The translations under genes and the position numbers were made by a program. The notes below the pieces were generated by a model. It saw nothing but the letters and a program-made list of their open reading frames with translations. It was not told the origin of the DNA and did not search any database. From Mytilus trossulus (taxonomy: Eukaryota), in contig NC_086386.1 in NCBI RefSeq assembly GCF_036588685.1, forward strand, positions 46,810,001 to 46,874,000: a DNA stretch of 64,000 nt, read 5' to 3'. This document shows, in pieces, positions 1 to 64,000 of this stretch. The first letter of the stretch is position 1, and the number at the start of each line of letters is the position of its first letter.

Positions 1-886
1 TGAGCACAGGGATTCGAATAGAATTAATTCAAATATGTTTGAATACCTACAAATTCACACGAAACATTACTGAATGTTTTTGACACGAGATATTACGGAG
101 GCCAAACTTTTATCATTTAAGGAATTAAATATCATTTTAATATGTATTCTTTTAAATCTCTTTTCTACTACAAACATTTGGAAAGTATCACTGTTCTTTT
201 GCTTTTTCGCGAAATCTTTTCTAATAAGTACTGGTCTATTCCATTCACTATCCACAATAATTGATGCGTTCGGGAACCTCAATTTGTCAGATTTCAATCC
301 GCTGCTGGTTTATGGATCTATATGTAACTCTTGATGAATGTTTTTAAATAATATCAAGTATTAACAATGTACACAACAGTTTGGTTGAAACCCCTACAAC
401 GAAGTTTGTTTTTCATGCACACGTATAAAAATTGCGGTTTTTATCCAACGCAATCATAGGTTTGAACGTAGTTTTCAATTTAGACTCGATTATATTTTTT
501 TCGTTTGGGCTTGTATCATATTTTCCCTCCGGGTTATATGATCCGTTCATCCTATATTGACTCTTAAAATTCAAGAGTCTATCTAAATTGAGGGTAAATT
601 ATATGGCCTTCAAAATACGATTACGACCCCTAACATCACTGAAGAGACATATATTGCTTATAGATAGATAGATATAAGCAATCTATAGATAATCTATATA
701 CAATTTATATATAGATATCATACACTTTTTAAAGTTTATTTTCAGATTATGACTTTGATATATACATGATATAGTGTATCAACAGACTGCAAAAACTTAC
801 ACATTGGACCTTTTAAGTGTACTAAAGATGCAATGACAATTCATTTGTAATTTTAAAATTAACATGATAAAGGCAAAATAGTTTAC

Positions 887-1714
887 CCAAATTGTGCCAT
901 TGTCTGTTCTACCCTCAGAATTGTCTCTAAAGACATATTTGATATCAAAGTCACATCTCGAAGAGAAAGAAACTCAAAGTGCGTCTAAAAAGCAAAACAT
1001 AACATACTTCGATTAATAAGATTATACAAATAAAATTATAAATTGTCAACACAGTAAGGTAATGACGATGCCACAAAACGTTTTCTTTATATTTTTTTTT
1101 ATCCTGAAACGTCATTTTCATTTGGACCGTCAGGTTATAAGTATGAACTTGGTGGATATAAAGTGGTGTTTTTTTTTATATTTCTCACAGCGATGTGCCA
1201 TTCAGCGAATGATTTAAAAATAAAATCACAAAAATACTGATCTCCGAGGAAAATTAAGAACGGAAATTCCCAAACAAATGGCAAAATCAAAAGCGCAGAC
1301 ACATCACACGAATGGATTGCAAATGTCATATTTCTGAATTGGAACAGTACTATTCTTATGTATAAAATTGTGAATTGAACCTGGTTTTATAGCTAAAACA
1401 AACCCTCTCACTTGTAATACATTCGCATATAAATCGTACCTTTATTGTATGGATGTTTCTTTGAGCGGAAATGACTTCTGTTGGTTTTGAACCATGATCG
1501 AAGATAATTTGACCAAATGTTAAATTTGTATATTGTTTCTTCAACGTACTAAATGCCAAAGATGAATATATTTATACATACATTGAATTCTCTATTTTGC
1601 AGGTGGAAATAATACAACTGTACGATGGCATACCATTTTTGTTTCAATGTGTTGATGAACGAACTGCTTGTATGGGCAGCATTAGAAAATAACAAATTCC
1701 TTCTCTCACATTGT
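887..1714 (-). pseudogene. Possible decayed multi-exon gene of unknown product (exons 1634-1714, 1440-1548, 887-984)
   Basis: Three GT-AG-bounded, phase-compatible exons join into an open frame (QCERRNLLFSNAAHTSSSFINTLKQKC-TLKKQYTNLTFGQIIFDHGSKPTEVISAQRNIHTIK-THFEFLSLRDVTLISNMSLETILRVEQTMAQFG). The neighbouring exon-like block 1787-1940 has in-frame stops. No recognisable domain. Confidence 0.3.
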
Positions 1715-2670
1715 CTGTAACCAACAGAAGATGGAGTAGGTTGCTAACTTAAATCTTTTTCCAGGTCTTACATTTCATTAACTTACCGATATAGTTTTGA
1801 ATTTGACATTCCAGCAGCGATCTACATCTTCACCTCTTGGAATTTTCTAATATTGTAGACGTTGCTATTTGTCTCTGAGGAAACGAATCCGTTCATAAAT
1901 AGTGTTTCCAGACTGTCTCAACTTTTTTTGTTACCGGTTTCTGAAATTGTATCATTTAGAACAAACACCACTTCTATTGTCATAGCACAACTTAACTAGA
2001 AATGTATCTTATTTTACTTGAATGTAGCTTTTAACACTTTTTCTTCTGATTTTTCGGTTGCCAGCGACTTCGGAGCAAGTTCTGTCATTCTTCTTCTCTG
2101 ATAAAGTTAAGGGAGGTTATTTGTATTATCTACCTCTAAACATGTGACCACATTTTTACAGAAAAAAAACTTGGTGTTTTACTCTTCAACTTCTTTTTTG
2201 GCCTCTTTAAATTTTTTTATTCGAGCGTCACTGACGAGACTTTTCTAGACAAAACACACGTCTGGTGTAAATACAAAATTTCAATCCTGAGTATTACTAT
2301 TGTCATAACAATAACACATTCAAAGAAGACCAATTTTTATTTTGTCATTATCAATTCTCCCCATCTCAGCAATAATTATTACAATTTCACCTTTATATGG
2401 AATATATACCTTTCCCAACTCATTTGATATTCAAGAGATTGCTGCTGCTACTCGGACTTTATAAAACGTTTAAACAGAAAGTTGATGAATCAAAGTAATA
2501 TCAAAGAAGTTGTTGATTACTATTTTGTATTAACTTCGAAATAATCAACTAGTACACATTTAAGGTAAGGGCCAGGTGAAGCCCGCCTCTGATGCGGGAT
2601 TTCTCGATGTTATGAAGGCTAGTTCGTGGCCTTGTGATGTTTCTGCACTGCGGTCGAGGGTTGTTTATAT

Positions 2671-3794
2671 AATTACAGGGACATGTGTTTGCAGTCTTAA
2701 ATCTTAAGATATCAAAATAATCTGTAAAAAAGAAGCAAAATATACCAGATATCACCAGAGACATTCGAACTCATAAGTGAATAATAAACTGAGACAATAT
2801 CAGTTGTTTCAGAAGGGTAGGCTGATCCTGCAATTAAAGGGACATGTGTTTGCAGTCTTAGATCTTAAGGTCAAGTTACAGTAAATGGGCTATGTCACAG
2901 ATTTTGCTAAAAATTTGCATACAACTCTGGCTCGGTGAACTTCAACTGAAAATCGAAATAATAATGCATTTATCTTATTTATCATTTGAAATATTACTGA
3001 TTGAAATCTTACAAAATGGGTGAACATTTGTATAGAAAGCACATAAAATCGTCGAAAACCCTTCTAAAATTTGTCTTAAAATCGCCAAATCTCTAATTCT
3101 ACTCCATAGATTTTTCTTAAAAAATTATATGTTGTATATACATAAATTTCCGTTATAATGATGCAAAAAAAAGATAGGGTCACCGACTTCGTGTTTATGG
3201 TATTCATCATTCAAAGTTGCGTTCTTTATGACAAAATCCAACAAAACGTCGAAATAATCGTAACGTTATCGCGTTGCAGGCCGTAAAACGTTGATTTTTG
3301 ACGTTTTTCACAAGGAACAAGGTAACAAATTGATTATTAGACAAAAAACGGAGTCCCCATGATTATTTTATATCATTAAAACAGAAATTTATGTGTCAAC
3401 AATATATAGTTTTTTAAGAAAAATCTATGGAGTAGAATTAGAGATTTGGCGATTTTAAGACAAATTTTAGAGGGTTTTTCGCCGATTGTATGTGCTTTCT
3501 ATACAAATATTCACACATATTAAAAGAAATCTTCTGCAATTTTTCAGGTAATAAAAGAGATAATATATTATTTTTTTCTATTCTCAGTTGTAGTTCAACG
3601 AGCCAAGGTTGTATGCAAATTTTTAGCAAAATCTGCGATGTAGCCCATTTACTGTTCCTTGACCTTAAGATATCAAAATAATCTGTAAAAAAAAAGAAGC
3701 AAAATATACCAGATATCACCAGAGACATTCGAACTCATAAGTGAATAATAAACTGAGATAATATCAGTTGTTTCAGAAGGGTAGGCTGATCCTG
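2671..3794. repeat. 161-bp tandem duplication, second copy interrupted by the TTAA MITE
   Basis: 2671-2831 is repeated at 2832-2868 plus 3669-3794. Confidence 0.85.
2869..3664. mobile_element. MITE with long TIRs and TTAA target-site duplication (Kolobok-like GG...CC termini)
   Basis: ttaa|GGTCAAG...CTTGACC|ttaa. About 250 bp of imperfect inverted repeat at each end. An empty-site copy lies at 2704-2707 in the adjacent tandem duplicate. Confidence 0.85.
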
Positions 3795-3894
3795 CAACAG
3801 ATTTGGTACTCGTCGTGTAAGTTTTACCGATCGTGTCCTTATTCTTTATTGCGACTGTGGATTTACAATGTGGGTGATAGAGCATAATTACATT

Positions 3895-4280
3895 TATGAT
3901 AAAAGAGATACTAAAGGGACAGTCAAACTCATAAATCTAAAATAATCTGACAACGCCATGGCTAAAAATGAAAAAGACAAACAGACAAACAATAGTAAAC
4001 ATGACACCACATAGAAAACTAAAGAATAAATAACACGAACCCCACCGAAATTTAGGGGTGATCTCAGGTGCTCCGGAAGGGTAAGCAGATCCTGCTCTAC
4101 ATGTAGCACCCGTCGTGATGCTTATCCGATAAATAGTCTAATTCGGTAGGTCACATTCATGAAAGGAAAGGGAAGGGGATTGTAGTTACGACTTAAGGGA
4201 CATATCCGATATCATTTGTGAAATAGAATCCATAACGGTCAACCGACTCGTGATGGCGTCCGTAAAATTTACGAAGGGAT
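3895..4280 (-). mobile_element. 3' fragment of a Penelope-like retroelement repeat family
   Basis: Minus strand encodes SLRKFYGRHHE-like RT C-terminal residues followed by the family 3' tail. Related copies lie at about 39150-39360, 44800-45180 and 47735-47890. Confidence 0.6.
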
Positions 4281-6276
4281 GATAATTGAAAATCGCTTAA
4301 CTACTATTGCCTAAATTATTCACTGCTTGAATCATTGACTTTGAATTATCTTTTGCTTCGCTTTTTACATGCCGACCTGCGCTCATACAAATGGCACCAT
4401 TCAAGAGGCTCTTACATGACCGTGTACCAGAATGACCTACTACAAAGAAGGTAACATGTGGAAAAATATAAACTCCGTAAACAAGTGTCAGTAATATGAA
4501 AATGGTCAATTCGGACGTTTCTAATTCAATTTCAAACGTTCTCTTTGTCTAAGTTGTTCCCATTTTCCTTTTTGTGCATAAATTGGAAATGCAAAATATA
4601 TTTTAGTTTTGTGTCTTTTGAAATTCATATGGTTATTATTTTATAACTGAGTTATGTACCTGAATGCCTATTGTATCTGTTATATTTAAGACGTTTGATA
4701 TTTGCATCAGAAGATGATGGATAAGGAGGGACTTCTGATACTTACTCGCACATCGATATTAGTGATACAAATCATTTCAGAACTGGACGAAATTTGTTTG
4801 GTCGAATTAATGTTTTTCTTGTGTAACATTTCTAGACAAGCTCCCTTTGCTGGACAACTTAATTAAGGATAACTGTTAACTACAAGACAAAAATGGAAAT
4901 TAAAACATAATAAATGTAATTCTACCTCTTTCTAAAGGCTTTACGATTTCTTAACGAAGTAATACGCAGTCCTTTCCTTCTAGATGTCCAAGATATACTA
5001 TTAAATGGGCTCTTTTGTGAAAGACGTAGGTTTATCTACGCTAGATAAAGCTGTGTGACCATTATAATCGATTATGTAACCCTTTACCATCATGTACTTT
5101 TTTTCCTTGGACATTGTTTCAGATTGATATACTTTGAACCTATGACTTATTAATTATCATAAAATATTTGTCAGTGGACGCTTAGTAAATAAGTGTTCAT
5201 CAATTAGTCAGTAGGAATGCCTTAAGAGCTTGCACCGTAATGATTCAATACTACATTTAAACATGGTCAGACAAGTTTCATGTTTTTTCTATGACTGTTA
5301 ATGACGTTTTCACACTGAATCCATTAGATGTTGCAATTGGATGTTTACAGGTAAAAATATTGTAATCTTAGATGCATGAATTTTTGTATTTGTTTCCATT
5401 GGCTTTGAACTAGTTTTCAGTAACTATGAGTACACTCAGATTTAAACTAAGTATTTTGTTTGATGTGGGGATGTATTAATACCCTGCTACGTCCGGTCTA
5501 TATTTTTGTTAGATATATTTTTGCTTTGTTTCTCGATCTGATGAGTTCGGCCCTTTTCAACTATTTTTTTTAAGTTTGTTAATATGTTGAACCGTTAAAC
5601 CTCCTTGACGTCAAAATAGAATGTAAACGGTCAAAACAAAAAAGTAGAAATAGTATATCTATAGAAAGAAATTCTAATAACTGGTCATTCATACATTTTA
5701 TTCAGTTGGCAATAACAGTAGTGATCATGAAATTCCTAATACAAACAGAATATTTTCGCGAATTTTGACATTTTTTCATGATGTGTTTTTTTGGTGTTCG
5801 GAGTCAAATATACTTCCGTTAAGGGGGCACCGAACACCTAAGGGTGTTTACTCTTTAAAAACAGCTGAGTTTTTTTATCACACACTAATAGTAAATAGCT
5901 ATCAAGCTTTTCAACGAAAACATTTATCGTTTGTCAAACTGCTTTATATTCAAATTATTACTGTAAATTGTGTGGTTCAAATATTTAGAATTTTTCATAT
6001 TTATGTAAACAGGTCAAAGTAAAAATAATTTGAAAACTGTTTGAAAACTAAACGAACCAATATATGTTAGTCAAAGCGTTGGGTACATGTAGCTCCTCAA
6101 CTGATATTAAGTATCTTACAGTTTTAATCTATTCATTCTGTATTGCACTCACACGGTATTGCAATATAAAATTCTACACACTAAGACTAAGTCTTCTGAA
6201 TAGTGCAATATTCCTATACAAGTAAAGATATTTTGTATTTATATAGACAAGGCTTGTTCTTCTGAGATAGAATGCA

Positions 6277-9200
6277 TCAGTTGATGAATGTTGTTTTTCG
6301 AGGTGCTTGTCCAACTATGATGTCGTCTGGTGGAGATTCTATTTTCCTTTTTCTAAAATAAAAACAGTAAAAAAGCATTAGTTATATTATATTGTGTTTT
6401 CTTGCAGGTTTTCGGCCACAGACTTGACCTCGACTTGACATCAGTTTAATGACTGCACTTTTATATTGCTATCTTTTCTGTCCTCTACAGCTTCTTACTT
6501 TTTTACTATTCGATTCGAGCGTCACTAGTGACCTTTGTTTAGGAGGCGCGCGTCTGGTATAAAAAAAGTATTCCTTGTATCTAGTGTGATTTGAGCATAC
6601 CAGTCAACAAAAGAAACGATACAAAATTAATGTTGTCAATATTCTTATATTTTTCAATTTAAATTTCCTGTTAAAGTTTATTAATGTATTCAACGTCAAT
6701 AAGCATCGGTGATTTTCCTTTTTTTTTCAATCCGAAACCAGTACGACGAAAATCCTGATTTTTACTTTTCATTCCAGTAATCGAGTTCTCCCTGAATCAA
6801 TGATGCATTTAAATTGTTTGATGTAAATAATTGAGTTACTGCATCAGGTAAAAAATTTACCATCAAAATCAAATTCATAATTTGATGTCACGGTAACTCA
6901 AAAATAAGTATGAAGAGACTGTTGACATGATCAGAGCTGGGATGACGCACGCTGACGTCCTAAACTATTTTCACGTGGCAAAAATAACAACATCAAGACT
7001 GGTGATTCGTCTAAGGCAAACTGGTTAAACAAATGATACAGTCCTTGGATGGTGTAAACTTTCCACTAACACCATAAACCATTACACCATACACCTTGTA
7101 CCATTACACCATACACGTTACACCTTTGCACCATACACCTTACACATCACATGCACCATTCCCATTCTATCTACACGATCCAAAATAACCCATAATGCAA
7201 TTAAATTTCAAATATTAAGATTATTATTATTGTTTATGTTTACAATTCGAAAAAATAAAATAAAAAAAACTTCGTTTACAACCAATGAAATGTCGTACAC
7301 CATCATTCACACCATTCCCGATCGCAAGTTACACAATCACACCATTCCCCAAACACCATTACACCATTCCCCTTACTCCATACACCATACACCATACACC
7401 TTACACCATTACAACATTTGCCATACACTAGTACACCATACAAAATTTTTTTGGGGAATTTTACACCAACCAAGGGCTGTAGACCACGTAGCGGCAGAGC
7501 CCATGAGATGTAACAACACCAAGACCGCGCGATTCGTCTTTTACACTTGCACAACCTTATATTAAATGCGGAAAACACGGCCCGAGGAACAACAACAGAA
7601 TTTCGGGTCTGACAACTTGTCGAAGGCTCAGAAAGCATGAACTGTATCCAATACGTATCTTTGAAGGTCCACTCTTTAAACAGCGTCATAGGGGTGCAAG
7701 ACTTCAATATGCTCGAGCAAGACTATGTTGGATGTTGCACACCTGACGGCATATCCTGTTAACAAATAAGTCCTGATTTGCCCTCCGTTTAGTGGTGGAC
7801 GAATGAGAGTTTACAATATCCAAGGTGAACGTTTTTCGGATCCTTGTGTCAAGAAAACAGATCGCTTAGGAGGCAGAAGTGTGATGGTAAGGGGTGGAAG
7901 ATGTCACAACGGTTCCATACAGTTAAAAAACATAAATGATAACTTGAACCCTTTTGATATAGGGAAGAACCTATTTGGCCCTATTATCCTGCCTTTTATT
8001 CAACAATGCAGTTTCAACCATGTTTTTCAACAGGAGAACGCTAGGTGTCATGTGACAAGGATTTGTTTGGACTATCTTGAACTTAACCATATTCGAGTTT
8101 TTCCATAGCCAACATTATCACCGTATCTTTCTCCTATCGAAAGTAATTGGATCAACTTCGAAGACGTTTTCGAGGAAGGCAAAATTTACCGGAACCGCTA
8201 CCAGGTTTTCGTTTAGGAGTGGAACAAAATCCCCCAAGCCAAGATTATGAATTTGATTGTAGCTTTGCATCGTATGTGTGAATCTGTGGTAGCTGTGAGA
8301 GGCGGTCATGTTCGATAATAATTCTGCAAACTGAAATTCCGGATAATGACTTTGATCCGTACGTATTCAGTCCTGGTAATGTCAGGGACGCTATTTTTTG
8401 TTACTGTGTCACGAACAATGCTATAACAAACGTATTTTATCTATCTGTTTTTGTGTTCTTCTAAACGTTAATATAATATTAATATTTTTGATTTAAATGT
8501 TGTATCGTGTCTTTTGTTGACTAGTATATGTTAAAGTCTACTAAATCGTTATACGGTGTGTCGTTTTTTGAAAATAAGGTCAATTGATTTTCGTAGATAT
8601 CTTTTGCCATGGATCACAGTAAAATTGTACTTTCGTGGATATTTGATTTCAGGGTTAAGCCAATGTCTGTATAAAAGTACTTAGAACATTTATACTTCGT
8701 GGAACATTTGAATTCGTGGTTAATCGATATCCCATTGTATTTTGAGAATCTCACTGTCTTATTATTTTAAAGTGCTGTGAACTACATATATTTCACAACT
8801 CGTTCGCTATGCCCGTGTCTGTTGTGACGGTTTTGATTTTAACGAACGTAGTCTATGTATTACTGTTAAATTATAAAGCCAGGGGTTTCGTTACCACAAA
8901 TTACTTGAAACCTTTACTAAATTCGTCCATAGATATAAAGACTTGGTTTTAAAGTTTGGTTTGACCTGAAGAAACTTTTTTCAAACAGGATAGCACATAC
9001 TCATTTTTACGGAAATGTTGCTTACCGTGCCCGGAAATTTATAAAAAAAAAACCTTGTAAACTTATCGATCCTTTAAGTAAACTTATTCTAAAAGGTTAC
9101 CAATTCAACACTGTAATAAATCATTGAATATTGTTTTATTGGTATTAATATTCGATTTTATTTATCAATAATTTGAAAGCAAACTGAATATTCTTCTTCT

Positions 9201-12039
9201 ATACATATATACACATTCATTGATCTACACTCTGTCGATAAATGTACTTTGGAATTGCACAAGGTCATGCTTTTCTCTGACTGTTTATGACGTCCTTACA
9301 CTAAATCCATTGGATATTGGATGTATACTGATTGCTAATTTAGTATTAGGGGCATGATTTTTTTTTAATTAGTTGTTAGTGGCTTTGAACTAGCTGTCAT
9401 TAATTGTGATTACTCTCAGATCTGAAGTAAGTGTCTTTTTGTTGTTGTGATATACAAGTACATAGCCACGTCCACTCTGTATAGTATTTCTATTTGTATC
9501 TGATCAGTTAAGCCTTTCTCGAATGATTTTTATAGCTCGTTCTAATGTTGTACTGTAACAACACTGTCCATCGTTAGGAGAGGGTTGGGATCCCGCTAAC
9601 ATGTTTAACCCCGCCACATTCTATAGTTATTTGCCTGTCCCAATTCAGGAGCCTGTAATTCAGTGTTTGTCGTTTGTTAATGTGTTACATATTTTTTTTT
9701 CGTTTGTTTTTTTATACTTAAATTATGTAGCTAGTTTTATCGTTTGAATTGTTTTAAATTTCAAATTTCAGGGCGTTTTAAAGCTGACTATGTGGTATGG
9801 GCTTTGTCCATTGATGTAGGCCGTACGGTGACCTATAGTTGTTAATTTCTGTGTCATTTGGACTCTTGTGAAGAGTTGTCTCATTGGCAATCATGTCACA
9901 TCTTCGTTTTTATATTCAATATTTTTGATAATGTTTTTTCTTTCTTTTATAGAATGAACAATTGGTATGAATTCGATTTATTAATATATATGCAAAAGAG
10001 CAAAAATATGACACATATGAAACGGACTTTTTTAGTTTTAATCGTTTAAAACCTCTATGTCACATGTGATAGAATACACATACCTTGAACACTTCCGTCG
10101 TAAAACAAGAAACAGCAATAACAAAGACAAAAGACTTATGGATGCAGTTACACCAGCAATTATTCCTGTCTTCCCTACAACAAAAGGCATGTAGGAGTTT
10201 CATTCTGCTGTTGTTATTCAAGCATTTTATATTTATTACCAATAGTTACTTCTGCTGGTAATATATTGGTTGATTTCTAATAACACTAGGGTCTTGTATT
10301 GGCTGCTTGCAATATGTACATTAAAAAAAAATATTATTCTCACATCAGTTTTAAGTATTGATAAATATTACAAAGCAATTGTATATATTGAAGCAGCTAA
10401 CAAAACCCACTTAACTTTGAGACTTAAGAAAAGACTCTGAAAGTATTTCTAAATATATATTTAAATAAAATATATCATATATTTTATCTTTTGACGAGTT
10501 CGAATCACACATGTGGAAGGTATGCTTGACTACAATTTTAATTGACAAGGACTATCAATTTTCCGACCGAAGATCAGTGGTTCTCCGGCACTCGGCTTCA
10601 TCAGACAATAAAAATTCATCAAAGTGTCATTAAACACCAATTAATCAATATGTTTTTCCTAAGATAGATTTAATATATTTTTAGTTACCCTTATCTTCGC
10701 TCGAGGTTTTAGCTGAATAATTAGTAACGAGGATTGTGGTACTATGTGGAGTTGTACTTGGTTCCTGCGGACAGTTGTTAACAATGTGATGTGTAGCACT
10801 GGGATCTGTAAAAATAGAATAACAGATAACTAAAACGAAGAAAGTTCATTCTCAGAACTGTAAATCCGACAAGTGTATGACAAATAAATAGGTTAACGTT
10901 CAGTTGAAGATCTGCTGTTTTCGTGTTAACGGCGACCATCTTGAAAATGCAATATCCCAATTGCAAAACTGCACATGCTGGTCAGCATTATGGTATAGTT
11001 CTATTAATATTGATCATAAAATTCCGAGATACAAGCTGGACAAAAAAAAGTTGAAGAAAATAGTAAAAAAACACAGAAACTTATAATAACAGTATGTCAC
11101 CCAAACGCCGTTGAGGGTGTCATAACGAGACGTAACTGTGTTCAGATGCCATTTCCGTAGGTTGGAAATTTATCGTGGTCAAAATATCTTTGTAATTTTT
11201 AAGGCCTAAAGCGTGTATGCAATGTCATTGGAAAAAAATCAAGCAAAATCAATTTGAATTCAATTGACGTTAAAATAATGTATCCCAGTTTTTAAAAACA
11301 TTTAAATAAATATATTGAAACTGTGTGTCGACAATTTCGGAATTAATGCATTAGACTAGTGATGCGTTTAGTGAATAGAAAAGGTTGACAAAAATAAATT
11401 CCCTGTTTCTTTACTATATTTGCAACAAACTTTTGCAAAAAAAGGATACTTTGATGACCAACAACCTATATATAGTTGTCTCTGGGTCTTATCATAGTCA
11501 CTCACCTAAAACTGGTACCATAACTGGAACTAGATTACATATATACTCAAATCCACCAACGGTATACACATTTTCACTTTTGCCTGCAATGTCGAATATT
11601 TCAGATCTATGTGTGAAATCGCCAACGCCTACTCCATACACAGTAACATTATTATTTCTAAGCAGCTCCGCAGAATGTTTAGTACTTATCCGGTCATTTG
11701 AATCTCCATCAGTTAAAGTTACTACCACTTTTTCTGCGTTACTTCTACTTCCGTTTTGAAGATTAAACAATGCCCGGGAATAGTCTAAAGCCTTTGCAGT
11801 ATTTGTACTGGCTCCAATACCTTTATGAATGTGCTTAATAGCATTTAGTAGCGACTGTTTGTTTATATAAGTATCAAAGTCGAACACACCAATAGGCTTT
11901 TTGTCATACAAAACCACAGAAACTTGAATATCTTGGGTTCCTATTCTTAAGAAATTTGTAATGTTGTACACGAAATCTATTGAATGTTGAAATTGTGTAG
12001 GGCTTATACTTGCCGATGTATCAATGAGAAATACAATAT
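6277..12039 (-). CDS. Gene A: single-VWA type I membrane protein with intact MIDAS (5' exon unresolved)
   Basis: Exons 11506-12039 (VWA: DIVFLIDTSASIS, STNTAKAL, LTDGDS), 10689-10805 (DPSATHHIVNNCPQEPSTT stalk), 10084-10174 (TM GIIAGVTASISLLSLLLLFLVL-RRKCSR) and 6277-6352 (tail KRKIESPPDDIIVGQAPRKTTFIN*). GT-AG sites with phases 1,1,1,2, as in the paralogs. The last exon is the least certain. Confidence 0.8.
6600..8524 (+). mobile_element. Decayed Tc1/mariner (Tc1-like) DNA transposon in the last intron of gene A
   Basis: TA|CCAGTCAACAAAAGAAACGATACA ... TGTATCGTGTCTTTTGTTGACTAG|TA TIRs. Transposase relic at about 6885-8320 with MIRAGMTHADV, RQTG*TNDRPRSGR, FQQENARCH, SPYLSPIE and GGHVR motifs, and multiple stops and frameshifts. 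Confidence 0.92.
7039..7479. mobile_element. MITE with TA TSD nested in the Tc1 transposase; internal (ACACCAT)-like repeats
   Basis: TA|CAGTCCTTGGATGGTGTAAACTTTCC ... GGAATTTTACACCAACCAAGGGCTG|TA. Removing it restores the transposase codons TND-RPRSGR. Confidence 0.88.
8770..9910 (+). mobile_element. Penelope-like retroelement 3' relic (RT C-terminus plus 3' tail)
   Basis: Translates to DFNERSLCITVKL*SQGFRYHKLLETFTKFVHRYKDLVLKFG. The downstream tail is similar to about 5260-5600. Confidence 0.6.
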
Positions 12040-14883
12040 CTGCAAAATACATATTTATGTTTTATATTCTATGTGTGTACATATATATGTAAATTTATAT
12101 ACCATTTTTTATAGTCTCTCATAACTCTTTTTAGAGTGGCTCTTGTTTTATATAGGAAATTGTAATATTATGTAAAATATTTGTTTTATAAGATAAAATA
12201 TTGCTTGTCTTGTCTTGTCTATAAAACGTTTTATTCAATGTTGTGGATTTTTTGTTTATTTTTATCGTGATTAAGATGATAACATGTAATGTTGACTGTT
12301 GTACCCCTATTTTCGACAGTTTTTTTCTGGGTTTTTTTCACACATAGTGTCATTATATTGGAATTTTATACGACTATAATACAGGAGAGAGATTTAGCTA
12401 ACTATAAAACCAGGTTTCATCCACCATTTTCTCATAAAAATGCCTGTACTAAGTCAGGAATATGTCCATTCGTTTAATGTGTTGAGCTTTTGATTTTGCC
12501 ATTTGATTAGGGACTTCTGTTTTGATTGTTCCTCGGAGCTCAGTTTTTTTGAGATTTTACTTTTTATATGATGAATTATTTGTCATGATACATTTATTGA
12601 ATATTCATTAGGTTTTTTATTTTTTTTACATTCTTTTGATATCTTTATGATTCCCCTAACCAGAAAAATTAAGTTGAAATAGAAGTAAATTACCAAAATG
12701 AAAACATCCATTTGTGAAAATTTTCTCCTGGAATATCTCAGGTTACTTGTCCTAGTTGTGATTGGGGCTGTACTTTTAGTCCTTTTGGAATAATATCAGC
12801 CTTCAAAGTATTTAACGTTTATATTTTAACGTAACGTGCGTCGAGACGTGTGGCGGAATACAACGTTTGACAACGTCTTTAAAAAAAAAGACAGAAAGAT
12901 AAGAAAATCCATCAAGAAAATTGTAGAAAAAACATAGACTCTAATTGAAAGACTGAGCAACAGGTGTGATATCATATGCTTCAGAAAGGTAAGCAGATGA
13001 TGCTCCGAACGTGGCTACCGTTACGTTGATTGTCAAAATTTGCATCTAGTGCAATAAAATTGGTACCGCTTTTTAAAAATACTTAGTACTACTTTCCATT
13101 AAATATAAATTCTATGAAATGAAGGTTTTTCAGAAACAATAGCATCTCAGAATTTCGATAAAACAAAATCCACATTCTGAATGACGAAAAACAAATTTAA
13201 ATACATTGTATAATTCATTATGATACGTTATTTTGGTTGGCTATGACAGCAATCTCACGTCATTTCATTTCCAAATGAAATGTTCATTATGACAGTAGCT
13301 CCCGCAATAAAGTGCTTCAAACAAAGTTACTTCGGTCAAGGCTTTTACACCCAAATGAAATTTTTTTTAAAACTTGCAATTCTTAAATGAACACTTCACC
13401 TTTCAATTTTTATTTTTTTAAACTTTCAGATTTTTTCAGAATGGTTTGCTGATTTCTTACCTTCATGAAAATATCCAAATGTATTAAATTATAAAATAGC
13501 AACTTTTCAAGACAAAACATATTATTCCATTAAAGGATACGACTCGGAAAATCTGTCTGTTCAGTATGTAGGAAAGAGCATTACTGTCTTTCTTGTAACA
13601 TTTTTTTAATACAATTGCCCGAAACTTATTGAATACAGAATTTTCGTAAATTTTTTTAAGGTTCTCTTTATTAAAATTAGAAAAAAGATACAATACCTTT
13701 CTTTATTCCCATAACAGAACATAAAATATTGAATATTACTACAGCAATTATCCGGTACATTTTTCATATTGTAATTCCTATAAACATTAGGCTTCCGTTT
13801 GAGATAAACGGTGATTTCACTTCTATTGATTATTGATTTGTACAATTTGCATTTCAAAACTTGTCATTTAATCAAACAATTTTATATACATTTATTTGAT
13901 CTTTGACCGTTGTATAGGTATAGAATTCTTTTATCACTAACTAGTTTCACTGTGTCTATAGTCCGCAGAGAGATCTTTCCCTATAAATATATACGCACAA
14001 ATATCCTTGTTACACTTGTGGCGATTCTAAAAAGATAAAATTTATTATGTTGTAAAGTTTATGAAATTGAAGATAGTCTAAAGCGGGTGAAATATTTCGT
14101 GCATATTCAAATATAACAGCACATGGAATGTAGGATCACAAAAGGCGAGCATGAACTGTTCAACGCGAGTGGCTGCTAGCTTGAGCCTGGTTCAACGAAC
14201 TTCTTTTTATCATTTTTTTCAAATATACTCGAAAAACAAGATAAATCAAACTTCTCTCTTAAAAGAAGGATATTCAAAAGACTTGTATTATCAAGAAGAA
14301 AGAGATATTTGTTTTCGTCACAGATAATGGTTGAATATCAACCATTCGACTACTACAATTATCAAATTCCTGTCCTAGATTTCATTCAAACTTTTTATAA
14401 GTCTTCCCCTTTGAAACATATGCGACAAATACCTTAAATAATTCAGGTCTTGCATCTACATTTATAAATGTTTACTAGTATGTATTTTCTTTAGTCTATC
14501 CTGCATAAGGAAAACGAGATCGGTTAACACATTCTGTATGATAAAACACAATTCAGAATATCTTAGTATTTCGTATCGGAACATTTTTCATCGAAACTAA
14601 TAAGGCAATAATTTATAAAAAGAAGATGTGGTATGATTGCCAATGAGACAACTATCCACAAAAGACCAAAATATGACTTAAAACCCTCAATTATAAGAAG
14701 ATCTAAGAATTTATCATTTTGCATTTAGCATTATATCAGGGTATAAATTAGATTTATTTGATATGACTGGTGCCTTTCATGGTTGTATTTAATACACACA
14801 CCATTTAATTGCTAATTCCACTTGGAACCCATATTTTTGCGCGTATCTCCTGTAAGTCATTGCATAATTAACGTCATACCGAA

Positions 14884-15387
14884 GAAGGGTTATACAATAC
14901 AGAATAATGCGCGAAAAATTAGCAGAATAGAGGGGAGATGAACAAGCAATAAAGAATAGAGAAGGATGGGGTGCTACAAAATAAAGAATAGAGAAGGATG
15001 GGGTGCTACAAAATAAAGAATAGAGAAGGATGGGGTGCTACAAAATAAAGAATAGAGAAGGATGGGGTGCTACAAAATAAAGAATAGAGAAGGATGGGGT
15101 GCTACAAAATAAAGAATAGAGAAGGATGGGGTGCTACAAAATAAAGAATAGAGAAGGATGGGGTGCTACAAAATAAAGAATAGAGAAGGATGGGGTGCTA
15201 CAAAATAAAGAATAGAGAAGGATGGGGTGCTACAAAATAAAGAATAGAGAAGGATGGGGTGCTACAAAATAAAGAATGGAGAATAATTTGCAGAGAATAT
15301 ATAAAAAAAAGAAGATGAAGATTATAGCCTAACAAAGTTATATATAATAACAGAAATAACCGTCCATCCAGACCGTATAGAACCCTC
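14884..15387. mobile_element. Non-autonomous TIR element (GAGGG...CCCTC-type ends, about 6-bp TSD) carrying a minisatellite
   Basis: accgaa|GAAGGGTTATAC ... GTATAGAACCCTC|aacgaa. Confidence 0.6.
14949..15277. repeat. 32-bp minisatellite, 10 perfect copies plus a partial copy
   Basis: Unit ATAAAGAATAGAGAAGGATGGGGTGCTACAAA starting at 14949, 14981, ... 15237. Confidence 0.97.
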
Positions 15388-16363
15388 AACGAAATCACGA
15401 GACCATTGATTTATTTTGTCGGACTCAAGACGTCTCGAGTTGATAAACAATGAAATCAATAATCATATTACAAGAGAGAATCATGGAACTTAAAGCTAGT
15501 TTTCTTATGGTCATCAAAATCAATAGGGTATAATTCCATGATTAAGTATATAACATGAGATAAAAGTAACTACATTTTGGTACTTAAATTTTAAAAAAAA
15601 ACTGTAATAAACTTTATTCTATAGTCCAATAGATGATTAAGGGACAACATCAAAAGTTCAATGTAGGATAAAAAAAAAAAAAACGTAATTAATATAGTTT
15701 TTTCACTGACCCCCTACCCCCCCCCCCCCCCCCCCCCCTTTAACTTAATTTGGGAAAAATTGATGGACCAATAAGGATATATATAAAATCGATGTCAATT
15801 AAACAAAACTTGCAGCACTTTTGACGCCCCCCCCCCCCCCAAACTATTTGAATTTAGTTTTTCATCCTTCATTGTTTTTCATGTCGCCCCCAAGATAAAT
15901 TATGTGTGTGCATGTAAATATCCCTATTATAAAATATAATCTGTACATATATGGAGCACACTTATAAAAGAAAGAAAAAACAAGTGCATGCATACTAAAT
16001 ATAGTGACGTTGGACATTTCATGATGCAGACGGAGAGCCTTTTCCACCTGCAAATAAATATACCAAGCCAAAAACACGTCTTTATATTCAGTCAGATTTA
16101 CAGTATAGGGATCAATAATATAAGTATTAAGTTAATGTATGGTAAGTATATACTGAAGATTTAAATGTACATTGCACCAATGACTCTGTGCACCTTTAAT
16201 CCGATGTAATCCCCTTAATCTCTTTAATGTGAAAGACTAATTCCATTTCTGTGTATTTTATTAGTATCAACGTCAAAACAAAACCTTTAAGATATATGGT
16301 TATATTGTGTAAAGAAAACTATGATAAAACATCATAAAAATATGAATTATTAGTTTAAATGAC

Positions 16364-19300
16364 ATGATTCCAAGTAGGATTTTTCTTTGGATTGTTATTT
16401 TTCCATCAAATGTTTACTTGTTAAAAGGTAATGTAATATAGGTACTTTCTGGTACAAAAAAAATATTAACTAACCACTGCGTGTCCTCATGAGAGCAGAA
16501 TAATAACATAACAGACTAAACATTCAACTATTAACATGATTTTAATGATTGAGTTGAAGAGAGAGAGACAAATTTATATAACAAAATTACCATTTACTTA
16601 AAACATGTCTTTTACTGAGATCCCATAGCTGCATGTAGAAATTATAAACAAGCGAGAACCCATACGTGAAAAAAAAATTTGGAAACCAATTATGTTAAGC
16701 TGAGACTACTGTTAAGCTAGTACCAGTTTAACCAAATTAATGAAGTTTTCATTGTTTTATCATTTTAAAGGCTGTACGTAAAATGTATTTGCGTGAACTT
16801 TAAAGTATCTTAGGTATACGTCAATTAGGTAGTAATTAAGCAACCCAACAACACAAAATATCTTAAACACATATGGAGGTAACATAAAGCCATCATGCAA
16901 ACAATTATCCATACATGTCAAATAGACATGTCAAAAAAGATAAATGTCAAATCAGTCTTACATTTTTATCTTGTTTTTGACATTTTTCTCTGTTCTATAT
17001 AATGTCTGTCCATTTTTCTCTATTCCCAATATTTAAGCATGTCATTTTTTCTTTATTCTTTAATTATTTGGTCCATTTTTCTCTATTCTTTTAATTGTCC
17101 TATTATTCTCGAGTCTGTAAACCCCCATATCCACACCCTCATTTATATGACTAATTTAACATTATATACATGTACACATATTGCAGATGTAGTTTTCGTG
17201 GTGGATAAGTCAGCCAGTTTGTCAGCAGAGGATTTCTCAGAAGCTGTAGATTTTATATACAATGTGACTAAATTCATCACAGTTGGTTCAACTGCGACTC
17301 AATTCTCGGTAGTGACGTTTTCTAGCGATATCACAGAACGTTTTGATTTGAACGACTACTCAACAAATGCTACGATACTAAATGCTATTAGTGGCCTCAA
17401 AAGTATCACACCAAGTGGTAGCACGTACACATACGATGCTTTAACTTTTGTACGGACGTCTTCCTTCTTATCTTCAAAAGGAAGTCGTTCTAATGCAGAT
17501 AAGACTGTTATTATATTGACCGATGGACAATCCGTCAATTACCCGAGAACTGCAACAGAAGCTGATTTACTCAAAACTAATCTTGGTGCGGAGGTATTCT
17601 CCATTGGAATAGGCTCAGCTATATCAGCCAGTAATGTTGAGTTATTAAGTATGTCCAGCGACCCTGATTCGTATTATTCCCATCACGTGGAGTCATATAT
17701 CGATCTGTGTAGTCTTATTCCGACCGTCGTTCCTAAGATCGGTAAGTAAAACATTATATTAGAACCTGTGTTTGCAGTGAAAGCCATTTATAGATTTGTT
17801 TTATCCAAGTATTGTCTTGGATTGTTAAAGTAATCTTTTTCTAATTCACAAGGACACAATTGTGGTATCTACGAGATCTATAAGACAAGTTAGTATGAAC
17901 ATAAGGAGGCGTGGTGTGATACCAAAGAAACAAAGATATAAGACATGGTTGTTACTGATTTCTGATTTAAGCTAAAATTTAAAAAAAAATTAAAAAAAAA
18001 ACACACACACAAAACAAAACAATTGAGGCAAAAGGAAGCCCTGAACAGATCCGTGGTTTTGGACAGTCACATACCTATGCGTGGCGGGGTTAAACATGTT
18101 GAACGTTATATCGTCCTTTATCCTTCTCTAACCTGGTACAGTGTTTTGATAAAAAGACATAAGAATAAACTACAAAACCAAAGTCGTCCGCTCAGCAGAT
18201 CGACACAAAGCAACTCAATAAATGGCAAAAATCTAATTCGATTTAAAATGTGCAATTGTAAGTGTTATCGCTGACCAAAGCCCAATATCAACTAATAACC
18301 AGATCTAATTTTTATAAACCAGAATTTCATGAGGACTTGTGTATCAAATCTGTTTCAATTCATTCAAAATTAGCTTCTTAAAGAATTGACCATGTGATAT
18401 AACTTAAATAAGGACATGCCATAAATCAGTTGTTATAAAAAAAATCATATGAAATAGATGAAAGCAATTAAAGTTAACCAGATGGTCCTTAACTAGGAGA
18501 AATCCAGGTACCGCATAGTCTGTTACAAAGGGGTCATCAGACATGAAAGATATGAAACAATTTAATTGAGAAAACGGCATGATTTATAAAAAGAACAATT
18601 TGCTACATTTGATGAGACTATATATTTAAATTAAATGCTGTTTTTATTTAGATCCAACAGTTACTCCTGATGCTGTTAGTGGGTGTCCAGCGGCTGCAGC
18701 ATCAACTTCTCCAGGTAATCTTAACATGGTAAACAAATGCTTTTTGCGATAGTAATAACATGCAGAAAAGGATCAGCTTACCCTTCCGAAGCACTTGAGA
18801 TCATTACAGGTTGTTGGTAGGGTTCATGCTGTTCAGTCTTAGTTTTCTGTTTTGTAGACTTGTTTTTCTTTACGATGATTTTCATTTTTTCCATGATGGT
18901 GTTTACTTGCAATTGCGACTTTGTTGTTCCTTCTGTTGTCGTCTGCCGCACTTTTTTCTGCAGATTGTTTGAAGAATATACAAGAATCTAAAGTATATAC
19001 ATGACACTATAAAAGAATATTAAACGTATATCCAATCTTTTAAAATCATAACCTTACATTGTACTTTTAAAAACAATTCTCGGGATATTCTAGTCTGACA
19101 TGGCCTCAGTCTTCTTTAAACTAAGTGTTACTGTGTTTTTGTTAATTTTACATATGCAAGAGGTATAAGGGTATAGTTGAGATCTCACAATATATGTTTA
19201 ACCCTGCCGCATTGTAGCGCCTGTCCAAAGTCAGGAGCCTCTGGCCTTTGTAAGTCTTGTATGTTTTTAGATTTTAGTTCATTTATATGTGTTGGAGTTA

Positions 19301-21724
19301 AGTATGACGTCCTTTTTACTGAACTATTACACATTTTCATCAAGGGGCCAGCTGAGGTCCACCTCTGGGTGCGGGATTTTCTCGCTGCATTGAAGACCTT
19401 GGTGGCCTTCGGTTGTAATCTGCTCTTTTGTCGGGTTGTTGTCTCTTTGACATATTTCCTATTCCCATTCTCAATTTTAAATTATCATTGCATGCATATT
19501 TTACTTTTGCTATTCACCCTGTTATTAACACTTAAACAAGTTTGAATTACCACACATTGCTTAAGATAGTAGTACAGTTACTTTTTTTTGAACTGATAGT
19601 TGAAATCATTATATATATTAGTTCATAAAGCATCAATTGATATACTACACTGTAAAAATGGTGCTATGATCATAAACACTAATCTAAGCACATATCTTTC
19701 TCTTTTTTTACACGTTTTGGTCTAAGTATGTTTAGGTTGACAATATGCTAAGAATTGTGTTTAAGATCGAGTTTTGCTCAGAAATTAGTGGGTTTTTCTT
19801 AATTTTAACTTTAATTATAAAACAGATTTTAAAGTGTTTAAATTCAAAACATGTCTATACTTTGCTGACTGACAAATTTGCATAAAACTAGAAATGTTAT
19901 CCAAGTGTTTATTTTCTAAGCACGATTTTTACAGTTTATCTTTTTTATACAAATGAAAAAAATCATAATTCACATTGAAATTTGGGAGATCCATTCGTTT
20001 GAAGTGTTTGTGCTTTTAATTTTGCCATTTGATAAGGGACTTTTTCTTTTTGAATTTTTTGCGTAGGTCGGTATTTTTATTATTTTACTTTTAAGATATA
20101 TTTTGTTTTCCAGATGATAACACAGTAGTAGTAGCCGGAGTGGCGGCTGCAGCAGCTGTAGCAGGAATAGGCCTTACCGCACTTATTGCCTCTTTACTTG
20201 AAAAGAAAGTGTAAGTGATTATATACGTTAACAGTGGTGTTTGTTTTTTTTTTTCGCTTTTTCAACTGAGTTTTGTAGTCTGTTCTAGTCTTGTACTTTT
20301 ACACCTATGTCCTAGCAAAGGGGAGGGTTTTGCGCTTGCAAAATAGTTCAACCCCATCATATTCTATATGTGCATGTCCCATGTCAGGAGCATGTAGTTC
20401 AGTTGTTGTCGTTGGTTCATGTCTGCTATAAAATAAAATTGAGAATGGAAATAGGGGATGTGTCAAAAAGACAACAACCTGACCAAATAAAAAAACAACA
20501 GCAGAAGGTCACCAACAGGTCTTCAATGTAGCGAGAAATTTTATAGCCGACTGTACTGTATGGGTATTTCTCATTGTTGAAGTTCTGTAAAGTTACTAAT
20601 AGTTGCTTTCATCCACTGCATTTGAACACTGTTGGATAGTCGACCCATTGGCAAGCATCCCACATTTCCAAAGTAATTTTCATATAAAATCATTGTGTAT
20701 ACAGTAAGTTAGCGATATGTTCTTTTGGCATGTATAGGGGCCAGCTGAAGGACGCCTCCGGGTGCGGGAATTTCTCGCTACATTGAAGACCTGTTGGTGA
20801 CCTTCTGCTGTTGTTTTTTTTATTTGGTCGGGTAGTTGTCTCTTTGGCACATTCCCCATTTCCATTCTCAATTTTATAGTTTACAGGTACTAGATGATAT
20901 TTCACTCAATTAAGTTTATTGACAGTGTTGTGCTAATTTAAAACTTATCAAAATATATTTGTCTTAAAAGTAATGATTACCTTTTTCATAAAAGGTTTCC
21001 TATTCCTTCAACTGCTGAATTTCATTCAAAAATTTAAATACGATTTTTTTGGCATTGAAAACTTATGATTTTTGAACTACAAGAAATGTTAAATAAAGAC
21101 TCATCAAAGATAATAGGCTTATAATATTTTACGCGCATTTCGTCAACACAAAACTCGTCAGTGGCGCTCTCAATGTTAATTCGTTTGATGGTCAAATTCA
21201 TCATGGAGTTAAACAGCATAGATAAACAAATTTTGCTGTTCGGTGTGATTCAAGGCTCCATGTTGGAGACCGTCCTTTGACCTACAATTGTTCACTTTTA
21301 CAAATTGTGACTTGGATGGAGAGTTGTATCATTGGCACTCATACCACATCTTCTAATACCTATAAGGTATACAAATTTATGTAAAGCAAATCTAGTTTGA
21401 GATTTATTTGTGGGAGATAAATACCAATCTTTTATATTATATAATGTTGATTTTGTTTTAATTTTAACATTGTTGTGTATAAATGTGTAGAAATGTAGCA
21501 GATACACCTCGTTTACCTGACCTAATTTGAATGAATCGATTCCTATAATCAAATTGAAATGATATATGTATTTCAACATTTTTTTCAGGAGGGGATTATT
21601 TGGTAAAAACAACAAGGTAGATCCCTATGACAGTATGACCAGACAAGGAACAAACAGAGCCATTTTTGATGCTAATGCCCTGAATGATCCCTCAGCCAGA
21701 GAAGTACCAGCTCCAGATGTTTGA
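16364..21724 (+). CDS. Gene B: single-VWA type I membrane protein, 304 aa, intact MIDAS, very short stalk
   Basis: join(16364-16427 leader MIPSRIFLWIVIFPSNVYLLK; 17187-17741 VWA with DKSAS, GSTYT, LTDGQS; 18652-18714 DPTVTPDAVSGCPAAAASTSP; 20114-20210 TM VVVAGVAAAAAVAGIGLTALIASLL; 21589-21724 tail with DPYDSM, ending APDV*). 915 nt, open frame, all GT-AG. Confidence 0.88.
19648..19936. mobile_element. Tc1/mariner-type MITE (TA TSD)
   Basis: TA|CACTGTAAAAATGGTGCT ... AGCACGATTTTTACAGTT|TA. Confidence 0.7.
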
Positions 21725-24406
21725 AAAGCGAAAAGTTTTTACATAAGATTCAATCTATTTTTTCTCGAAGGAAATAAAATCCGTTCCAATCTAATGTATT
21801 TCTTGAAGAGCTAACCCCAGCACTGATAGATTTTTTTTCTGGGCCAGATATTTTGTTCTATCATAACAATACTTACTACACGTTTAATATTTTTCGTAGC
21901 AGCTCTTTTATTTGCAATATCTGTTTCAAAAATGACGACAGATACTAATATTAGTATGTTCCAATTGTAGTTAACCCTATCCCGTCCTCTTAACCTCGAA
22001 TTCGACCTACCGAATTAGACATACCACCAGCGTTTATACTTTCAGTAGCAACACGGCATGTGCCTCATGTTGAGCAGAATTTGCTTAGCCTTTCCCTGTT
22101 TTTGATGGGATTCGAGTAGTTTTTTGTTCTATTGTTTGTCTTTTGGTCGTACACCGATTTTTAGGGTGTTTTTTGTGTCATGCTGTTGTCATTTTTTTTT
22201 TTGAATTTTGAGTTGGAATATCCTTTTGGTATATTTTTCATCTCTTTAAAAAAAAAAGAAGATTAAGTTACCATAACTGGAAAATGTTAAACTTTTCCTA
22301 AGAGATTGATTTCTCTATCAATTGGTATGAACATTTCCCTTACAAATGCAAAAACCACTCATTTGACGAAAAGAAATATTTGGAAGACGATATATTTGTA
22401 AAAAAGTAGACATTTTATTTTTCTCATTGATATGTGCACACATTTTTTTAAGCTTTTTGCATCATCGTGTTTTCTTGTACCAGTTCTCACGTTACTGTAT
22501 GCAATCTACTTTTATATCAACCATGTCATATGTGTTATTATTGTTATGATTGCACGTCTATTGTTGTTATTTGATTCCATTAAAGTTGTAAATAAATTGT
22601 TCTTCGCAAAAAAATTACAAGTTACAAAAAAGTAAAAAACAAACCAATGCAAAAAACAAATACAGGAAAACATTCGTTGTCAATACGACGAACAAGATCG
22701 TATATATTCTAAAAATATTTTTGATTTCATGTTCCACTTATAAGTTATATGTGCTTTAACCATAATGTGTCCACACTAAACAGAACCTGCTGTGAATTAT
22801 AAAATAAAATATATGCTACTGGATGTTAACCAAATAATAATAAACCTACCAACAAGTGAATAAAAGGCGAAACAAAATATGAGCGAAAAATCAAATATAA
22901 ATAGTAGGCAGTAGTTGTGACAGTACAGTGAAACATTTTCCTCGAACTAAAGCTTCTTTTTTTATATCAAAACGTAGGCAATGGTAAAAGATATGCAACA
23001 TACATTGTTGTCAATAACATGAATTTAATGAACTGTCATACAAGTAAGAGGTTTAGCTAGCTAGCTGTAAAACAAGGTTCAAGCCATAATTTTCTACATC
23101 AGAAAATGCCTGAACCAAGTCGAGAATATGACAGTTCTTATCCATTCGTTGGATGTGTTTGAGCTTTAGATTTTAGCCATTTGTTTAGTGACATTCCAAT
23201 TTCTTTTTCTTCGGAGTTCGGTTTTCTTGTTATTTTGATTTATTTGTTTCTTTAAAAGAAACTATGTCTTTGTCTTTATTTTAAAAATTTGATTGAAGAA
23301 TGCATTTCTTTTTTGAAAATGTGTGTTTGAATGTTGAGTATTGAACTAACTTTACATCCCTTTTTAAAACCAAAGCCCAAATTTATATTTCGAAATTTTG
23401 AACTATAAGATGATGCCTCTGCTGGTGGACTATTAGTCCACGAGGGTATCACCAGCTCAGTAGCCAGTATTTCAGTACTGGCATGAAAATACGGATTTTT
23501 TGTGTTATTAAAATTTTGCTGTTACAAAATATTAGAAATTATTAGAAATTAAGGAATGTATCTCCCTCATGCAAAGCTCTGATTCCTTTCAAGGATTTGG
23601 GTATATTTTTTGGACCTTTTGGGTTATAGCTCTTCATCTTTTATATAAGCTTTGGATTTCAAATATTTTGGCCACGAGCATCACTGAATAGACATGTATT
23701 GTTGAAATGCGCATCTTGTGCAAGAAAATTGGTACCGTTAATTTTATTATATATATGAAGCAGAAAATCAAATGCAGAAAAAATGCTCAACTGTTTCTAT
23801 AATTAATACCGGTATTAACAAAAAAATAGTGCAGTAAAATTGGTACCGTTACCGTTTTTACAAGCACAGCAATATCGTTTAAAATATATGCCTTCAATTA
23901 AGAACCAAACGTCTTTAAAAAAAACCATACAAAATGTTGACTTGATTTAAATTTATCCTCGACATTATCACTGGATGTTCATGGCTTGTTTTAAATGTAT
24001 AGCAGAAAAGACAACATACTAAAACTATTTATTGAAAATACAATTATGGTTTAAAATTCATGAGGAGGAATTGTGTACAGGCCTTCTTTCAATGCTATTT
24101 ACATTACTATGTTGAATGAATGCATTGTAGTTTGACATGCTTTAAAGTTTACAAAGTACAAATTAATATATTCAAATTTACATGTTTGTTTATCATTCGG
24201 GATATATAGTTTCAAAATAAACACTTAAACTAGAAAAAATATTTAATAGTCGGACAGTCCATAGTTAGAAATAATGCTTTTTGAACACAAAGGGGAAATT
24301 TTCATCTTCAATAGCCAAGAAGTACGATCCAGTCCCATCATTTCCACTCTATGAATCGTAATCCTTGGCTTGCTAAGATGGAAAATTGTACATGCATTGT
24401 TCATTT

Positions 24407-27400
24407 TCAACGACGAACTATTTTGGTACCATTGTTAATCATGCTCAGTTTCAAAAACGTATGAAACTTATTAGAATGACCATTCTTATATTCATGTTTT
24501 GTTTCAATATATTTCATTCTTGAAGGCCCTAATCCATTTTGCATGTCTGGATATTCACGAGCAAGGACAGTTATTAATTCCAAACGTCGCTTTCGTTTTC
24601 TGAAATAGATGAAAAAGAAAGTTGATTTGGTTGTTTTCTTCTTCATGAAAAAATGCAACTCCAATGTAAAAAAAAATGCATTATTTGCGTAAACCTATAT
24701 TGACAGAACAAACATAAAGATACAGTTATATAGATAGCTTAGAATTGTCTTATTTCTACTGGTTAACGTTGAAAAATAATGGTAATGTAAAGAACTCTTT
24801 TGGTATGTTACATATATGAAGTGCTCTTGATGGGCCTTTCATTGCAGTTAACAGTTATAAAATTTTGATATTTATTTTCACACCAGAATCTCGAATGAAG
24901 AGATTATGTGCGTATGTTCCCACTTTTTTTAATGACAATGTATCCTTTGACCACATTTAAGGTGTATGTATTTCTCCTCTTGTTCCCTATACCACTTTGT
25001 AAAATGACGTTTTATATTTCAATATCAACATGAGAAAATGTACAATGAGTGTCAATGAGACAAATTTCCATCCCTAATTAAATGACGAAGAATTGAACAA
25101 GAATTGGTCATGTTATTATTAATTCATATAAGTCTAAGGATATTATAAATTTTTGAGACAAAATAAACTTTAATATGACATGACAAAATGCTTGTTTAAA
25201 AAACCGCATGAAAGTCACAACAATATCAGAAAGTGAATAGAAAACATTGTTAGTCTATATAAATAAATATATTTATAGAAAGTTAATATCGGGGTTTAGA
25301 TTAGATTTTGGCATAGTATTGAGTGCTAATTTTGTACTTCCTTGTAATTTTCCTTTGTTATTCAAACTTCCTGTTAGCCAAATTCGACACTGACAATACT
25401 TGCTAGGAGAAACTGGACACGTACCAAAATTGAAATATTTGGAAAAGATAATAAACTCAGTACCACTAATTTTGAAATACGAACATATTTGGTGTGTATA
25501 CTCATTCAAATTCAACAAGTATGCAGTGCTTGCTTTTATTGGTACGTCTGAAATCATTTGCCAAGGCTTGTATTAAAGAGACTTATTTTTGATGTTTTTA
25601 AATTTATATATGTTTTGGTTTTATTTTATAGAAAACGCTTTTAACTAACTATGAAAAACGTGTTGTTTCTCTAAAGAAAAGATAAGTATACCATTGTTAT
25701 GCGTTTACTTTTCTACATTGGTTAGAGGTATATGGGGAGGGTTGAGATCTCACAAACATGTTTAACCCCGCCGCATTTTTGCGCCTGTCCAAAGTCTGGA
25801 GCCTCTGGCCTTTGTTAGGCTTGTATTATTTTAATTTTAGTTTCTTGTGTACAATTTGGAAATTAGTATGGCGTTCATTATCACTGAACTAGTATATATT
25901 TGTTTAGGGGCCAGCTGAAGGACGCATCCGGGTGCTGGAATATCTCACTTCATTGAAGACCTGTTGGTGACCTTCTGCTGTTGTTTTTTCTATGGTCGGG
26001 TTGTTGTCTCTTTGACACATTCCCCATTTCCATTCTCAATTTTATCATTGTTTACATGCTCACCTGTATTTTGTTAAGTAATATACGACAAGGAATCCCA
26101 CGATGACGGTGACTAGTACCAGCACCACAGAAATAACTGACAGAATTATTATTGCACTTTCACCTACAAACAATAACATTGATAAAGTAAACAATTAGGC
26201 TGAGTTATTGTATATAATATTCAAATAGTATAGATTATAAACAAAATCCTATTTATGTTTTAAGAAATTAGAAAAGACAATCTATCGTCTATCTGAAAAA
26301 CAAGAGTCCATACACGCTACACAGAAACTCACGGGTGTATAGACTTGAATATTTGAGGGAAACCCGGATGTGTTTCTTACACAGAATAAATGTTACGTTG
26401 TTTGTTTTATTTTTCAAGTCCGTTGAGTTTGCATTCATTTACAGCGGACAGTCAGGATTGTTTGATACGGTATTGAGTTTTGTTGTGTACTTCTGATTAA
26501 AGATTAATCAAGAAAAGTGTATCAGATGCACACAGTTTATATAAAAGTAATTTTTAATCATTGGGAATTTCCTTCAAGTAATTGGCTATAAATGACGATT
26601 ATGATTTTACCTGATTATGCTTTGGGCAAAAAAAAAAGAAAAAAGAAAGAAAGAGGACCCATAGAGTGGAACTGTAAACAACAGAAATGATCAGCCAGAC
26701 AAGATTTGCGTCAACATAGACGAACAGTATACTTTTGACATGATTTTAACATTTGAATGATGATTTGGACATAAAAATAATGAGACAAAACACTTTGTAT
26801 ACTTTGGACACCGTCGAGTTGATAAGAGCAAAGTATCTATGCCTTGGAAAATAGTTCAATAATCCTCATTTAGTCGAAAATGTTATTTTGTTTTACCTTT
26901 ATAGGAATCAATTTCGTAAAGACAAATTGAATGCTCATTTGCGATTATGGCATTAATTGATTATTAGATTATTGAATATATTTATATACGCGCAATCATG
27001 ATTTTCACTTTATGTGCATTTCGGTATCTCCTTGTAACTTTTCTAGGATTTCAATCTGCAAGTAGTTAAGATATATTTCTACCAGTGAATATTTTTTTAC
27101 TTGATTGTTCTTTGAATACAGAGTCTGTTGTATACGTTGACTCTGTTGAATTTGTTGGTTCTGTTGAAAACGTTGATTCTGTTGAATTTGTTGATTCTGT
27201 TGAAAACGTTGATTCTGTTGAATATGTTGGTTCTGTTGAATATGTTAATTCTGTTGAATTTGTTGTTTCTGTTGGATTTGTTGTTTCTGTTGAATATGTT
27301 AATTCTGTTGAATATGTTAATTCGGTTGTTTCCGTTTCTGTAGTAGTCGGTATTGTTGTTGTTGTTGTCGAAGTGGTTGTAATTTCAGGGCATCCATCAA

Positions 27401-30169
27401 CTTCGGACTGTATAGCATTAGGATCTGGAAAACATATTGTGGTTTTATTTATACATATAGGCCGTTTGACGAAATGTACTCATTCGTTTCTGAATCAAAC
27501 TATGTGTATGGTGATTTTCTATAATTCACATTAGCTTAATAACATTTGCCAAATAAAATTTAAACTGAAAAAGTAATAATCGAATCGATTTTTCTATCTA
27601 AGAATAAAAATGTCACTGACTTTCCGTCTTTCAACAGTCAACAAGTATATTAATAAATAAAGATCATGATGTCATAAAAACATTGCCTAGTGGCTCAGTC
27701 ATGTTTCATATACCAAGGAAAGGGACGGGGAAATATTTTTTTATTTTTTTATTTTTTTTTGTCACTGGGGACTATGTGCGTATTTTGGTTTTCCTCTTTG
27801 CCCATGTGCTTTTCCAATGATGATTTATTTCGAAAAAAAGCCTAATGCTCTTTTTTAGAAGCCGTCAAACATCTGCTTTTTCTGTTTGTCCTTTGTTAAT
27901 AAACCAAAGGAGGGATTGATCTATAAATAAAAAGTTTGATTTTAAAAAGCGATAAATTATCCTTTTAGAATGCCACTTTAAAAGTACAATTATTTAAACT
28001 GAAAGAACAGCATTTCACATATTACTTTCAGCTGAGCATCTTATGTTGAAATGACAGCATTTTGATTACTCACACCGAACATTAGATTTCGTGTAACTCA
28101 TAGCATAGCGTTAAAATATATATTTTATTATTAAAAATAACAATTTAACTCAACTAGTTTAAACTTTCGGAACTAATCCAGAATAAATTATAGTGAAATA
28201 AATCATTTATTCAATATCTTAAATATAAAACTCATTTCAAATTTATCACATTTGAAAAGTTGTATACCAGTTGTATAAACGCACATGAAACCTATAGTTT
28301 TCACAATGTGACGCTAATAGATTGTATCGTGAATTAATTCATTTTTGATATTTTGCCATCGATGTCATGTGGTGTTCAATTTTTGATGGCTATGCATATT
28401 TTGAGTAAAATGAGAATGAAGTAAGTCCTCCGATTCCTTAAACTGGACAATTTATTGTTGTATTGACTGTTGTCAGTCATTACACATTTCCTTATTTCTA
28501 TACGGAATATAGATTAAGCAATTGAGGGATACTGTCTCTTACTTTAATACCCTGATAGATTCTGATTATGAAAGCTTGCAACGTTTCTGATGAAGTAAAT
28601 CCGGAAAAGCGCTTCGTACGAATAGAATTATTAAACGTGTTGTTTTCAATTTTTTTCAAGTAACTTTTCATTATCGTTTTTCCTTCGATATTCTCTAGAT
28701 AATCATACATACCAAGTTTGATAGTTGTATTTAAGATGTAATGGCACAGATATGGTATCTCTTCTATATAAAATATGTTTTCCGTTGAACTTGCTATGTT
28801 TGGAAAATCAGTTCTTTCAGTTGGTTCATACATCAGTGATCCAACTCCTAAAACGTAAATATCTTGAACTGACGAAGATAAGAAAAATGCGGCGAATTGT
28901 GTTTGTGTTGGAGATTGTGATAATCCATACGTGATAAGTATCATCGACGACTGAGCGTCTGTCCTCATTCCTTGCGGTGAAACATAAATATTATCTATAA
29001 TATGCTCTAATGCTTTATTCGTTTCACGACTACCAGTTAGACTGTGGTTTTTAATGGAATTTATAGCATCAAGTACACTTGATTTGTCGCTTTTATCGTT
29101 TAAATCAAACTCTGTCTTGGGAGACGTGTTGAATGTAACTACAGCCACCATACTATCATTTGGTCCTATTGTCAATCTACTTGTTATGTTGTAAATGAAG
29201 TCGATGACTTGATCAAATTCGTCTTGCGAAATATCAGCAGTGGTATCAACCAAAAATGTAATATCTGTAGGGAAAAAATATTTTCATTATCTAATACGAG
29301 GCGTACAATAAACGATGCTAACTTTGAATTACAGAAACTAAAAGAAGGAAATCATTTTTAGTATTCCACATTTTTGTAAATCACCAGCTATTTCTTTGAA
29401 TTCATAATCTGGCATTAGCATCACGACGTTTGGCACATGTGTAGCAAGACATAGCGTTGTTAATTTATAAGTTTGAATGTCCATTACATAAAAAGATTTG
29501 ATGATTGATCGTTGCCGGTAAACAACTAGTGCATATACAGGATGAACTAGATATATACGTATATAAGACGTTAACAAGAGTTACAGTTAAATGTGATGCT
29601 TGTTGTAAGTGTTACGTTATAATCTATTATTGTTTAGAACACATTTTCCATATATCGCATATAAGAGCATACGAACCAGTTTTTAAAAGTTGATTCAGCT
29701 AAAAAAAAAATATATTCTCGCCGTTTGCAATAAGAGAAACCAATTTTAACAATTACTAGAATCTAAAACTTTTGGTCATAATTAAAAAATTATTATCAGA
29801 GAAGAAAAGTCGACAATGTCCAACTATTTCAACTGAGACGAGTAATCTATTTTCTCCGACAAACATTTTCTTGTAACCCTTCTACTGCTTCTCAACAATA
29901 TGACAATTGTATATTTCGGTTATTTGTATATTGACCTATTTAACATAAACGGCAAATATATAGTGGTACTTGTGTTTTTTAATTTGAAATAGAAGAAAAT
30001 GGTTACAGAGATAAACTCTCTTATTTACAAAATAATGAACCATACAAAATTGCATGATATATATTTATTGTCAAACATACTAAAACTTACCATTTTTTGC
30101 AGACCGTGTACTGGACAACAATATGAGTATACAGACCGTAGTACACAAGATAATGATTAGCTGTCCCAT
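24407..30169 (-). CDS. Gene C: single-VWA type I membrane protein, about 421 aa, degenerate MIDAS, mucin-like repeat stalk
   Basis: join(30091-30169 signal MGQLIIILCTTVCILILLSSTRSAKN; 28713-29264 VWA with DTTAD, GSRET, ITYG; 27083-27424 DPNAIQSEVDGCP plus STE repeats; 26064-26163 TM AIIILSVISVVLVLVTVIVGFLVVYYL; 24407-24599 tail RKRKRR...EYPDM...EYKNG...IVRR*). Open frame, GT-AG. An alternative in-phase stalk donor ending the exon at 27101 is possible. Confidence 0.88.
25697..26045. mobile_element. Abundant dispersed non-autonomous repeat (other copies at about 19150-19480, 20735-20880, 47975-48115)
   Basis: Shared GGGGCCAGCTGAAGGACGC...CATTGAAGACCTGTTGGTGACC...CCCCATTTCCATTCTCAATTTT block. 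Class not determinable from sequence alone. Confidence 0.7.
27123..27325 (-). repeat. 18-bp coding tandem repeat, about 11 units, encoding (S/P/T)TE(L/S/T/P)T(Y/N/F) in the gene C stalk
   Basis: Plus-strand units such as TCTGTTGAATATGTTAAT and TCTGTTGAAAACGTTGAT. Confidence 0.9.
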
Positions 30170-31739
30170 GAATAACCATTTTCTACTGAATCCTTAGTGC
30201 CGTATTTTCTTCTTTGTGCTTGATTCAAAGTTTATGGCAACACATTTTTTCCTTATTATCTCTTGAATAATGAACTTGAACGTACACAGTTCGTCTTTTG
30301 TCTGTAATCAAGTCTGAATATTTGTTGCTTCATGTGACAGTGGAAATCTCTCTATTGCACATTTCTTTGAATTAAATACAATCACATATAACCTTTCAAA
30401 ATTAATGTTCCCTTCTCTATTTTTTCCTTTCGTTAGTCATATTTCAATTAACTGTTTTCAACACATCAAATTTCAAGGCTGAATATGAGACAAATGTAAT
30501 TATGCAACGTTCATTGTAAGAATGTTAAAATGAAGTGACACTAGACGGTATGACTATGAAACAATAACCTTTTAATAAAATCTCAATTTTCTTTTTGTGT
30601 TTTAAATTGTGATCAGTCTTTGATAATTCAATCATTTTATTGCTGAATGAACCGTGGTGCACAGTAAACAATGTTGACACGATAAGACACGGTAGCTATG
30701 AAAATCACACAGTAGCAAACACTTCCATCTATTGTTTACTGAAAGGGTATACAGTGATTTTGGTTATCAAGTTATGTACCTATTTACGCCTTGATTTAAT
30801 CATTTGAACATTTTTTTTCACTTTTATTTTTTAAACTCTTAAATCACTGACTATATTAAAGACTTGTTAATTAGCAATAAACGACAAAAGGTCTGTTTAC
30901 TTCTTTTGTCCAAAACTATTCACACCAATAGAGAACAGAAGAGGATACAAGCAGCGTATAATTGAAACGTAATCTACATGTGGTATTTTGAAAATATGAA
31001 ATCTACATGTGGTAATTTGACATATATCATATTTCTCTAGATTTTGTTAATATAAAGGTTCATGTCATCTTTTGTTATTAACATTATTATTTATATTATG
31101 TCGTGATTATAATGGTATATTACACATAGAAACAGACGTGGGTCATTTCTAAAATGAGCCATAAATTTTCCTTATTTATAAATATGCACTGACATGCAAT
31201 ATATTCCATATGCATAAGAATCAGGTCTTGTCTACAGTGAAAGAGGAAATAAACTCATCATAGATACATGGATTAAATTTTGTATTGACGACAGACGCGT
31301 GTTTCGTCTACAAAAGACTCATCAGTGACGCTTGAATACGCTTTGACATTTTTTTATATTGATTTTCGGACCAAGGTTTTGTGTATAACTTGGGACTTTC
31401 CGATTAGAATTTTCCTTGGAGTTCGGTAATTTGGGTAATTTGGTTTCTAGCACTAAAAAAAAGAATCAGTTTTTAAAGGTTTTATCCGTCTACATCACAT
31501 GTTGTTCATAAGGTATTTGTATGTATGAAACATCAGGACAACATTAATGATATCTTTCCATTATAATTTAGTATCAAAAATAAAAATGTAAAATCTAACA
31601 CTATTTGTAAATACTTTTCAATTGTGTCCGGAAGCCTTCAATTATCAGGAAATAGATGACAATTATTTTGTTCATTTTTATCTTTTAAATTATCATTTAG
31701 CGTCATGTTTCCCTATTATAGTTTTGAATAATTGAATAA

Positions 31740-32440
31740 TTCAAAGTTCGGTGACTATCTTAATTATATCTTTTCCATCGAATTTGAAATTTAATTGACG
31801 ACAGATACACCTGAATCTGCTTCATATCGTGAGTGATTTATATCAGGAAATTGACTATGGCATATTGATGGAAATATAAACGGCAGAAGTGATGAATTCA
31901 GCTTTTTAATTGGGAACTTTCAATTTATATTAGGGAACATTCAAACAGGCCTGCATATGGAATATATATCTCCTGATATTTTAAGTTTGCAATCGTAATG
32001 TCATTACCTTGATAGAAATTTTTTGCTTACAATGAAGATGTCCAACTATGCGTTCAAAGCGTCAAGTCTGAAGTCATCCTTTCTTAAAATAATCTGCCGC
32101 CTTCATGACTTGGTTGATAATTGTAATGGAATATATGTTTCACAGATTTCAATGAATATGCCCAAAAAGGCGTAATAACAATCCCGTCCTCCTTTCTTTC
32201 AATTTTAACATCACGGAATTGACCATTTCCATGGTTTTACTTACATGATCAACACGAATGTTACGCATGTTGCGCATGATTTGCTCAACCTTCTAAAAAA
32301 TCTGAGATCATGCCCGTTGTGTTGCTCAACCTTTAGTTTTAACCTTTTGTTTTGTAGATTATTTGTTGCTTTTTCGTTTTTTTTGCCATATCATTGTCGC
32401 TTTAATGTTGACTTGTAAGTTTGACTATCACTTTTGCATC
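31740..32440 (+). mobile_element. Highly decayed Penelope-like reverse transcriptase relic
   Basis: TTDTPESASY, DEFSFLIGNFQF and PAYGIYIS motifs of the RT C-terminal region, followed by the family 3' tail. Confidence 0.6.
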
Positions 32441-33280
32441 TGTTGTCTCTCTTTTTCTTCTCTCATGTGTTGAAAGATATCTTGGGAAAAGTGAATACCA
32501 AAACGTTAAGTTTCTTAGAATACATCACCATACAAGATAATTTTGCATATACTTCTCTATCTAGTTGGTTGTATTTTATTTTTTTTTGTATCAAAATAAA
32601 TGAAACAAGACACCAATAACTGCACGTATCGCCTGTCTTTTAGGCAAAAATATATAAAGCTTTAAGCTGATAAACATACAGGGCATGGTTCAATTTTTGG
32701 ATGTTGTTGCAATAATAATAGCATAGTTTTGCTACTGTGACATACATGATAATGTTATAAATTAAACTGATAGTTTTCTCGTTTGAATTTTCTGCATCAT
32801 CGTCTCGGAGCCTTTAGGGTTGACTATATACGACTATTTCACATTGTTGAATGTTGTCCGCTGACATATAACTGCTTATATATAATTATATCCACGTCAT
32901 GTAAAGTATGCTACATATTTGTCTCATTGACAATTATACCACATCTCTTTATTTGTGTATAGCAATTTTTAGAGAAGATTATGTGTAAAAGTTGTAGAAT
33001 ATACAACTATTAATTGACTGATAATTATCAATAGAGGCTTGTGACGAAACACATCGGTCAAGAAGAAATGTCAAATAAAAAGATATGTATTTTTTTGTGA
33101 TTGAAATATTCCTAAATATTTTAATGGATTAACAAGATAATCAGATTATATTTTATTATAACAATATTTAAGATTGCTAACAGATTATGTACACTTTATT
33201 CTCCATTCTTTGCTAATATTGAGTCTATTGACTGATATCAAGAGTTATGGTCCCCTTTTTGTAGATAAATCTGTTTCCTC

Positions 33281-36200
33281 CTAAACTTTTGTCATTGTCT
33301 CTTTATCGGCATTGTCTATCGTACAGTCATGATTCGTCTTTTCCTCTCTGTCCTTCAATTGTGTAAAGAATGATAAGATTAATAAAAGAATATTACTCCT
33401 TTAAATACATGCTCATATCATTTTATTCTAGAAACAATTCACATGTAAAGCAAGTGGTATAACTGTTAAAACGCAAATGTTTCCCCTGACCTACCTTATC
33501 ACAAACAAACTTCTAATCTATTCCTATATGGACTATTCGAAATCCCGTAGCACAGTAATGCGCTTTTTTTGTAAGTAAAACTATGGTCATATTTCCTCAA
33601 ATCCAAAGTGAAATTAATATTCAGATTGGTCAATTGTTTGTTTTTATCTCGCAATGTGTTAACATCTAAATAAATGCAGAAATACTTTAGATATTATTTT
33701 AAGATTGTTAAATACTAGAAATCTCACATTGGAAATTAAAGAAATGAATTACACACATACCTTTTCCTACTACACAAAAGGTATAAAACCAATATTATCA
33801 GGACCAAATTTAATAAACCCGATGACAGGATACCAATTATGACACCAGTATGTAAACCTGGAATATAAAAATTAAATATAGAAACATTCTGCATGTGCCT
33901 GTCCCAAGTCAGTTGCATGTAGTAAAGTGGTTGTCGTTGTTCCATGTCTGTCATAATTTTTTTATTAATTGTTTTGTAATAAATTTGACCATTGGTTTAT
34001 ATTTTCATATCGGGGACTTTTATAGCCGACTGTATGGTATGGATTTTTCTCATTATTTCAAGATATGTTACATCCACTTCATTTAAACTTTGATGGGTAA
34101 TTGTCTCATTATCAGTCATACTATATCTACTTAATTAAATACATAAATAAATCTTAACAGTCAAAAAAAAAGAAATGAATAATTTTAGTCATGATTGAAT
34201 TAATGTCTTCATTACACATATATTCTATTGAAATTATTCTTGAAGATAGCTAACTTTGTGTGTATGATTTTGCAAGGTATTTTGTATAACAAACGTTAAA
34301 TTTCACATTTTTTATAAATTCGACTTTCTCCTAATAATTTAGAAACAATTTTTTCTCACCGTTTCTCAATAACAAAGTTATCATTGCTGCAGAATTTGAT
34401 ATATATCATCAGAAAAATGTAAACCGTTTCTTTAATAAATTCTTGAATTGATCAGCGTCAGATCAGCATTATTTGTGCAATTAATGTAGTTCCTTGCTAT
34501 TTCAAATAGGTGCTGTCGAAAAATAAATAAAATACCTTTGTCACTTTCGGAAACTGTTTCCTCTGTTGAAGTTAGTAGTTCCGTTGACGTCGGATAACAT
34601 GAAACACAACCATTCAAGTGTATAGCTGTTGTTCCATTATCTTGAATGAAAGTTAACAAATATCTGAAAACGTCATGATTAAGGTTTATTTACACAGTAT
34701 AAAATAAAGAACTTCTTTCATTATTACTAATTATATAATCATTATTAATATTTCTATTTAATTTTCAATTATAATTTAGTGCTGGAAAGAAAATCATGCA
34801 TAATCAAAGAAAAAATACACAAACAAAAACAATACAATTCAAAATTATGATATGGTCATTTCGATTTTTCCATGCATTACTTTAAATAATTTTTAAGTCT
34901 TTAATCATACTAAAATGTAAATTATATTGATACCAGTGTCCAATTTAAGGCTTGTTCTTTCTTGAGATAAAGATTTTTGTGAATATGTTGATACTGTTGT
35001 AGTTGAATTTGTTATTTCTACTGAATTTGTCAATTCTGTTGAAGTTGAGTATGTTAATTCTGTTGAATATGGTAACTGTGTGCTTTTCCTTTCTGTAGTT
35101 GTTAATGATGTTGTTGTCAAAGTGTTTGTTTTTGTTGAACAACCATCAACTTCAGACTGTGTGGCATTCAAATCTAAAAAAAAACACAGTTATTATATTT
35201 CTTACCCTAAGCTCTGTGGTGAAATATTCTCATTTACTTCTGTAACTATAGAAGCAATTTACTGTGACGGTATAAAATACTCGTTAGCTCTAAAATCAAC
35301 TTATTATCTGTTCATAAAAATATTACACTATACTTTTAAATAAAAAAAAAAAGCCAGGTAGTTTTTTTCTTTCATCAGAATATTTCTAATCACGTATCGA
35401 AAATATTTAAAAAAATGAAAGTAATATGATGCAACAAATTATTTATATGCATAATAGTGAACAGTATCGAAATCACAGAACTTTGGCAACTTGGTCGACT
35501 CTAAATCTTTAAATGCAGAAAATCTATACCACAGCTCGTTAAATATCTGTTGAATTTTACGTATCTCCTTAATGTATAAAACATCCGCTTTGGCTACATA
35601 CTTTTCATTTCAATTCATGGCTAGAAAAAAAAGGCTCAGAAAAAAATTGTGTGTTCTATAAACGTATTTACACTTTTGGTATTTAGCTGTATTTTGCCTC
35701 CGAATGACCTTACATCACCTCCGAATAACCTTTTTGACGTCAAGCAACAATCACTTTTTAGTTGTGACGTCATATGTTTTGAATTATGAAGTCAAAGTTT
35801 ACGGGAACCTGTGTGATGTTATGTAATGGCGGACAAATTTGCATACAAGTGTAAATACGTCTATTATTGTTAAGAACTCGGATAAACCCGTTTTATGTTT
35901 TCCATATTCCATCATTAACTGTTTTCATGTATAACCATTTATATAAACGGGCAGACCTTTCAAAATGATGAGATCTACCTTTCGAGTTTTCTCTCAAAGA
36001 CAATTTTTACCTATTTTTTTTTGTCACTACCTTGAAGCGCATAATAGGTACCAATAAACTTTTATAAGCCAAAGTGATACGCAAAACAATAGTTACATTT
36101 AGTAGTGATCGTATCGTAATTGGTCGCCTTTGAAAACCGATTTATACTTATTTTATCGTTTCTAAATGGTAAAAAAAGCGTACGGTCACCTATAGTTGTT

Positions 36201-39200
36201 AATGTCTGTGTCATTTGGTCTTCTCATTGGCAATCATATCACATCTTCTTTTTTTTATATATAATCATAGTATTCAATTTCTGGGAACTGTTATACATGG
36301 AGAGAAGCTTTAAGTAGAGAACACGATGGGACATATTGTCCAAATATTCGAAATCGTGGGAACTCATTTAATGAGAATACGTTCTTTGTAAGTATTTTAT
36401 TTTTCAATATTGCTTTTTAACACCAGAATTATAGTATCTATAGAGAAACTCTAATAGCAGAAATGAGGAGCAAGACAAGGTCTATTTATAAATAAAATGG
36501 CAGAAATCGTAACTCAGCTACTTATTCGATTGATTGATAAGTGTTTGCTTTACGCCGCATTAGCACAAAAAGGCTATATCGCGGCGATCTACTTATTCCA
36601 GTGATTGTTTTTAAATGAGAATTCTTACTCTATAGTAGCTAAAGAAAATGTGTTAATTTCAAAAATTATAAGTAAAGAGAAGATCTGCAAATAAGCCACA
36701 TAGCTGAAATTCTAAGTCCACTCCTTATAGGGGTTATTTCCACTAAGAAATATAATAAATGTTTCAACCTTGTCAAAAAGTTTTAAAAGACATTTATGTT
36801 CTTCCATTTTTTTCTACTTGTAAAAAACATCCTCTTTGAAAAGATACAATTTCTATAAATCCACATTTTTATACATGGTTTCATAATTTCCATTATCGCT
36901 ATACATGTTTTGAACAATACAAGAATGATATGTATATGAACTAAATCCTTTAACTGGTCCCAAGTAGATATAGGAAGATGTGGTGTGAGTGCCAATGAGA
37001 CAACTCTCCATCCAAATAACAATTTTAAAAAAGTAAACCATTATAGGTCAATGTACGGCCTTAAACACGGAGCCTTGGCTCACAAAGTATATAACTTTTT
37101 TACTTTTATTACTAGTTCATTATAGTCAGGAAAATGGCCATTGTTATATTATAGTCCGATTCTGTGTGTGTGTGTGACATTTTAAAGTTGTGTTGCCGTT
37201 GTGTCGTTTATTTTCTTTTACATTTGAGTGTGAATTCACCTTACTATAAGACGTGTCACGGTACTTTCCTATCCCAAATTCATGTATTTGGCTTTGATGT
37301 TATATTTGTTATTCCAATCAGATTTTGTCTAAAGTTCAGTCCGTTTCTGTGTGTGTTACATTTTAAAGTTGGGTCGTTGTTCTCCTTTTATATTGAATGC
37401 GTTTCCCACAGTTTTAGTTTGTTACCCCGATTTAGTTTTTTGTCCATAGATTTACGAGTTTTGAACAGCGGTATACTACTGTTACCTTTATGTATTTCGA
37501 AATAAAGCATACATACCCAGTTTAATAGTTATATTTAAAATATAATTGCACAGATTTGAAACTTCTTCTACATAAAATATGTTTTCTGGTGAACTAGCTA
37601 TATTTGAAAAATCAGTTCTTTCAGTTGGGTCATACATCAGTGATCCAACTCCTATGACGTAAATAGCTTGAACAGTTGATTTTAAAAAAAAAGCAGAGAA
37701 TTGTGTATTTGTTGGAGAGGTTGACTGTCCATACGTGATTAGTAGTAACGAAGACTGCGCGTCTGTTCTCATTCCTGATGATGAAATATAAATATTGTCT
37801 CTAATATGATCTAATGCTTTGTGCGTTTCACGACGACCATTTAAACTGTAGTTCTTGATTGCCATAATTGCATCCAGTAAACTAACTTTGTCACTTATAT
37901 CGTTAAGATCGAACTGTGTCTTTGGTAACGTGTTAAATGTGACTAGAGCCACCATATAATCATTCGGTCCTATTTTTAATCTATTAGTCATGTTGTAAAT
38001 GAAGTCTATGATTTGAGTGAATTCGTCCACTGCAACATCAGCAGTTGTATCAACCAAAAATGTAATATCTGTGAAAAGAAAATTGACAACATAAATGAAT
38101 ACAAGATGTACCGGTACTACAAAAAGACCGATAATATATCCAAAAGGCAATAAAACTTTTTATGCGACAATATTTGAAATTATTATGATAATGAAGATTT
38201 CCTTTCGAGAGTTCTAGTGTCTGTAAGACATGTTTGTCACCTTTTTTCTGCAACTGCAAAAAAACTGAGCGTCTTAAGAATTGGTACCGATCATATACAT
38301 GTATTTGTATGCTATAACACATTCTCCGCTCTATCATTTCTATATTTCTTGATTTTCTCATGCATATAAAATATGGATGTTTCATGTAAGTTATTTCCAT
38401 TGATACACACATAAGAGATTTAATGTCGGGTATTTTGTCTGGCCATGCCCCCATAACCTGGACCAAATTTTACTTGTTTTGTTGTGTTGAAATTGCTGCG
38501 ATCTATTGTCCTCGAATTTCAATATTTTTGTGATTTTACTTTTTTCAAACAACTTGTCGAAATGAAATTTTTCGATTTTCATTGTTTTTCAAACTCGTAT
38601 TTGATTTGCCAGTCGTGTGCAAGTGAAACGCACGTCTGACATATAAGAGTATAACCTGGTATTTTTGATGAGTTTTATTTAAAAAAGAAATCTCAAAAAA
38701 GCAACCAGCCGATGCATTTTCATACTTTACGCATAAATCAACCTGTATGAGACTTTTCATAAATTAAAAAAAAAGATTACTTGGGAAACTATTTCATACA
38801 TGTTCAGGGTGAGAACAAATAAATGAATTATACAAAAGACAGGTTATGCAATTTATGGGTCAAACGGGATGAAGGCCGGGTGTTTTGTTTTGCTACTGAA
38901 AATGAGGTTGTGTTTGATGAGGGAACATATTTTGCATTGCATCATTCATGTGTGGTCAATTGTACAAGGAGTTTTAACTTGAATTGTGTTTTCTGTTTTC
39001 TGTACATGAGACAATTTTATTCAATGTTTTTGACAACCATAGTAGCAAACCGGACGCCTGACATAAGCAAAGGTCAGACTCCCAGAAAGGGTGAAATTTT
39101 AGAAATGACAACATTTTTATATCCTCGCCAAAACTTATACAAAGTTATAAAGGAGGGGCGAAAGATACCAGAGGGACATTCAAATTCATGGATCGAAAAT

Positions 39201-39481
39201 AAACTGACATCGACAAGGCTAAAAAGAAAAACACAGACAAAAAATAGTACACAAGATACAGCATAGAAAACTACAGACTAAGCAATACGAGCACCACCAA
39301 AATCTGAATGTTATATCCGTAAAGATATGCAGATCCTGCTCCACATGTGGCATCGTGTAAAATTCACACACAAAGTTGAAACATATAAAAAAACAAACTC
39401 ACCATTTTTTGTAGACAGTGTTCTGTTCATAAGCAGCGTTATGCAAAGCGTGGTACACAAAATGGTGAATAAATGTTCCAT
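33281..39481 (-). CDS. Gene D: single-VWA type I membrane protein, about 379 aa, chimeric (5' C-like, 3' E-like), degenerate MIDAS, truncated tail
   Basis: join(39403-39481 signal MEHLFTILCTTLCITLLMNRTLSTKN; 37517-38068 VWA, about 75% identical to C by hand count; 34934-35173 DLNATQSEVDGCS stalk; 34536-34640 DNGTTAIHLNGCVSCYP stalk; 33761-33857 TM GVIIGILSSGLLNLVLIILVLYLLC; 33281-33347 tail EEKTNHDCTIDNADKETMTKV*). The last acceptor is uncertain. Confidence 0.82.
36528..36588 (-). mobile_element. 61-bp 5'-truncated retroposon (SINE/LINE 3' end) with 10-bp TSD
   Basis: CTACTTATTC direct repeats at 36518-36527 and 36589-36598. The insert ends in an (ATCA)n-like tail on the minus strand. Confidence 0.75.
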
Positions 39482-40513
39482 CCTTATCAATCGGATCTGA
39501 ATATTATGCTCTTTAGTAACTTTTGTTAATACAATGCACATACGAATTTGTTTTTTGGTAAAAATTTAACTTCATGTGATAAATTGCATCTTTCTATTAA
39601 ACATTTCGTAATCATATATAGCCTTACAAAATTAAATATCCTTTCAATTTTTCTACTTCGTTAAGTGATATTTTAAATAAATATTTTTGAACACAATAAC
39701 TTTCAAGGATGAATATGAGACAAATTTAATCATGCTGCGAGTATAGTCACAATGTTAAAATTACCTGACACTAGACGGGCTGAATAAGAAACAATAACAT
39801 TTTGATAAAATCGCAATCTTCTTTTTGTTTACTTTCTTTTTTTCAAATTGTGATCAGCCTTTGGTAATTCAATCCCTTTGTTCATGTTGTTGTTGAATGA
39901 ATCGTGGTAAACAAAAACAATCTTTATACAATCAAAGTTATCTAGCCATGAAACAATCATTTACAAATATTATTTACTGAAAACGATATGCAGTGACTCG
40001 GTAATCAAGTTTTGTACCATATAAAGTCATATGAAGTCTCTCTTTTATTTTGTTCATGTGAACTATTTTTCATATATACATAAAAAAAAACAATATGTAT
40101 CTTTATATGAATTGATGATTTGCACTGAAACACGCACGGGCATTGTTAATAAAATAGTCAAAAGACTTATAAGAATTCACTGACATAAAATACCAGAAAA
40201 TACCTATCAATTTATGGCAAAACTTTCACAATTAATATGTACAAAGTATTCTTGTCAATATGAAGGCTGCTTCGCAGTGAACTTCATTAAATAAAAACTT
40301 TAACTTGCCTTCAACAAAAACATTGATTCATAAAAAGATTGACAAACGGGTGGAAGAAAAGACCGATAAACATATTACCAAACGTATTGCTAATTTGTGA
40401 TTGGACAGTTAAATAGCAAAATCCAGTATATGCCACTAAGTGTTCTATTACTACATTTGTACTTTACATTTGGTAAGTGTTACCTATTAATGTGTTTATC
40501 CCGTTTCTGTATT

Positions 40514-40822
40514 TTACGGTATCATCAGCCCAGTAGTCAACATTTCGGTGTTGACATGAATATAAATAATGTGGTCATTTTTATAAATTTCCTGTTAACA
40601 AAAATTTGATTTTTTTTTAAACTAAGGATTTTCTTATCCCAGGTATAGATTACCTTAGCCGTATTTGGCACAACGTTTTGGAATTTTTGATCCTCAATGC
40701 TCTTCAACTTTGTAATTGTTTGGCTGTATAAATATTTTGATATGAGCGTCACTGATGAGTCTTATGTAGACGAAACGCGCGTCTGGCGTACTAAATTATA
40801 ATCCTGGTACCTTTGATAACCA
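40514..40822. mobile_element. Abundant dispersed repeat (related copies at about 2180-2290, 6480-6580, 23410-23750, 31250-31340, 42670-42860)
   Basis: Shared GAGCGTCACTGATGAGTCTT..GTAGACGAAACGCGCGTCTGGCGTA core. Confidence 0.7.
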
Positions 40823-42250
40823 TTTATACAACTGATTGGTCCATTATTTTCTCCATTTATTTTTAAATTGATTTTCTAGACCATTGGAAAGAGGTATATG
40901 TACCGATCGGTTATTTTGGTGTTTTTTATAATTTAATTTATATTCTCCAAATTTTTGTTGGTTTTTTTTTGTTGTTTTTTTTGTTGTTTACCATTAACCT
41001 GCTCAAGGTTAAAGATGTCATTATTTCTCTCTTTAATTCATTTCTATCAGACATAAATAAGACACCCCATAGAGCCTTTTGTTAACTTTATATCAATGCA
41101 TACCATTTTCTAATTTACTAAATCTTCTAGTACCTGTCATGTGAAATTGTGTTTAATAGTAGTCCGAAATCCAATAATGTAAATATGTGTTTTCGTATGT
41201 CAGGCTACACCACTGGTTATAATACCATTAGTAATACTTCTTCAAACTATTAATGCAACTGTCACATAAGTGAGAGGTTTATCTAGATATAAAACCAGGT
41301 TTAATCACCATTCCCTACATAAGAAAATGGATGTGTAACCGAGTCATTAACATGACAGATGTAACCATTCGTCATTTGATTTTGCCATTTGATTATGGCT
41401 TTTCAATTTGAAATTGTCCTCGGACTTTTAGTATTTTTATGATTCTACTTTTTAATATAACAAAATTTTAACATTCCGTATAACAAAAAGTAAAGTAACA
41501 AAAATACCAAACTACGAGGACATTTCAAAATGGAAGTAAAAAATTGAATGGTATAGTTATAACATCGAACACATCAAACTGGCTGTTGTAAATATTACAA
41601 ATTTAAATTAGACAAAGTTGGTTAAGAAACACAAATAAGGAAGGACACTCAAGTTTATTGAAATCATATCTAACAATAAAACCAGGTTCATTAACCAACC
41701 ATATTTTATTACAATGTTCTGTACGAAGTCAGGCATGGCATTTGATTTCAAATAGTTCATTTCTAAGTAAGCTGGTGTTTCTTTTTGTAGCAGTTTAGTG
41801 TTTTTGTTGTTCCGTTGTTTTCCTCTTATAGCTGATGTGCATCCCTCGGTTTTTTTGGCATGTTTCGGTTATCGATTTATGATTATTGAAATGCAGTATG
41901 CTACTGTTGCCTTTATTTAGAACACTTGGTGATGTACTTCGTCAAATTAATTGATATACCTTAAGTATTTGTTCGGAACGGTATCTAGTACAAAATGATG
42001 TTAAGACCAACAACATCAGATGAAAAGTATGTTATTTGCAATCGTCTGAATCCCGAATTCCATTTGAACAATTTATTCTTCTTGAGCTTTTCATATATAT
42101 ATATATAAAATAAAAATCAGAAAAAATAAAAAACCAAGTGCAATTAAAGATTAATTTCATATACCTTTTTTCTTTAATTATTCATTTATTAAGTTGTGGT
42201 CATGAAACAGGTCTAGCTAAATAATGTACTTAAACACAACCAATTATATT

Positions 42251-45200
42251 TCATATAGGAATTTTCACATCAATGATAGACGATGTGACACTTCTTTCAC
42301 CAAGATTTTCATACACTGAAGACAGTGTATCATTTTTGTCCATTGCTTTAGTAGTTTTGGAACTGAGGCTGGTAGTGTCTCTCTTGTACATGTGTCTCTT
42401 TTCTCCTAAACTTGTGTCATTGTACTCATTTACAGCCTTTACTATATCATCTTCTGGACGAATCTGGTCCTTTTTGTCTTTTCTTCTAAATGAAATAAAA
42501 AAATAATAAAACTGTAATTTGATTTATAGAAGATTCTATGAACTATAGTTATTTGACTCAAGATGAAATTTTTATTCTTTCCCTTAAAGCAAGCGTAAAA
42601 TGTTCTAAAGCAGAAAGTAACTCATCGAAGATTAAAATCATATAATTGTGTACGCGAGACGCGCGTTTTGCATAGATTACCTTAGCTGGATTTGGCAAAA
42701 CTTTTAGATATTTTGGTCATCAATGCTCTTCAACTTCGTACTTTATCTGGTCTTTTCAACCTTTTGGGATTCGAGCGTCACTGATGAGTCTTTTGTAGAC
42801 GAAACGCGCGTCTGGCGTATATACATAATTTTGTCCTGATATCTATGATGAGTTTATTTGTCTACATATATCTCAACAGTGGCACTCGAAACAACAAAAA
42901 AGTTGAAATTAAAGTCCAAATCAAAAATTGACGACCACTGGAAACCGAAAATAAAGTTTGTCTGTGGGTTTTTTTTTTTAGGAATCTGACGTTTTTAATG
43001 ATAAAATTAATTATAAATAACACTCATCATACCTTTTTCTTTTATACAAGAGGTATAATACGCAAGCTAAAATTGCTAGAATCAGTAAACATGCTAGCAG
43101 GATGCCTACTACGGCACCGATATCTAAACCTAAAATAAAGAAAATAGATATTTTTCAATTAGCCTTAACAATTAAAAAATAAACAAAAACAAATATGGGT
43201 ACTATTAAATCTCAAGTTGATAAATATGAAATAAAGCTAAAGTAATGGAAACCAATTTCGGGTTAAGATTTTAACCTTAGTAATTATAAATCAGAGCTGA
43301 TAATGAAATTGTGTTTATTTGTGCATCAGACATGACAAATATTTTAATAACCTGCATACGGTCAAGATGTAAACAGGGCTTATAATACGTTTATCATAGT
43401 TCGTGATATGTGTATTGGAGGAATAAAAAAAAAATGATTATTATACTAGTATACAACTTCAATACAAGATCATACAAGTGAAATTAACACATCACATTAA
43501 CACAAATTTGGTAGAGATGGAGCTGATAAAATAATAATCGGAATAAATAAATGTATGTGTCAGTATGGTTAGTATATTTGTCTTCATCCTCGACTTTTTC
43601 ATCACAATTTGCATTAATTGCTCCAAGGGTTTTCTCAATCTTTCAAAATGTTTGCAGTTGATTCATTCAAAATTGACAAGTTACTTTGACAGTGAATTAT
43701 TATAAGTATTAATGCGCAATAGTGTTATCGTAGTTGATGAAAATTATCCAATCAAATACCTTCGTTTGTTTGGGAAATTGGCGCCTCAGTCATTCTTTCT
43801 GTTGAAGTTATTTCTGTCGTCGTTGGCTCTACCCACTCATCACAACCATCCACCATTGTAACTGTTGTTTCATTATCTTTGAAGTAAAAAGGTGTATTTG
43901 TGAACATATCTTACATCATCAAACCATCTGAAGAGGTTAATAGAATTATTATAAGTAAACTGTAACAGAGTGTTAATTACCCCGACCTTACGCGTACGGT
44001 CGGACCATAAGTGTATATACCCATATGGTCATGATCATACGCGTATGGTCCAAATACTCATATGGTCTGGAACATTTCCATAGTTTACATTGTAGATTAA
44101 ACAAACGTGTGGCATTATTCACAAAATTTTAACAACCCATCATATGAGAAAGCTGATGATACTGCAAAATTGACAGATTATGGAAAATTTAAGAATTTAT
44201 CCATAGAATCTAATGGAAGGACAGTCTTGCTCTTTCTTAGACGTGAGTCTTTGTATTGTCTTCCAATACTTATTACTTTAGTAATATTTTTTTGTTTTAG
44301 GTACCAACTTTTCTTTAAATGTTTAATAATTATCACAATGTCTTTAACAACAACATGGCGAAATACCAAAAAGTATTATGCTCTTAGACATTCAAATTCA
44401 AATTCGATTTGACACATTTTTAAATTTTAAATTTTAACTACACAAGAAGTGCAAATAAATGCAGAAATTTGAATTGTAAATTATATCTACATTCAAATAT
44501 GTCTGAATAATTAAGTATATAATAATAACTTTATTATAATTGAGATTGTGACACATGTACAGTGATGACTGCTGTACACCTATTTTTACCTATTTTCTCT
44601 GTTTTGTTCACGCATCGTTGTAAATATATTGGAACTTGATGCAACAGTCATACAAGTGAGAGGTTTAGTGCTATCAAACAAAGTTTAATCCAACTTTTTC
44701 CGCCTATGAAAATGTCTGTACGAAGCCAGAAATATGACAGTTGTTATCCATTCGTTTGATGTGTTTGAGCTTTTGATTTTGTCATTTGATTAGGAATTAT
44801 ATCTAGAAAGTGACTATGAGGGTCGGTTGATGAAAAAAACTTTACAACTAAAGAGATGATTTGAGCTTCCCAATTGCGACATTTTCATCTTTAAACCAAG
44901 AGTTTCAAATGGTTAATTTGAAATCAACACTTCGTAAATTTTACAGACGCCATCATGAGTTAGTTGCCGTTATGGAATATTCGTCATACGTATGGTATCG
45001 GATATGTTCTCTTTGTCGTAATTACAATCCCGTTCCATTTTCACGAACGTGTCACCTACCAATTTTCTGGCTTTGTTATAACATGACCAACACGACAGGT
45101 GCTACATGTAAAGCTGGATCTGCTTACCCTTCCGAAGCACATGAAATCACCCCCAGTTTTTTATGGGGCTCGTGTTGTTCTTGTACTCCTATTTGTTACA

Positions 45201-47170
45201 TTTTGGTCACGTTTCATTGTCAATATAATGGAATCTGATGCGACTGTCGTACAAGTGAGAGGTTTCGCGCTATAAAAGCAAGTTCCATCCACCATTTTCT
45301 TATTTTTGTAAATGCCTGTACCCGGTCAGGAAAATGAACGTTAATGTCCATTCGTTTGGTGTGATTTATAATTTGATTTTGCCAATTGATTAGGGACTTT
45401 AAATTTCTGTTTTGAATTTTCCTCGGAGTTCAATATTTTTGTGATTTTACTTTTTATAATAAGTATTACAGTAACCATTAACTATTCAATATCTTATGCT
45501 TTATTAGATGCAAAATGAATTATAGTTAAACACCAAATAAATTAAAATCATGCTGAAACAATTCCATATCAATCTAAATGCAAACATAAAAGAGGGGGGA
45601 TAGGAGGGGTCCTAATCCCGAAATCCCGGGCTTAAAAACACGAAATCCCGAGGTCCCGAAATTCGAATAAAGAATTCCCGGATCCTGAGAGGGTCAATCC
45701 CGAGCTTAAAAACAACCGATCCCCGCCGGAATCCCGATAAAGGTCCTATCCCCCTCATAAAAGACTAGGATATCGAACATATCAATGGAATCGTGTTAAA
45801 ATATCTGATGACACGATAGATATAAAAAAAAAACTGCATTGGTTTGTACATTTACCATTCAGATTATTATTTGAGACTCACCAATCTTAGGTACAATGGA
45901 TGGCACAATTCCACAAAGATTTATAAATCCACCAATATATTCAACATAATAAGAGTCGGGATCGTTTGCGATTCCCTGCAATTCGTCATTTGTTTTAGAT
46001 AAATCTGAACCTATGCCTATAGCGAATACTTCTGCTCCATATGATGTTCTGAGATCGTTTGCTTTGTTTATAGTTTGAGGTGTATTAGTCGAAGGGCCGC
46101 TTTCTATCACAATAACAATTTTACCAGCATCACTGCGGCCCCCTTTTATGGAAAGGTAAAGTGTTTTCGTATATGTTAATGCGTCCATAGTTTTCCTCGA
46201 AGGAACGAATGATTGAGAGTATGCTATGTAGTTTATACCTGTCAGAAGACTTGCTTTGTTAGCATAATCGTCTAACTCAAATTCGGCGTTTGCCTCGTCA
46301 TCAAACTTAACGACTGCCATTCGAATGTCATTGTCGCCAATAGTAAGATATGATGTCACATTGTAAATGAAACTCATGGTCAATGCATGGTCAGTTGCTG
46401 ATATCGAACTTGAAGCATCTAACAACCAAATAACATCTACAACACAACAAATATGAGTAATCAATGTATGTAGCTACACTTGTAACGGAAGACGGTTTAC
46501 TTCAATTAAAACTCCCTTTTTAATCGAACTAGAATTGTCAATTTGTTAGTAAGAGAAATGTTTATCTTTAGAAATTCAAAACATTTATGAAAAAATTTGC
46601 GGGCTTTTATAGTAAGAACATTAATACATGACCAATATAGCTTACAAAGAAATTCTAACAGTAAAGAAATTATACTTGTCAGTTGATTTGTCAAATACGC
46701 ACATCGCAGATAGCAGCAGAGTCCAGAAATATAAATTTTCTAAAATGGCATCTACTAGTTGTAAATGAGTACAAATAAAGAAATATTGCATTCAATGGTT
46801 CATGTGACATTTTGAACATGGTTTGGCAATCTCTTGTTTTCTTTTATCATCCCTGGATGCTAAATTGTAGTCCTTCCCTTCTAGTATTCAAAACTTTTAA
46901 AAATTGCTTATAAATTACATCAAGAATAATAAAAGTATGTGTCTTCTCCTTCCAGAAACGATTGTATGCAACGCACAGCAAAGAAATGCAACTTAATTTT
47001 CTCTTAGTAAATTCACAATCCCCTCATACCGACTATTTTAATTCTGAATTTGCCTCCGCAGCCATCCTATTCAAGAGTATTTATTATGTTCCCATACCTT
47101 TATAAGATCCTCTACAGTTAGTAAACAAAAGTCCAAACATTATCAGAAACACCGTTGTTCTCAACATCAT
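42251..47170 (-). CDS. Gene E: single-VWA type I membrane protein, 358 aa, partial MIDAS, ITIM-like tail motif
   Basis: join(47098-47170 signal MMLRTTVFLIMFGLLFTNCRGSYK; 45882-46436 VWA with DASSS, PSRKT, IESG; 43760-43876 DNETTVTMVDGCDEW stalk; 43033-43129 TM IGAVVGILLACLLILAILACVIYLLY; 42251-42485 tail with SSVYENLG, ending DVKIPI*). 1077 nt, open frame, GT-AG. AATAAA at 42185-42190 on the minus strand. Confidence 0.9.
44800..45180 (+). mobile_element. Penelope-like retroelement 3' relic (internally deleted)
   Basis: KRDDLSFPIA and LNQEFQMVNLKSTLRKFYRRHHELV motifs, followed by the family tail. Confidence 0.65.
45592..45756. mobile_element. 165-bp MITE with 6-bp TSD and internal ATCCCG repeats
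   Basis: ATAAAA|GAGGGGGGATAGGA ... TCCTATCCCCCTC|ATAAAA. Confidence 0.82.
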
Positions 47171-48485
47171 GACACTTATTAAAAATCATTAAACTTCATA
47201 AACATAAATTACATATTTTTAAGAAAAAGTCCCTCCATTTTTTAAACTTTAAACAATAGCTATATCTAATACACAGCATAACAATTGCTGATTCATATTT
47301 TACTTATCGTCTTCATTGTGTATGTTCTTTCATCGCTCCAGTTCTTCAATTGAAATTTGCTATATCATTATTTGTTAAGTGAAAACTTAGTAGGGGAATT
47401 TAAATAGAAAGTGGGTCTCGTTCTACTGATATTTAACTATATGTTTATGTATGAATATGACAAAATAGAGCTATTTCATAAATCTATGTACGGTTTTCGG
47501 TTTATACCTATTCAAGCAACTAGCGATAATTCATGATGACGGCAGCGCCTATATTTCTACATTTTCCGATAGATACCTCATTTTTATTCTTAACTTTGTT
47601 TCTGGTGTGGTCTAAAAAGGGTTTGTTGGGTAAGAAATTCGAGAAATTTAGTTTGAGCTAAGTTGGTTTCATCTTTAAAGAAATATATCTTTTTGTCCAG
47701 TCTCACGCCCTGCAGAGGGAAAGACTCCATCTATTATGAAAGAGGGACGAAAGATACCAAAGGGACAGTAAAACTCATAAATCTAAAACAGACTGACAAC
47801 GCCATGGCTAAAAATGAAAAAGAAAAACAGAAAAACAATAGTACACATGACACAACATAGAAAACTAAAGAATAAACAACACGAACCCTAAGTCACTGAA
47901 ATGCTGACTCTAATAACTGTAACGGTAACGGTCAATTTCCTTTTATAGGATGATCTAGCGATAACTGATTTTTTTAAGGGCCAGCTGATGCCCGTCTCCT
48001 GGTGTGGGATTATCTCGCTGCGTCGAAGACTCACAGGTGGCCTTGAGCTTTTTGTGCTCTTTAATCGCGTTGTTGTCTCTTTGGCATAATTCCCGTTTCC
48101 ATTCTCGATTTTATGATGGTCCCGCATGGTATACATAGGTAACATCAAATATATCCAATCCATTTAATATTAAGGATAAATGGCCAAATAGGTGTTGGAA
48201 CCATGTAAGGCATTCCCCGCATTGATATTAGAGATATCATTTAAAATTTGGCGATGGTATTTCCGCAATATGTATTTTACTTACTACTGTGGGTGATGAA
48301 AACTACAACATTTGTACAAACACAATTTTTTTCCTTTTTTTTTCTCATTAAAAACTATGCAGGGAGGTCCTGAAAAAAACTGGAGCATAATAAAAAATTA
48401 CAAAACAAATACTAAAAATAAGGAGATGTGATATATAAGATTGCTAATATGAGACACCAATAACAGGGCAACAGACTTTTAATCA

Positions 48486-49632
48486 AGGCAGTGGCTATTC
48501 GTCCGGCTAGCCGGACAAATAGTCAAAAATGTCTATTCATCCGGCAAGCCGGACAAATAGCAATTTTACGGTTTTTCGCTATTTGTCCGGCCAAAAACAT
48601 AATGATGAAGATAAAGCTTTGTGTTTTGAAGGTTTAAATATAGCACGAGTTGTTTTAATCTTTTTTGTCTAACATCGTTTTCAATGATGAAAAAAAACTC
48701 ATTCTAATAAAAAAAACAAAAAAAACTATACATTTGATTCAGAATTTTTTATTCTAATATTCTAAAGGAATTTGGGTAGGAGGGGGGATGATTCTCTATT
48801 TTGTAGTTCTGCCTATGAATTTCATGTAAGGTAAATAGTCGGGCCAATCATTATTGGCTTTATCTATGATTCCAAAAGATCCTGAATTTATTGTTTCTGT
48901 GAAGTTTGGTTAAAGGAATGTCCCCATGTACACAATTCTTCATTTAAATTGTTCGGCGATTTTTAATTCATAGGAAATTAGAGAAAAGGGCAGGCACGTG
49001 TAACCTGTCCCCAAAAGTAGGATTTTGTTTTCGATAAGATAGTTTTAGAAAAAAATGTGTATTAGATACAACAGAAAAAAGGGGGTATCCCAACCCTGGT
49101 GTCTTATTCACAGTCAAGGCATATCAGTATGTTCATATATCTCCGTTGTAGTATAACTTGAAAATAATGCATCCAAGCAAGTTTGATATAGTATTTTTCT
49201 TTCAAGCAAGTTTGATATACTATTTTTTCCGAATGCGTTTTGCCTCCATAAGGTAAATGGGGGTAAATCATCAATTTCACTTCGATTTCAGGCTTATTCC
49301 TCACATGCAGTTAACATGTGCAGTTAACATGTGCACGCTATTGTTATGGAATCACTCCTATATACATTTGTTTAAAGCAATCACATTCTCTCAGGTTTTC
49401 TCTATGACATCTTTAAATATAAGTATAACGATCTCCAATCCTCAAAACGTCCATTGCATACGCGCGTGTGTTATCCGACACCGCGTGTGTTATCTGACAC
49501 CTCATCCGGGACACTTTCAGCGTCACATGACGCTTTTGTGATTATTGAAGATTTGCGCATCCGCAGACGGATGGCCGGACGAATAGAGATTTTTAACTAT
49601 TCGTCCGGCTAGCCGGACGAATAGACACTCCG
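48486..49632. mobile_element. About 1.15-kb non-autonomous DNA transposon with palindromic TIRs and 7-8-bp TSD
   Basis: TTTAATCA flanks both ends. The TIRs contain CTATTCGTCCGGCTAGCCGGACGAATAG, a perfect 28-bp palindrome at 49597-49624, near-perfect at the left end. Confidence 0.8.
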
Positions 49633-51357
49633 TTTAATCAACATTTCATTATAACACGATTAAGGTTAAGAACTTGTTGCCGCAAATGAATTGAAGAGCA
49701 ACAAAATTCGAATATTAAAAATTGTAAGTCTGATTTTAAAAGATTTTCTGAAAGGAAGGAAAGCGACGGTTTTAATAGCAAAGTGTTGTCTTATTCATTG
49801 GCTTAATTGTAGCATGATTAGTATAAAGCCTGTTAAAGTCAGGATTTCCTATAACTCAGTTATTTAACACTTTTAAATTTGTATCATAATGTATTCAGAT
49901 TTTATGATTTTAGAATTTTTACATGTCTTCTATTGTTGTATACTACATTTGTGATGGTATGCTGATACTTGACCATTACAAATAAATCTTTCAAACTGAG
50001 AACATCATGATTATCCAGACTGACCAGAGAACAGTCGACATGTACAATTTTATGTCAAATATACAGTGTATGTAAAGTGCGGATCCTAAAATATCATTTT
50101 TACTGTATATGCTATAAATGTCTAATGTAGAATGATAAATAAACAGACGAACTTTTTTTAATTTTTGAAGAAAATGAAGAAAATTAGTTGAAATGTATAT
50201 GTTCAGAAATACATAATACTAATAAAACAAAGTAATTGATGCGAGCGGGGTTTTATCGCGCCTAAAGCCATCCAGCTGTGAAATATATACCAAAATAGGT
50301 GAATATTTAGGACATTTCACGAACAGATCGTGCAGGTGCTTTATAACTAAAAAGTAAGATGTTGTTGCAGTAAAAAATATTCATTTTAATACAATTATTA
50401 AAGTTATATAACGTAGAATATGTTTTGTCATTCAGTTTCTTCATATTTAACTAAATTCCACTATGATGATTTCGTAATGCTAGTCATGTTTACTGTCGAA
50501 TAAAGATACTATTCCTTCATTTTTACTGTGGAGCGAATCATTAGTATTGTATATGCGGTGCATTTTCACTGTATAAATTTTTATATTTTTTTTTATCTAT
50601 TACAGCTCATTTCTTTAAGCATGTAGAACAAGACTTTAGTTGACTTGCTTTTTTTTTTTTGGGATAATCATTATGATAACACCCAATTTAATTCAAATAA
50701 TAAAAATACAGGTTAAACTATGCCTATTTATATTGTTTAAAAATGTCAATCTTATTTACAAAGTTTGTATAAACAATTATACAAACAAAGCAAGCAAGCT
50801 AACCAGAGTTTTGCTTTACATGCATTAGGAAATTAGCTGTAAAGCCTTAATTTAGCCGACTTGCTCAAACAATAGATAAAGTAAGAGAAAGATTTGATAA
50901 AATTTAACTTACGGAGGAAAGTTTGGTTTTAAAACACTCTAATAAATTCAACAGAAATAACATTTATTTCAAATGTATTCCATTTAGTTTCTAATGAAGC
51001 GTATAGGGATCTTTATCCTTATTTTTTTTATCCATTTCCATAACACTTCACCACTAATTACGTACATCTTGATATAGATAGCACCTTTGTTTTCCCGTTT
51101 AAAAGGTTTTACACTGGAGCCCTTTATAACTTACTATTCGGTGTGAGCCAAGACTCCATGTTGAAGACCGTATTTTGACGTATAATGGTCTACTTTTATA
51201 AATTGTGACTCGGACGGAGAGTTGTCTCATTGTCACATACGACATCTATATATGGCTCAAAAACGAAACGAGACGGGATAAAAAGGGATAAAAAATCCAC
51301 GCTACTTTTTTAATATATTTATAATGGGCTTAATATGAGTCAGAATAGAGTAAAATA

Positions 51358-51602
51358 GTGGGTCACATTTGGGTATAAGCGTGACGCCGGATTGCCAATT
51401 TTTTGCAAGCGTGACAGGTGAAAGTCAAATTATTGTGTCGTGGAAAACGGGAAATGAAGTCTTGCGGGACACGGATAATTACAAAAATTAGAACTGCATA
51501 GTATAAGCGGGATACGGGAATCTGACAAAACAATATGCGGAATACGGGAATCTGCCAAAACAGTAAGCATGATCCGGGATCAGAACCCCCCAATGAGACC
51601 CC
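51358..51602. mobile_element. Short MITE with GGGTC(T/A)CATT TIRs and internal GCGGGA/ACGGGA repeats
   Basis: GGGTCACATTTGGG ... CCCCCCAATGAGACCCC. Confidence 0.6.
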
Positions 51603-52568
51603 AGAATAAGATATTTTTTGTATATTCATCCTATTGTTACAGTCATGCCTTCAATAACAAACATATCCGATGCATGCATTTTTTTTTTATATTTTTGGTC
51701 CCTTTTTCAATTTTGTGGGGTCCAAATTTATAGACAAAAGTCCTAAAAGATAGATATTTGGGATTCGTTGACATGCTGAATCTAACCGTGTATCTTGTTT
51801 GGGGATTTTTGCCTAGTTGCTGAAATAGCCCACATAGAGTTCCAAAGGGTCTTAAATCATTTGTCATTTGATGAAGAATGAATGAGGAGTTTGTATTTCA
51901 ATTTGAAAATACATGTATCATAAATCCTAAAGTCATCAATTAAGTTTTTTCATTTGCTGCAAGTGTATTTATCACATAATTCTACAATAAAAATTCCTCG
52001 CATCTTTGAAAATTCTACATTAATAATGACTGCACTAACAGTGATAATTCATCGCATCTATAGTTAAAATGGATCGCTTTCAATAATCGATATGCTATAT
52101 TATGATGCTTTTATAACACTTATTTGAACTTTAATGCTATGTTTGTATATTATAAAGACATATCACAATGAAAATATGTTTAAACTTACATTCAAATCAC
52201 TTAACTTAATATTTCAAAACGTAAACAAGTACAGTTTTCCCATGATCCTTTATTCTACAATAGACATACCCGCATATAACAGTAAAAATGAACTAGCTGG
52301 ATTCGCACTTTATATACACTGAATATATGTGATCTTTTTTAAGCTGATTTTAAATTATTGTTTAGTTTTACTGGTCACATTTCCTTTCAGGGAGCTTATC
52401 TATGCTAACCTGACTAACACTTGTACCGATTTGACCATGAATAAAAAAATAAATAGTGTCGATACGGAATAATTTACGACGTCCGCATTTGACCCAGCTA
52501 TTATCAATCCTTGTTGACGGAAGTAACAATTTCATGAAATGTAGATTAATTTAAAATTATGAATTAAG

Positions 52569-54112
52569 ATGAATTTGCTTTCTTTTCCCTGTTTTATCAT
52601 ATTCATTAGTATATGTCTGGACAACTGTAAGTATCTGTCGTAAAACAAGAATGTTTAACCAAGTTCAAACATCTCCTAAATATGAATTGCTCCAACAGAA
52701 ATGTCATTTTTTTTTATACGAAAAACAGTCAACAAAAATATGGTTTCCTGTTGAAGTATGAATTCTGTCAACAGGTAGTGAAATAACTTTTATTAGATAT
52801 GGTATAGTTCATAAAATGATGAGTGAAGTTGGTTCTATAGTTCCTTTGTCCCCAGATAAAGTTCCATTCACTATAAATCAAAGGTATTTTTCACAAAACT
52901 TGAAGTGGTGTCTCATTGGGGTCTAAACTACCTAAGGAACATGATTTGCCGATTTTTTAAGCGGGACACCTGAAAATTAAGTCCAGCAATATCCATTCTG
53001 ATCTAGTTAGATGAAAACTTAGAATTTCTTTTTTAATCTTACTCCCCATGACTCTAATTCTTGCAGATATGTACAGCATGTACATTTTGATGAACACATC
53101 TATAACATGTAATTTAATCTGTTTGATGCCTATTACCTTTTTAATCTTAAAATGTCTTTGCAGGTAATGCCTATTTAAAATGCTACAGCTGTGAGTCTAC
53201 AAATGACAATCGATGTGCAGATTATTTCCAGCTACAAACATACGATGCATTGGAGTGTCAAGGAACATGTATAAAACGTCGTGGACGAAGGAGTGGGTCT
53301 GGTGAGTTTATTATTTTACATCCAGCCAGGTCAGGTTCAGCAGTAGTCTGAGATTAATCTGACGTCCAACGGCTGTTTGGCATCACATAGAAAAAAACAC
53401 ATCTTTTTGCAGATCATTTGAAAAAAAGTATTGAATATGTCTGCATATTGTTTAAAAATCATTAGAGAAGCAGATTCCACCACCAAATATTCACTTGACA
53501 ATTAGATTTTAAATATTTAAAACCCTTAAAAGTCTCACTTTTTAATTTGAAAATTAATGGTGTGGAGTGGATAAATATCGTATAACACTCTGGCTCTACA
53601 CAGTGGTAGAATCTATATTTAATGTTTGAAACATTTCTATTTTGAAAAGAAGATTTGGTATGATTGCCAAGGAAACAATTATCCACCAAAGTAAAAATGA
53701 TGTTGATGTAAGTAACTATTAGTCACTGTAACAAACTTCAACAATGAGCAAAACCAATACTGTATAGTCAGCTACATACATCAATTGTTTGTTAAAGTTT
53801 TCATTTTCAACATCAGCTACATTTATTTTTTTAGTATGAGGTTTTCATGTACATAACTATACTAAACATAATTTATGTTTTTTATTAAAAATTATTAAAT
53901 GTTTGTATTTTTTATGTGTAGGAATTGAAATTACAAGAGCATGTGTAATACAGACAAGTGAGCGATGTACGGATACTACATATGATGGTATATCTGTGAC
54001 AGCATGTACTTGTAACTCAGACTACTGTAACCAAGCAACAGATGTACACCTCAAGTTTCCTGTTCTATTTATAGCTGTGATATCAACATTTGTTTTTAAA
54101 TATCTATTATAA
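52569..54112 (+). CDS. Ly6/uPAR three-finger protein, Quiver/sleepless-like, predicted GPI anchor, 128 aa
   Basis: join(52569-52626, 53164-53301, 53922-54112): signal MNLLSFPCFIIFISICLDNCNA, then LKCYSC...C...EC..TC.K...RAC...C...CTCNSDYCN (10 Cys) and a hydrophobic C-terminal GPI-type signal. Phase-1 introns, GT-AG. Confidence 0.92.
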
Positions 54113-57100
54113 TGTCAACTATTTTGATGCCAGTACTGATATTGGAAAATAATTTTATTAAAATCAAGTGTAAATTTTGTCTTAGCTCAAAAACTTTTGG
54201 AATATAAATTGTGTCCTACCAGTACAATCACTGTATTTTATCACTGTTTAAAAAGTATTTATATTTTGTATTTTCTTAGGTTAAGCTTTATATAATACTC
54301 TATATATTTTATGCACTTTTTTTTTTGTTGCTTTTTGTCACATTTATATTACTTTTAGATTTTTTAACTGTTTTTACTCTACATTAAAAAAAAATATGAC
54401 TAAATGCCATGCATCATCTAGAAAGTTACAGAAAAATTTAAGTTCATTTTCAGAATAAACTCTGTTCCATAAAAATATGATAAAGATCCAGAATTGGATA
54501 TCATGAGGTCATATAATTGTATGAGTTAAAAGGGGCATGACTTCAGTTTAAGTGCTTTGTTAATAACATGAATGTGTAGACATTTAGATCGACCTAAAAA
54601 TATGAAGACATGAAGCCATTCAAAATGTATACTAATTCATTCCAACTATACTTATGTTATACATGCATGACATGTAACTTTTTTGTATGCAACATATATA
54701 CATATCACTATGAAACATTCCGGTAATTGTGCCATTAGTTGTTTAAAAAAATTATAATTTATTTCTCCAAAATGTCTATTTTAATATGTCTTTAATATAA
54801 ATGTACATGTATTTTTTTTATATTTCAAACTATATGTATTGATATTCTTGCAAGATAGATTATAAATGTTATTGTAAAAATGATGATATCATTAATATAA
54901 TCAAACTTCCTCTGAAAATGAATAAGTAATAATTTTTTAAAGTCCTAAATTTTTTTTTTTATGGGATAACATATGAGTCATAATAAGATTTATTTCACCA
55001 TTTATTTAAATAATGAAATAATCAAATTATTCTTACTATTTATTTGTTAAAATTAAAGAGGGAGACCTATATATTTTTATCAGCAGGGTAGATCCAGGGT
55101 TGAGGACTGAGTTGAGTAATTGTAAAGTTGCAGAGGAGAATTTTATTTTGATGATTTTTTTTGGTAAAAAATGACGTTCTGATCAAAAGGTGAACGTATA
55201 CTTTCTACATTCTACAATCCTCACCCCTGTTGTATAACACATGTATATTAGCTCTGTTTTCTTGGGAGAAATTTATCTTCCGCTCTGACCATGCATGCAA
55301 TTAATCATGTAAATTTAGATTTTTTTCTAATCCATGAATTAACTATAGCATATTAACTGAACTTAGATTACAATTCCTTGTGTAAATTGTCAAAAGTTTT
55401 ATATTTTGTTGTTAAGCCTATTACATTCTTGCCAAAAATTTAACGGGATGGGATACAGTAGTTCTGTTCCAAATGGAAAAAAAAGTTATATTGGTATAAA
55501 AATAATTGAACTGGGAAGAAATAACCTGATCATATATATTTGATTTCAAAACATCAGATAGAAATTATTTCTTATGCATTGTTCTTTGAAACTTTGTAAT
55601 GTTAATTCTCAATGGAAAATTGCTAGGGAGTCAAATCAAAATTTAACAGACTTATGACATACGAGCAGACAATCACAGATGTTTTTCATTTCTATTTGAT
55701 TTCTAATTTGACTGAGGGTTGTTAAAAATATAGTATTTAATGGTATGAATTGTATATGAGTGAAGGTTGTTAAAAAAAATTAATCTAATAATGAATTCCA
55801 TATGAGTGAAAATTGGTAGCGATGTATATTAAATTGCATTGCTTTTGAGTGAGTGTTGTTAGAATTATATAAAATGCACCTGTAGAATTGCTTATGAGCA
55901 AAGGTTGTTAGAATTATATAGTATAAATTGGTATGTATTGCTTATGAGTGCTGGTTGTTAGGAATGTCTATTGTATATAAATTGGTTGTGAATGTTAATG
56001 TTTTTTCTACAATTGTTATCAGAAAATCTTGCTGGTAGTTGAATAAAATCAAATAAAAGATAACTTTTTTACTCTTATCTATAGAGCTTTTCTCATCACT
56101 TAGCATCCATCTTCATTAACTTTTTAAATTTTGAATTTCTTCTAGAGAACCACTGAATGGAATGAAACCAAACATGGCATGAGTGTACTTTATGAGATGT
56201 TGACCAAGTGTTGTTACATTGAAGCAGATCCACCATCCAATATGGCCGCCAGCGGGGAACTTTGTTAAACATGGGCTCTATGGGAAATAAATGTACATAC
56301 AAATGTCTTCTTGACAACCACTGAATAGAATGAAACCCAACCTGACATGAATGTTCCTTATGAGGTGCTAACCAAGTCTTGATACTTTGATGTCAATTTA
56401 TTTAATCTTGACCTTCACCTTGACCTTATTACTTATTTCTGTAATGTCTGATACTGAATACAAAAATAATAAAATATAAGGGATAGACACTAATGAGGCA
56501 TCTTAATGGCAATAGACAGTGTCAATAATAGGATATGGCAAGGTAAAATGGTCTGAATCTTATTAAAGTATTGATTAAACAACCAATTATCCAAACAACA
56601 AAACATTAAGATATGACATATGAAAACTACCGACAATGTTACTGTTTTTCATATTTGGGACAGGCACATACAAGTACATGTGTGTGGTAGGGGCCAACAA
56701 GCCTTTACAGGTCTTCACCCTTCTCCTTTTAAGCTCCTTAGGACAAGTGAGATTTTCTCATCATGTGGCAACCATCTTCTATTGTCGGTTTACTTTTACC
56801 ACAATCTTCTGCTCTGATACTACAGGGCCAAACCAAACTTAGCTACAATCATTATAGGGGTATCTAGTTATAATCACCTTTAAAATTTACTTTATGCTAG
56901 GGGGCTTCTTAAACTTGGAGTGAAGTGAGTTATTTTGCTCTTTGTTGAAAGCCTCACTTTGACTCTGAGATGAACAGCAATAAGAGTATTCCTTTGCTTA
57001 TTGAGGTGTTTTTTTGCTGTGCACATGCTGATGTATCAACATGGATATATACCCCATATCCTTTCTTCTCTATTTTATACTTGACTGAAAATGTCAGTTT

Positions 57101-57290
57101 TTGGTAGGTTATTTTCATTGGACTGATCTCTCATTAATGTTACCTTTATCTTTTCTAATAATATCCATACTCTAAAACTTGCAATACTGCATTCACCTTA
57201 TATATATATACTGTGTATATGTTTCATTACATTCTGTCGAGGCAAACTATAGTAAGAGAAAGAAGTTACAAAACATTCAGCAACTTTTCA

Positions 57291-57648
57291 ATAGGCTATT
57301 TGCCAATTCCCTTAATTGACCCTGTAATTAGATATCCCTTTTTCAGTTGTCTCCCTTTAATATGAGGGACATTTAATTTTAATTACAATGGAGAGCTAGC
57401 AGCAAGAGAAAATCTACCTGTGCATAATGTGTGTTATGTATAAGGTTTTTAAATCTTTTAATTGCATTAAATTGTTGTTTAACTAAATATTTTGACATCA
57501 GAAATTATTTTTCATAAACCGCTGATACAACACTTTCAATTCATCATGATTTGAATTGGCAAAAGCCAATTGTGTCCGGTATGGAACCAGTCTACCATTG
57601 ACAAAGGTGAATAATTTGTTTAAAAAAGGTAATTGGCAAATGGACTAT
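57291..57648. mobile_element. MITE with short TIRs
   Basis: ATAGGCTATTTGCCAATTCCCTT ... AAGGTAATTGGCAAATGGACTAT inverted pair. Confidence 0.6.
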
Positions 57649-57679
57649 TTGTAGAGGGCATAACTTAATAAAATGCTTC

Positions 57680-58420
57680 ACTGAGGGCATCCTGATCGCG
57701 CATTACTGTGCAATAGAAGATTACTTCTTTAAAAAAACTTTAAAAAAATGTTTGAAAAATTTTGAAAAAAAATATGATCCCTTCAAAAATTGAAACCCCC
57801 CTTGGAGCAATAACCCTAAAACTCAATTGCAGCCTTTCCTTTGTAGTCTGTAACCTTGAAGTACAATTTCAAAGAGATCCATACACTTACACATAAGTTA
57901 TTACATGTCTGGAAAATAGACAGACGCTTCTTTTTGGCCCCTTTTTTTTTTTATCCCAAATCCCTGCATGTTTGGGGCAATCACAGCCTTTCCTTTGTAG
58001 TATGTAACCTTGAAGTACAATTTCAGAGAGATGCACACATTTAAACACAAGCTATTTTCTTGAAACTAGAAAAATTCTTCTTTTTGGCCCCCAATTCCTA
58101 CATGATTGAGGCAATTAACCCAAAACTCATTCCCAGCCTTTTCTTTGTAATATGGAAAATTGTAGTACAATCTCATATATAGATCTATACACTTTCAAAT
58201 TATTGTCCAGAAACTACAAAAATGCTTGTTTTTGGCTCCTAATTCCTAAACTGTTTGTACCATAACCCCCAAATTCAATTCCAACCTTCCTTTTGTGGTA
58301 TTGAATCTTAAAGAAATAGTTCTTAGGGATCCATTCAATTAAACTAAAGTTATTGTCAGGAAACCAAATTTGTCTTTAGAAGACGACAACATCATAGCAT
58401 TATACAAACCTCCAAAGAAA
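57680..58420. mobile_element. Helentron/pearl-like non-autonomous element with about 150-bp internal tandem repeats
   Basis: Four diverged units containing CAGCCTTTCCTTTGTAGTATGTAACCTTGAAGTACAATTTC at about 57830, 57985, 58135 and 58283. Class assignment is inference. Confidence 0.55.
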
Positions 58421-59657
58421 TTGTGCTCTTATAAAAATTGTATTTCATGGTAATGTTATTCATGAAGTTACAAACTCAGGAATTGTCCTTCAAATATGTC
58501 ACCATGGCTTAATAGTCTTATGGCTAAAGGTTGTTGTTCATCCCTGAATCTTGTATTTTTGGATGAATATTATTTTTCTAATTAAAAGTTTGAAACAAGA
58601 CTTTTAAATTATAAAAAAGAAGATGTTTCCAATGAGACAACTGTCAACAAGAGACCAAAATGACACAGAAACTAACAATTATAGGGAACAGTACAGCCTT
58701 CAACAATAAGCAAAGCAAAAAACCATTTTTCTTTTCATGTAGTGTTCTTTTCTTTGCATTGTATAACCTTTCTTCCTGTACCGTTTGACATTGCTGTATT
58801 AAATCATCTATTATAAGTATAGCAACCACTAACACGTGTAGGATAGCATGATATCTTATCAGTGGGTAATTATTGGGTACTTTTGAATGCTTTCTACAGT
58901 AACTCATCCTTTATAAGTAGAGCATAATTTTCTCTGTCTGTTGTGGTTTTATTATCCAATATGATGTTATATTTATTGTAAGGGTTATTTTTCTCCTGAC
59001 TTTTCTTGTGTGTTCTTTTTAATATTTACTTGGTAAGTTTTTGTCAACCTACAGATCATGTATAAAAGAAAGAAAAAAAAATTTGCACTAAGTTTTCATA
59101 TTCTTTTCCTCAAAAGTGTTTTTGGAGAATAGTGTTGATTGCAGGAGTAAAATTCATTAAAATTTGCTCAGTGCTCAGAGAACAAAAATCATGCTCGAAA
59201 CATGAAATCCAATGTTTTGATTGGTTGATTTTGGAGTTTGAGTACAAAAACCTGATTCAAAAGTTTCTTCAAGACCAGATCTTTTGATTGTTTCTGATTT
59301 ATTCACATCTGTGATAGACCCCAGTTGATTTAGAGATATATAGTCACCTGTCTGTTTTTCCCTCTACATGTCTTTCGATTATTGTTGTTTTTTTTTTGTG
59401 TGTGTATGTTTCTGCCTCATTGTCATATAACCCATGTCTACCTTTATCCATATAAAAGTTCGGTCCCTCAACCCTCAAATTATTTGTTTTGAATTGTGTG
59501 CATGTTTCTGCCTCATTCACATATATGTATAACCTTCATAGAATTTAGCCATAAATTTTTTTGTCCATTGACCTTAACAGAATAAGTCATCCCGTATATC
59601 TATTTCTTTTTTTTCCAAAAAACATAACAAATATATTTTAATCAGTATCACAAAATA

Positions 59658-62600
59658 TCATGAGTTTCCTTCTTTGTTATCACTGGTCTTTGACACTATC
59701 ACATGATCACCATCACCTGGATGTGTGGTTGCTATGGAGACATTTCCTGTTGAGATAAGTTTATTGACAGTCTGAATCATGCCAACGTTTTGATTTGATT
59801 GTCCGGCTGCAGCACCTACTGTTGCTAACCGCATGCCAGCAGGTGGCGTTATAATTCTTGCATAAACAGGTGTAGTTTTATTTTTAGCACCAGCTTTCCC
59901 TTGAACAGTGGCAGTGTTATGAACAATTTGTCCAGTGGAAACTAAATTTGCTCCAGATTGTTGAAGATTAGGCTGAGATATAAGTAAAGTAGCTTGTCCT
60001 GGTTTTAATCCAGCTTGTTGTCCCAGCATTGTACGAACAACTTGAATATTTTGTCCTGGTTTAGCTCCTGCAGCTGTCATAAAAATGGGTGCTGCTCCAC
60101 CTATAATTATAAAGATAGTTCTAAACTCAACATCATGAAAATAACAGAAAGTGGCTTTTACTGTTAAGTTCTTTTATGCTGTGCTAAATTTCAATTTTAA
60201 GTAATAAATTTGGAGAATTTGTATTACTGACCAAATATGAAAATTTTATCTTTTCTGAAGACAAAGTAATTTCTTAAACTTAATATTTTTTTCCAACAAT
60301 ATCTGGCAATAAACATATCTGGATTGTGAAATTCAAAGGTATGAAGTATATTTCTCTATAAGTCTCTTGTGGAGAGTTGTCTCATTGACAATCATACCAC
60401 ATCTTCTTTTTTATATTACCTCACACTCATATGACTGAGGGGACAGACAGGGCCATATAATCTGCATGGCAAAAGTGACCGGATTTGAGAAATAAAACAG
60501 CTTACAAAATATCACTGACCTAACCTTAGTGGTTCATCTTAATCTGACCTAATCACCAATCATTAACATGAAAGCAAAGCAAAAGTTTTAGTCAATAATA
60601 GACCATGAATTAAGTATCTAAGTCGAAAAAACTCCATGGAAATGAGACGAGCAATACTAATCCGAATGCATATCAAACATCACTGACTACTAGAGGTTCC
60701 CCTGACACCAACCTAATCACAAACCAATACATTTCTGACACCACCGCCACCTGATGCACCCCTTTGCCTTTCCTTCATGATTTCAGCAAGGCTGAACAAA
60801 AACTATTGCTTTTAATATCATAATGCAATAAAATCTGTCAGCATATAAGTGTCTATCATGTGAAACGAAAGAAGTTTAGAGGTTTTCCATTAAAATGTAT
60901 GTGGAAGGGTAGGAAAGGACTTTCAAAATATCCCTACAACCAAGAACCATTTTTTAGATGATTTTGCATAATGGTAATAGACTCACACTGAAAAAAGACC
61001 CATTACTCACCATTCAGTAATTAAACTTCCCGAATACATTTTAATTGAATAGCCCTTATGCAGTCTTTAACAAATTAGTTTGGAATGTGTCTAATACAAA
61101 AAAATACTGTGGATTCATTAATATTCGTTGGATACCAATTTTCATGGATTTCGTGGGTATAGGAGAATCACGAATTCAAATATTCAAAGAATTACAAATT
61201 TTCTAAAGGAATGAGTGTAGACTTTGTCAAAACCATGAAATTAAATATCCACGAATATGTAAATTCTCCTCAAACCACGAAAATTGGTACCCACAAAAAT
61301 AAATGAATCCACAGTTCATAAATCAATCAAACTATTAAAATGAGAGACAATTTTAGTTCCTAATTTTGCATAGGATTTATACAAGACAACATTAAGTACA
61401 AGATTGCTAATACATTACATACACCGCTAATATCATATTAAATATACAAGCATAATTACCATGCTGAGTTATTTGAGATTGAGATACGGCTGATCCTGAG
61501 GGTACCAGAAATTGTGTTGATAGTAAACCAGACTGTCCAGCAGTAACTACTTTAGTCTGGGGGTTGGTTGCCTGTCTGAGAGCCAGGTTACCAGGAGTTA
61601 ACTGAGTGACCATTATTCCTGGATGAGAAGGGGTCACAACCTTTGGTTGACCGACAGAAGAGGAGACACCTGTTGTTATAACATTTGTCAATGGACTACC
61701 TGTTCTGTTGGCTTCTGAATGCCCTGTAAAGTGGATGATTTGTTTTTACTTATTTCTCTTATAATCTAATAGAAAAATTAACACTTATAAAGCAGTTATA
61801 ACCTACACAATATCGATTAATCTTCAACCTTAACCACAAGACCACCAGCCCAGGCTTGTATAATTGCTTTCAGCCTTGTAAAATTCTTCTCTATAAGCCT
61901 ACAGATTCCAACAAAATTTTTCGGAAAATTAAGCTTCAGGCTTGTGGATTCAAATGTTAATCATGAAGACTGCCGGATTTTCTAGGATTGCTTGAATGTT
62001 GGTTGCTTAAAGTCAGATATTCTAGGATTTTATGCTTGTAATTGAATGGATTGAACAGGTGAGGGCCCAATTGCTCACGTTAAAGTCACTATATCTTTAT
62101 AAGTCAACAAATTTGACCACTGGAGTTGAATTGTATTCACAATTTACTAATTTACACATACAAATCTAGCCTACAGTTCAACTAACTTCATTTTAAAATT
62201 GGTTTTGATTACTGTCCTTTATAACATAAGAACTTGATAATTACCTGGTACAGGGGTTTTATTCTGTGCCAAGGTCATGACTCCTGTTCCTCCAGCCTGA
62301 GGTATTATGCTTATGGTGGGAAGTCCTCCCTGTATGAGCCCCATTTGTTGCGGACCTTTTCCTGCGATATGTACAATTTGACCTCTCGGTTTACCAGTTA
62401 AATGGATTGGTTTTCCAGCCATTACATTACCACCTAATAATAAAGAAGAAAAAATCACTTTCAATGTTGCTGGCATATTTTTATTATATATATCTGTAAA
62501 TCCTAAAATAAAGATAACATGAAATAACATTTATCTGCTTTTCATGAATACCAGATTCTACTTAAAAACTACTTCAAAATTTTCTCAATCAATTTCTACT

Positions 62601-64000
62601 CTCAGAATTTTTTAAAAGTGTAATATACAAACTGGTTGGGCTATTTTAGAAATGATGGAACACAATAAGCAATTGGGATCATAAGGTACTTTACTTACTT
62701 TTTTTTTGCTTTCTTTGTGGTTTCATAATATATAGAAGTCAAGAACAAGTTAATATGTATAAATGGTGGAATCTGCAAAGCGGGTCTTCCAATATATCAG
62801 TGTTTCTATTTCTGAATCAGACCTTATAGAACAAAATGTTAATTCCAGCAGTAGTATTTGTACCAATTTCTAGATGAACCTTTTCATCAGAACAGAGATA
62901 AAATGTTTGGATAGTGCAGCGTCTACATTACATTTGGATATTATTTCTATACTACTTACCTTGTATTTTTAGCGTAGCATTGGTTAAAGACCCCTGATTA
63001 GGGTTCTGTGCTCTTTGGGCAGCTAAAAGATTACTGACATTGACCATCTGGTTCCCTCCTATTTGTTGTACGAGTCTGGCCACTAGAGGAGCACCTGCTC
63101 CTGATGACTGGATCAATGAAGATAATGAAGTTGCTGTCACTACACCAGACTGAGGAGTGTGTAATCGTGTTGGGACAGGGGATCCAGGAGTAGGGGTACC
63201 AGCAGGAGATTGTTGAGGAACAGGAGAACCAGCGGAGGCTTGTCGCTGTATCAACTGTGGCCTTATAGCGGAAGCTAGACTTTGTGTTATAGCTTGAGAT
63301 ACTGGAGATGAGGCATCAGCAACGGAAGCCTGCAAACTTTGAAGTATACTGAGTGGTAATTGTTTGAGAAGATTTTCTCCTTTGAGTTGTGTCACATTTG
63401 TAGGCTGGGGACTTGTTATATCATTACCAGATTTGGCTGAAAAGAAAAATCAGTTTAACATGACAAAGGGAAGGTTTTGATAAAGGACATGTATGATAAT
63501 ACCACTTCACATGCCCCTTGAATTCAAAATCAATTATAAATCTAATAAATAAAAAGCTTCACAAATGCTTAAGATGTTTTAATTACATTAAGCTGTCTAA
63601 AATCAGTCTTCTTGTTTTTTTAATAGTGCCTTTGGTATTAGATAAAGGGCTTTACATTTCTGCAATTAATGAAAACTGATAAAATTTTGAAATCTTGTCA
63701 CTAATACTTATATATTAAGAATGATATTTTGCCTGATATAAAAGCAAAAGTGTGTATTTAAAGTTTTTCAATATTGCAAAAAAATCATTTATTTGTAGAA
63801 CTAATCTTTCAAATTGATAAAATATTACTACAATATGATCCATGTTGTACATGTGCACATTATAATCAGGTTACTCACCTAATTTAGCAGCATTACTTGC
63901 TTGTTGAGCTGCAGCCACTTGTTGTAACTTCTGTTGAAGTTGTTTCTGTTGTTGAAGTTGTTGTAACTGATACTGTTGAAGCTGGAATCTTATCGTAGCT
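59658..64000 (-). CDS. 3' end of a large gene with a Gln/Gly/Pro/Thr-rich low-complexity C-terminus (probable nuclear co-regulator); continues beyond the window
   Basis: Exons 63879-64000 (ATIRFQLQQYQLQQLQQQKQ...), 62960-63436, 62245-62433, 61460-61723 and 59658-60100 (...KTTPVYARIITPPAGMRLATV...DNKEGNS*). All phase-1 GT-AG and in frame. No folded domain lies in the window, so identity is not assigned. Confidence 0.85.
61107..61314. mobile_element. Tc1/mariner-type MITE in an intron
   Basis: TA|CTGTGGATTCATTAAT ... AAATGAATCCACAG TIRs. A partial related copy lies at about 8580-8740. Confidence 0.75.

Follow-up and report, generated by a model that had tools for sequence, protein, structure and literature searches.

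The evidence supports the conclusion that genes A–E, clustered in a 64,000-nucleotide stretch of Mytilus trossulus DNA (the window; contig NC_086386.1), encode type I membrane proteins with a single VWA domain. They belong to a family of single-pass proteins, each presenting one collagen-VI-type VWA domain on a Ser/Thr-rich stalk, which in mussels and oysters are likely to act as adhesion receptors independent of integrins (probability about 0.55). On the best reading, the family would work like TRAP or ANTXR while belonging to neither. If so, it would add one more independent way of building an adhesion receptor from an I domain, with the domain set directly on the membrane.

The cluster runs exactly from the stop codon of gene A (6277) to the ATG of gene E (47170), the span originally given, and its paralogs share one plan: leader, one VWA exon, Cys linker with Ser-Thr stalk, transmembrane (TM) exon and tail (Table 1). 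From A to E, the VWA exons measure 534, 555, 552, 552 and 555 nt and the TM exons 91, 97, 100, 97 and 97 nt; introns have phases 1,1,1,2 and GT/AG ends. All five VWA exons pass the Pfam cut-off (PF00092). In the model proteins (293-421 aa) the signal peptide runs straight into strand 1, 32-125 residues of linker and stalk separate the VWA domain from the TM segment, and a single Cys follows the VWA domain in A, B, C and E. No Ig, TSR, Anth_Ig or other curated domain was detected in the five full-length members, in agreement with the initial annotation, which had described membrane proteins with one VWA domain and neither Ig nor TSR.

Table 1. Exons of genes A–E, with positions counted from the first letter of the window
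Feature	Positions	Strand	Support
Gene A leader, candidate signal peptide, ending in K as in the family K/D junction	13697..13760	-	
Gene A VWA exon, intact MIDAS DTSAS..T..D	11506..12039	-	Pfam match
Gene A Cys linker and short stalk	10689..10805	-	linker scan
Gene A transmembrane exon	10084..10174	-	TM scan
Gene A tail exon (modelled protein of 293 aa)	6277..6352	-	weak family-tail-motif match
Gene B leader, candidate	16364..16427	+	
Gene B VWA exon, intact MIDAS DKSAS..T..D	17187..17741	+	spliced in 4/4 runs
Gene B Cys linker, shortest stalk of all	18652..18714	+	joints in contigs
Gene B transmembrane exon	20114..20210	+	joints in contigs
Gene B tail exon (modelled protein of 304 aa)	21589..21724	+	TM-tail joint in 3/4 runs
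Gene C leader	30091..30169	-	shares a run X7 contig with the VWA exon
Gene C VWA exon, degenerate MIDAS DTTAD..E..Y	28713..29264	-	Pfam match
Gene C Cys linker with a stalk of 104 aa (55% Ser/Thr)	27083..27424	-	linker scan
Gene C transmembrane exon	26064..26163	-	TM scan
Gene C tail, candidate, model protein 421 aa	24407..24599	-	oyster tail profile
Gene D leader, C-type	39403..39481	-	included in RefSeq model P0051 (partial)
Gene D VWA exon, degenerate MIDAS, 75% identity with C	37517..38068	-	Pfam match
Gene D linker/stalk exon 1, C-type	34934..35173	-	in M. californianus P0030
Gene D linker/stalk exon 2, E-derived	34536..34640	-	in M. californianus P0030
Gene D transmembrane exon, E-derived	33761..33857	-	linker/TM scans
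Gene D tail region, decayed E tail copy with approximate bounds	33282..33362	-	ortholog tail in P0030
Gene E leader	47098..47170	-	identical to RefSeq
Gene E VWA exon, degenerate MIDAS DASSS..K..S	45882..46436	-	Pfam match
Gene E Cys linker and stalk	43760..43876	-	RefSeq-identical model
Gene E transmembrane exon	43033..43129	-	RefSeq-identical model
Gene E tail carrying the family motif and SVYENL (358-aa protein)	42251..42485	-	RefSeq-identical model

Chance resemblance was controlled with 10 shuffled 64-kb strands. A strict linker scan (AG/AT junction, Cys at +11, phase-1 donor) recovered exactly six exons from the window, all inside the gene models, and none from the shuffled strands; the TM scan recovered exactly five loci, against three matches across the 10 shuffles. 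The gene E model equals the RefSeq M. trossulus protein XP_063414515 letter for letter. For gene B, the joints between VWA exon and linker and between linker and TM exon occur in contigs of all four runs (from four studies) and the TM-tail joint in three of them, and the leader and VWA exon of gene C share one contig in a single run; these are the parts of the proposed splice models that contigs support. The joint-bearing runs, located through gene B, are presumed to be RNA, and cover B and neighbouring C among the joints listed; no RNA-marked record was found for the gene B stretch. Exon lengths, phases, shuffle controls, the RefSeq protein for E and the B contigs together confirm the five-paralog plan and single-VWA layout; five exons per gene, also claimed at the outset, is correct for A, B, C and E and incorrect for D.

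Gene D is a chimera of C and E, born of a tandem duplication of ~9.2 kb, with a truncated tail. It has six exons, two of them linker exons; the acceptor AG of its tail is absent in the present assembly and the frame stops before the family motif and VYENL. The leaders of A and B and the tail of C, as modelled, are the best candidates; an alternative B leader (16021-16141) was dropped as it is not hydrophobic.

Database entries name family members as collagen VI/XII/XIV/XX or matrilin, which bears out the suspicion that they could be mislabelled as collagen VI or matrilin. These names, and an M. edulis model (P0035) that fuses E with the adjacent VWA, are what speaks for regarding the genes as pieces of secreted collagen-VI/matrilin-like genes with chance TM exons. 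Such an origin is scarcely credible: secreted multi-domain transcripts are contradicted for B by the spliced VWA-linker-TM-tail contigs and for E by the RefSeq model, models with the same plan occur in eight named species, A and B are oppositely oriented, Gly-X-Y runs in the window models never exceed two, with no triple helix, and the shuffle control points the same way. With members filed as collagens and matrilins, studies of expression or of proteomes would have counted them as extracellular matrix. A literature search, with supplements and most subscription journals outside its coverage, turned up no paper on a mussel–oyster single-VWA family, consistent with its supposed undescribed status.

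The cluster is real for A–E; as the whole family it is incomplete, since other loci lie outside. M. trossulus has at least nine loci, the old paralogs number about 10, and members beyond the window are named F–J. Family domains form one clade (99/97) against 30 outgroup domains, and full-length family domains score at least 212 bits where other VWA domains score at most 151. All family models with a linker carry a Cys-x21-Cys pair, which just one of the 948 other VWA domains shares. Orthologs of E occur in five Mytilus species and oyster proteins with the same plan in Saccostrea, Crassostrea virginica and Ostrea edulis; among named matches, members are confined to mussels and oysters, with weak sampling of other taxa. 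All 150 matches listed from a profile search of 1.84 billion representatives were multi-VWA proteins, which are thus usable as outgroups and uninformative on the taxonomic range. A metagenome contig scan with E gave 198 pattern matches, none confirmed, and a family cluster was absent among the ESM Atlas rows listed, where the best feature scores (0.79-0.80) are leads only.

The predicted structure of E (pLDDT 86) matches the folds of the integrin alpha1 I domain (TM-score 0.84), PTMP1 and collagen VI domains. Z scores are 22-23 for collagen VI, matrilin-like proteins and PTMP1, 20.6 for TRAP (4hql) and 18.8-19.5 for ANTXR. The closest domain relatives (up to 151 bits) are collagen VI/matrilin-like molluscan multi-VWA proteins and PTMP1. 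These are multi-domain and typically have a Cys immediately ahead of strand 1 (in 404 of the 948 domains) and another after helix 7, whereas the present family has its Cys in helix 7 and in the linker, a TM segment, one VWA domain and a clade of its own.

That byssal PTMP1 is the closest solved mollusc fold might suggest a tissue-specific form of adhesion in which members tether the secretory epithelium to the matrix of byssus, shell or periostracum and, on the membrane side, partner collagens and secreted VWA proteins. The restriction of named matches to mussels and oysters, the mostly acidic VWA domains (pI 4.0-4.7; 6.2 in A) and the GPI-like signal that may replace the TM segment at the end of member H are compatible with this role, which we nevertheless consider improbable. 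The PTMP1 match is generic (24-26% identity, level with integrin and collagen domains), the taxonomic restriction suffers from the thin sampling, and searches with 12 accessions found no proteome paper naming members, supplements, which could list collagen names, being outside their coverage.

A complete MIDAS (DxSxS..T..D), for which metal binding is predicted from sequence, is found in A, B and F-I and not in C, D and E, where canonical metal ligation has probably been lost. MIDAS state, stalk length (13 to about 105 residues) and tail do vary among paralogs, as anticipated. As adhesion receptors, A, B and F-I would bind Mg2+ plus an acidic residue presented by an extracellular protein, most probably one of the matrix or the cell surface. 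The two cysteines of Cys-x21-Cys may form a disulfide that fastens the stalk onto helix 7 (linker pLDDT about 64). With strand 1 as the predicted start of the mature chain, the domain would hang from helix 7 alone, and pulling on this helix could favour the open state that binds tightly, as it does in TRAP and in the I domains of integrins. Helix-7 dynamics are common to collagen VI and integrin domains (PMC12422189), and TRAP depends on an open/closed switch (PMC10328070). The stalk would be O-glycosylated and set the reach of the domain, and the tail motif might dock an adaptor or cytoskeletal linker. C, D and E would bind in other ways, E perhaps signalling via phosphotyrosine, with D as a tail-less version. 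Against the adhesion model, the canonical MIDAS is missing in three of the five window paralogs, the tail motif is only weak in window genes, and the conserved VYENL and substitution burst of E, described below, speak more for a recognition receptor than for a simple adhesin.

Comparison with known systems places the family beside several receptors without assigning it to any. TRAP/MIC2 are likewise single-chain type I adhesins with an N-terminal I domain, stalk and tail (PMC7351488), and TRAP is the top ESM feature match for E (0.80, a lead only); the present family lacks the thrombospondin repeat, shares 16-18% identity, belongs to another lineage and is distinguished by a Cys-x21-Cys pair and a tail motif of its own. 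ANTXR1/TEM8 and ANTXR2/CMG2 also combine one VWA domain with MIDAS, a single TM segment and a cytoplasmic tail (PMC10343017), but the mussel proteins have no Ig-like domain, share 15-20% identity with them and carry a mucin-type stalk and a short tail. Integrin alpha I domains (alpha1, alpha2, alphaL, alphaM, alphaX) share the fold, the MIDAS of A and B and a likely common collagen-VI-type origin (PMC12422189), whereas the mussel VWA domain lies outside any propeller, lacks a beta subunit and has its own TM segment and tail. A further resemblance concerns overall layout: TIM, CD44 and GPIb-alpha consist of a ligand domain, mucin stalk and TM segment; their ligand domain differs and no homology is claimed.

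The tails carry a family motif, hydrophobic-x-x-Y-x3-[PS]-[LI]-G-x-x-[KRS]-x-x-[FY], whose window was picked after J and E had been inspected. With a profile built on four oyster tails, mussel gene J scores 30.7 bits (0/500 shuffles as high); window genes match weakly (shuffles as high, per 500: C 1, E 2, A 8, B 28) and D is without the motif. No Pfam family covers the tails, and a genome search using the J tail recovered J alone. Reading the tail segment IVGQY as the L1CAM-type FIGQY ankyrin motif was dropped, the segment being too short. Among the window genes, E alone has the hexamer SVYENL, a candidate ITIM-like motif; S/T-V-Y-E-N-L is conserved in E of five Mytilus species and in P0029. 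In addition, 7 of 11 lineage-specific E changes fall in residues 90-103, adjoining MIDAS loop 2 (p about 1e-4, for a window chosen afterwards and one haplotype). A frameshift was dismissed as the source of this burst, the codons reading as point substitutions, as was a donor paralog, a similar segment being absent from the sequences compared.

The family might comprise immune or self/non-self receptors on haemocytes or epithelia, the MIDAS-intact members binding opsonins or microbes, E being inhibitory and D its tail-less decoy. Chordate alphaM/alphaX I domains bind C3 fragments. The E motif and burst favour such a role, which is possible though doubtful, as does the duplication from which C/D arose together with a new chimera; integrin I domains are moreover chordate-specific (PMC12422189), which leaves room for another I-domain receptor. 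It is weakened by the lack of an activating counterpart (in window genes, 0/5 TM segments charged and 0/5 tails with an ITAM), by the burst being known from one haplotype, by a set of about 10 old paralogs instead of a large variable family, and by the selection acting on it. Window paralogs are 29–43% identical except C/D (75%), and the E ectodomain is 31-43% identical to the others. Values of dN/dS are 0.28 for C versus D, 0.08 for F copies and 0.19 for G copies, from few pairs and averaged over the whole domain, so that selected sites could be hidden. Gene B variants are synonymous in 8/8 and 17/19 of those listed, the F VWA domain is identical to that of M. coruscus at 175/181 residues, and amino-acid variation is low for B, F and G in the few copies seen. 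Purifying selection acts wherever it is measurable, strongly on B, F and G, and the paralogs appear mostly ancient, not a hypervariable locus. The variable or paired receptor locus of the initial annotation is thus not supported, given old paralogs, Mytilus-wide orthologs, purifying selection and the absence of charged TM residues and ITAMs; its immune reading is mostly unsupported and survives as a remnant in E.

The species-specific cluster of changes on the predicted ligand face of E could also point to gamete-recognition receptors, with E adding to the Mytilus species barrier, but it comes from one haplotype and the other paralogs are conserved, making this very unlikely. More speculatively, and with rather low confidence, bivalves may independently have made a free-standing, force-gated I-domain receptor from a VWA exon of collagen-VI type, in parallel with chordate alphaI integrins and apicomplexan TRAP. 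It would serve mussels as a recognition system, in which MIDAS-intact members read opsonins or self ligands, E is inhibitory with a ligand face changing in a species-specific manner and D is its tail-less decoy produced by unequal crossover. Should E turn out to serve recognition, it would be a candidate player in mussel immunity and in barriers between species. The paralogs offer a natural series (MIDAS on or off, stalks of 13-105 residues, tail motifs present or absent) for force sensing and signalling by a lone I domain.

In six-frame translation, the window shows five exons coding for VWA domains, spread from 11.5 to 46.4 kb, and all exceed the Pfam VWA cut-off. The gene models A-E, built from splice-site scans, share one exon plan: a leader, a single VWA exon (534-555 nt), a linker exon, a TM exon (91-100 nt) and a tail, with intron phases 1,1,1,2. 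The linker exon opens with Asp, followed by Cys 11 residues further on. A strict linker scan of the window finds exactly six exons, all in the models, and none in 10 shuffled strands, while a TM scan finds the five loci, with three matches in 10 shuffled strands. The A and B leaders and the C tail are candidates predicted from the sequence; in both leaders Lys is the last residue ahead of the phase-1 donor, a feature shared with the leaders of E, the oyster members and F-H (members elsewhere in the genome).

Contigs were examined from four public runs of four studies, found with gene B and presumed to be RNA. The VWA-linker and linker-TM joints of gene B occur in all four runs and its TM-tail joint in three, at GT..AG introns, and the leader and VWA of gene C lie together on one contig. 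Two Logan-only database proteins, P0029 and P0034, span every exon on ~1.3 kb contigs. The gene E model matches RefSeq XP_063414515, entered as 'collagen alpha-3(VI) chain-like [Mytilus trossulus]', in every residue, which makes that species the most likely source of the window. Models of the same plan from M. edulis, M. galloprovincialis, M. coruscus, M. californianus, Saccostrea, Crassostrea virginica and Ostrea edulis are called collagen, matrilin, VWFA-domain protein or uncharacterised. The single-VWA anatomy proposed in the initial annotation is right; that the models are an annotation artefact is very improbable.

Repeated genome searches, each scoring the best 150 of 220-281 candidates, all returned the same members: A-E, F-I, near-copies of F and G, and J. 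With a profile built from nine genomic domains, which favours its own rows, full-length family domains score at least 212 bits and all others at most 151; oyster members absent from the profile still score 231-256 bits. A single branch (support 99/97) separates all 21 family rows from the outgroup, made up of the best domain of each of the 30 top non-family proteins, their other domains excluded. Two cysteines mark the family, one in helix 7 and the other in the linker, exactly 22 residues further on. A-E and the oyster proteins carry the pair, against 1 of the 948 near-complete non-family domains compared; in 404 of these 948 a Cys lies immediately ahead of strand 1. A deep profile search for the family's range was swamped by multi-VWA proteins, and members were identified in mussels and oysters. 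The C26 near-copies (dS 0.12 and 0.04) are probably an uncollapsed haplotype. J, whose VWA start is tandemly repeated three times and whose VWA exon is frameshifted, is either a pseudogene or an assembly error. Over 15 kb of sequence, H shows no TM exon; its last exon gives the protein a moderately hydrophobic end of 20 residues, which may be a GPI signal.

Family genes and neighbouring features (window positions, or contigs C14, C15 and C26 of the genome searched, G000)
Feature	Location	Strand	Observation
Gene A		-	model protein 293 aa
Gene B		+	model protein 304 aa
Gene C		-	model protein 421 aa
Gene D		-	additional linker exon
Gene E		-	protein 358 aa
F	C14, 42.237 Mb		linker and TM exons present
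G	C14, 42.250 Mb		linker and TM exons present
H (loci L015-L016)	C14, 5.313 Mb (G000:C14:5310350-5313689)	-	linker present; possible short hydrophobic end signal
I	C14, 63.141 Mb		linker and TM exons present
J, broken copy (L019)	G000:C15:7547500-7550132		linker and TM exons present
Near-copies of F and G (L021-L024)	G000:C26:3.58-3.61 Mb		near-copy of F/G pair at C14 42.24-42.25 Mb
Transposase remnant, decayed	7500-8320 (ORF 7770-8105)		last intron of gene A
Tandem array, 36-nt unit	14950-15275		between A and B leaders
Upstream acceptor, as in M. californianus gene D isoform X1	34640-34662	-	would enter a stop codon here
Quiver/Ly6-type three-finger gene	47533-47629, 53164-53303, 53922-54112	+	PF17064, E 2.4e-6; hydrophobic C-terminus
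Gln/Ser/Thr/Pro-rich low-complexity protein	59661-64000	-	several exons; no Pfam match in two exons tested

AlphaFold predicts a standard VWA fold (pLDDT 86) that matches integrin alpha1 I, PTMP1 and collagen VI domains to much the same degree; modelled at full length, the protein has a linker of pLDDT ~64 and a disordered stalk and tail. No second Pfam family exceeds the cut-off in five full-length members. The window VWA domains are 29-43% identical to each other, except C and D (75%). The MIDAS (metal site) consensus is DxSxS..T..D (PMC10343017, PMC7155146). A, B and F-I have it in full; gene E keeps DxSxS and is missing T and D, and in C and D these positions read DTTAD, Glu and Tyr. Stalks comprise 13-106 residues, 31-55% of them Ser/Thr.

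Gene D runs from a C-type leader, VWA and linker into an E-type linker, TM and tail, an order explained by tandem duplication of the segment from the E linker to the C linker, as collinear matches at offsets of 7.7-9.3 kb show. We infer that this chimera is the product expected of unequal crossover. In M. californianus the ortholog carries both linkers too, with a tail stopping before E's motifs, so the chimera predates that split. The tail acceptor of D reads AC in this assembly, and its RefSeq model is partial.

A profile from four oyster tails, whose motif window was picked after J and E had been seen, scores mussel J at 30.7 bits, a value reached by 0 of 500 shuffles; the corresponding counts are 1 for C, 2 for E, 8 for A and P0029, 9 for G and 28 for B, and the F and D tails are unmatched. 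The strong match of J against the weak ones of the window genes indicates that an old tyrosine-glycine motif was kept in J and eroded in the latter. J retains the best-conserved tail motif despite its frameshift. The gene E tail contains SVYENL, conserved as S/T-V-Y-E-N-L across five Mytilus species and in P0029, which we take to fit the ITIM/ITSM consensus; A-E have no charged TM residue, and their tails no ITAM.

Nei-Gojobori dN/dS is 0.28 for C versus D, and comparing the two copies of F and of G gives 0.08 and 0.19, respectively. Among the gene B variants listed, 8 of 8 in run X1 and 17 of 19 in run X6 are synonymous, four sites being common to both. The F VWA is identical to that of M. 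coruscus at 175 of 181 residues, and that of E to M. edulis at 164 and to M. coruscus at 149 of 185. Seven of the 11 changes unique to this genome's gene E lie within residues 90-103, immediately ahead of MIDAS loop 2 (p between 5e-5 and 1.5e-4, for a stretch chosen afterwards on one haplotype), a cluster that runs against the otherwise conserved picture. Of the proposal that this is a variable-receptor locus, what is left concerns gene E alone. Immune recognition receptors are a minority possibility, and gamete recognition receptors a highly improbable one.

The family shares its layout with TRAP and ANTXR but is without the second domain that defines each; it is not an integrin, and neither a collagen nor a matrilin. 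A coral VWA membrane protein described in PMC4890752 differs in having three VWA, TSP-1 and F5/8 domains. A role as byssus or shell anchor is unlikely. No published description was found in a search outside which lay supplements and most subscription journals, where members may be listed under collagen names. The family is real, apparently undescribed so far, and belongs with single-chain I-domain membrane receptors.

MIDAS reorientation in integrin I domains is coupled to a downward movement of helix 7 (PMC3164198), collagen-VI-class domains have the same dynamics and are inferred to have given rise to the chordate I domain (PMC12422189), and TRAP is a single-chain I-domain adhesin (PMC7351488) whose function requires the switch (PMC10328070). 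These precedents suggest an adhesion mechanism. With strand 1 as the predicted start of the mature protein, the domain would be held solely via helix 7 and the presumably disulfide-tied linker. A and B would mediate cation-dependent adhesion, possibly strengthened by tension, with a glycosylated stalk setting reach and the tail motif providing coupling; in C, D and E, binding would be altered or metal-free. We give this reading, that of I-domain adhesion receptors, a probability of about 0.55.

Beside the cluster, the candidate leader of the Quiver/Ly6-type gene lies ~360 nt from the gene E ATG, head to head, and the transposase remnant in gene A is presumably Tc1/mariner-like.

Follow-up and report, generated by a model that had tools for sequence, protein, structure and literature searches.

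Gene D of the mussel Mytilus trossulus is a chimera whose 5′ half is of the type of its neighbor C and whose 3′ half is of the type of its other neighbor, E. The best explanation as a whole, to which we give a probability of roughly 0.74, is that a single duplication produced this C/E chimera and that its tail changed and a CxxC motif was gained later. In the window, a stretch of 64,000 nucleotides, exon models place the three genes on the minus strand in the predicted transcription order E, D, C, with D flanked by both intact parents. C and E are tandem paralogs, both with Pfam PF00092 and with exon phases common to both. The exons of D have AG/GT ends and form one open frame, and they number six coding exons, versus five in the parents. 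The features are as follows:

47098..47170, minus strand: E signal-peptide exon (spliced model); parent, outside the duplication
45882..46436, minus strand: E VWA exon; parent, outside the duplication
43760..43876, minus strand: E stalk exon; source of D stalk 2; the duplicated block starts here
43033..43129, minus strand: E transmembrane (TM) exon, 97 nt; source of the D TM exon
42249..42485, minus strand: E tail exon; three tyrosines, ITIM-like SVYENL
39482..40331, minus strand: D upstream region; homologous to C upstream 30170-31068
39403..39481, minus strand: D exon 1, signal peptide, 79 nt; C-type
37517..38068, minus strand: D exon 2, VWA, 552 nt; C-type, non-canonical MIDAS
34934..35173, minus strand: D exon 3, Thr/Ser-rich stalk 1; C-type
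34641..34933, minus strand: D intron 3, 293 nt; contains the C-to-E junction
34536..34640, minus strand: D exon 4, stalk 2; E-type, AAG acceptor as in E, D-specific CxxC
33761..33857, minus strand: D exon 5, TM exon, 97 nt; E-type
33281..33347, minus strand: D exon 6, coding part; tyrosine-free tail, in-frame CAG acceptor inferred
33085..33280, minus strand: E-type tail remnant and 3′ flank past the D stop codon (0/100 shuffles)
30091..30169, minus strand: C signal-peptide exon
28713..29264, minus strand: C VWA exon
27086..27424, minus strand: C stalk exon; the duplicated block ends here
26064..26163, minus strand: C TM exon; parent, outside the duplication
24407..24599, minus strand: C tail exon; parent, outside the duplication, one match in genome G000

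The named record P0008 is identical to the spliced E model, and the donor of the C stalk exon is either 27101 or the in-frame 27086, which is homologous to the donor of D.

Exons were compared by global nucleotide identity with 200 shuffles (20 for the VWA exon); the gene A rows of this comparison are approximate, and only the VWA exon of gene A was used in the trees. As predicted, D resembles C at 70-81% nucleotide identity from its upstream DNA to its first stalk exon: 72% upstream (D 39610-40018 against C 30380-30780, the match reaching 40331/31068), 70% in the signal exon (z 10.7), 81% in the VWA exon, and 77% in stalk 1 (z 16.3). The C and D VWA domains are 75% identical as proteins, and the C-D heads compared range from 75 to 84%. 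The predicted likeness to E was also recovered in stalk 2 (72%, z 8.9), where both genes have the AAG acceptor, and in the TM exon (65% ungapped over 97/97 nt, z 9.6). No likeness above shuffles was detected between D and C in the TM exon (z 1.0) or tail (z -0.2), or between D and E in the signal exon (z 1.4). For the tail, the predicted match to E stands as DNA (62%, z 5.7) and not as protein, where a 1-nt deletion shifts the frame.

In the head tree, D groups with Mytilus C (support 100/99); a grouping of the D and E heads is rejected (p-AU 2e-23), as is a group of C and outgroup C without D (p 0.0099). In the 3′ tree, D groups with the E-type sequences (support 100/99), and a grouping of D with C is rejected with a p of 0.00016, or of 0.019 with outgroup C. 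The two trees are significantly incongruent, and the congruent per-exon phylogenies that the original prediction had named as evidence against it did not appear.

D records were found in four Mytilus species, and the two-stalk build and truncated tail are present in named records of three of them, P0004 (M. californianus), P0184 (M. edulis), and P0102 (M. galloprovincialis). D and E records carry adjacent accession numbers in two of these three species; gene order outside the window was read from such numbers and from the fused model P0019. C in other mussels was represented by the fragments P0001 and P0002 and by contigs of run X24, and a search for the C tail among longer proteins gave two candidates, no match, and no named full-length C ortholog, which is weak evidence. 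A profile search with P0004 yielded mostly multi-VWA proteins, plus P0102 and P0165. Two distant relatives, possibly from different species, combine a C head with a C TM segment and tail (P0005) and an E head with an E TM segment and tail (P0011), each with one stalk exon, indicating that D is the derived gene between its parents, as had been proposed.

At the transcript level, D exons 2 and 3 are found spliced together in a contig of run X7, which extends 378 letters further (runs X6, X7, and X24 are presumed to be RNA). The splice from stalk 1 to stalk 2 is not among the read splices listed, so the chimeric junction of D rests on gene models, and those of three other species likewise join stalk 1 to stalk 2. 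The named record P0003, flagged partial, matches the first 245 residues of D by eye.

The matches of D line up as one collinear, same-strand repeat that begins in E intron 2, ends in C intron 3, and measures about 9 kb; both ends of the duplicated block fall inside genes. From the E stalk to the D/C signal exon, the repeat offsets are 9236, 9272, 9126, 9238, and 9312 nt, then 8804 and 7749; those before and after the spacer differ by no more than about 190 nt. Three of the seven spacer tiles lie weakly on the diagonal, a score reached by 2-3 of about 57 random windows; no significant homology was detected in the remaining tiles, including the middle of the spacer, and little or none in the introns of the block. 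The junction lies inside D intron 3, and to this extent the predicted breakpoint at about 34660-34850 is correct; weak alignments also put it between about 34650 and 34850, but intron-only tests of this narrower placing were non-significant, with nothing found on comparing D intron 3 with C intron 3 (183/500 shuffles as high) or with the end of E intron 2 (210/500), and a search for sequence shared at the junction gave no significant match. A weak match to E intron 2 at 45572-45437 (7/500 shuffles) was discarded, since higher scores came from 3 of 62 window tiles. D keeps the stalk exons of both parents, in line with the proposal that its two linker exons result from the joining of C intron 3 to E intron 2. 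A hidden E-type linker exon in C intron 3, which would have spoken against this, was not found (303/500 shuffles as high, positive control 0/500), nor was a C-type stalk exon in E intron 2, and none of 10 tests detected a hidden or remnant exon.

D had been described as an anti-Lepore product of unequal crossing-over. The mechanism of a true anti-Lepore gene, homologous unequal crossing-over between misaligned paralogs, is not supported: D joins its parents out of register, the synonymous sites of C and E are close to saturation (pS 0.72), and no shared junction sequence was found, which together argue for a tandem duplication whose ends do not match. Although its layout is anti-Lepore, D is better called a tandem-duplication chimera, likely derived from one duplication of about 9 kb in the ancestor of the sampled Mytilus species. 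Such a duplication, with one end in E intron 2 and the other in C intron 3, would have fused the 5′ half of C to the 3′ half of E, and the fusion would date to that ancestor. All introns as far as the TM exon are in phase 1, which keeps the reading frame across the junction. The broader proposal, that recombination generally exchanges heads and tails within the family, goes beyond the single re-pairing that was found; in a search for the reciprocal E/C fusion, the E-head proteins read (five distinct full-length clusters or members) all had E tails.

Two further steps would have followed the fusion, a 1-nt deletion cutting the E-type tail and a Trp-to-Cys change creating a CxxC motif. The deletion relative to E lies near 33296, in a tyrosine codon, and D ends at 33281 with a tail of about 27 residues; the frameshift leaves most of the E-like tail untranslated and removes the ITIM-like VYENL of E along with every cytoplasmic tyrosine, contrary to the view that D took over the signaling end of E. 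The D tail has no tyrosine in 3/3 relatives and in the window model, and the E tail has three in 6/6 (P0015 was left out of this count). By the ITIM consensus, E has one match and the C of the window none. The Trp-to-Cys change is D-specific and lies beside the stalk-2 cysteine, whose usual partner, located where the VWA domain ends, would otherwise be missing in D. Both the truncation and the CxxC are present in all four D sequences. In the genome analyzed here, no AG stands at the orthologous tail acceptor, and of the five AGs close by, four lead to different short tails. Three of the four D tails end in T-x-V/I/L, a possible PDZ-type end, to which we give no weight.

By prediction, D encodes a type I surface protein in which a signal peptide and a single VWA head are followed by a long stalk, disordered and rich in Thr and Ser, and then by one TM helix and a short tail. 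The structure model of P0184 has a VWA fold, a disordered segment at residues 227-325, and one long TM helix. PF00092 scores above its cut-off and the I-domain fold is present; Foldseek matched collagen VI alpha3 N2 and PTMP1 with an E value of 6e-15, and the nearest Atlas clusters by features, which serve as leads only, were TRAP (0.82) and ANTXR (0.79). Aligned with PTMP1 and collagen VI, C and D lack the canonical MIDAS, reading DxTxD, T, Y in place of DxSxS, T, D. The full models contain one VWA domain, a stalk, a TM helix, and no Gly-X-Y run, unlike collagens, matrilins, or vitrin, secreted proteins marked by Gly-X-Y repeats or by several VWA domains together with EGF or LCCL domains, and the database names collagen, matrilin, and vitrin reflect the VWA domain only. 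The VWA (integrin I-domain) fold is shared with TRAP/MIC2, ANTXR1/2, PTMP1, and collagen VI, and the apicomplexan TRAP/MIC2 and ANTXR1/2 are, like D, single-VWA type I membrane proteins. Unlike those systems, the proteins studied here have no TSR or Ig domain, and identity is 27% or less; PTMP1, also from mussel, has two VWA domains, versus one in C and D.

The two halves of D may differ in age, and a history in two steps, in which the E-type 3′ half was duplicated earlier, within a whole E copy or an older chimera, and the C-type 5′ half is younger because it was replaced or kept alike by gene conversion from C, seems to us unlikely, though D would still be a chimera. Synonymous divergence is larger for D-E in the 3′ half (dS 0.94) than for C-D in the 5′ half (dS 0.55), as this history would have it, and yet the pS intervals overlap (0.53, CI 0.40-0.67, and 0.39, CI 0.30-0.47, respectively). 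The 3′ tree rooted on C likewise favors it, placing D outside E and P0011 (support 94/91); however, the rooting shifts with the outgroup, two of the four rooted trees having the root inside Mytilus E, and the 3′ half of D shares more identity with Mytilus E (41-54%) than with P0011 (36-39%). D is sister to Mytilus E with P0011 outside in none of the four rooted trees, the root being unstable, and the AU p values for this one-step topology are 0.087, 0.006, 0.47, and 0.089. In the M. edulis D head, the first two thirds are 85-88% identical to C and the last third is 88% identical to D; conversion permutations, at the protein level only, gave p values of 0.06 for P0184, 0.03 for P0001, and a non-significant 0.47 and 0.37 for two other rows. 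There are hints, short of proof, of later exchange between the heads of C and D. An E-head remnant between E and D was not found (55/100 shuffles), and the close agreement of the spacer-flanking offsets also argues against two steps.

Far less probable still is that D is not one working gene, being either a pseudogene in decay or a C copy that was cut short and lies beside an orphan piece of E. The chimeric splice missing among those listed, the partial flag of P0003, and the altered tail acceptor would fit such a state, but the junction is open and in frame, the gene models of three other species have the identical structure, dN/dS is below 1 in both halves (0.31 for C-D, 0.50 for D-E), the CxxC and the identical truncation point are shared, and the X7 contig joins exons 2 and 3 and runs on. 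The least probable reading, and one largely refuted, is an ancestral two-stalk gene of which D kept both stalk exons, C and E each lost one, and the C TM segment and tail diverged fast. It would account for the two stalk exons without a junction, and a start motif and a cysteine are common to the stalk exons of all paralogs. Against it, the introns of C and E gave no remnant of a second stalk, each of six further family members inspected in G000 (A, B, C, E, and the paralogs at G000:C14:42.237 and 42.250 Mb) has a single stalk exon, the C TM segment and tail are conserved in the distant P0005, and the trees disagree significantly.

The mechanism that makes such chimeras is itself already known, and a tandem duplication fits D. 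According to PMC4041002, laurasiatherian anti-Lepore HBB/HBD fusions arise by homologous, in-register crossing-over between similar paralogs, and once they are fixed, their parents as a rule become inactive or are deleted. Compared with these fusions, D is alike in taking its 5′ part from the downstream and its 3′ part from the upstream paralog, in having both parents as flanks with one gene gained, and in its long retention, the globin fusions showing gene conversion alongside; it differs in joining non-equivalent introns of near-saturated paralogs, with an extra exon, and in that both parents remain intact. With six exons instead of five, D departs from the parental exon structure of an in-register crossover. 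A survey of tandem-duplication chimeras reported 76 among 15 lines; these join the 5′ end of one gene to the 3′ end of its neighbor, as D does, but are segregating and young, whereas D is old, occurs in four species, descends from parents of one receptor-like family, and carries later tail and cysteine changes. PMC2832619 describes CEACAM1/CEACAM3 and Siglec pairs in which duplication and recombination yield similar heads on differing membrane-proximal or cytoplasmic parts, and in which gene conversion keeps the heads alike. C and D also have similar heads (75-84%) on an unrelated TM segment and tail; the published pairs, however, have Ig domains and opposing ITIM/ITAM-like motifs, whereas D has a VWA domain and no tail tyrosine, the C of the window has no strict ITIM, and the C-D pair lacks opposing motifs of this type. 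In literature listings drawn mostly from outside subscription journals, no description of the E-D-C locus was found, and six accessions gave 0 papers.

Having no tail tyrosine, D would be unable to recruit phosphotyrosine readers, which would suit a non-signaling anchor or decoy; judged from sequence, the shortened inner tail, found in four mussel species, would not signal like that of parent E. Tentatively, D could be an adhesion or recognition receptor expressed under the promoter of C that binds C-like ligands and acts as such an anchor or decoy beside C. A more specific reading, which we consider rather doubtful, is that C and D are molluscan VWA paired receptors, with a decoy made by one duplication that set the head and promoter of C on the anchor of E, tyrosine motifs removed and the CxxC added by selection, and recurrent conversion matching the heads in each lineage, in the manner of CEACAM or Siglec pairs.

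Most tandem-duplication chimeras on record are young variants with short lives. D is old and lies between intact parents, and outgroups fix its polarity, which makes it a clean case for studying how chimeras are retained, with two plausible post-fusion changes, the loss of the tail tyrosines and the gain of a cysteine beside an orphaned one. Our findings also suggest that bivalves have a family of membrane proteins with a single VWA domain and a mucin stalk, which databases mislabel as collagen or matrilin and one member of which, E, has a conserved ITIM-like tail.

The five genes of the window each carry a single VWA exon, with Pfam PF00092 above cut-off in all five; B is the one plus-strand gene, and A, C, D and E are all minus-strand. 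The coding sequence of C, like that of E, spans five exons (signal, VWA, a single stalk exon, TM, tail), and that of D spans six. An M. trossulus protein record has the same sequence as the spliced E model. Of 214 candidates in the genome 150 were scored, and within these C is the sole near relative of the D head (75%), the next reaching 39%.

Features of the locus and its relatives (G000, the M. trossulus genome; C14 and C26, its contigs)
G000:C14:46810001-46874000, the window, in a 1.3-Gb genome
window:6276-13767, minus strand, gene A, signal-VWA-stalk-TM family, canonical MIDAS
window:17187-20214, plus strand, gene B, signal-VWA-stalk-TM family, canonical MIDAS
34641-34933, minus strand, C-to-E junction in D intron 3
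window:42249-42485, minus strand, E tail with ITIM-like (S/T)VYENL, kept in 6/6 E sequences, including the distant P0011
G000:C14:42236843 and 42250225, two single-VWA TM paralogs, 4.6 Mb from the window
G000:C26:3585514 and 3601161, similar VWA TM pair on a small contig, possibly a duplicate or alternative haplotype
XP_052077778, M. californianus, D of the same build
XP_071126148, M. edulis, D of the same build
OPL33086, M. galloprovincialis, D of the same build, partial

A and B are transcribed divergently, B seemingly terminates directly after its TM exon, and a near-perfect tandem array of 32-nt period lies between them (window:14948-15283). Within the C stalk, short units rich in Thr, Ser and Glu are repeated in tandem (window:27086-27330, minus strand), and there are two in-frame donors separated by 15 nt. 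Pieces of a retroelement-like repeat lie inside E intron 2 (window:44550-45460), between D and C (31820-32320) and near the left edge of the window (3900-4400). Toward the right edge, low-complexity exons rich in Gln, Ala, Pro and Thr belong to an unrelated gene (window:59658-60173 and 62952-63449, minus strand).

The original prediction that D joins a C 5' half to an E 3' half is real and right in its core, as borne out by exon identities, the upstream match and both trees. D matches C over 426 nt of upstream DNA (72%) and in the signal (70%), VWA (81%) and first stalk (77%) exons, and matches E in the second stalk (72%), TM (65%, ungapped) and tail (62%) exons, while its TM and tail against C and its signal against E are at chance level. 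The head tree groups D with Mytilus C (support 100/99) and rejects D with E (p-AU 2e-23); the 3' tree, built on 87 columns, groups D with E-type sequences (100/99) and rejects D with C (p 0.00016; 0.019 with outgroup C included). The reading thus survived both checks proposed for it, the per-exon trees being incongruent and C intron 3 holding no hidden E-type stalk exon in a shuffle test that found its positive controls (0/500 and 0/100 shuffles).

D is the derived gene, because the distant relatives P0005 (C-type head, 52% to C and 49% to D, one stalk, C's TM and tail) and P0011 (E head, one stalk, E's TM and tail) are unfused, a C plus P0005 grouping that excludes D is rejected (p 0.0099), and the paralogs 4.6 Mb away have a single stalk exon each. 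Since D of the same build is present in M. californianus, M. edulis and M. galloprovincialis, it is older than the divergence between the edulis group and the californianus/coruscus group, which is the deepest split in the set of Mytilus E sequences compared; passages of PMC11241113 place between-species nodes at 3.0-39.8 Mya, a Mytilidae-wide range not specific to that split. The E records of M. californianus and M. edulis have accession numbers neighbouring those of D. The M. edulis model P0019 (CAG2195769.1) joins E with the C/D-type VWA exon that follows it, a fusion that is likely a gene-prediction artefact; its C/D-type head sits directly downstream of E.

The D, C and E matches form one collinear, same-strand repeat, with offsets of 9236 (stalk), 9272 (TM), 9126 (tail), 9238 (upstream) and 9312 nt (signal), falling to 8804 (VWA) and 7749 (stalk 1) because intron lengths differ. 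A tandem copy of the E 3' half, spacer and C 5' half would give exactly the order E, C5'/E3', C. The breakpoint had been placed at about 34660-34850, and D intron 3 is weakly C-like to ~34851 and E-like from ~34651, limits that agree with this placement, although the intron tested alone gives no significant match. Introns and mid-spacer have turned over, and their repeats differ. The layout is that described as anti-Lepore in passages of PMC4041002, so this part of the proposed unequal crossing-over stands; the strict product does not, because the join is out of register and C-E divergence is near saturation (pS 0.72), both of which are better fitted by tandem duplication that ignores gene boundaries, as treated in parts of PMC5460883. 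The duplication may itself have arisen through unequal exchange via short repeats, or from an error of replication or of end joining. D is likely a chimeric gene from tandem duplication, a known class of which, from literature searches on the locus, it is apparently an undescribed member, and it does not bear out the wider proposal that recombination generally re-pairs heads and tails in the VWA family.

Divergence and tree topology count against a single clean step. At synonymous sites D differs from C by 0.55 (210 codons) and from E by 0.94 (83 codons); the pS intervals of the two overlap, and conversion could make the C/D heads look younger. None of the four rooted 3' trees paired D with Mytilus E to the exclusion of P0011 (AU p for that topology 0.087, 0.006, 0.47 and 0.089), a weak test because the root shifted with the outgroup, twice falling inside Mytilus E. 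Plain identity in the 3' half (D-Mytilus E 41-54%, D-P0011 36-39%, E-P0011 43-47%) favours a single-step origin. In M. edulis the D head resembles C over its first two thirds and D over the last, but a breakpoint test on four rows of the alignment gave p values of 0.06, 0.03, 0.47 and 0.37. VWA heads of P0184, P0001, P0002 and P0019, from other mussels, look like C/D mosaics, which may reflect gene conversion or additional copies.

The D tail aligns with the E tail as DNA over ~270 nt, but a tyrosine codon has lost one base, and the resulting frameshift leads to a stop five codons on, at 33281, which is also where the three other D records terminate. Tyrosine is absent from D tails, whereas E tails have three in 6/6, including (S/T)VYENL, with 4/6 matching the ITIM consensus strictly. 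D thus received E's anchor and not, as had been proposed, its signalling end. The tyrosine lost is the membrane-near (E/D/Q)Y, which C and P0005 also have, as do two oyster proteins. The orthologous site of the other species' D tail acceptor lacks AG in this genome (window:33348-33360, minus strand); an in-frame CAG a few bases downstream (33350-33348) yields a 379-residue D, four other nearby AGs yield 363-369 residues, and no tail tyrosine arises in any. Single-stalk genes each have one cysteine at the VWA end and one at the stalk start, likely a disulfide pair; in D one such partner faces two stalk cysteines, and 4/4 D sequences carry a new cysteine three residues past the second, where E has Trp.

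In runs presumed to be RNA, an X7 contig splices D exon 2 to exon 3 and extends 378 further letters, the chimeric splice not being among the matches listed, and an X24 contig splices C VWA to C stalk. The record P0003, matching D residues 1-245, is flagged partial. dN/dS values of 0.31 and 0.50 for the D halves point to purifying selection on both. For M. edulis D, AlphaFold2 (pLDDT 71, from an alignment of 18 rows) predicts the VWA fold with confidence, leaves the stalk disordered and places a single long helix over the TM; the nearest solved folds are collagen VI and PTMP1 VWA domains. The MIDAS of C and D is non-canonical (DxTxD, T, Y), partly in common with P0005 and P0165, and E retains DxSxS.

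For D, the evidence shows the structure, the origin of each exon, the polarity, the presence in four species and the loss of the tyrosines from the tail. Gene E, with its ITIM-like tail below a VWA head, is a candidate inhibitory receptor; invertebrate receptors with ITIMs are described in PMC12065747. In build D resembles the paired receptors of PMC2832619, but the opposing motifs of such pairs are not seen here. D would be made under a C-type promoter and would carry its C-like head on a stalk in two parts, lacking phosphotyrosine docking, and may, at perhaps one chance in three, act as a non-signalling adhesion or decoy receptor beside C.
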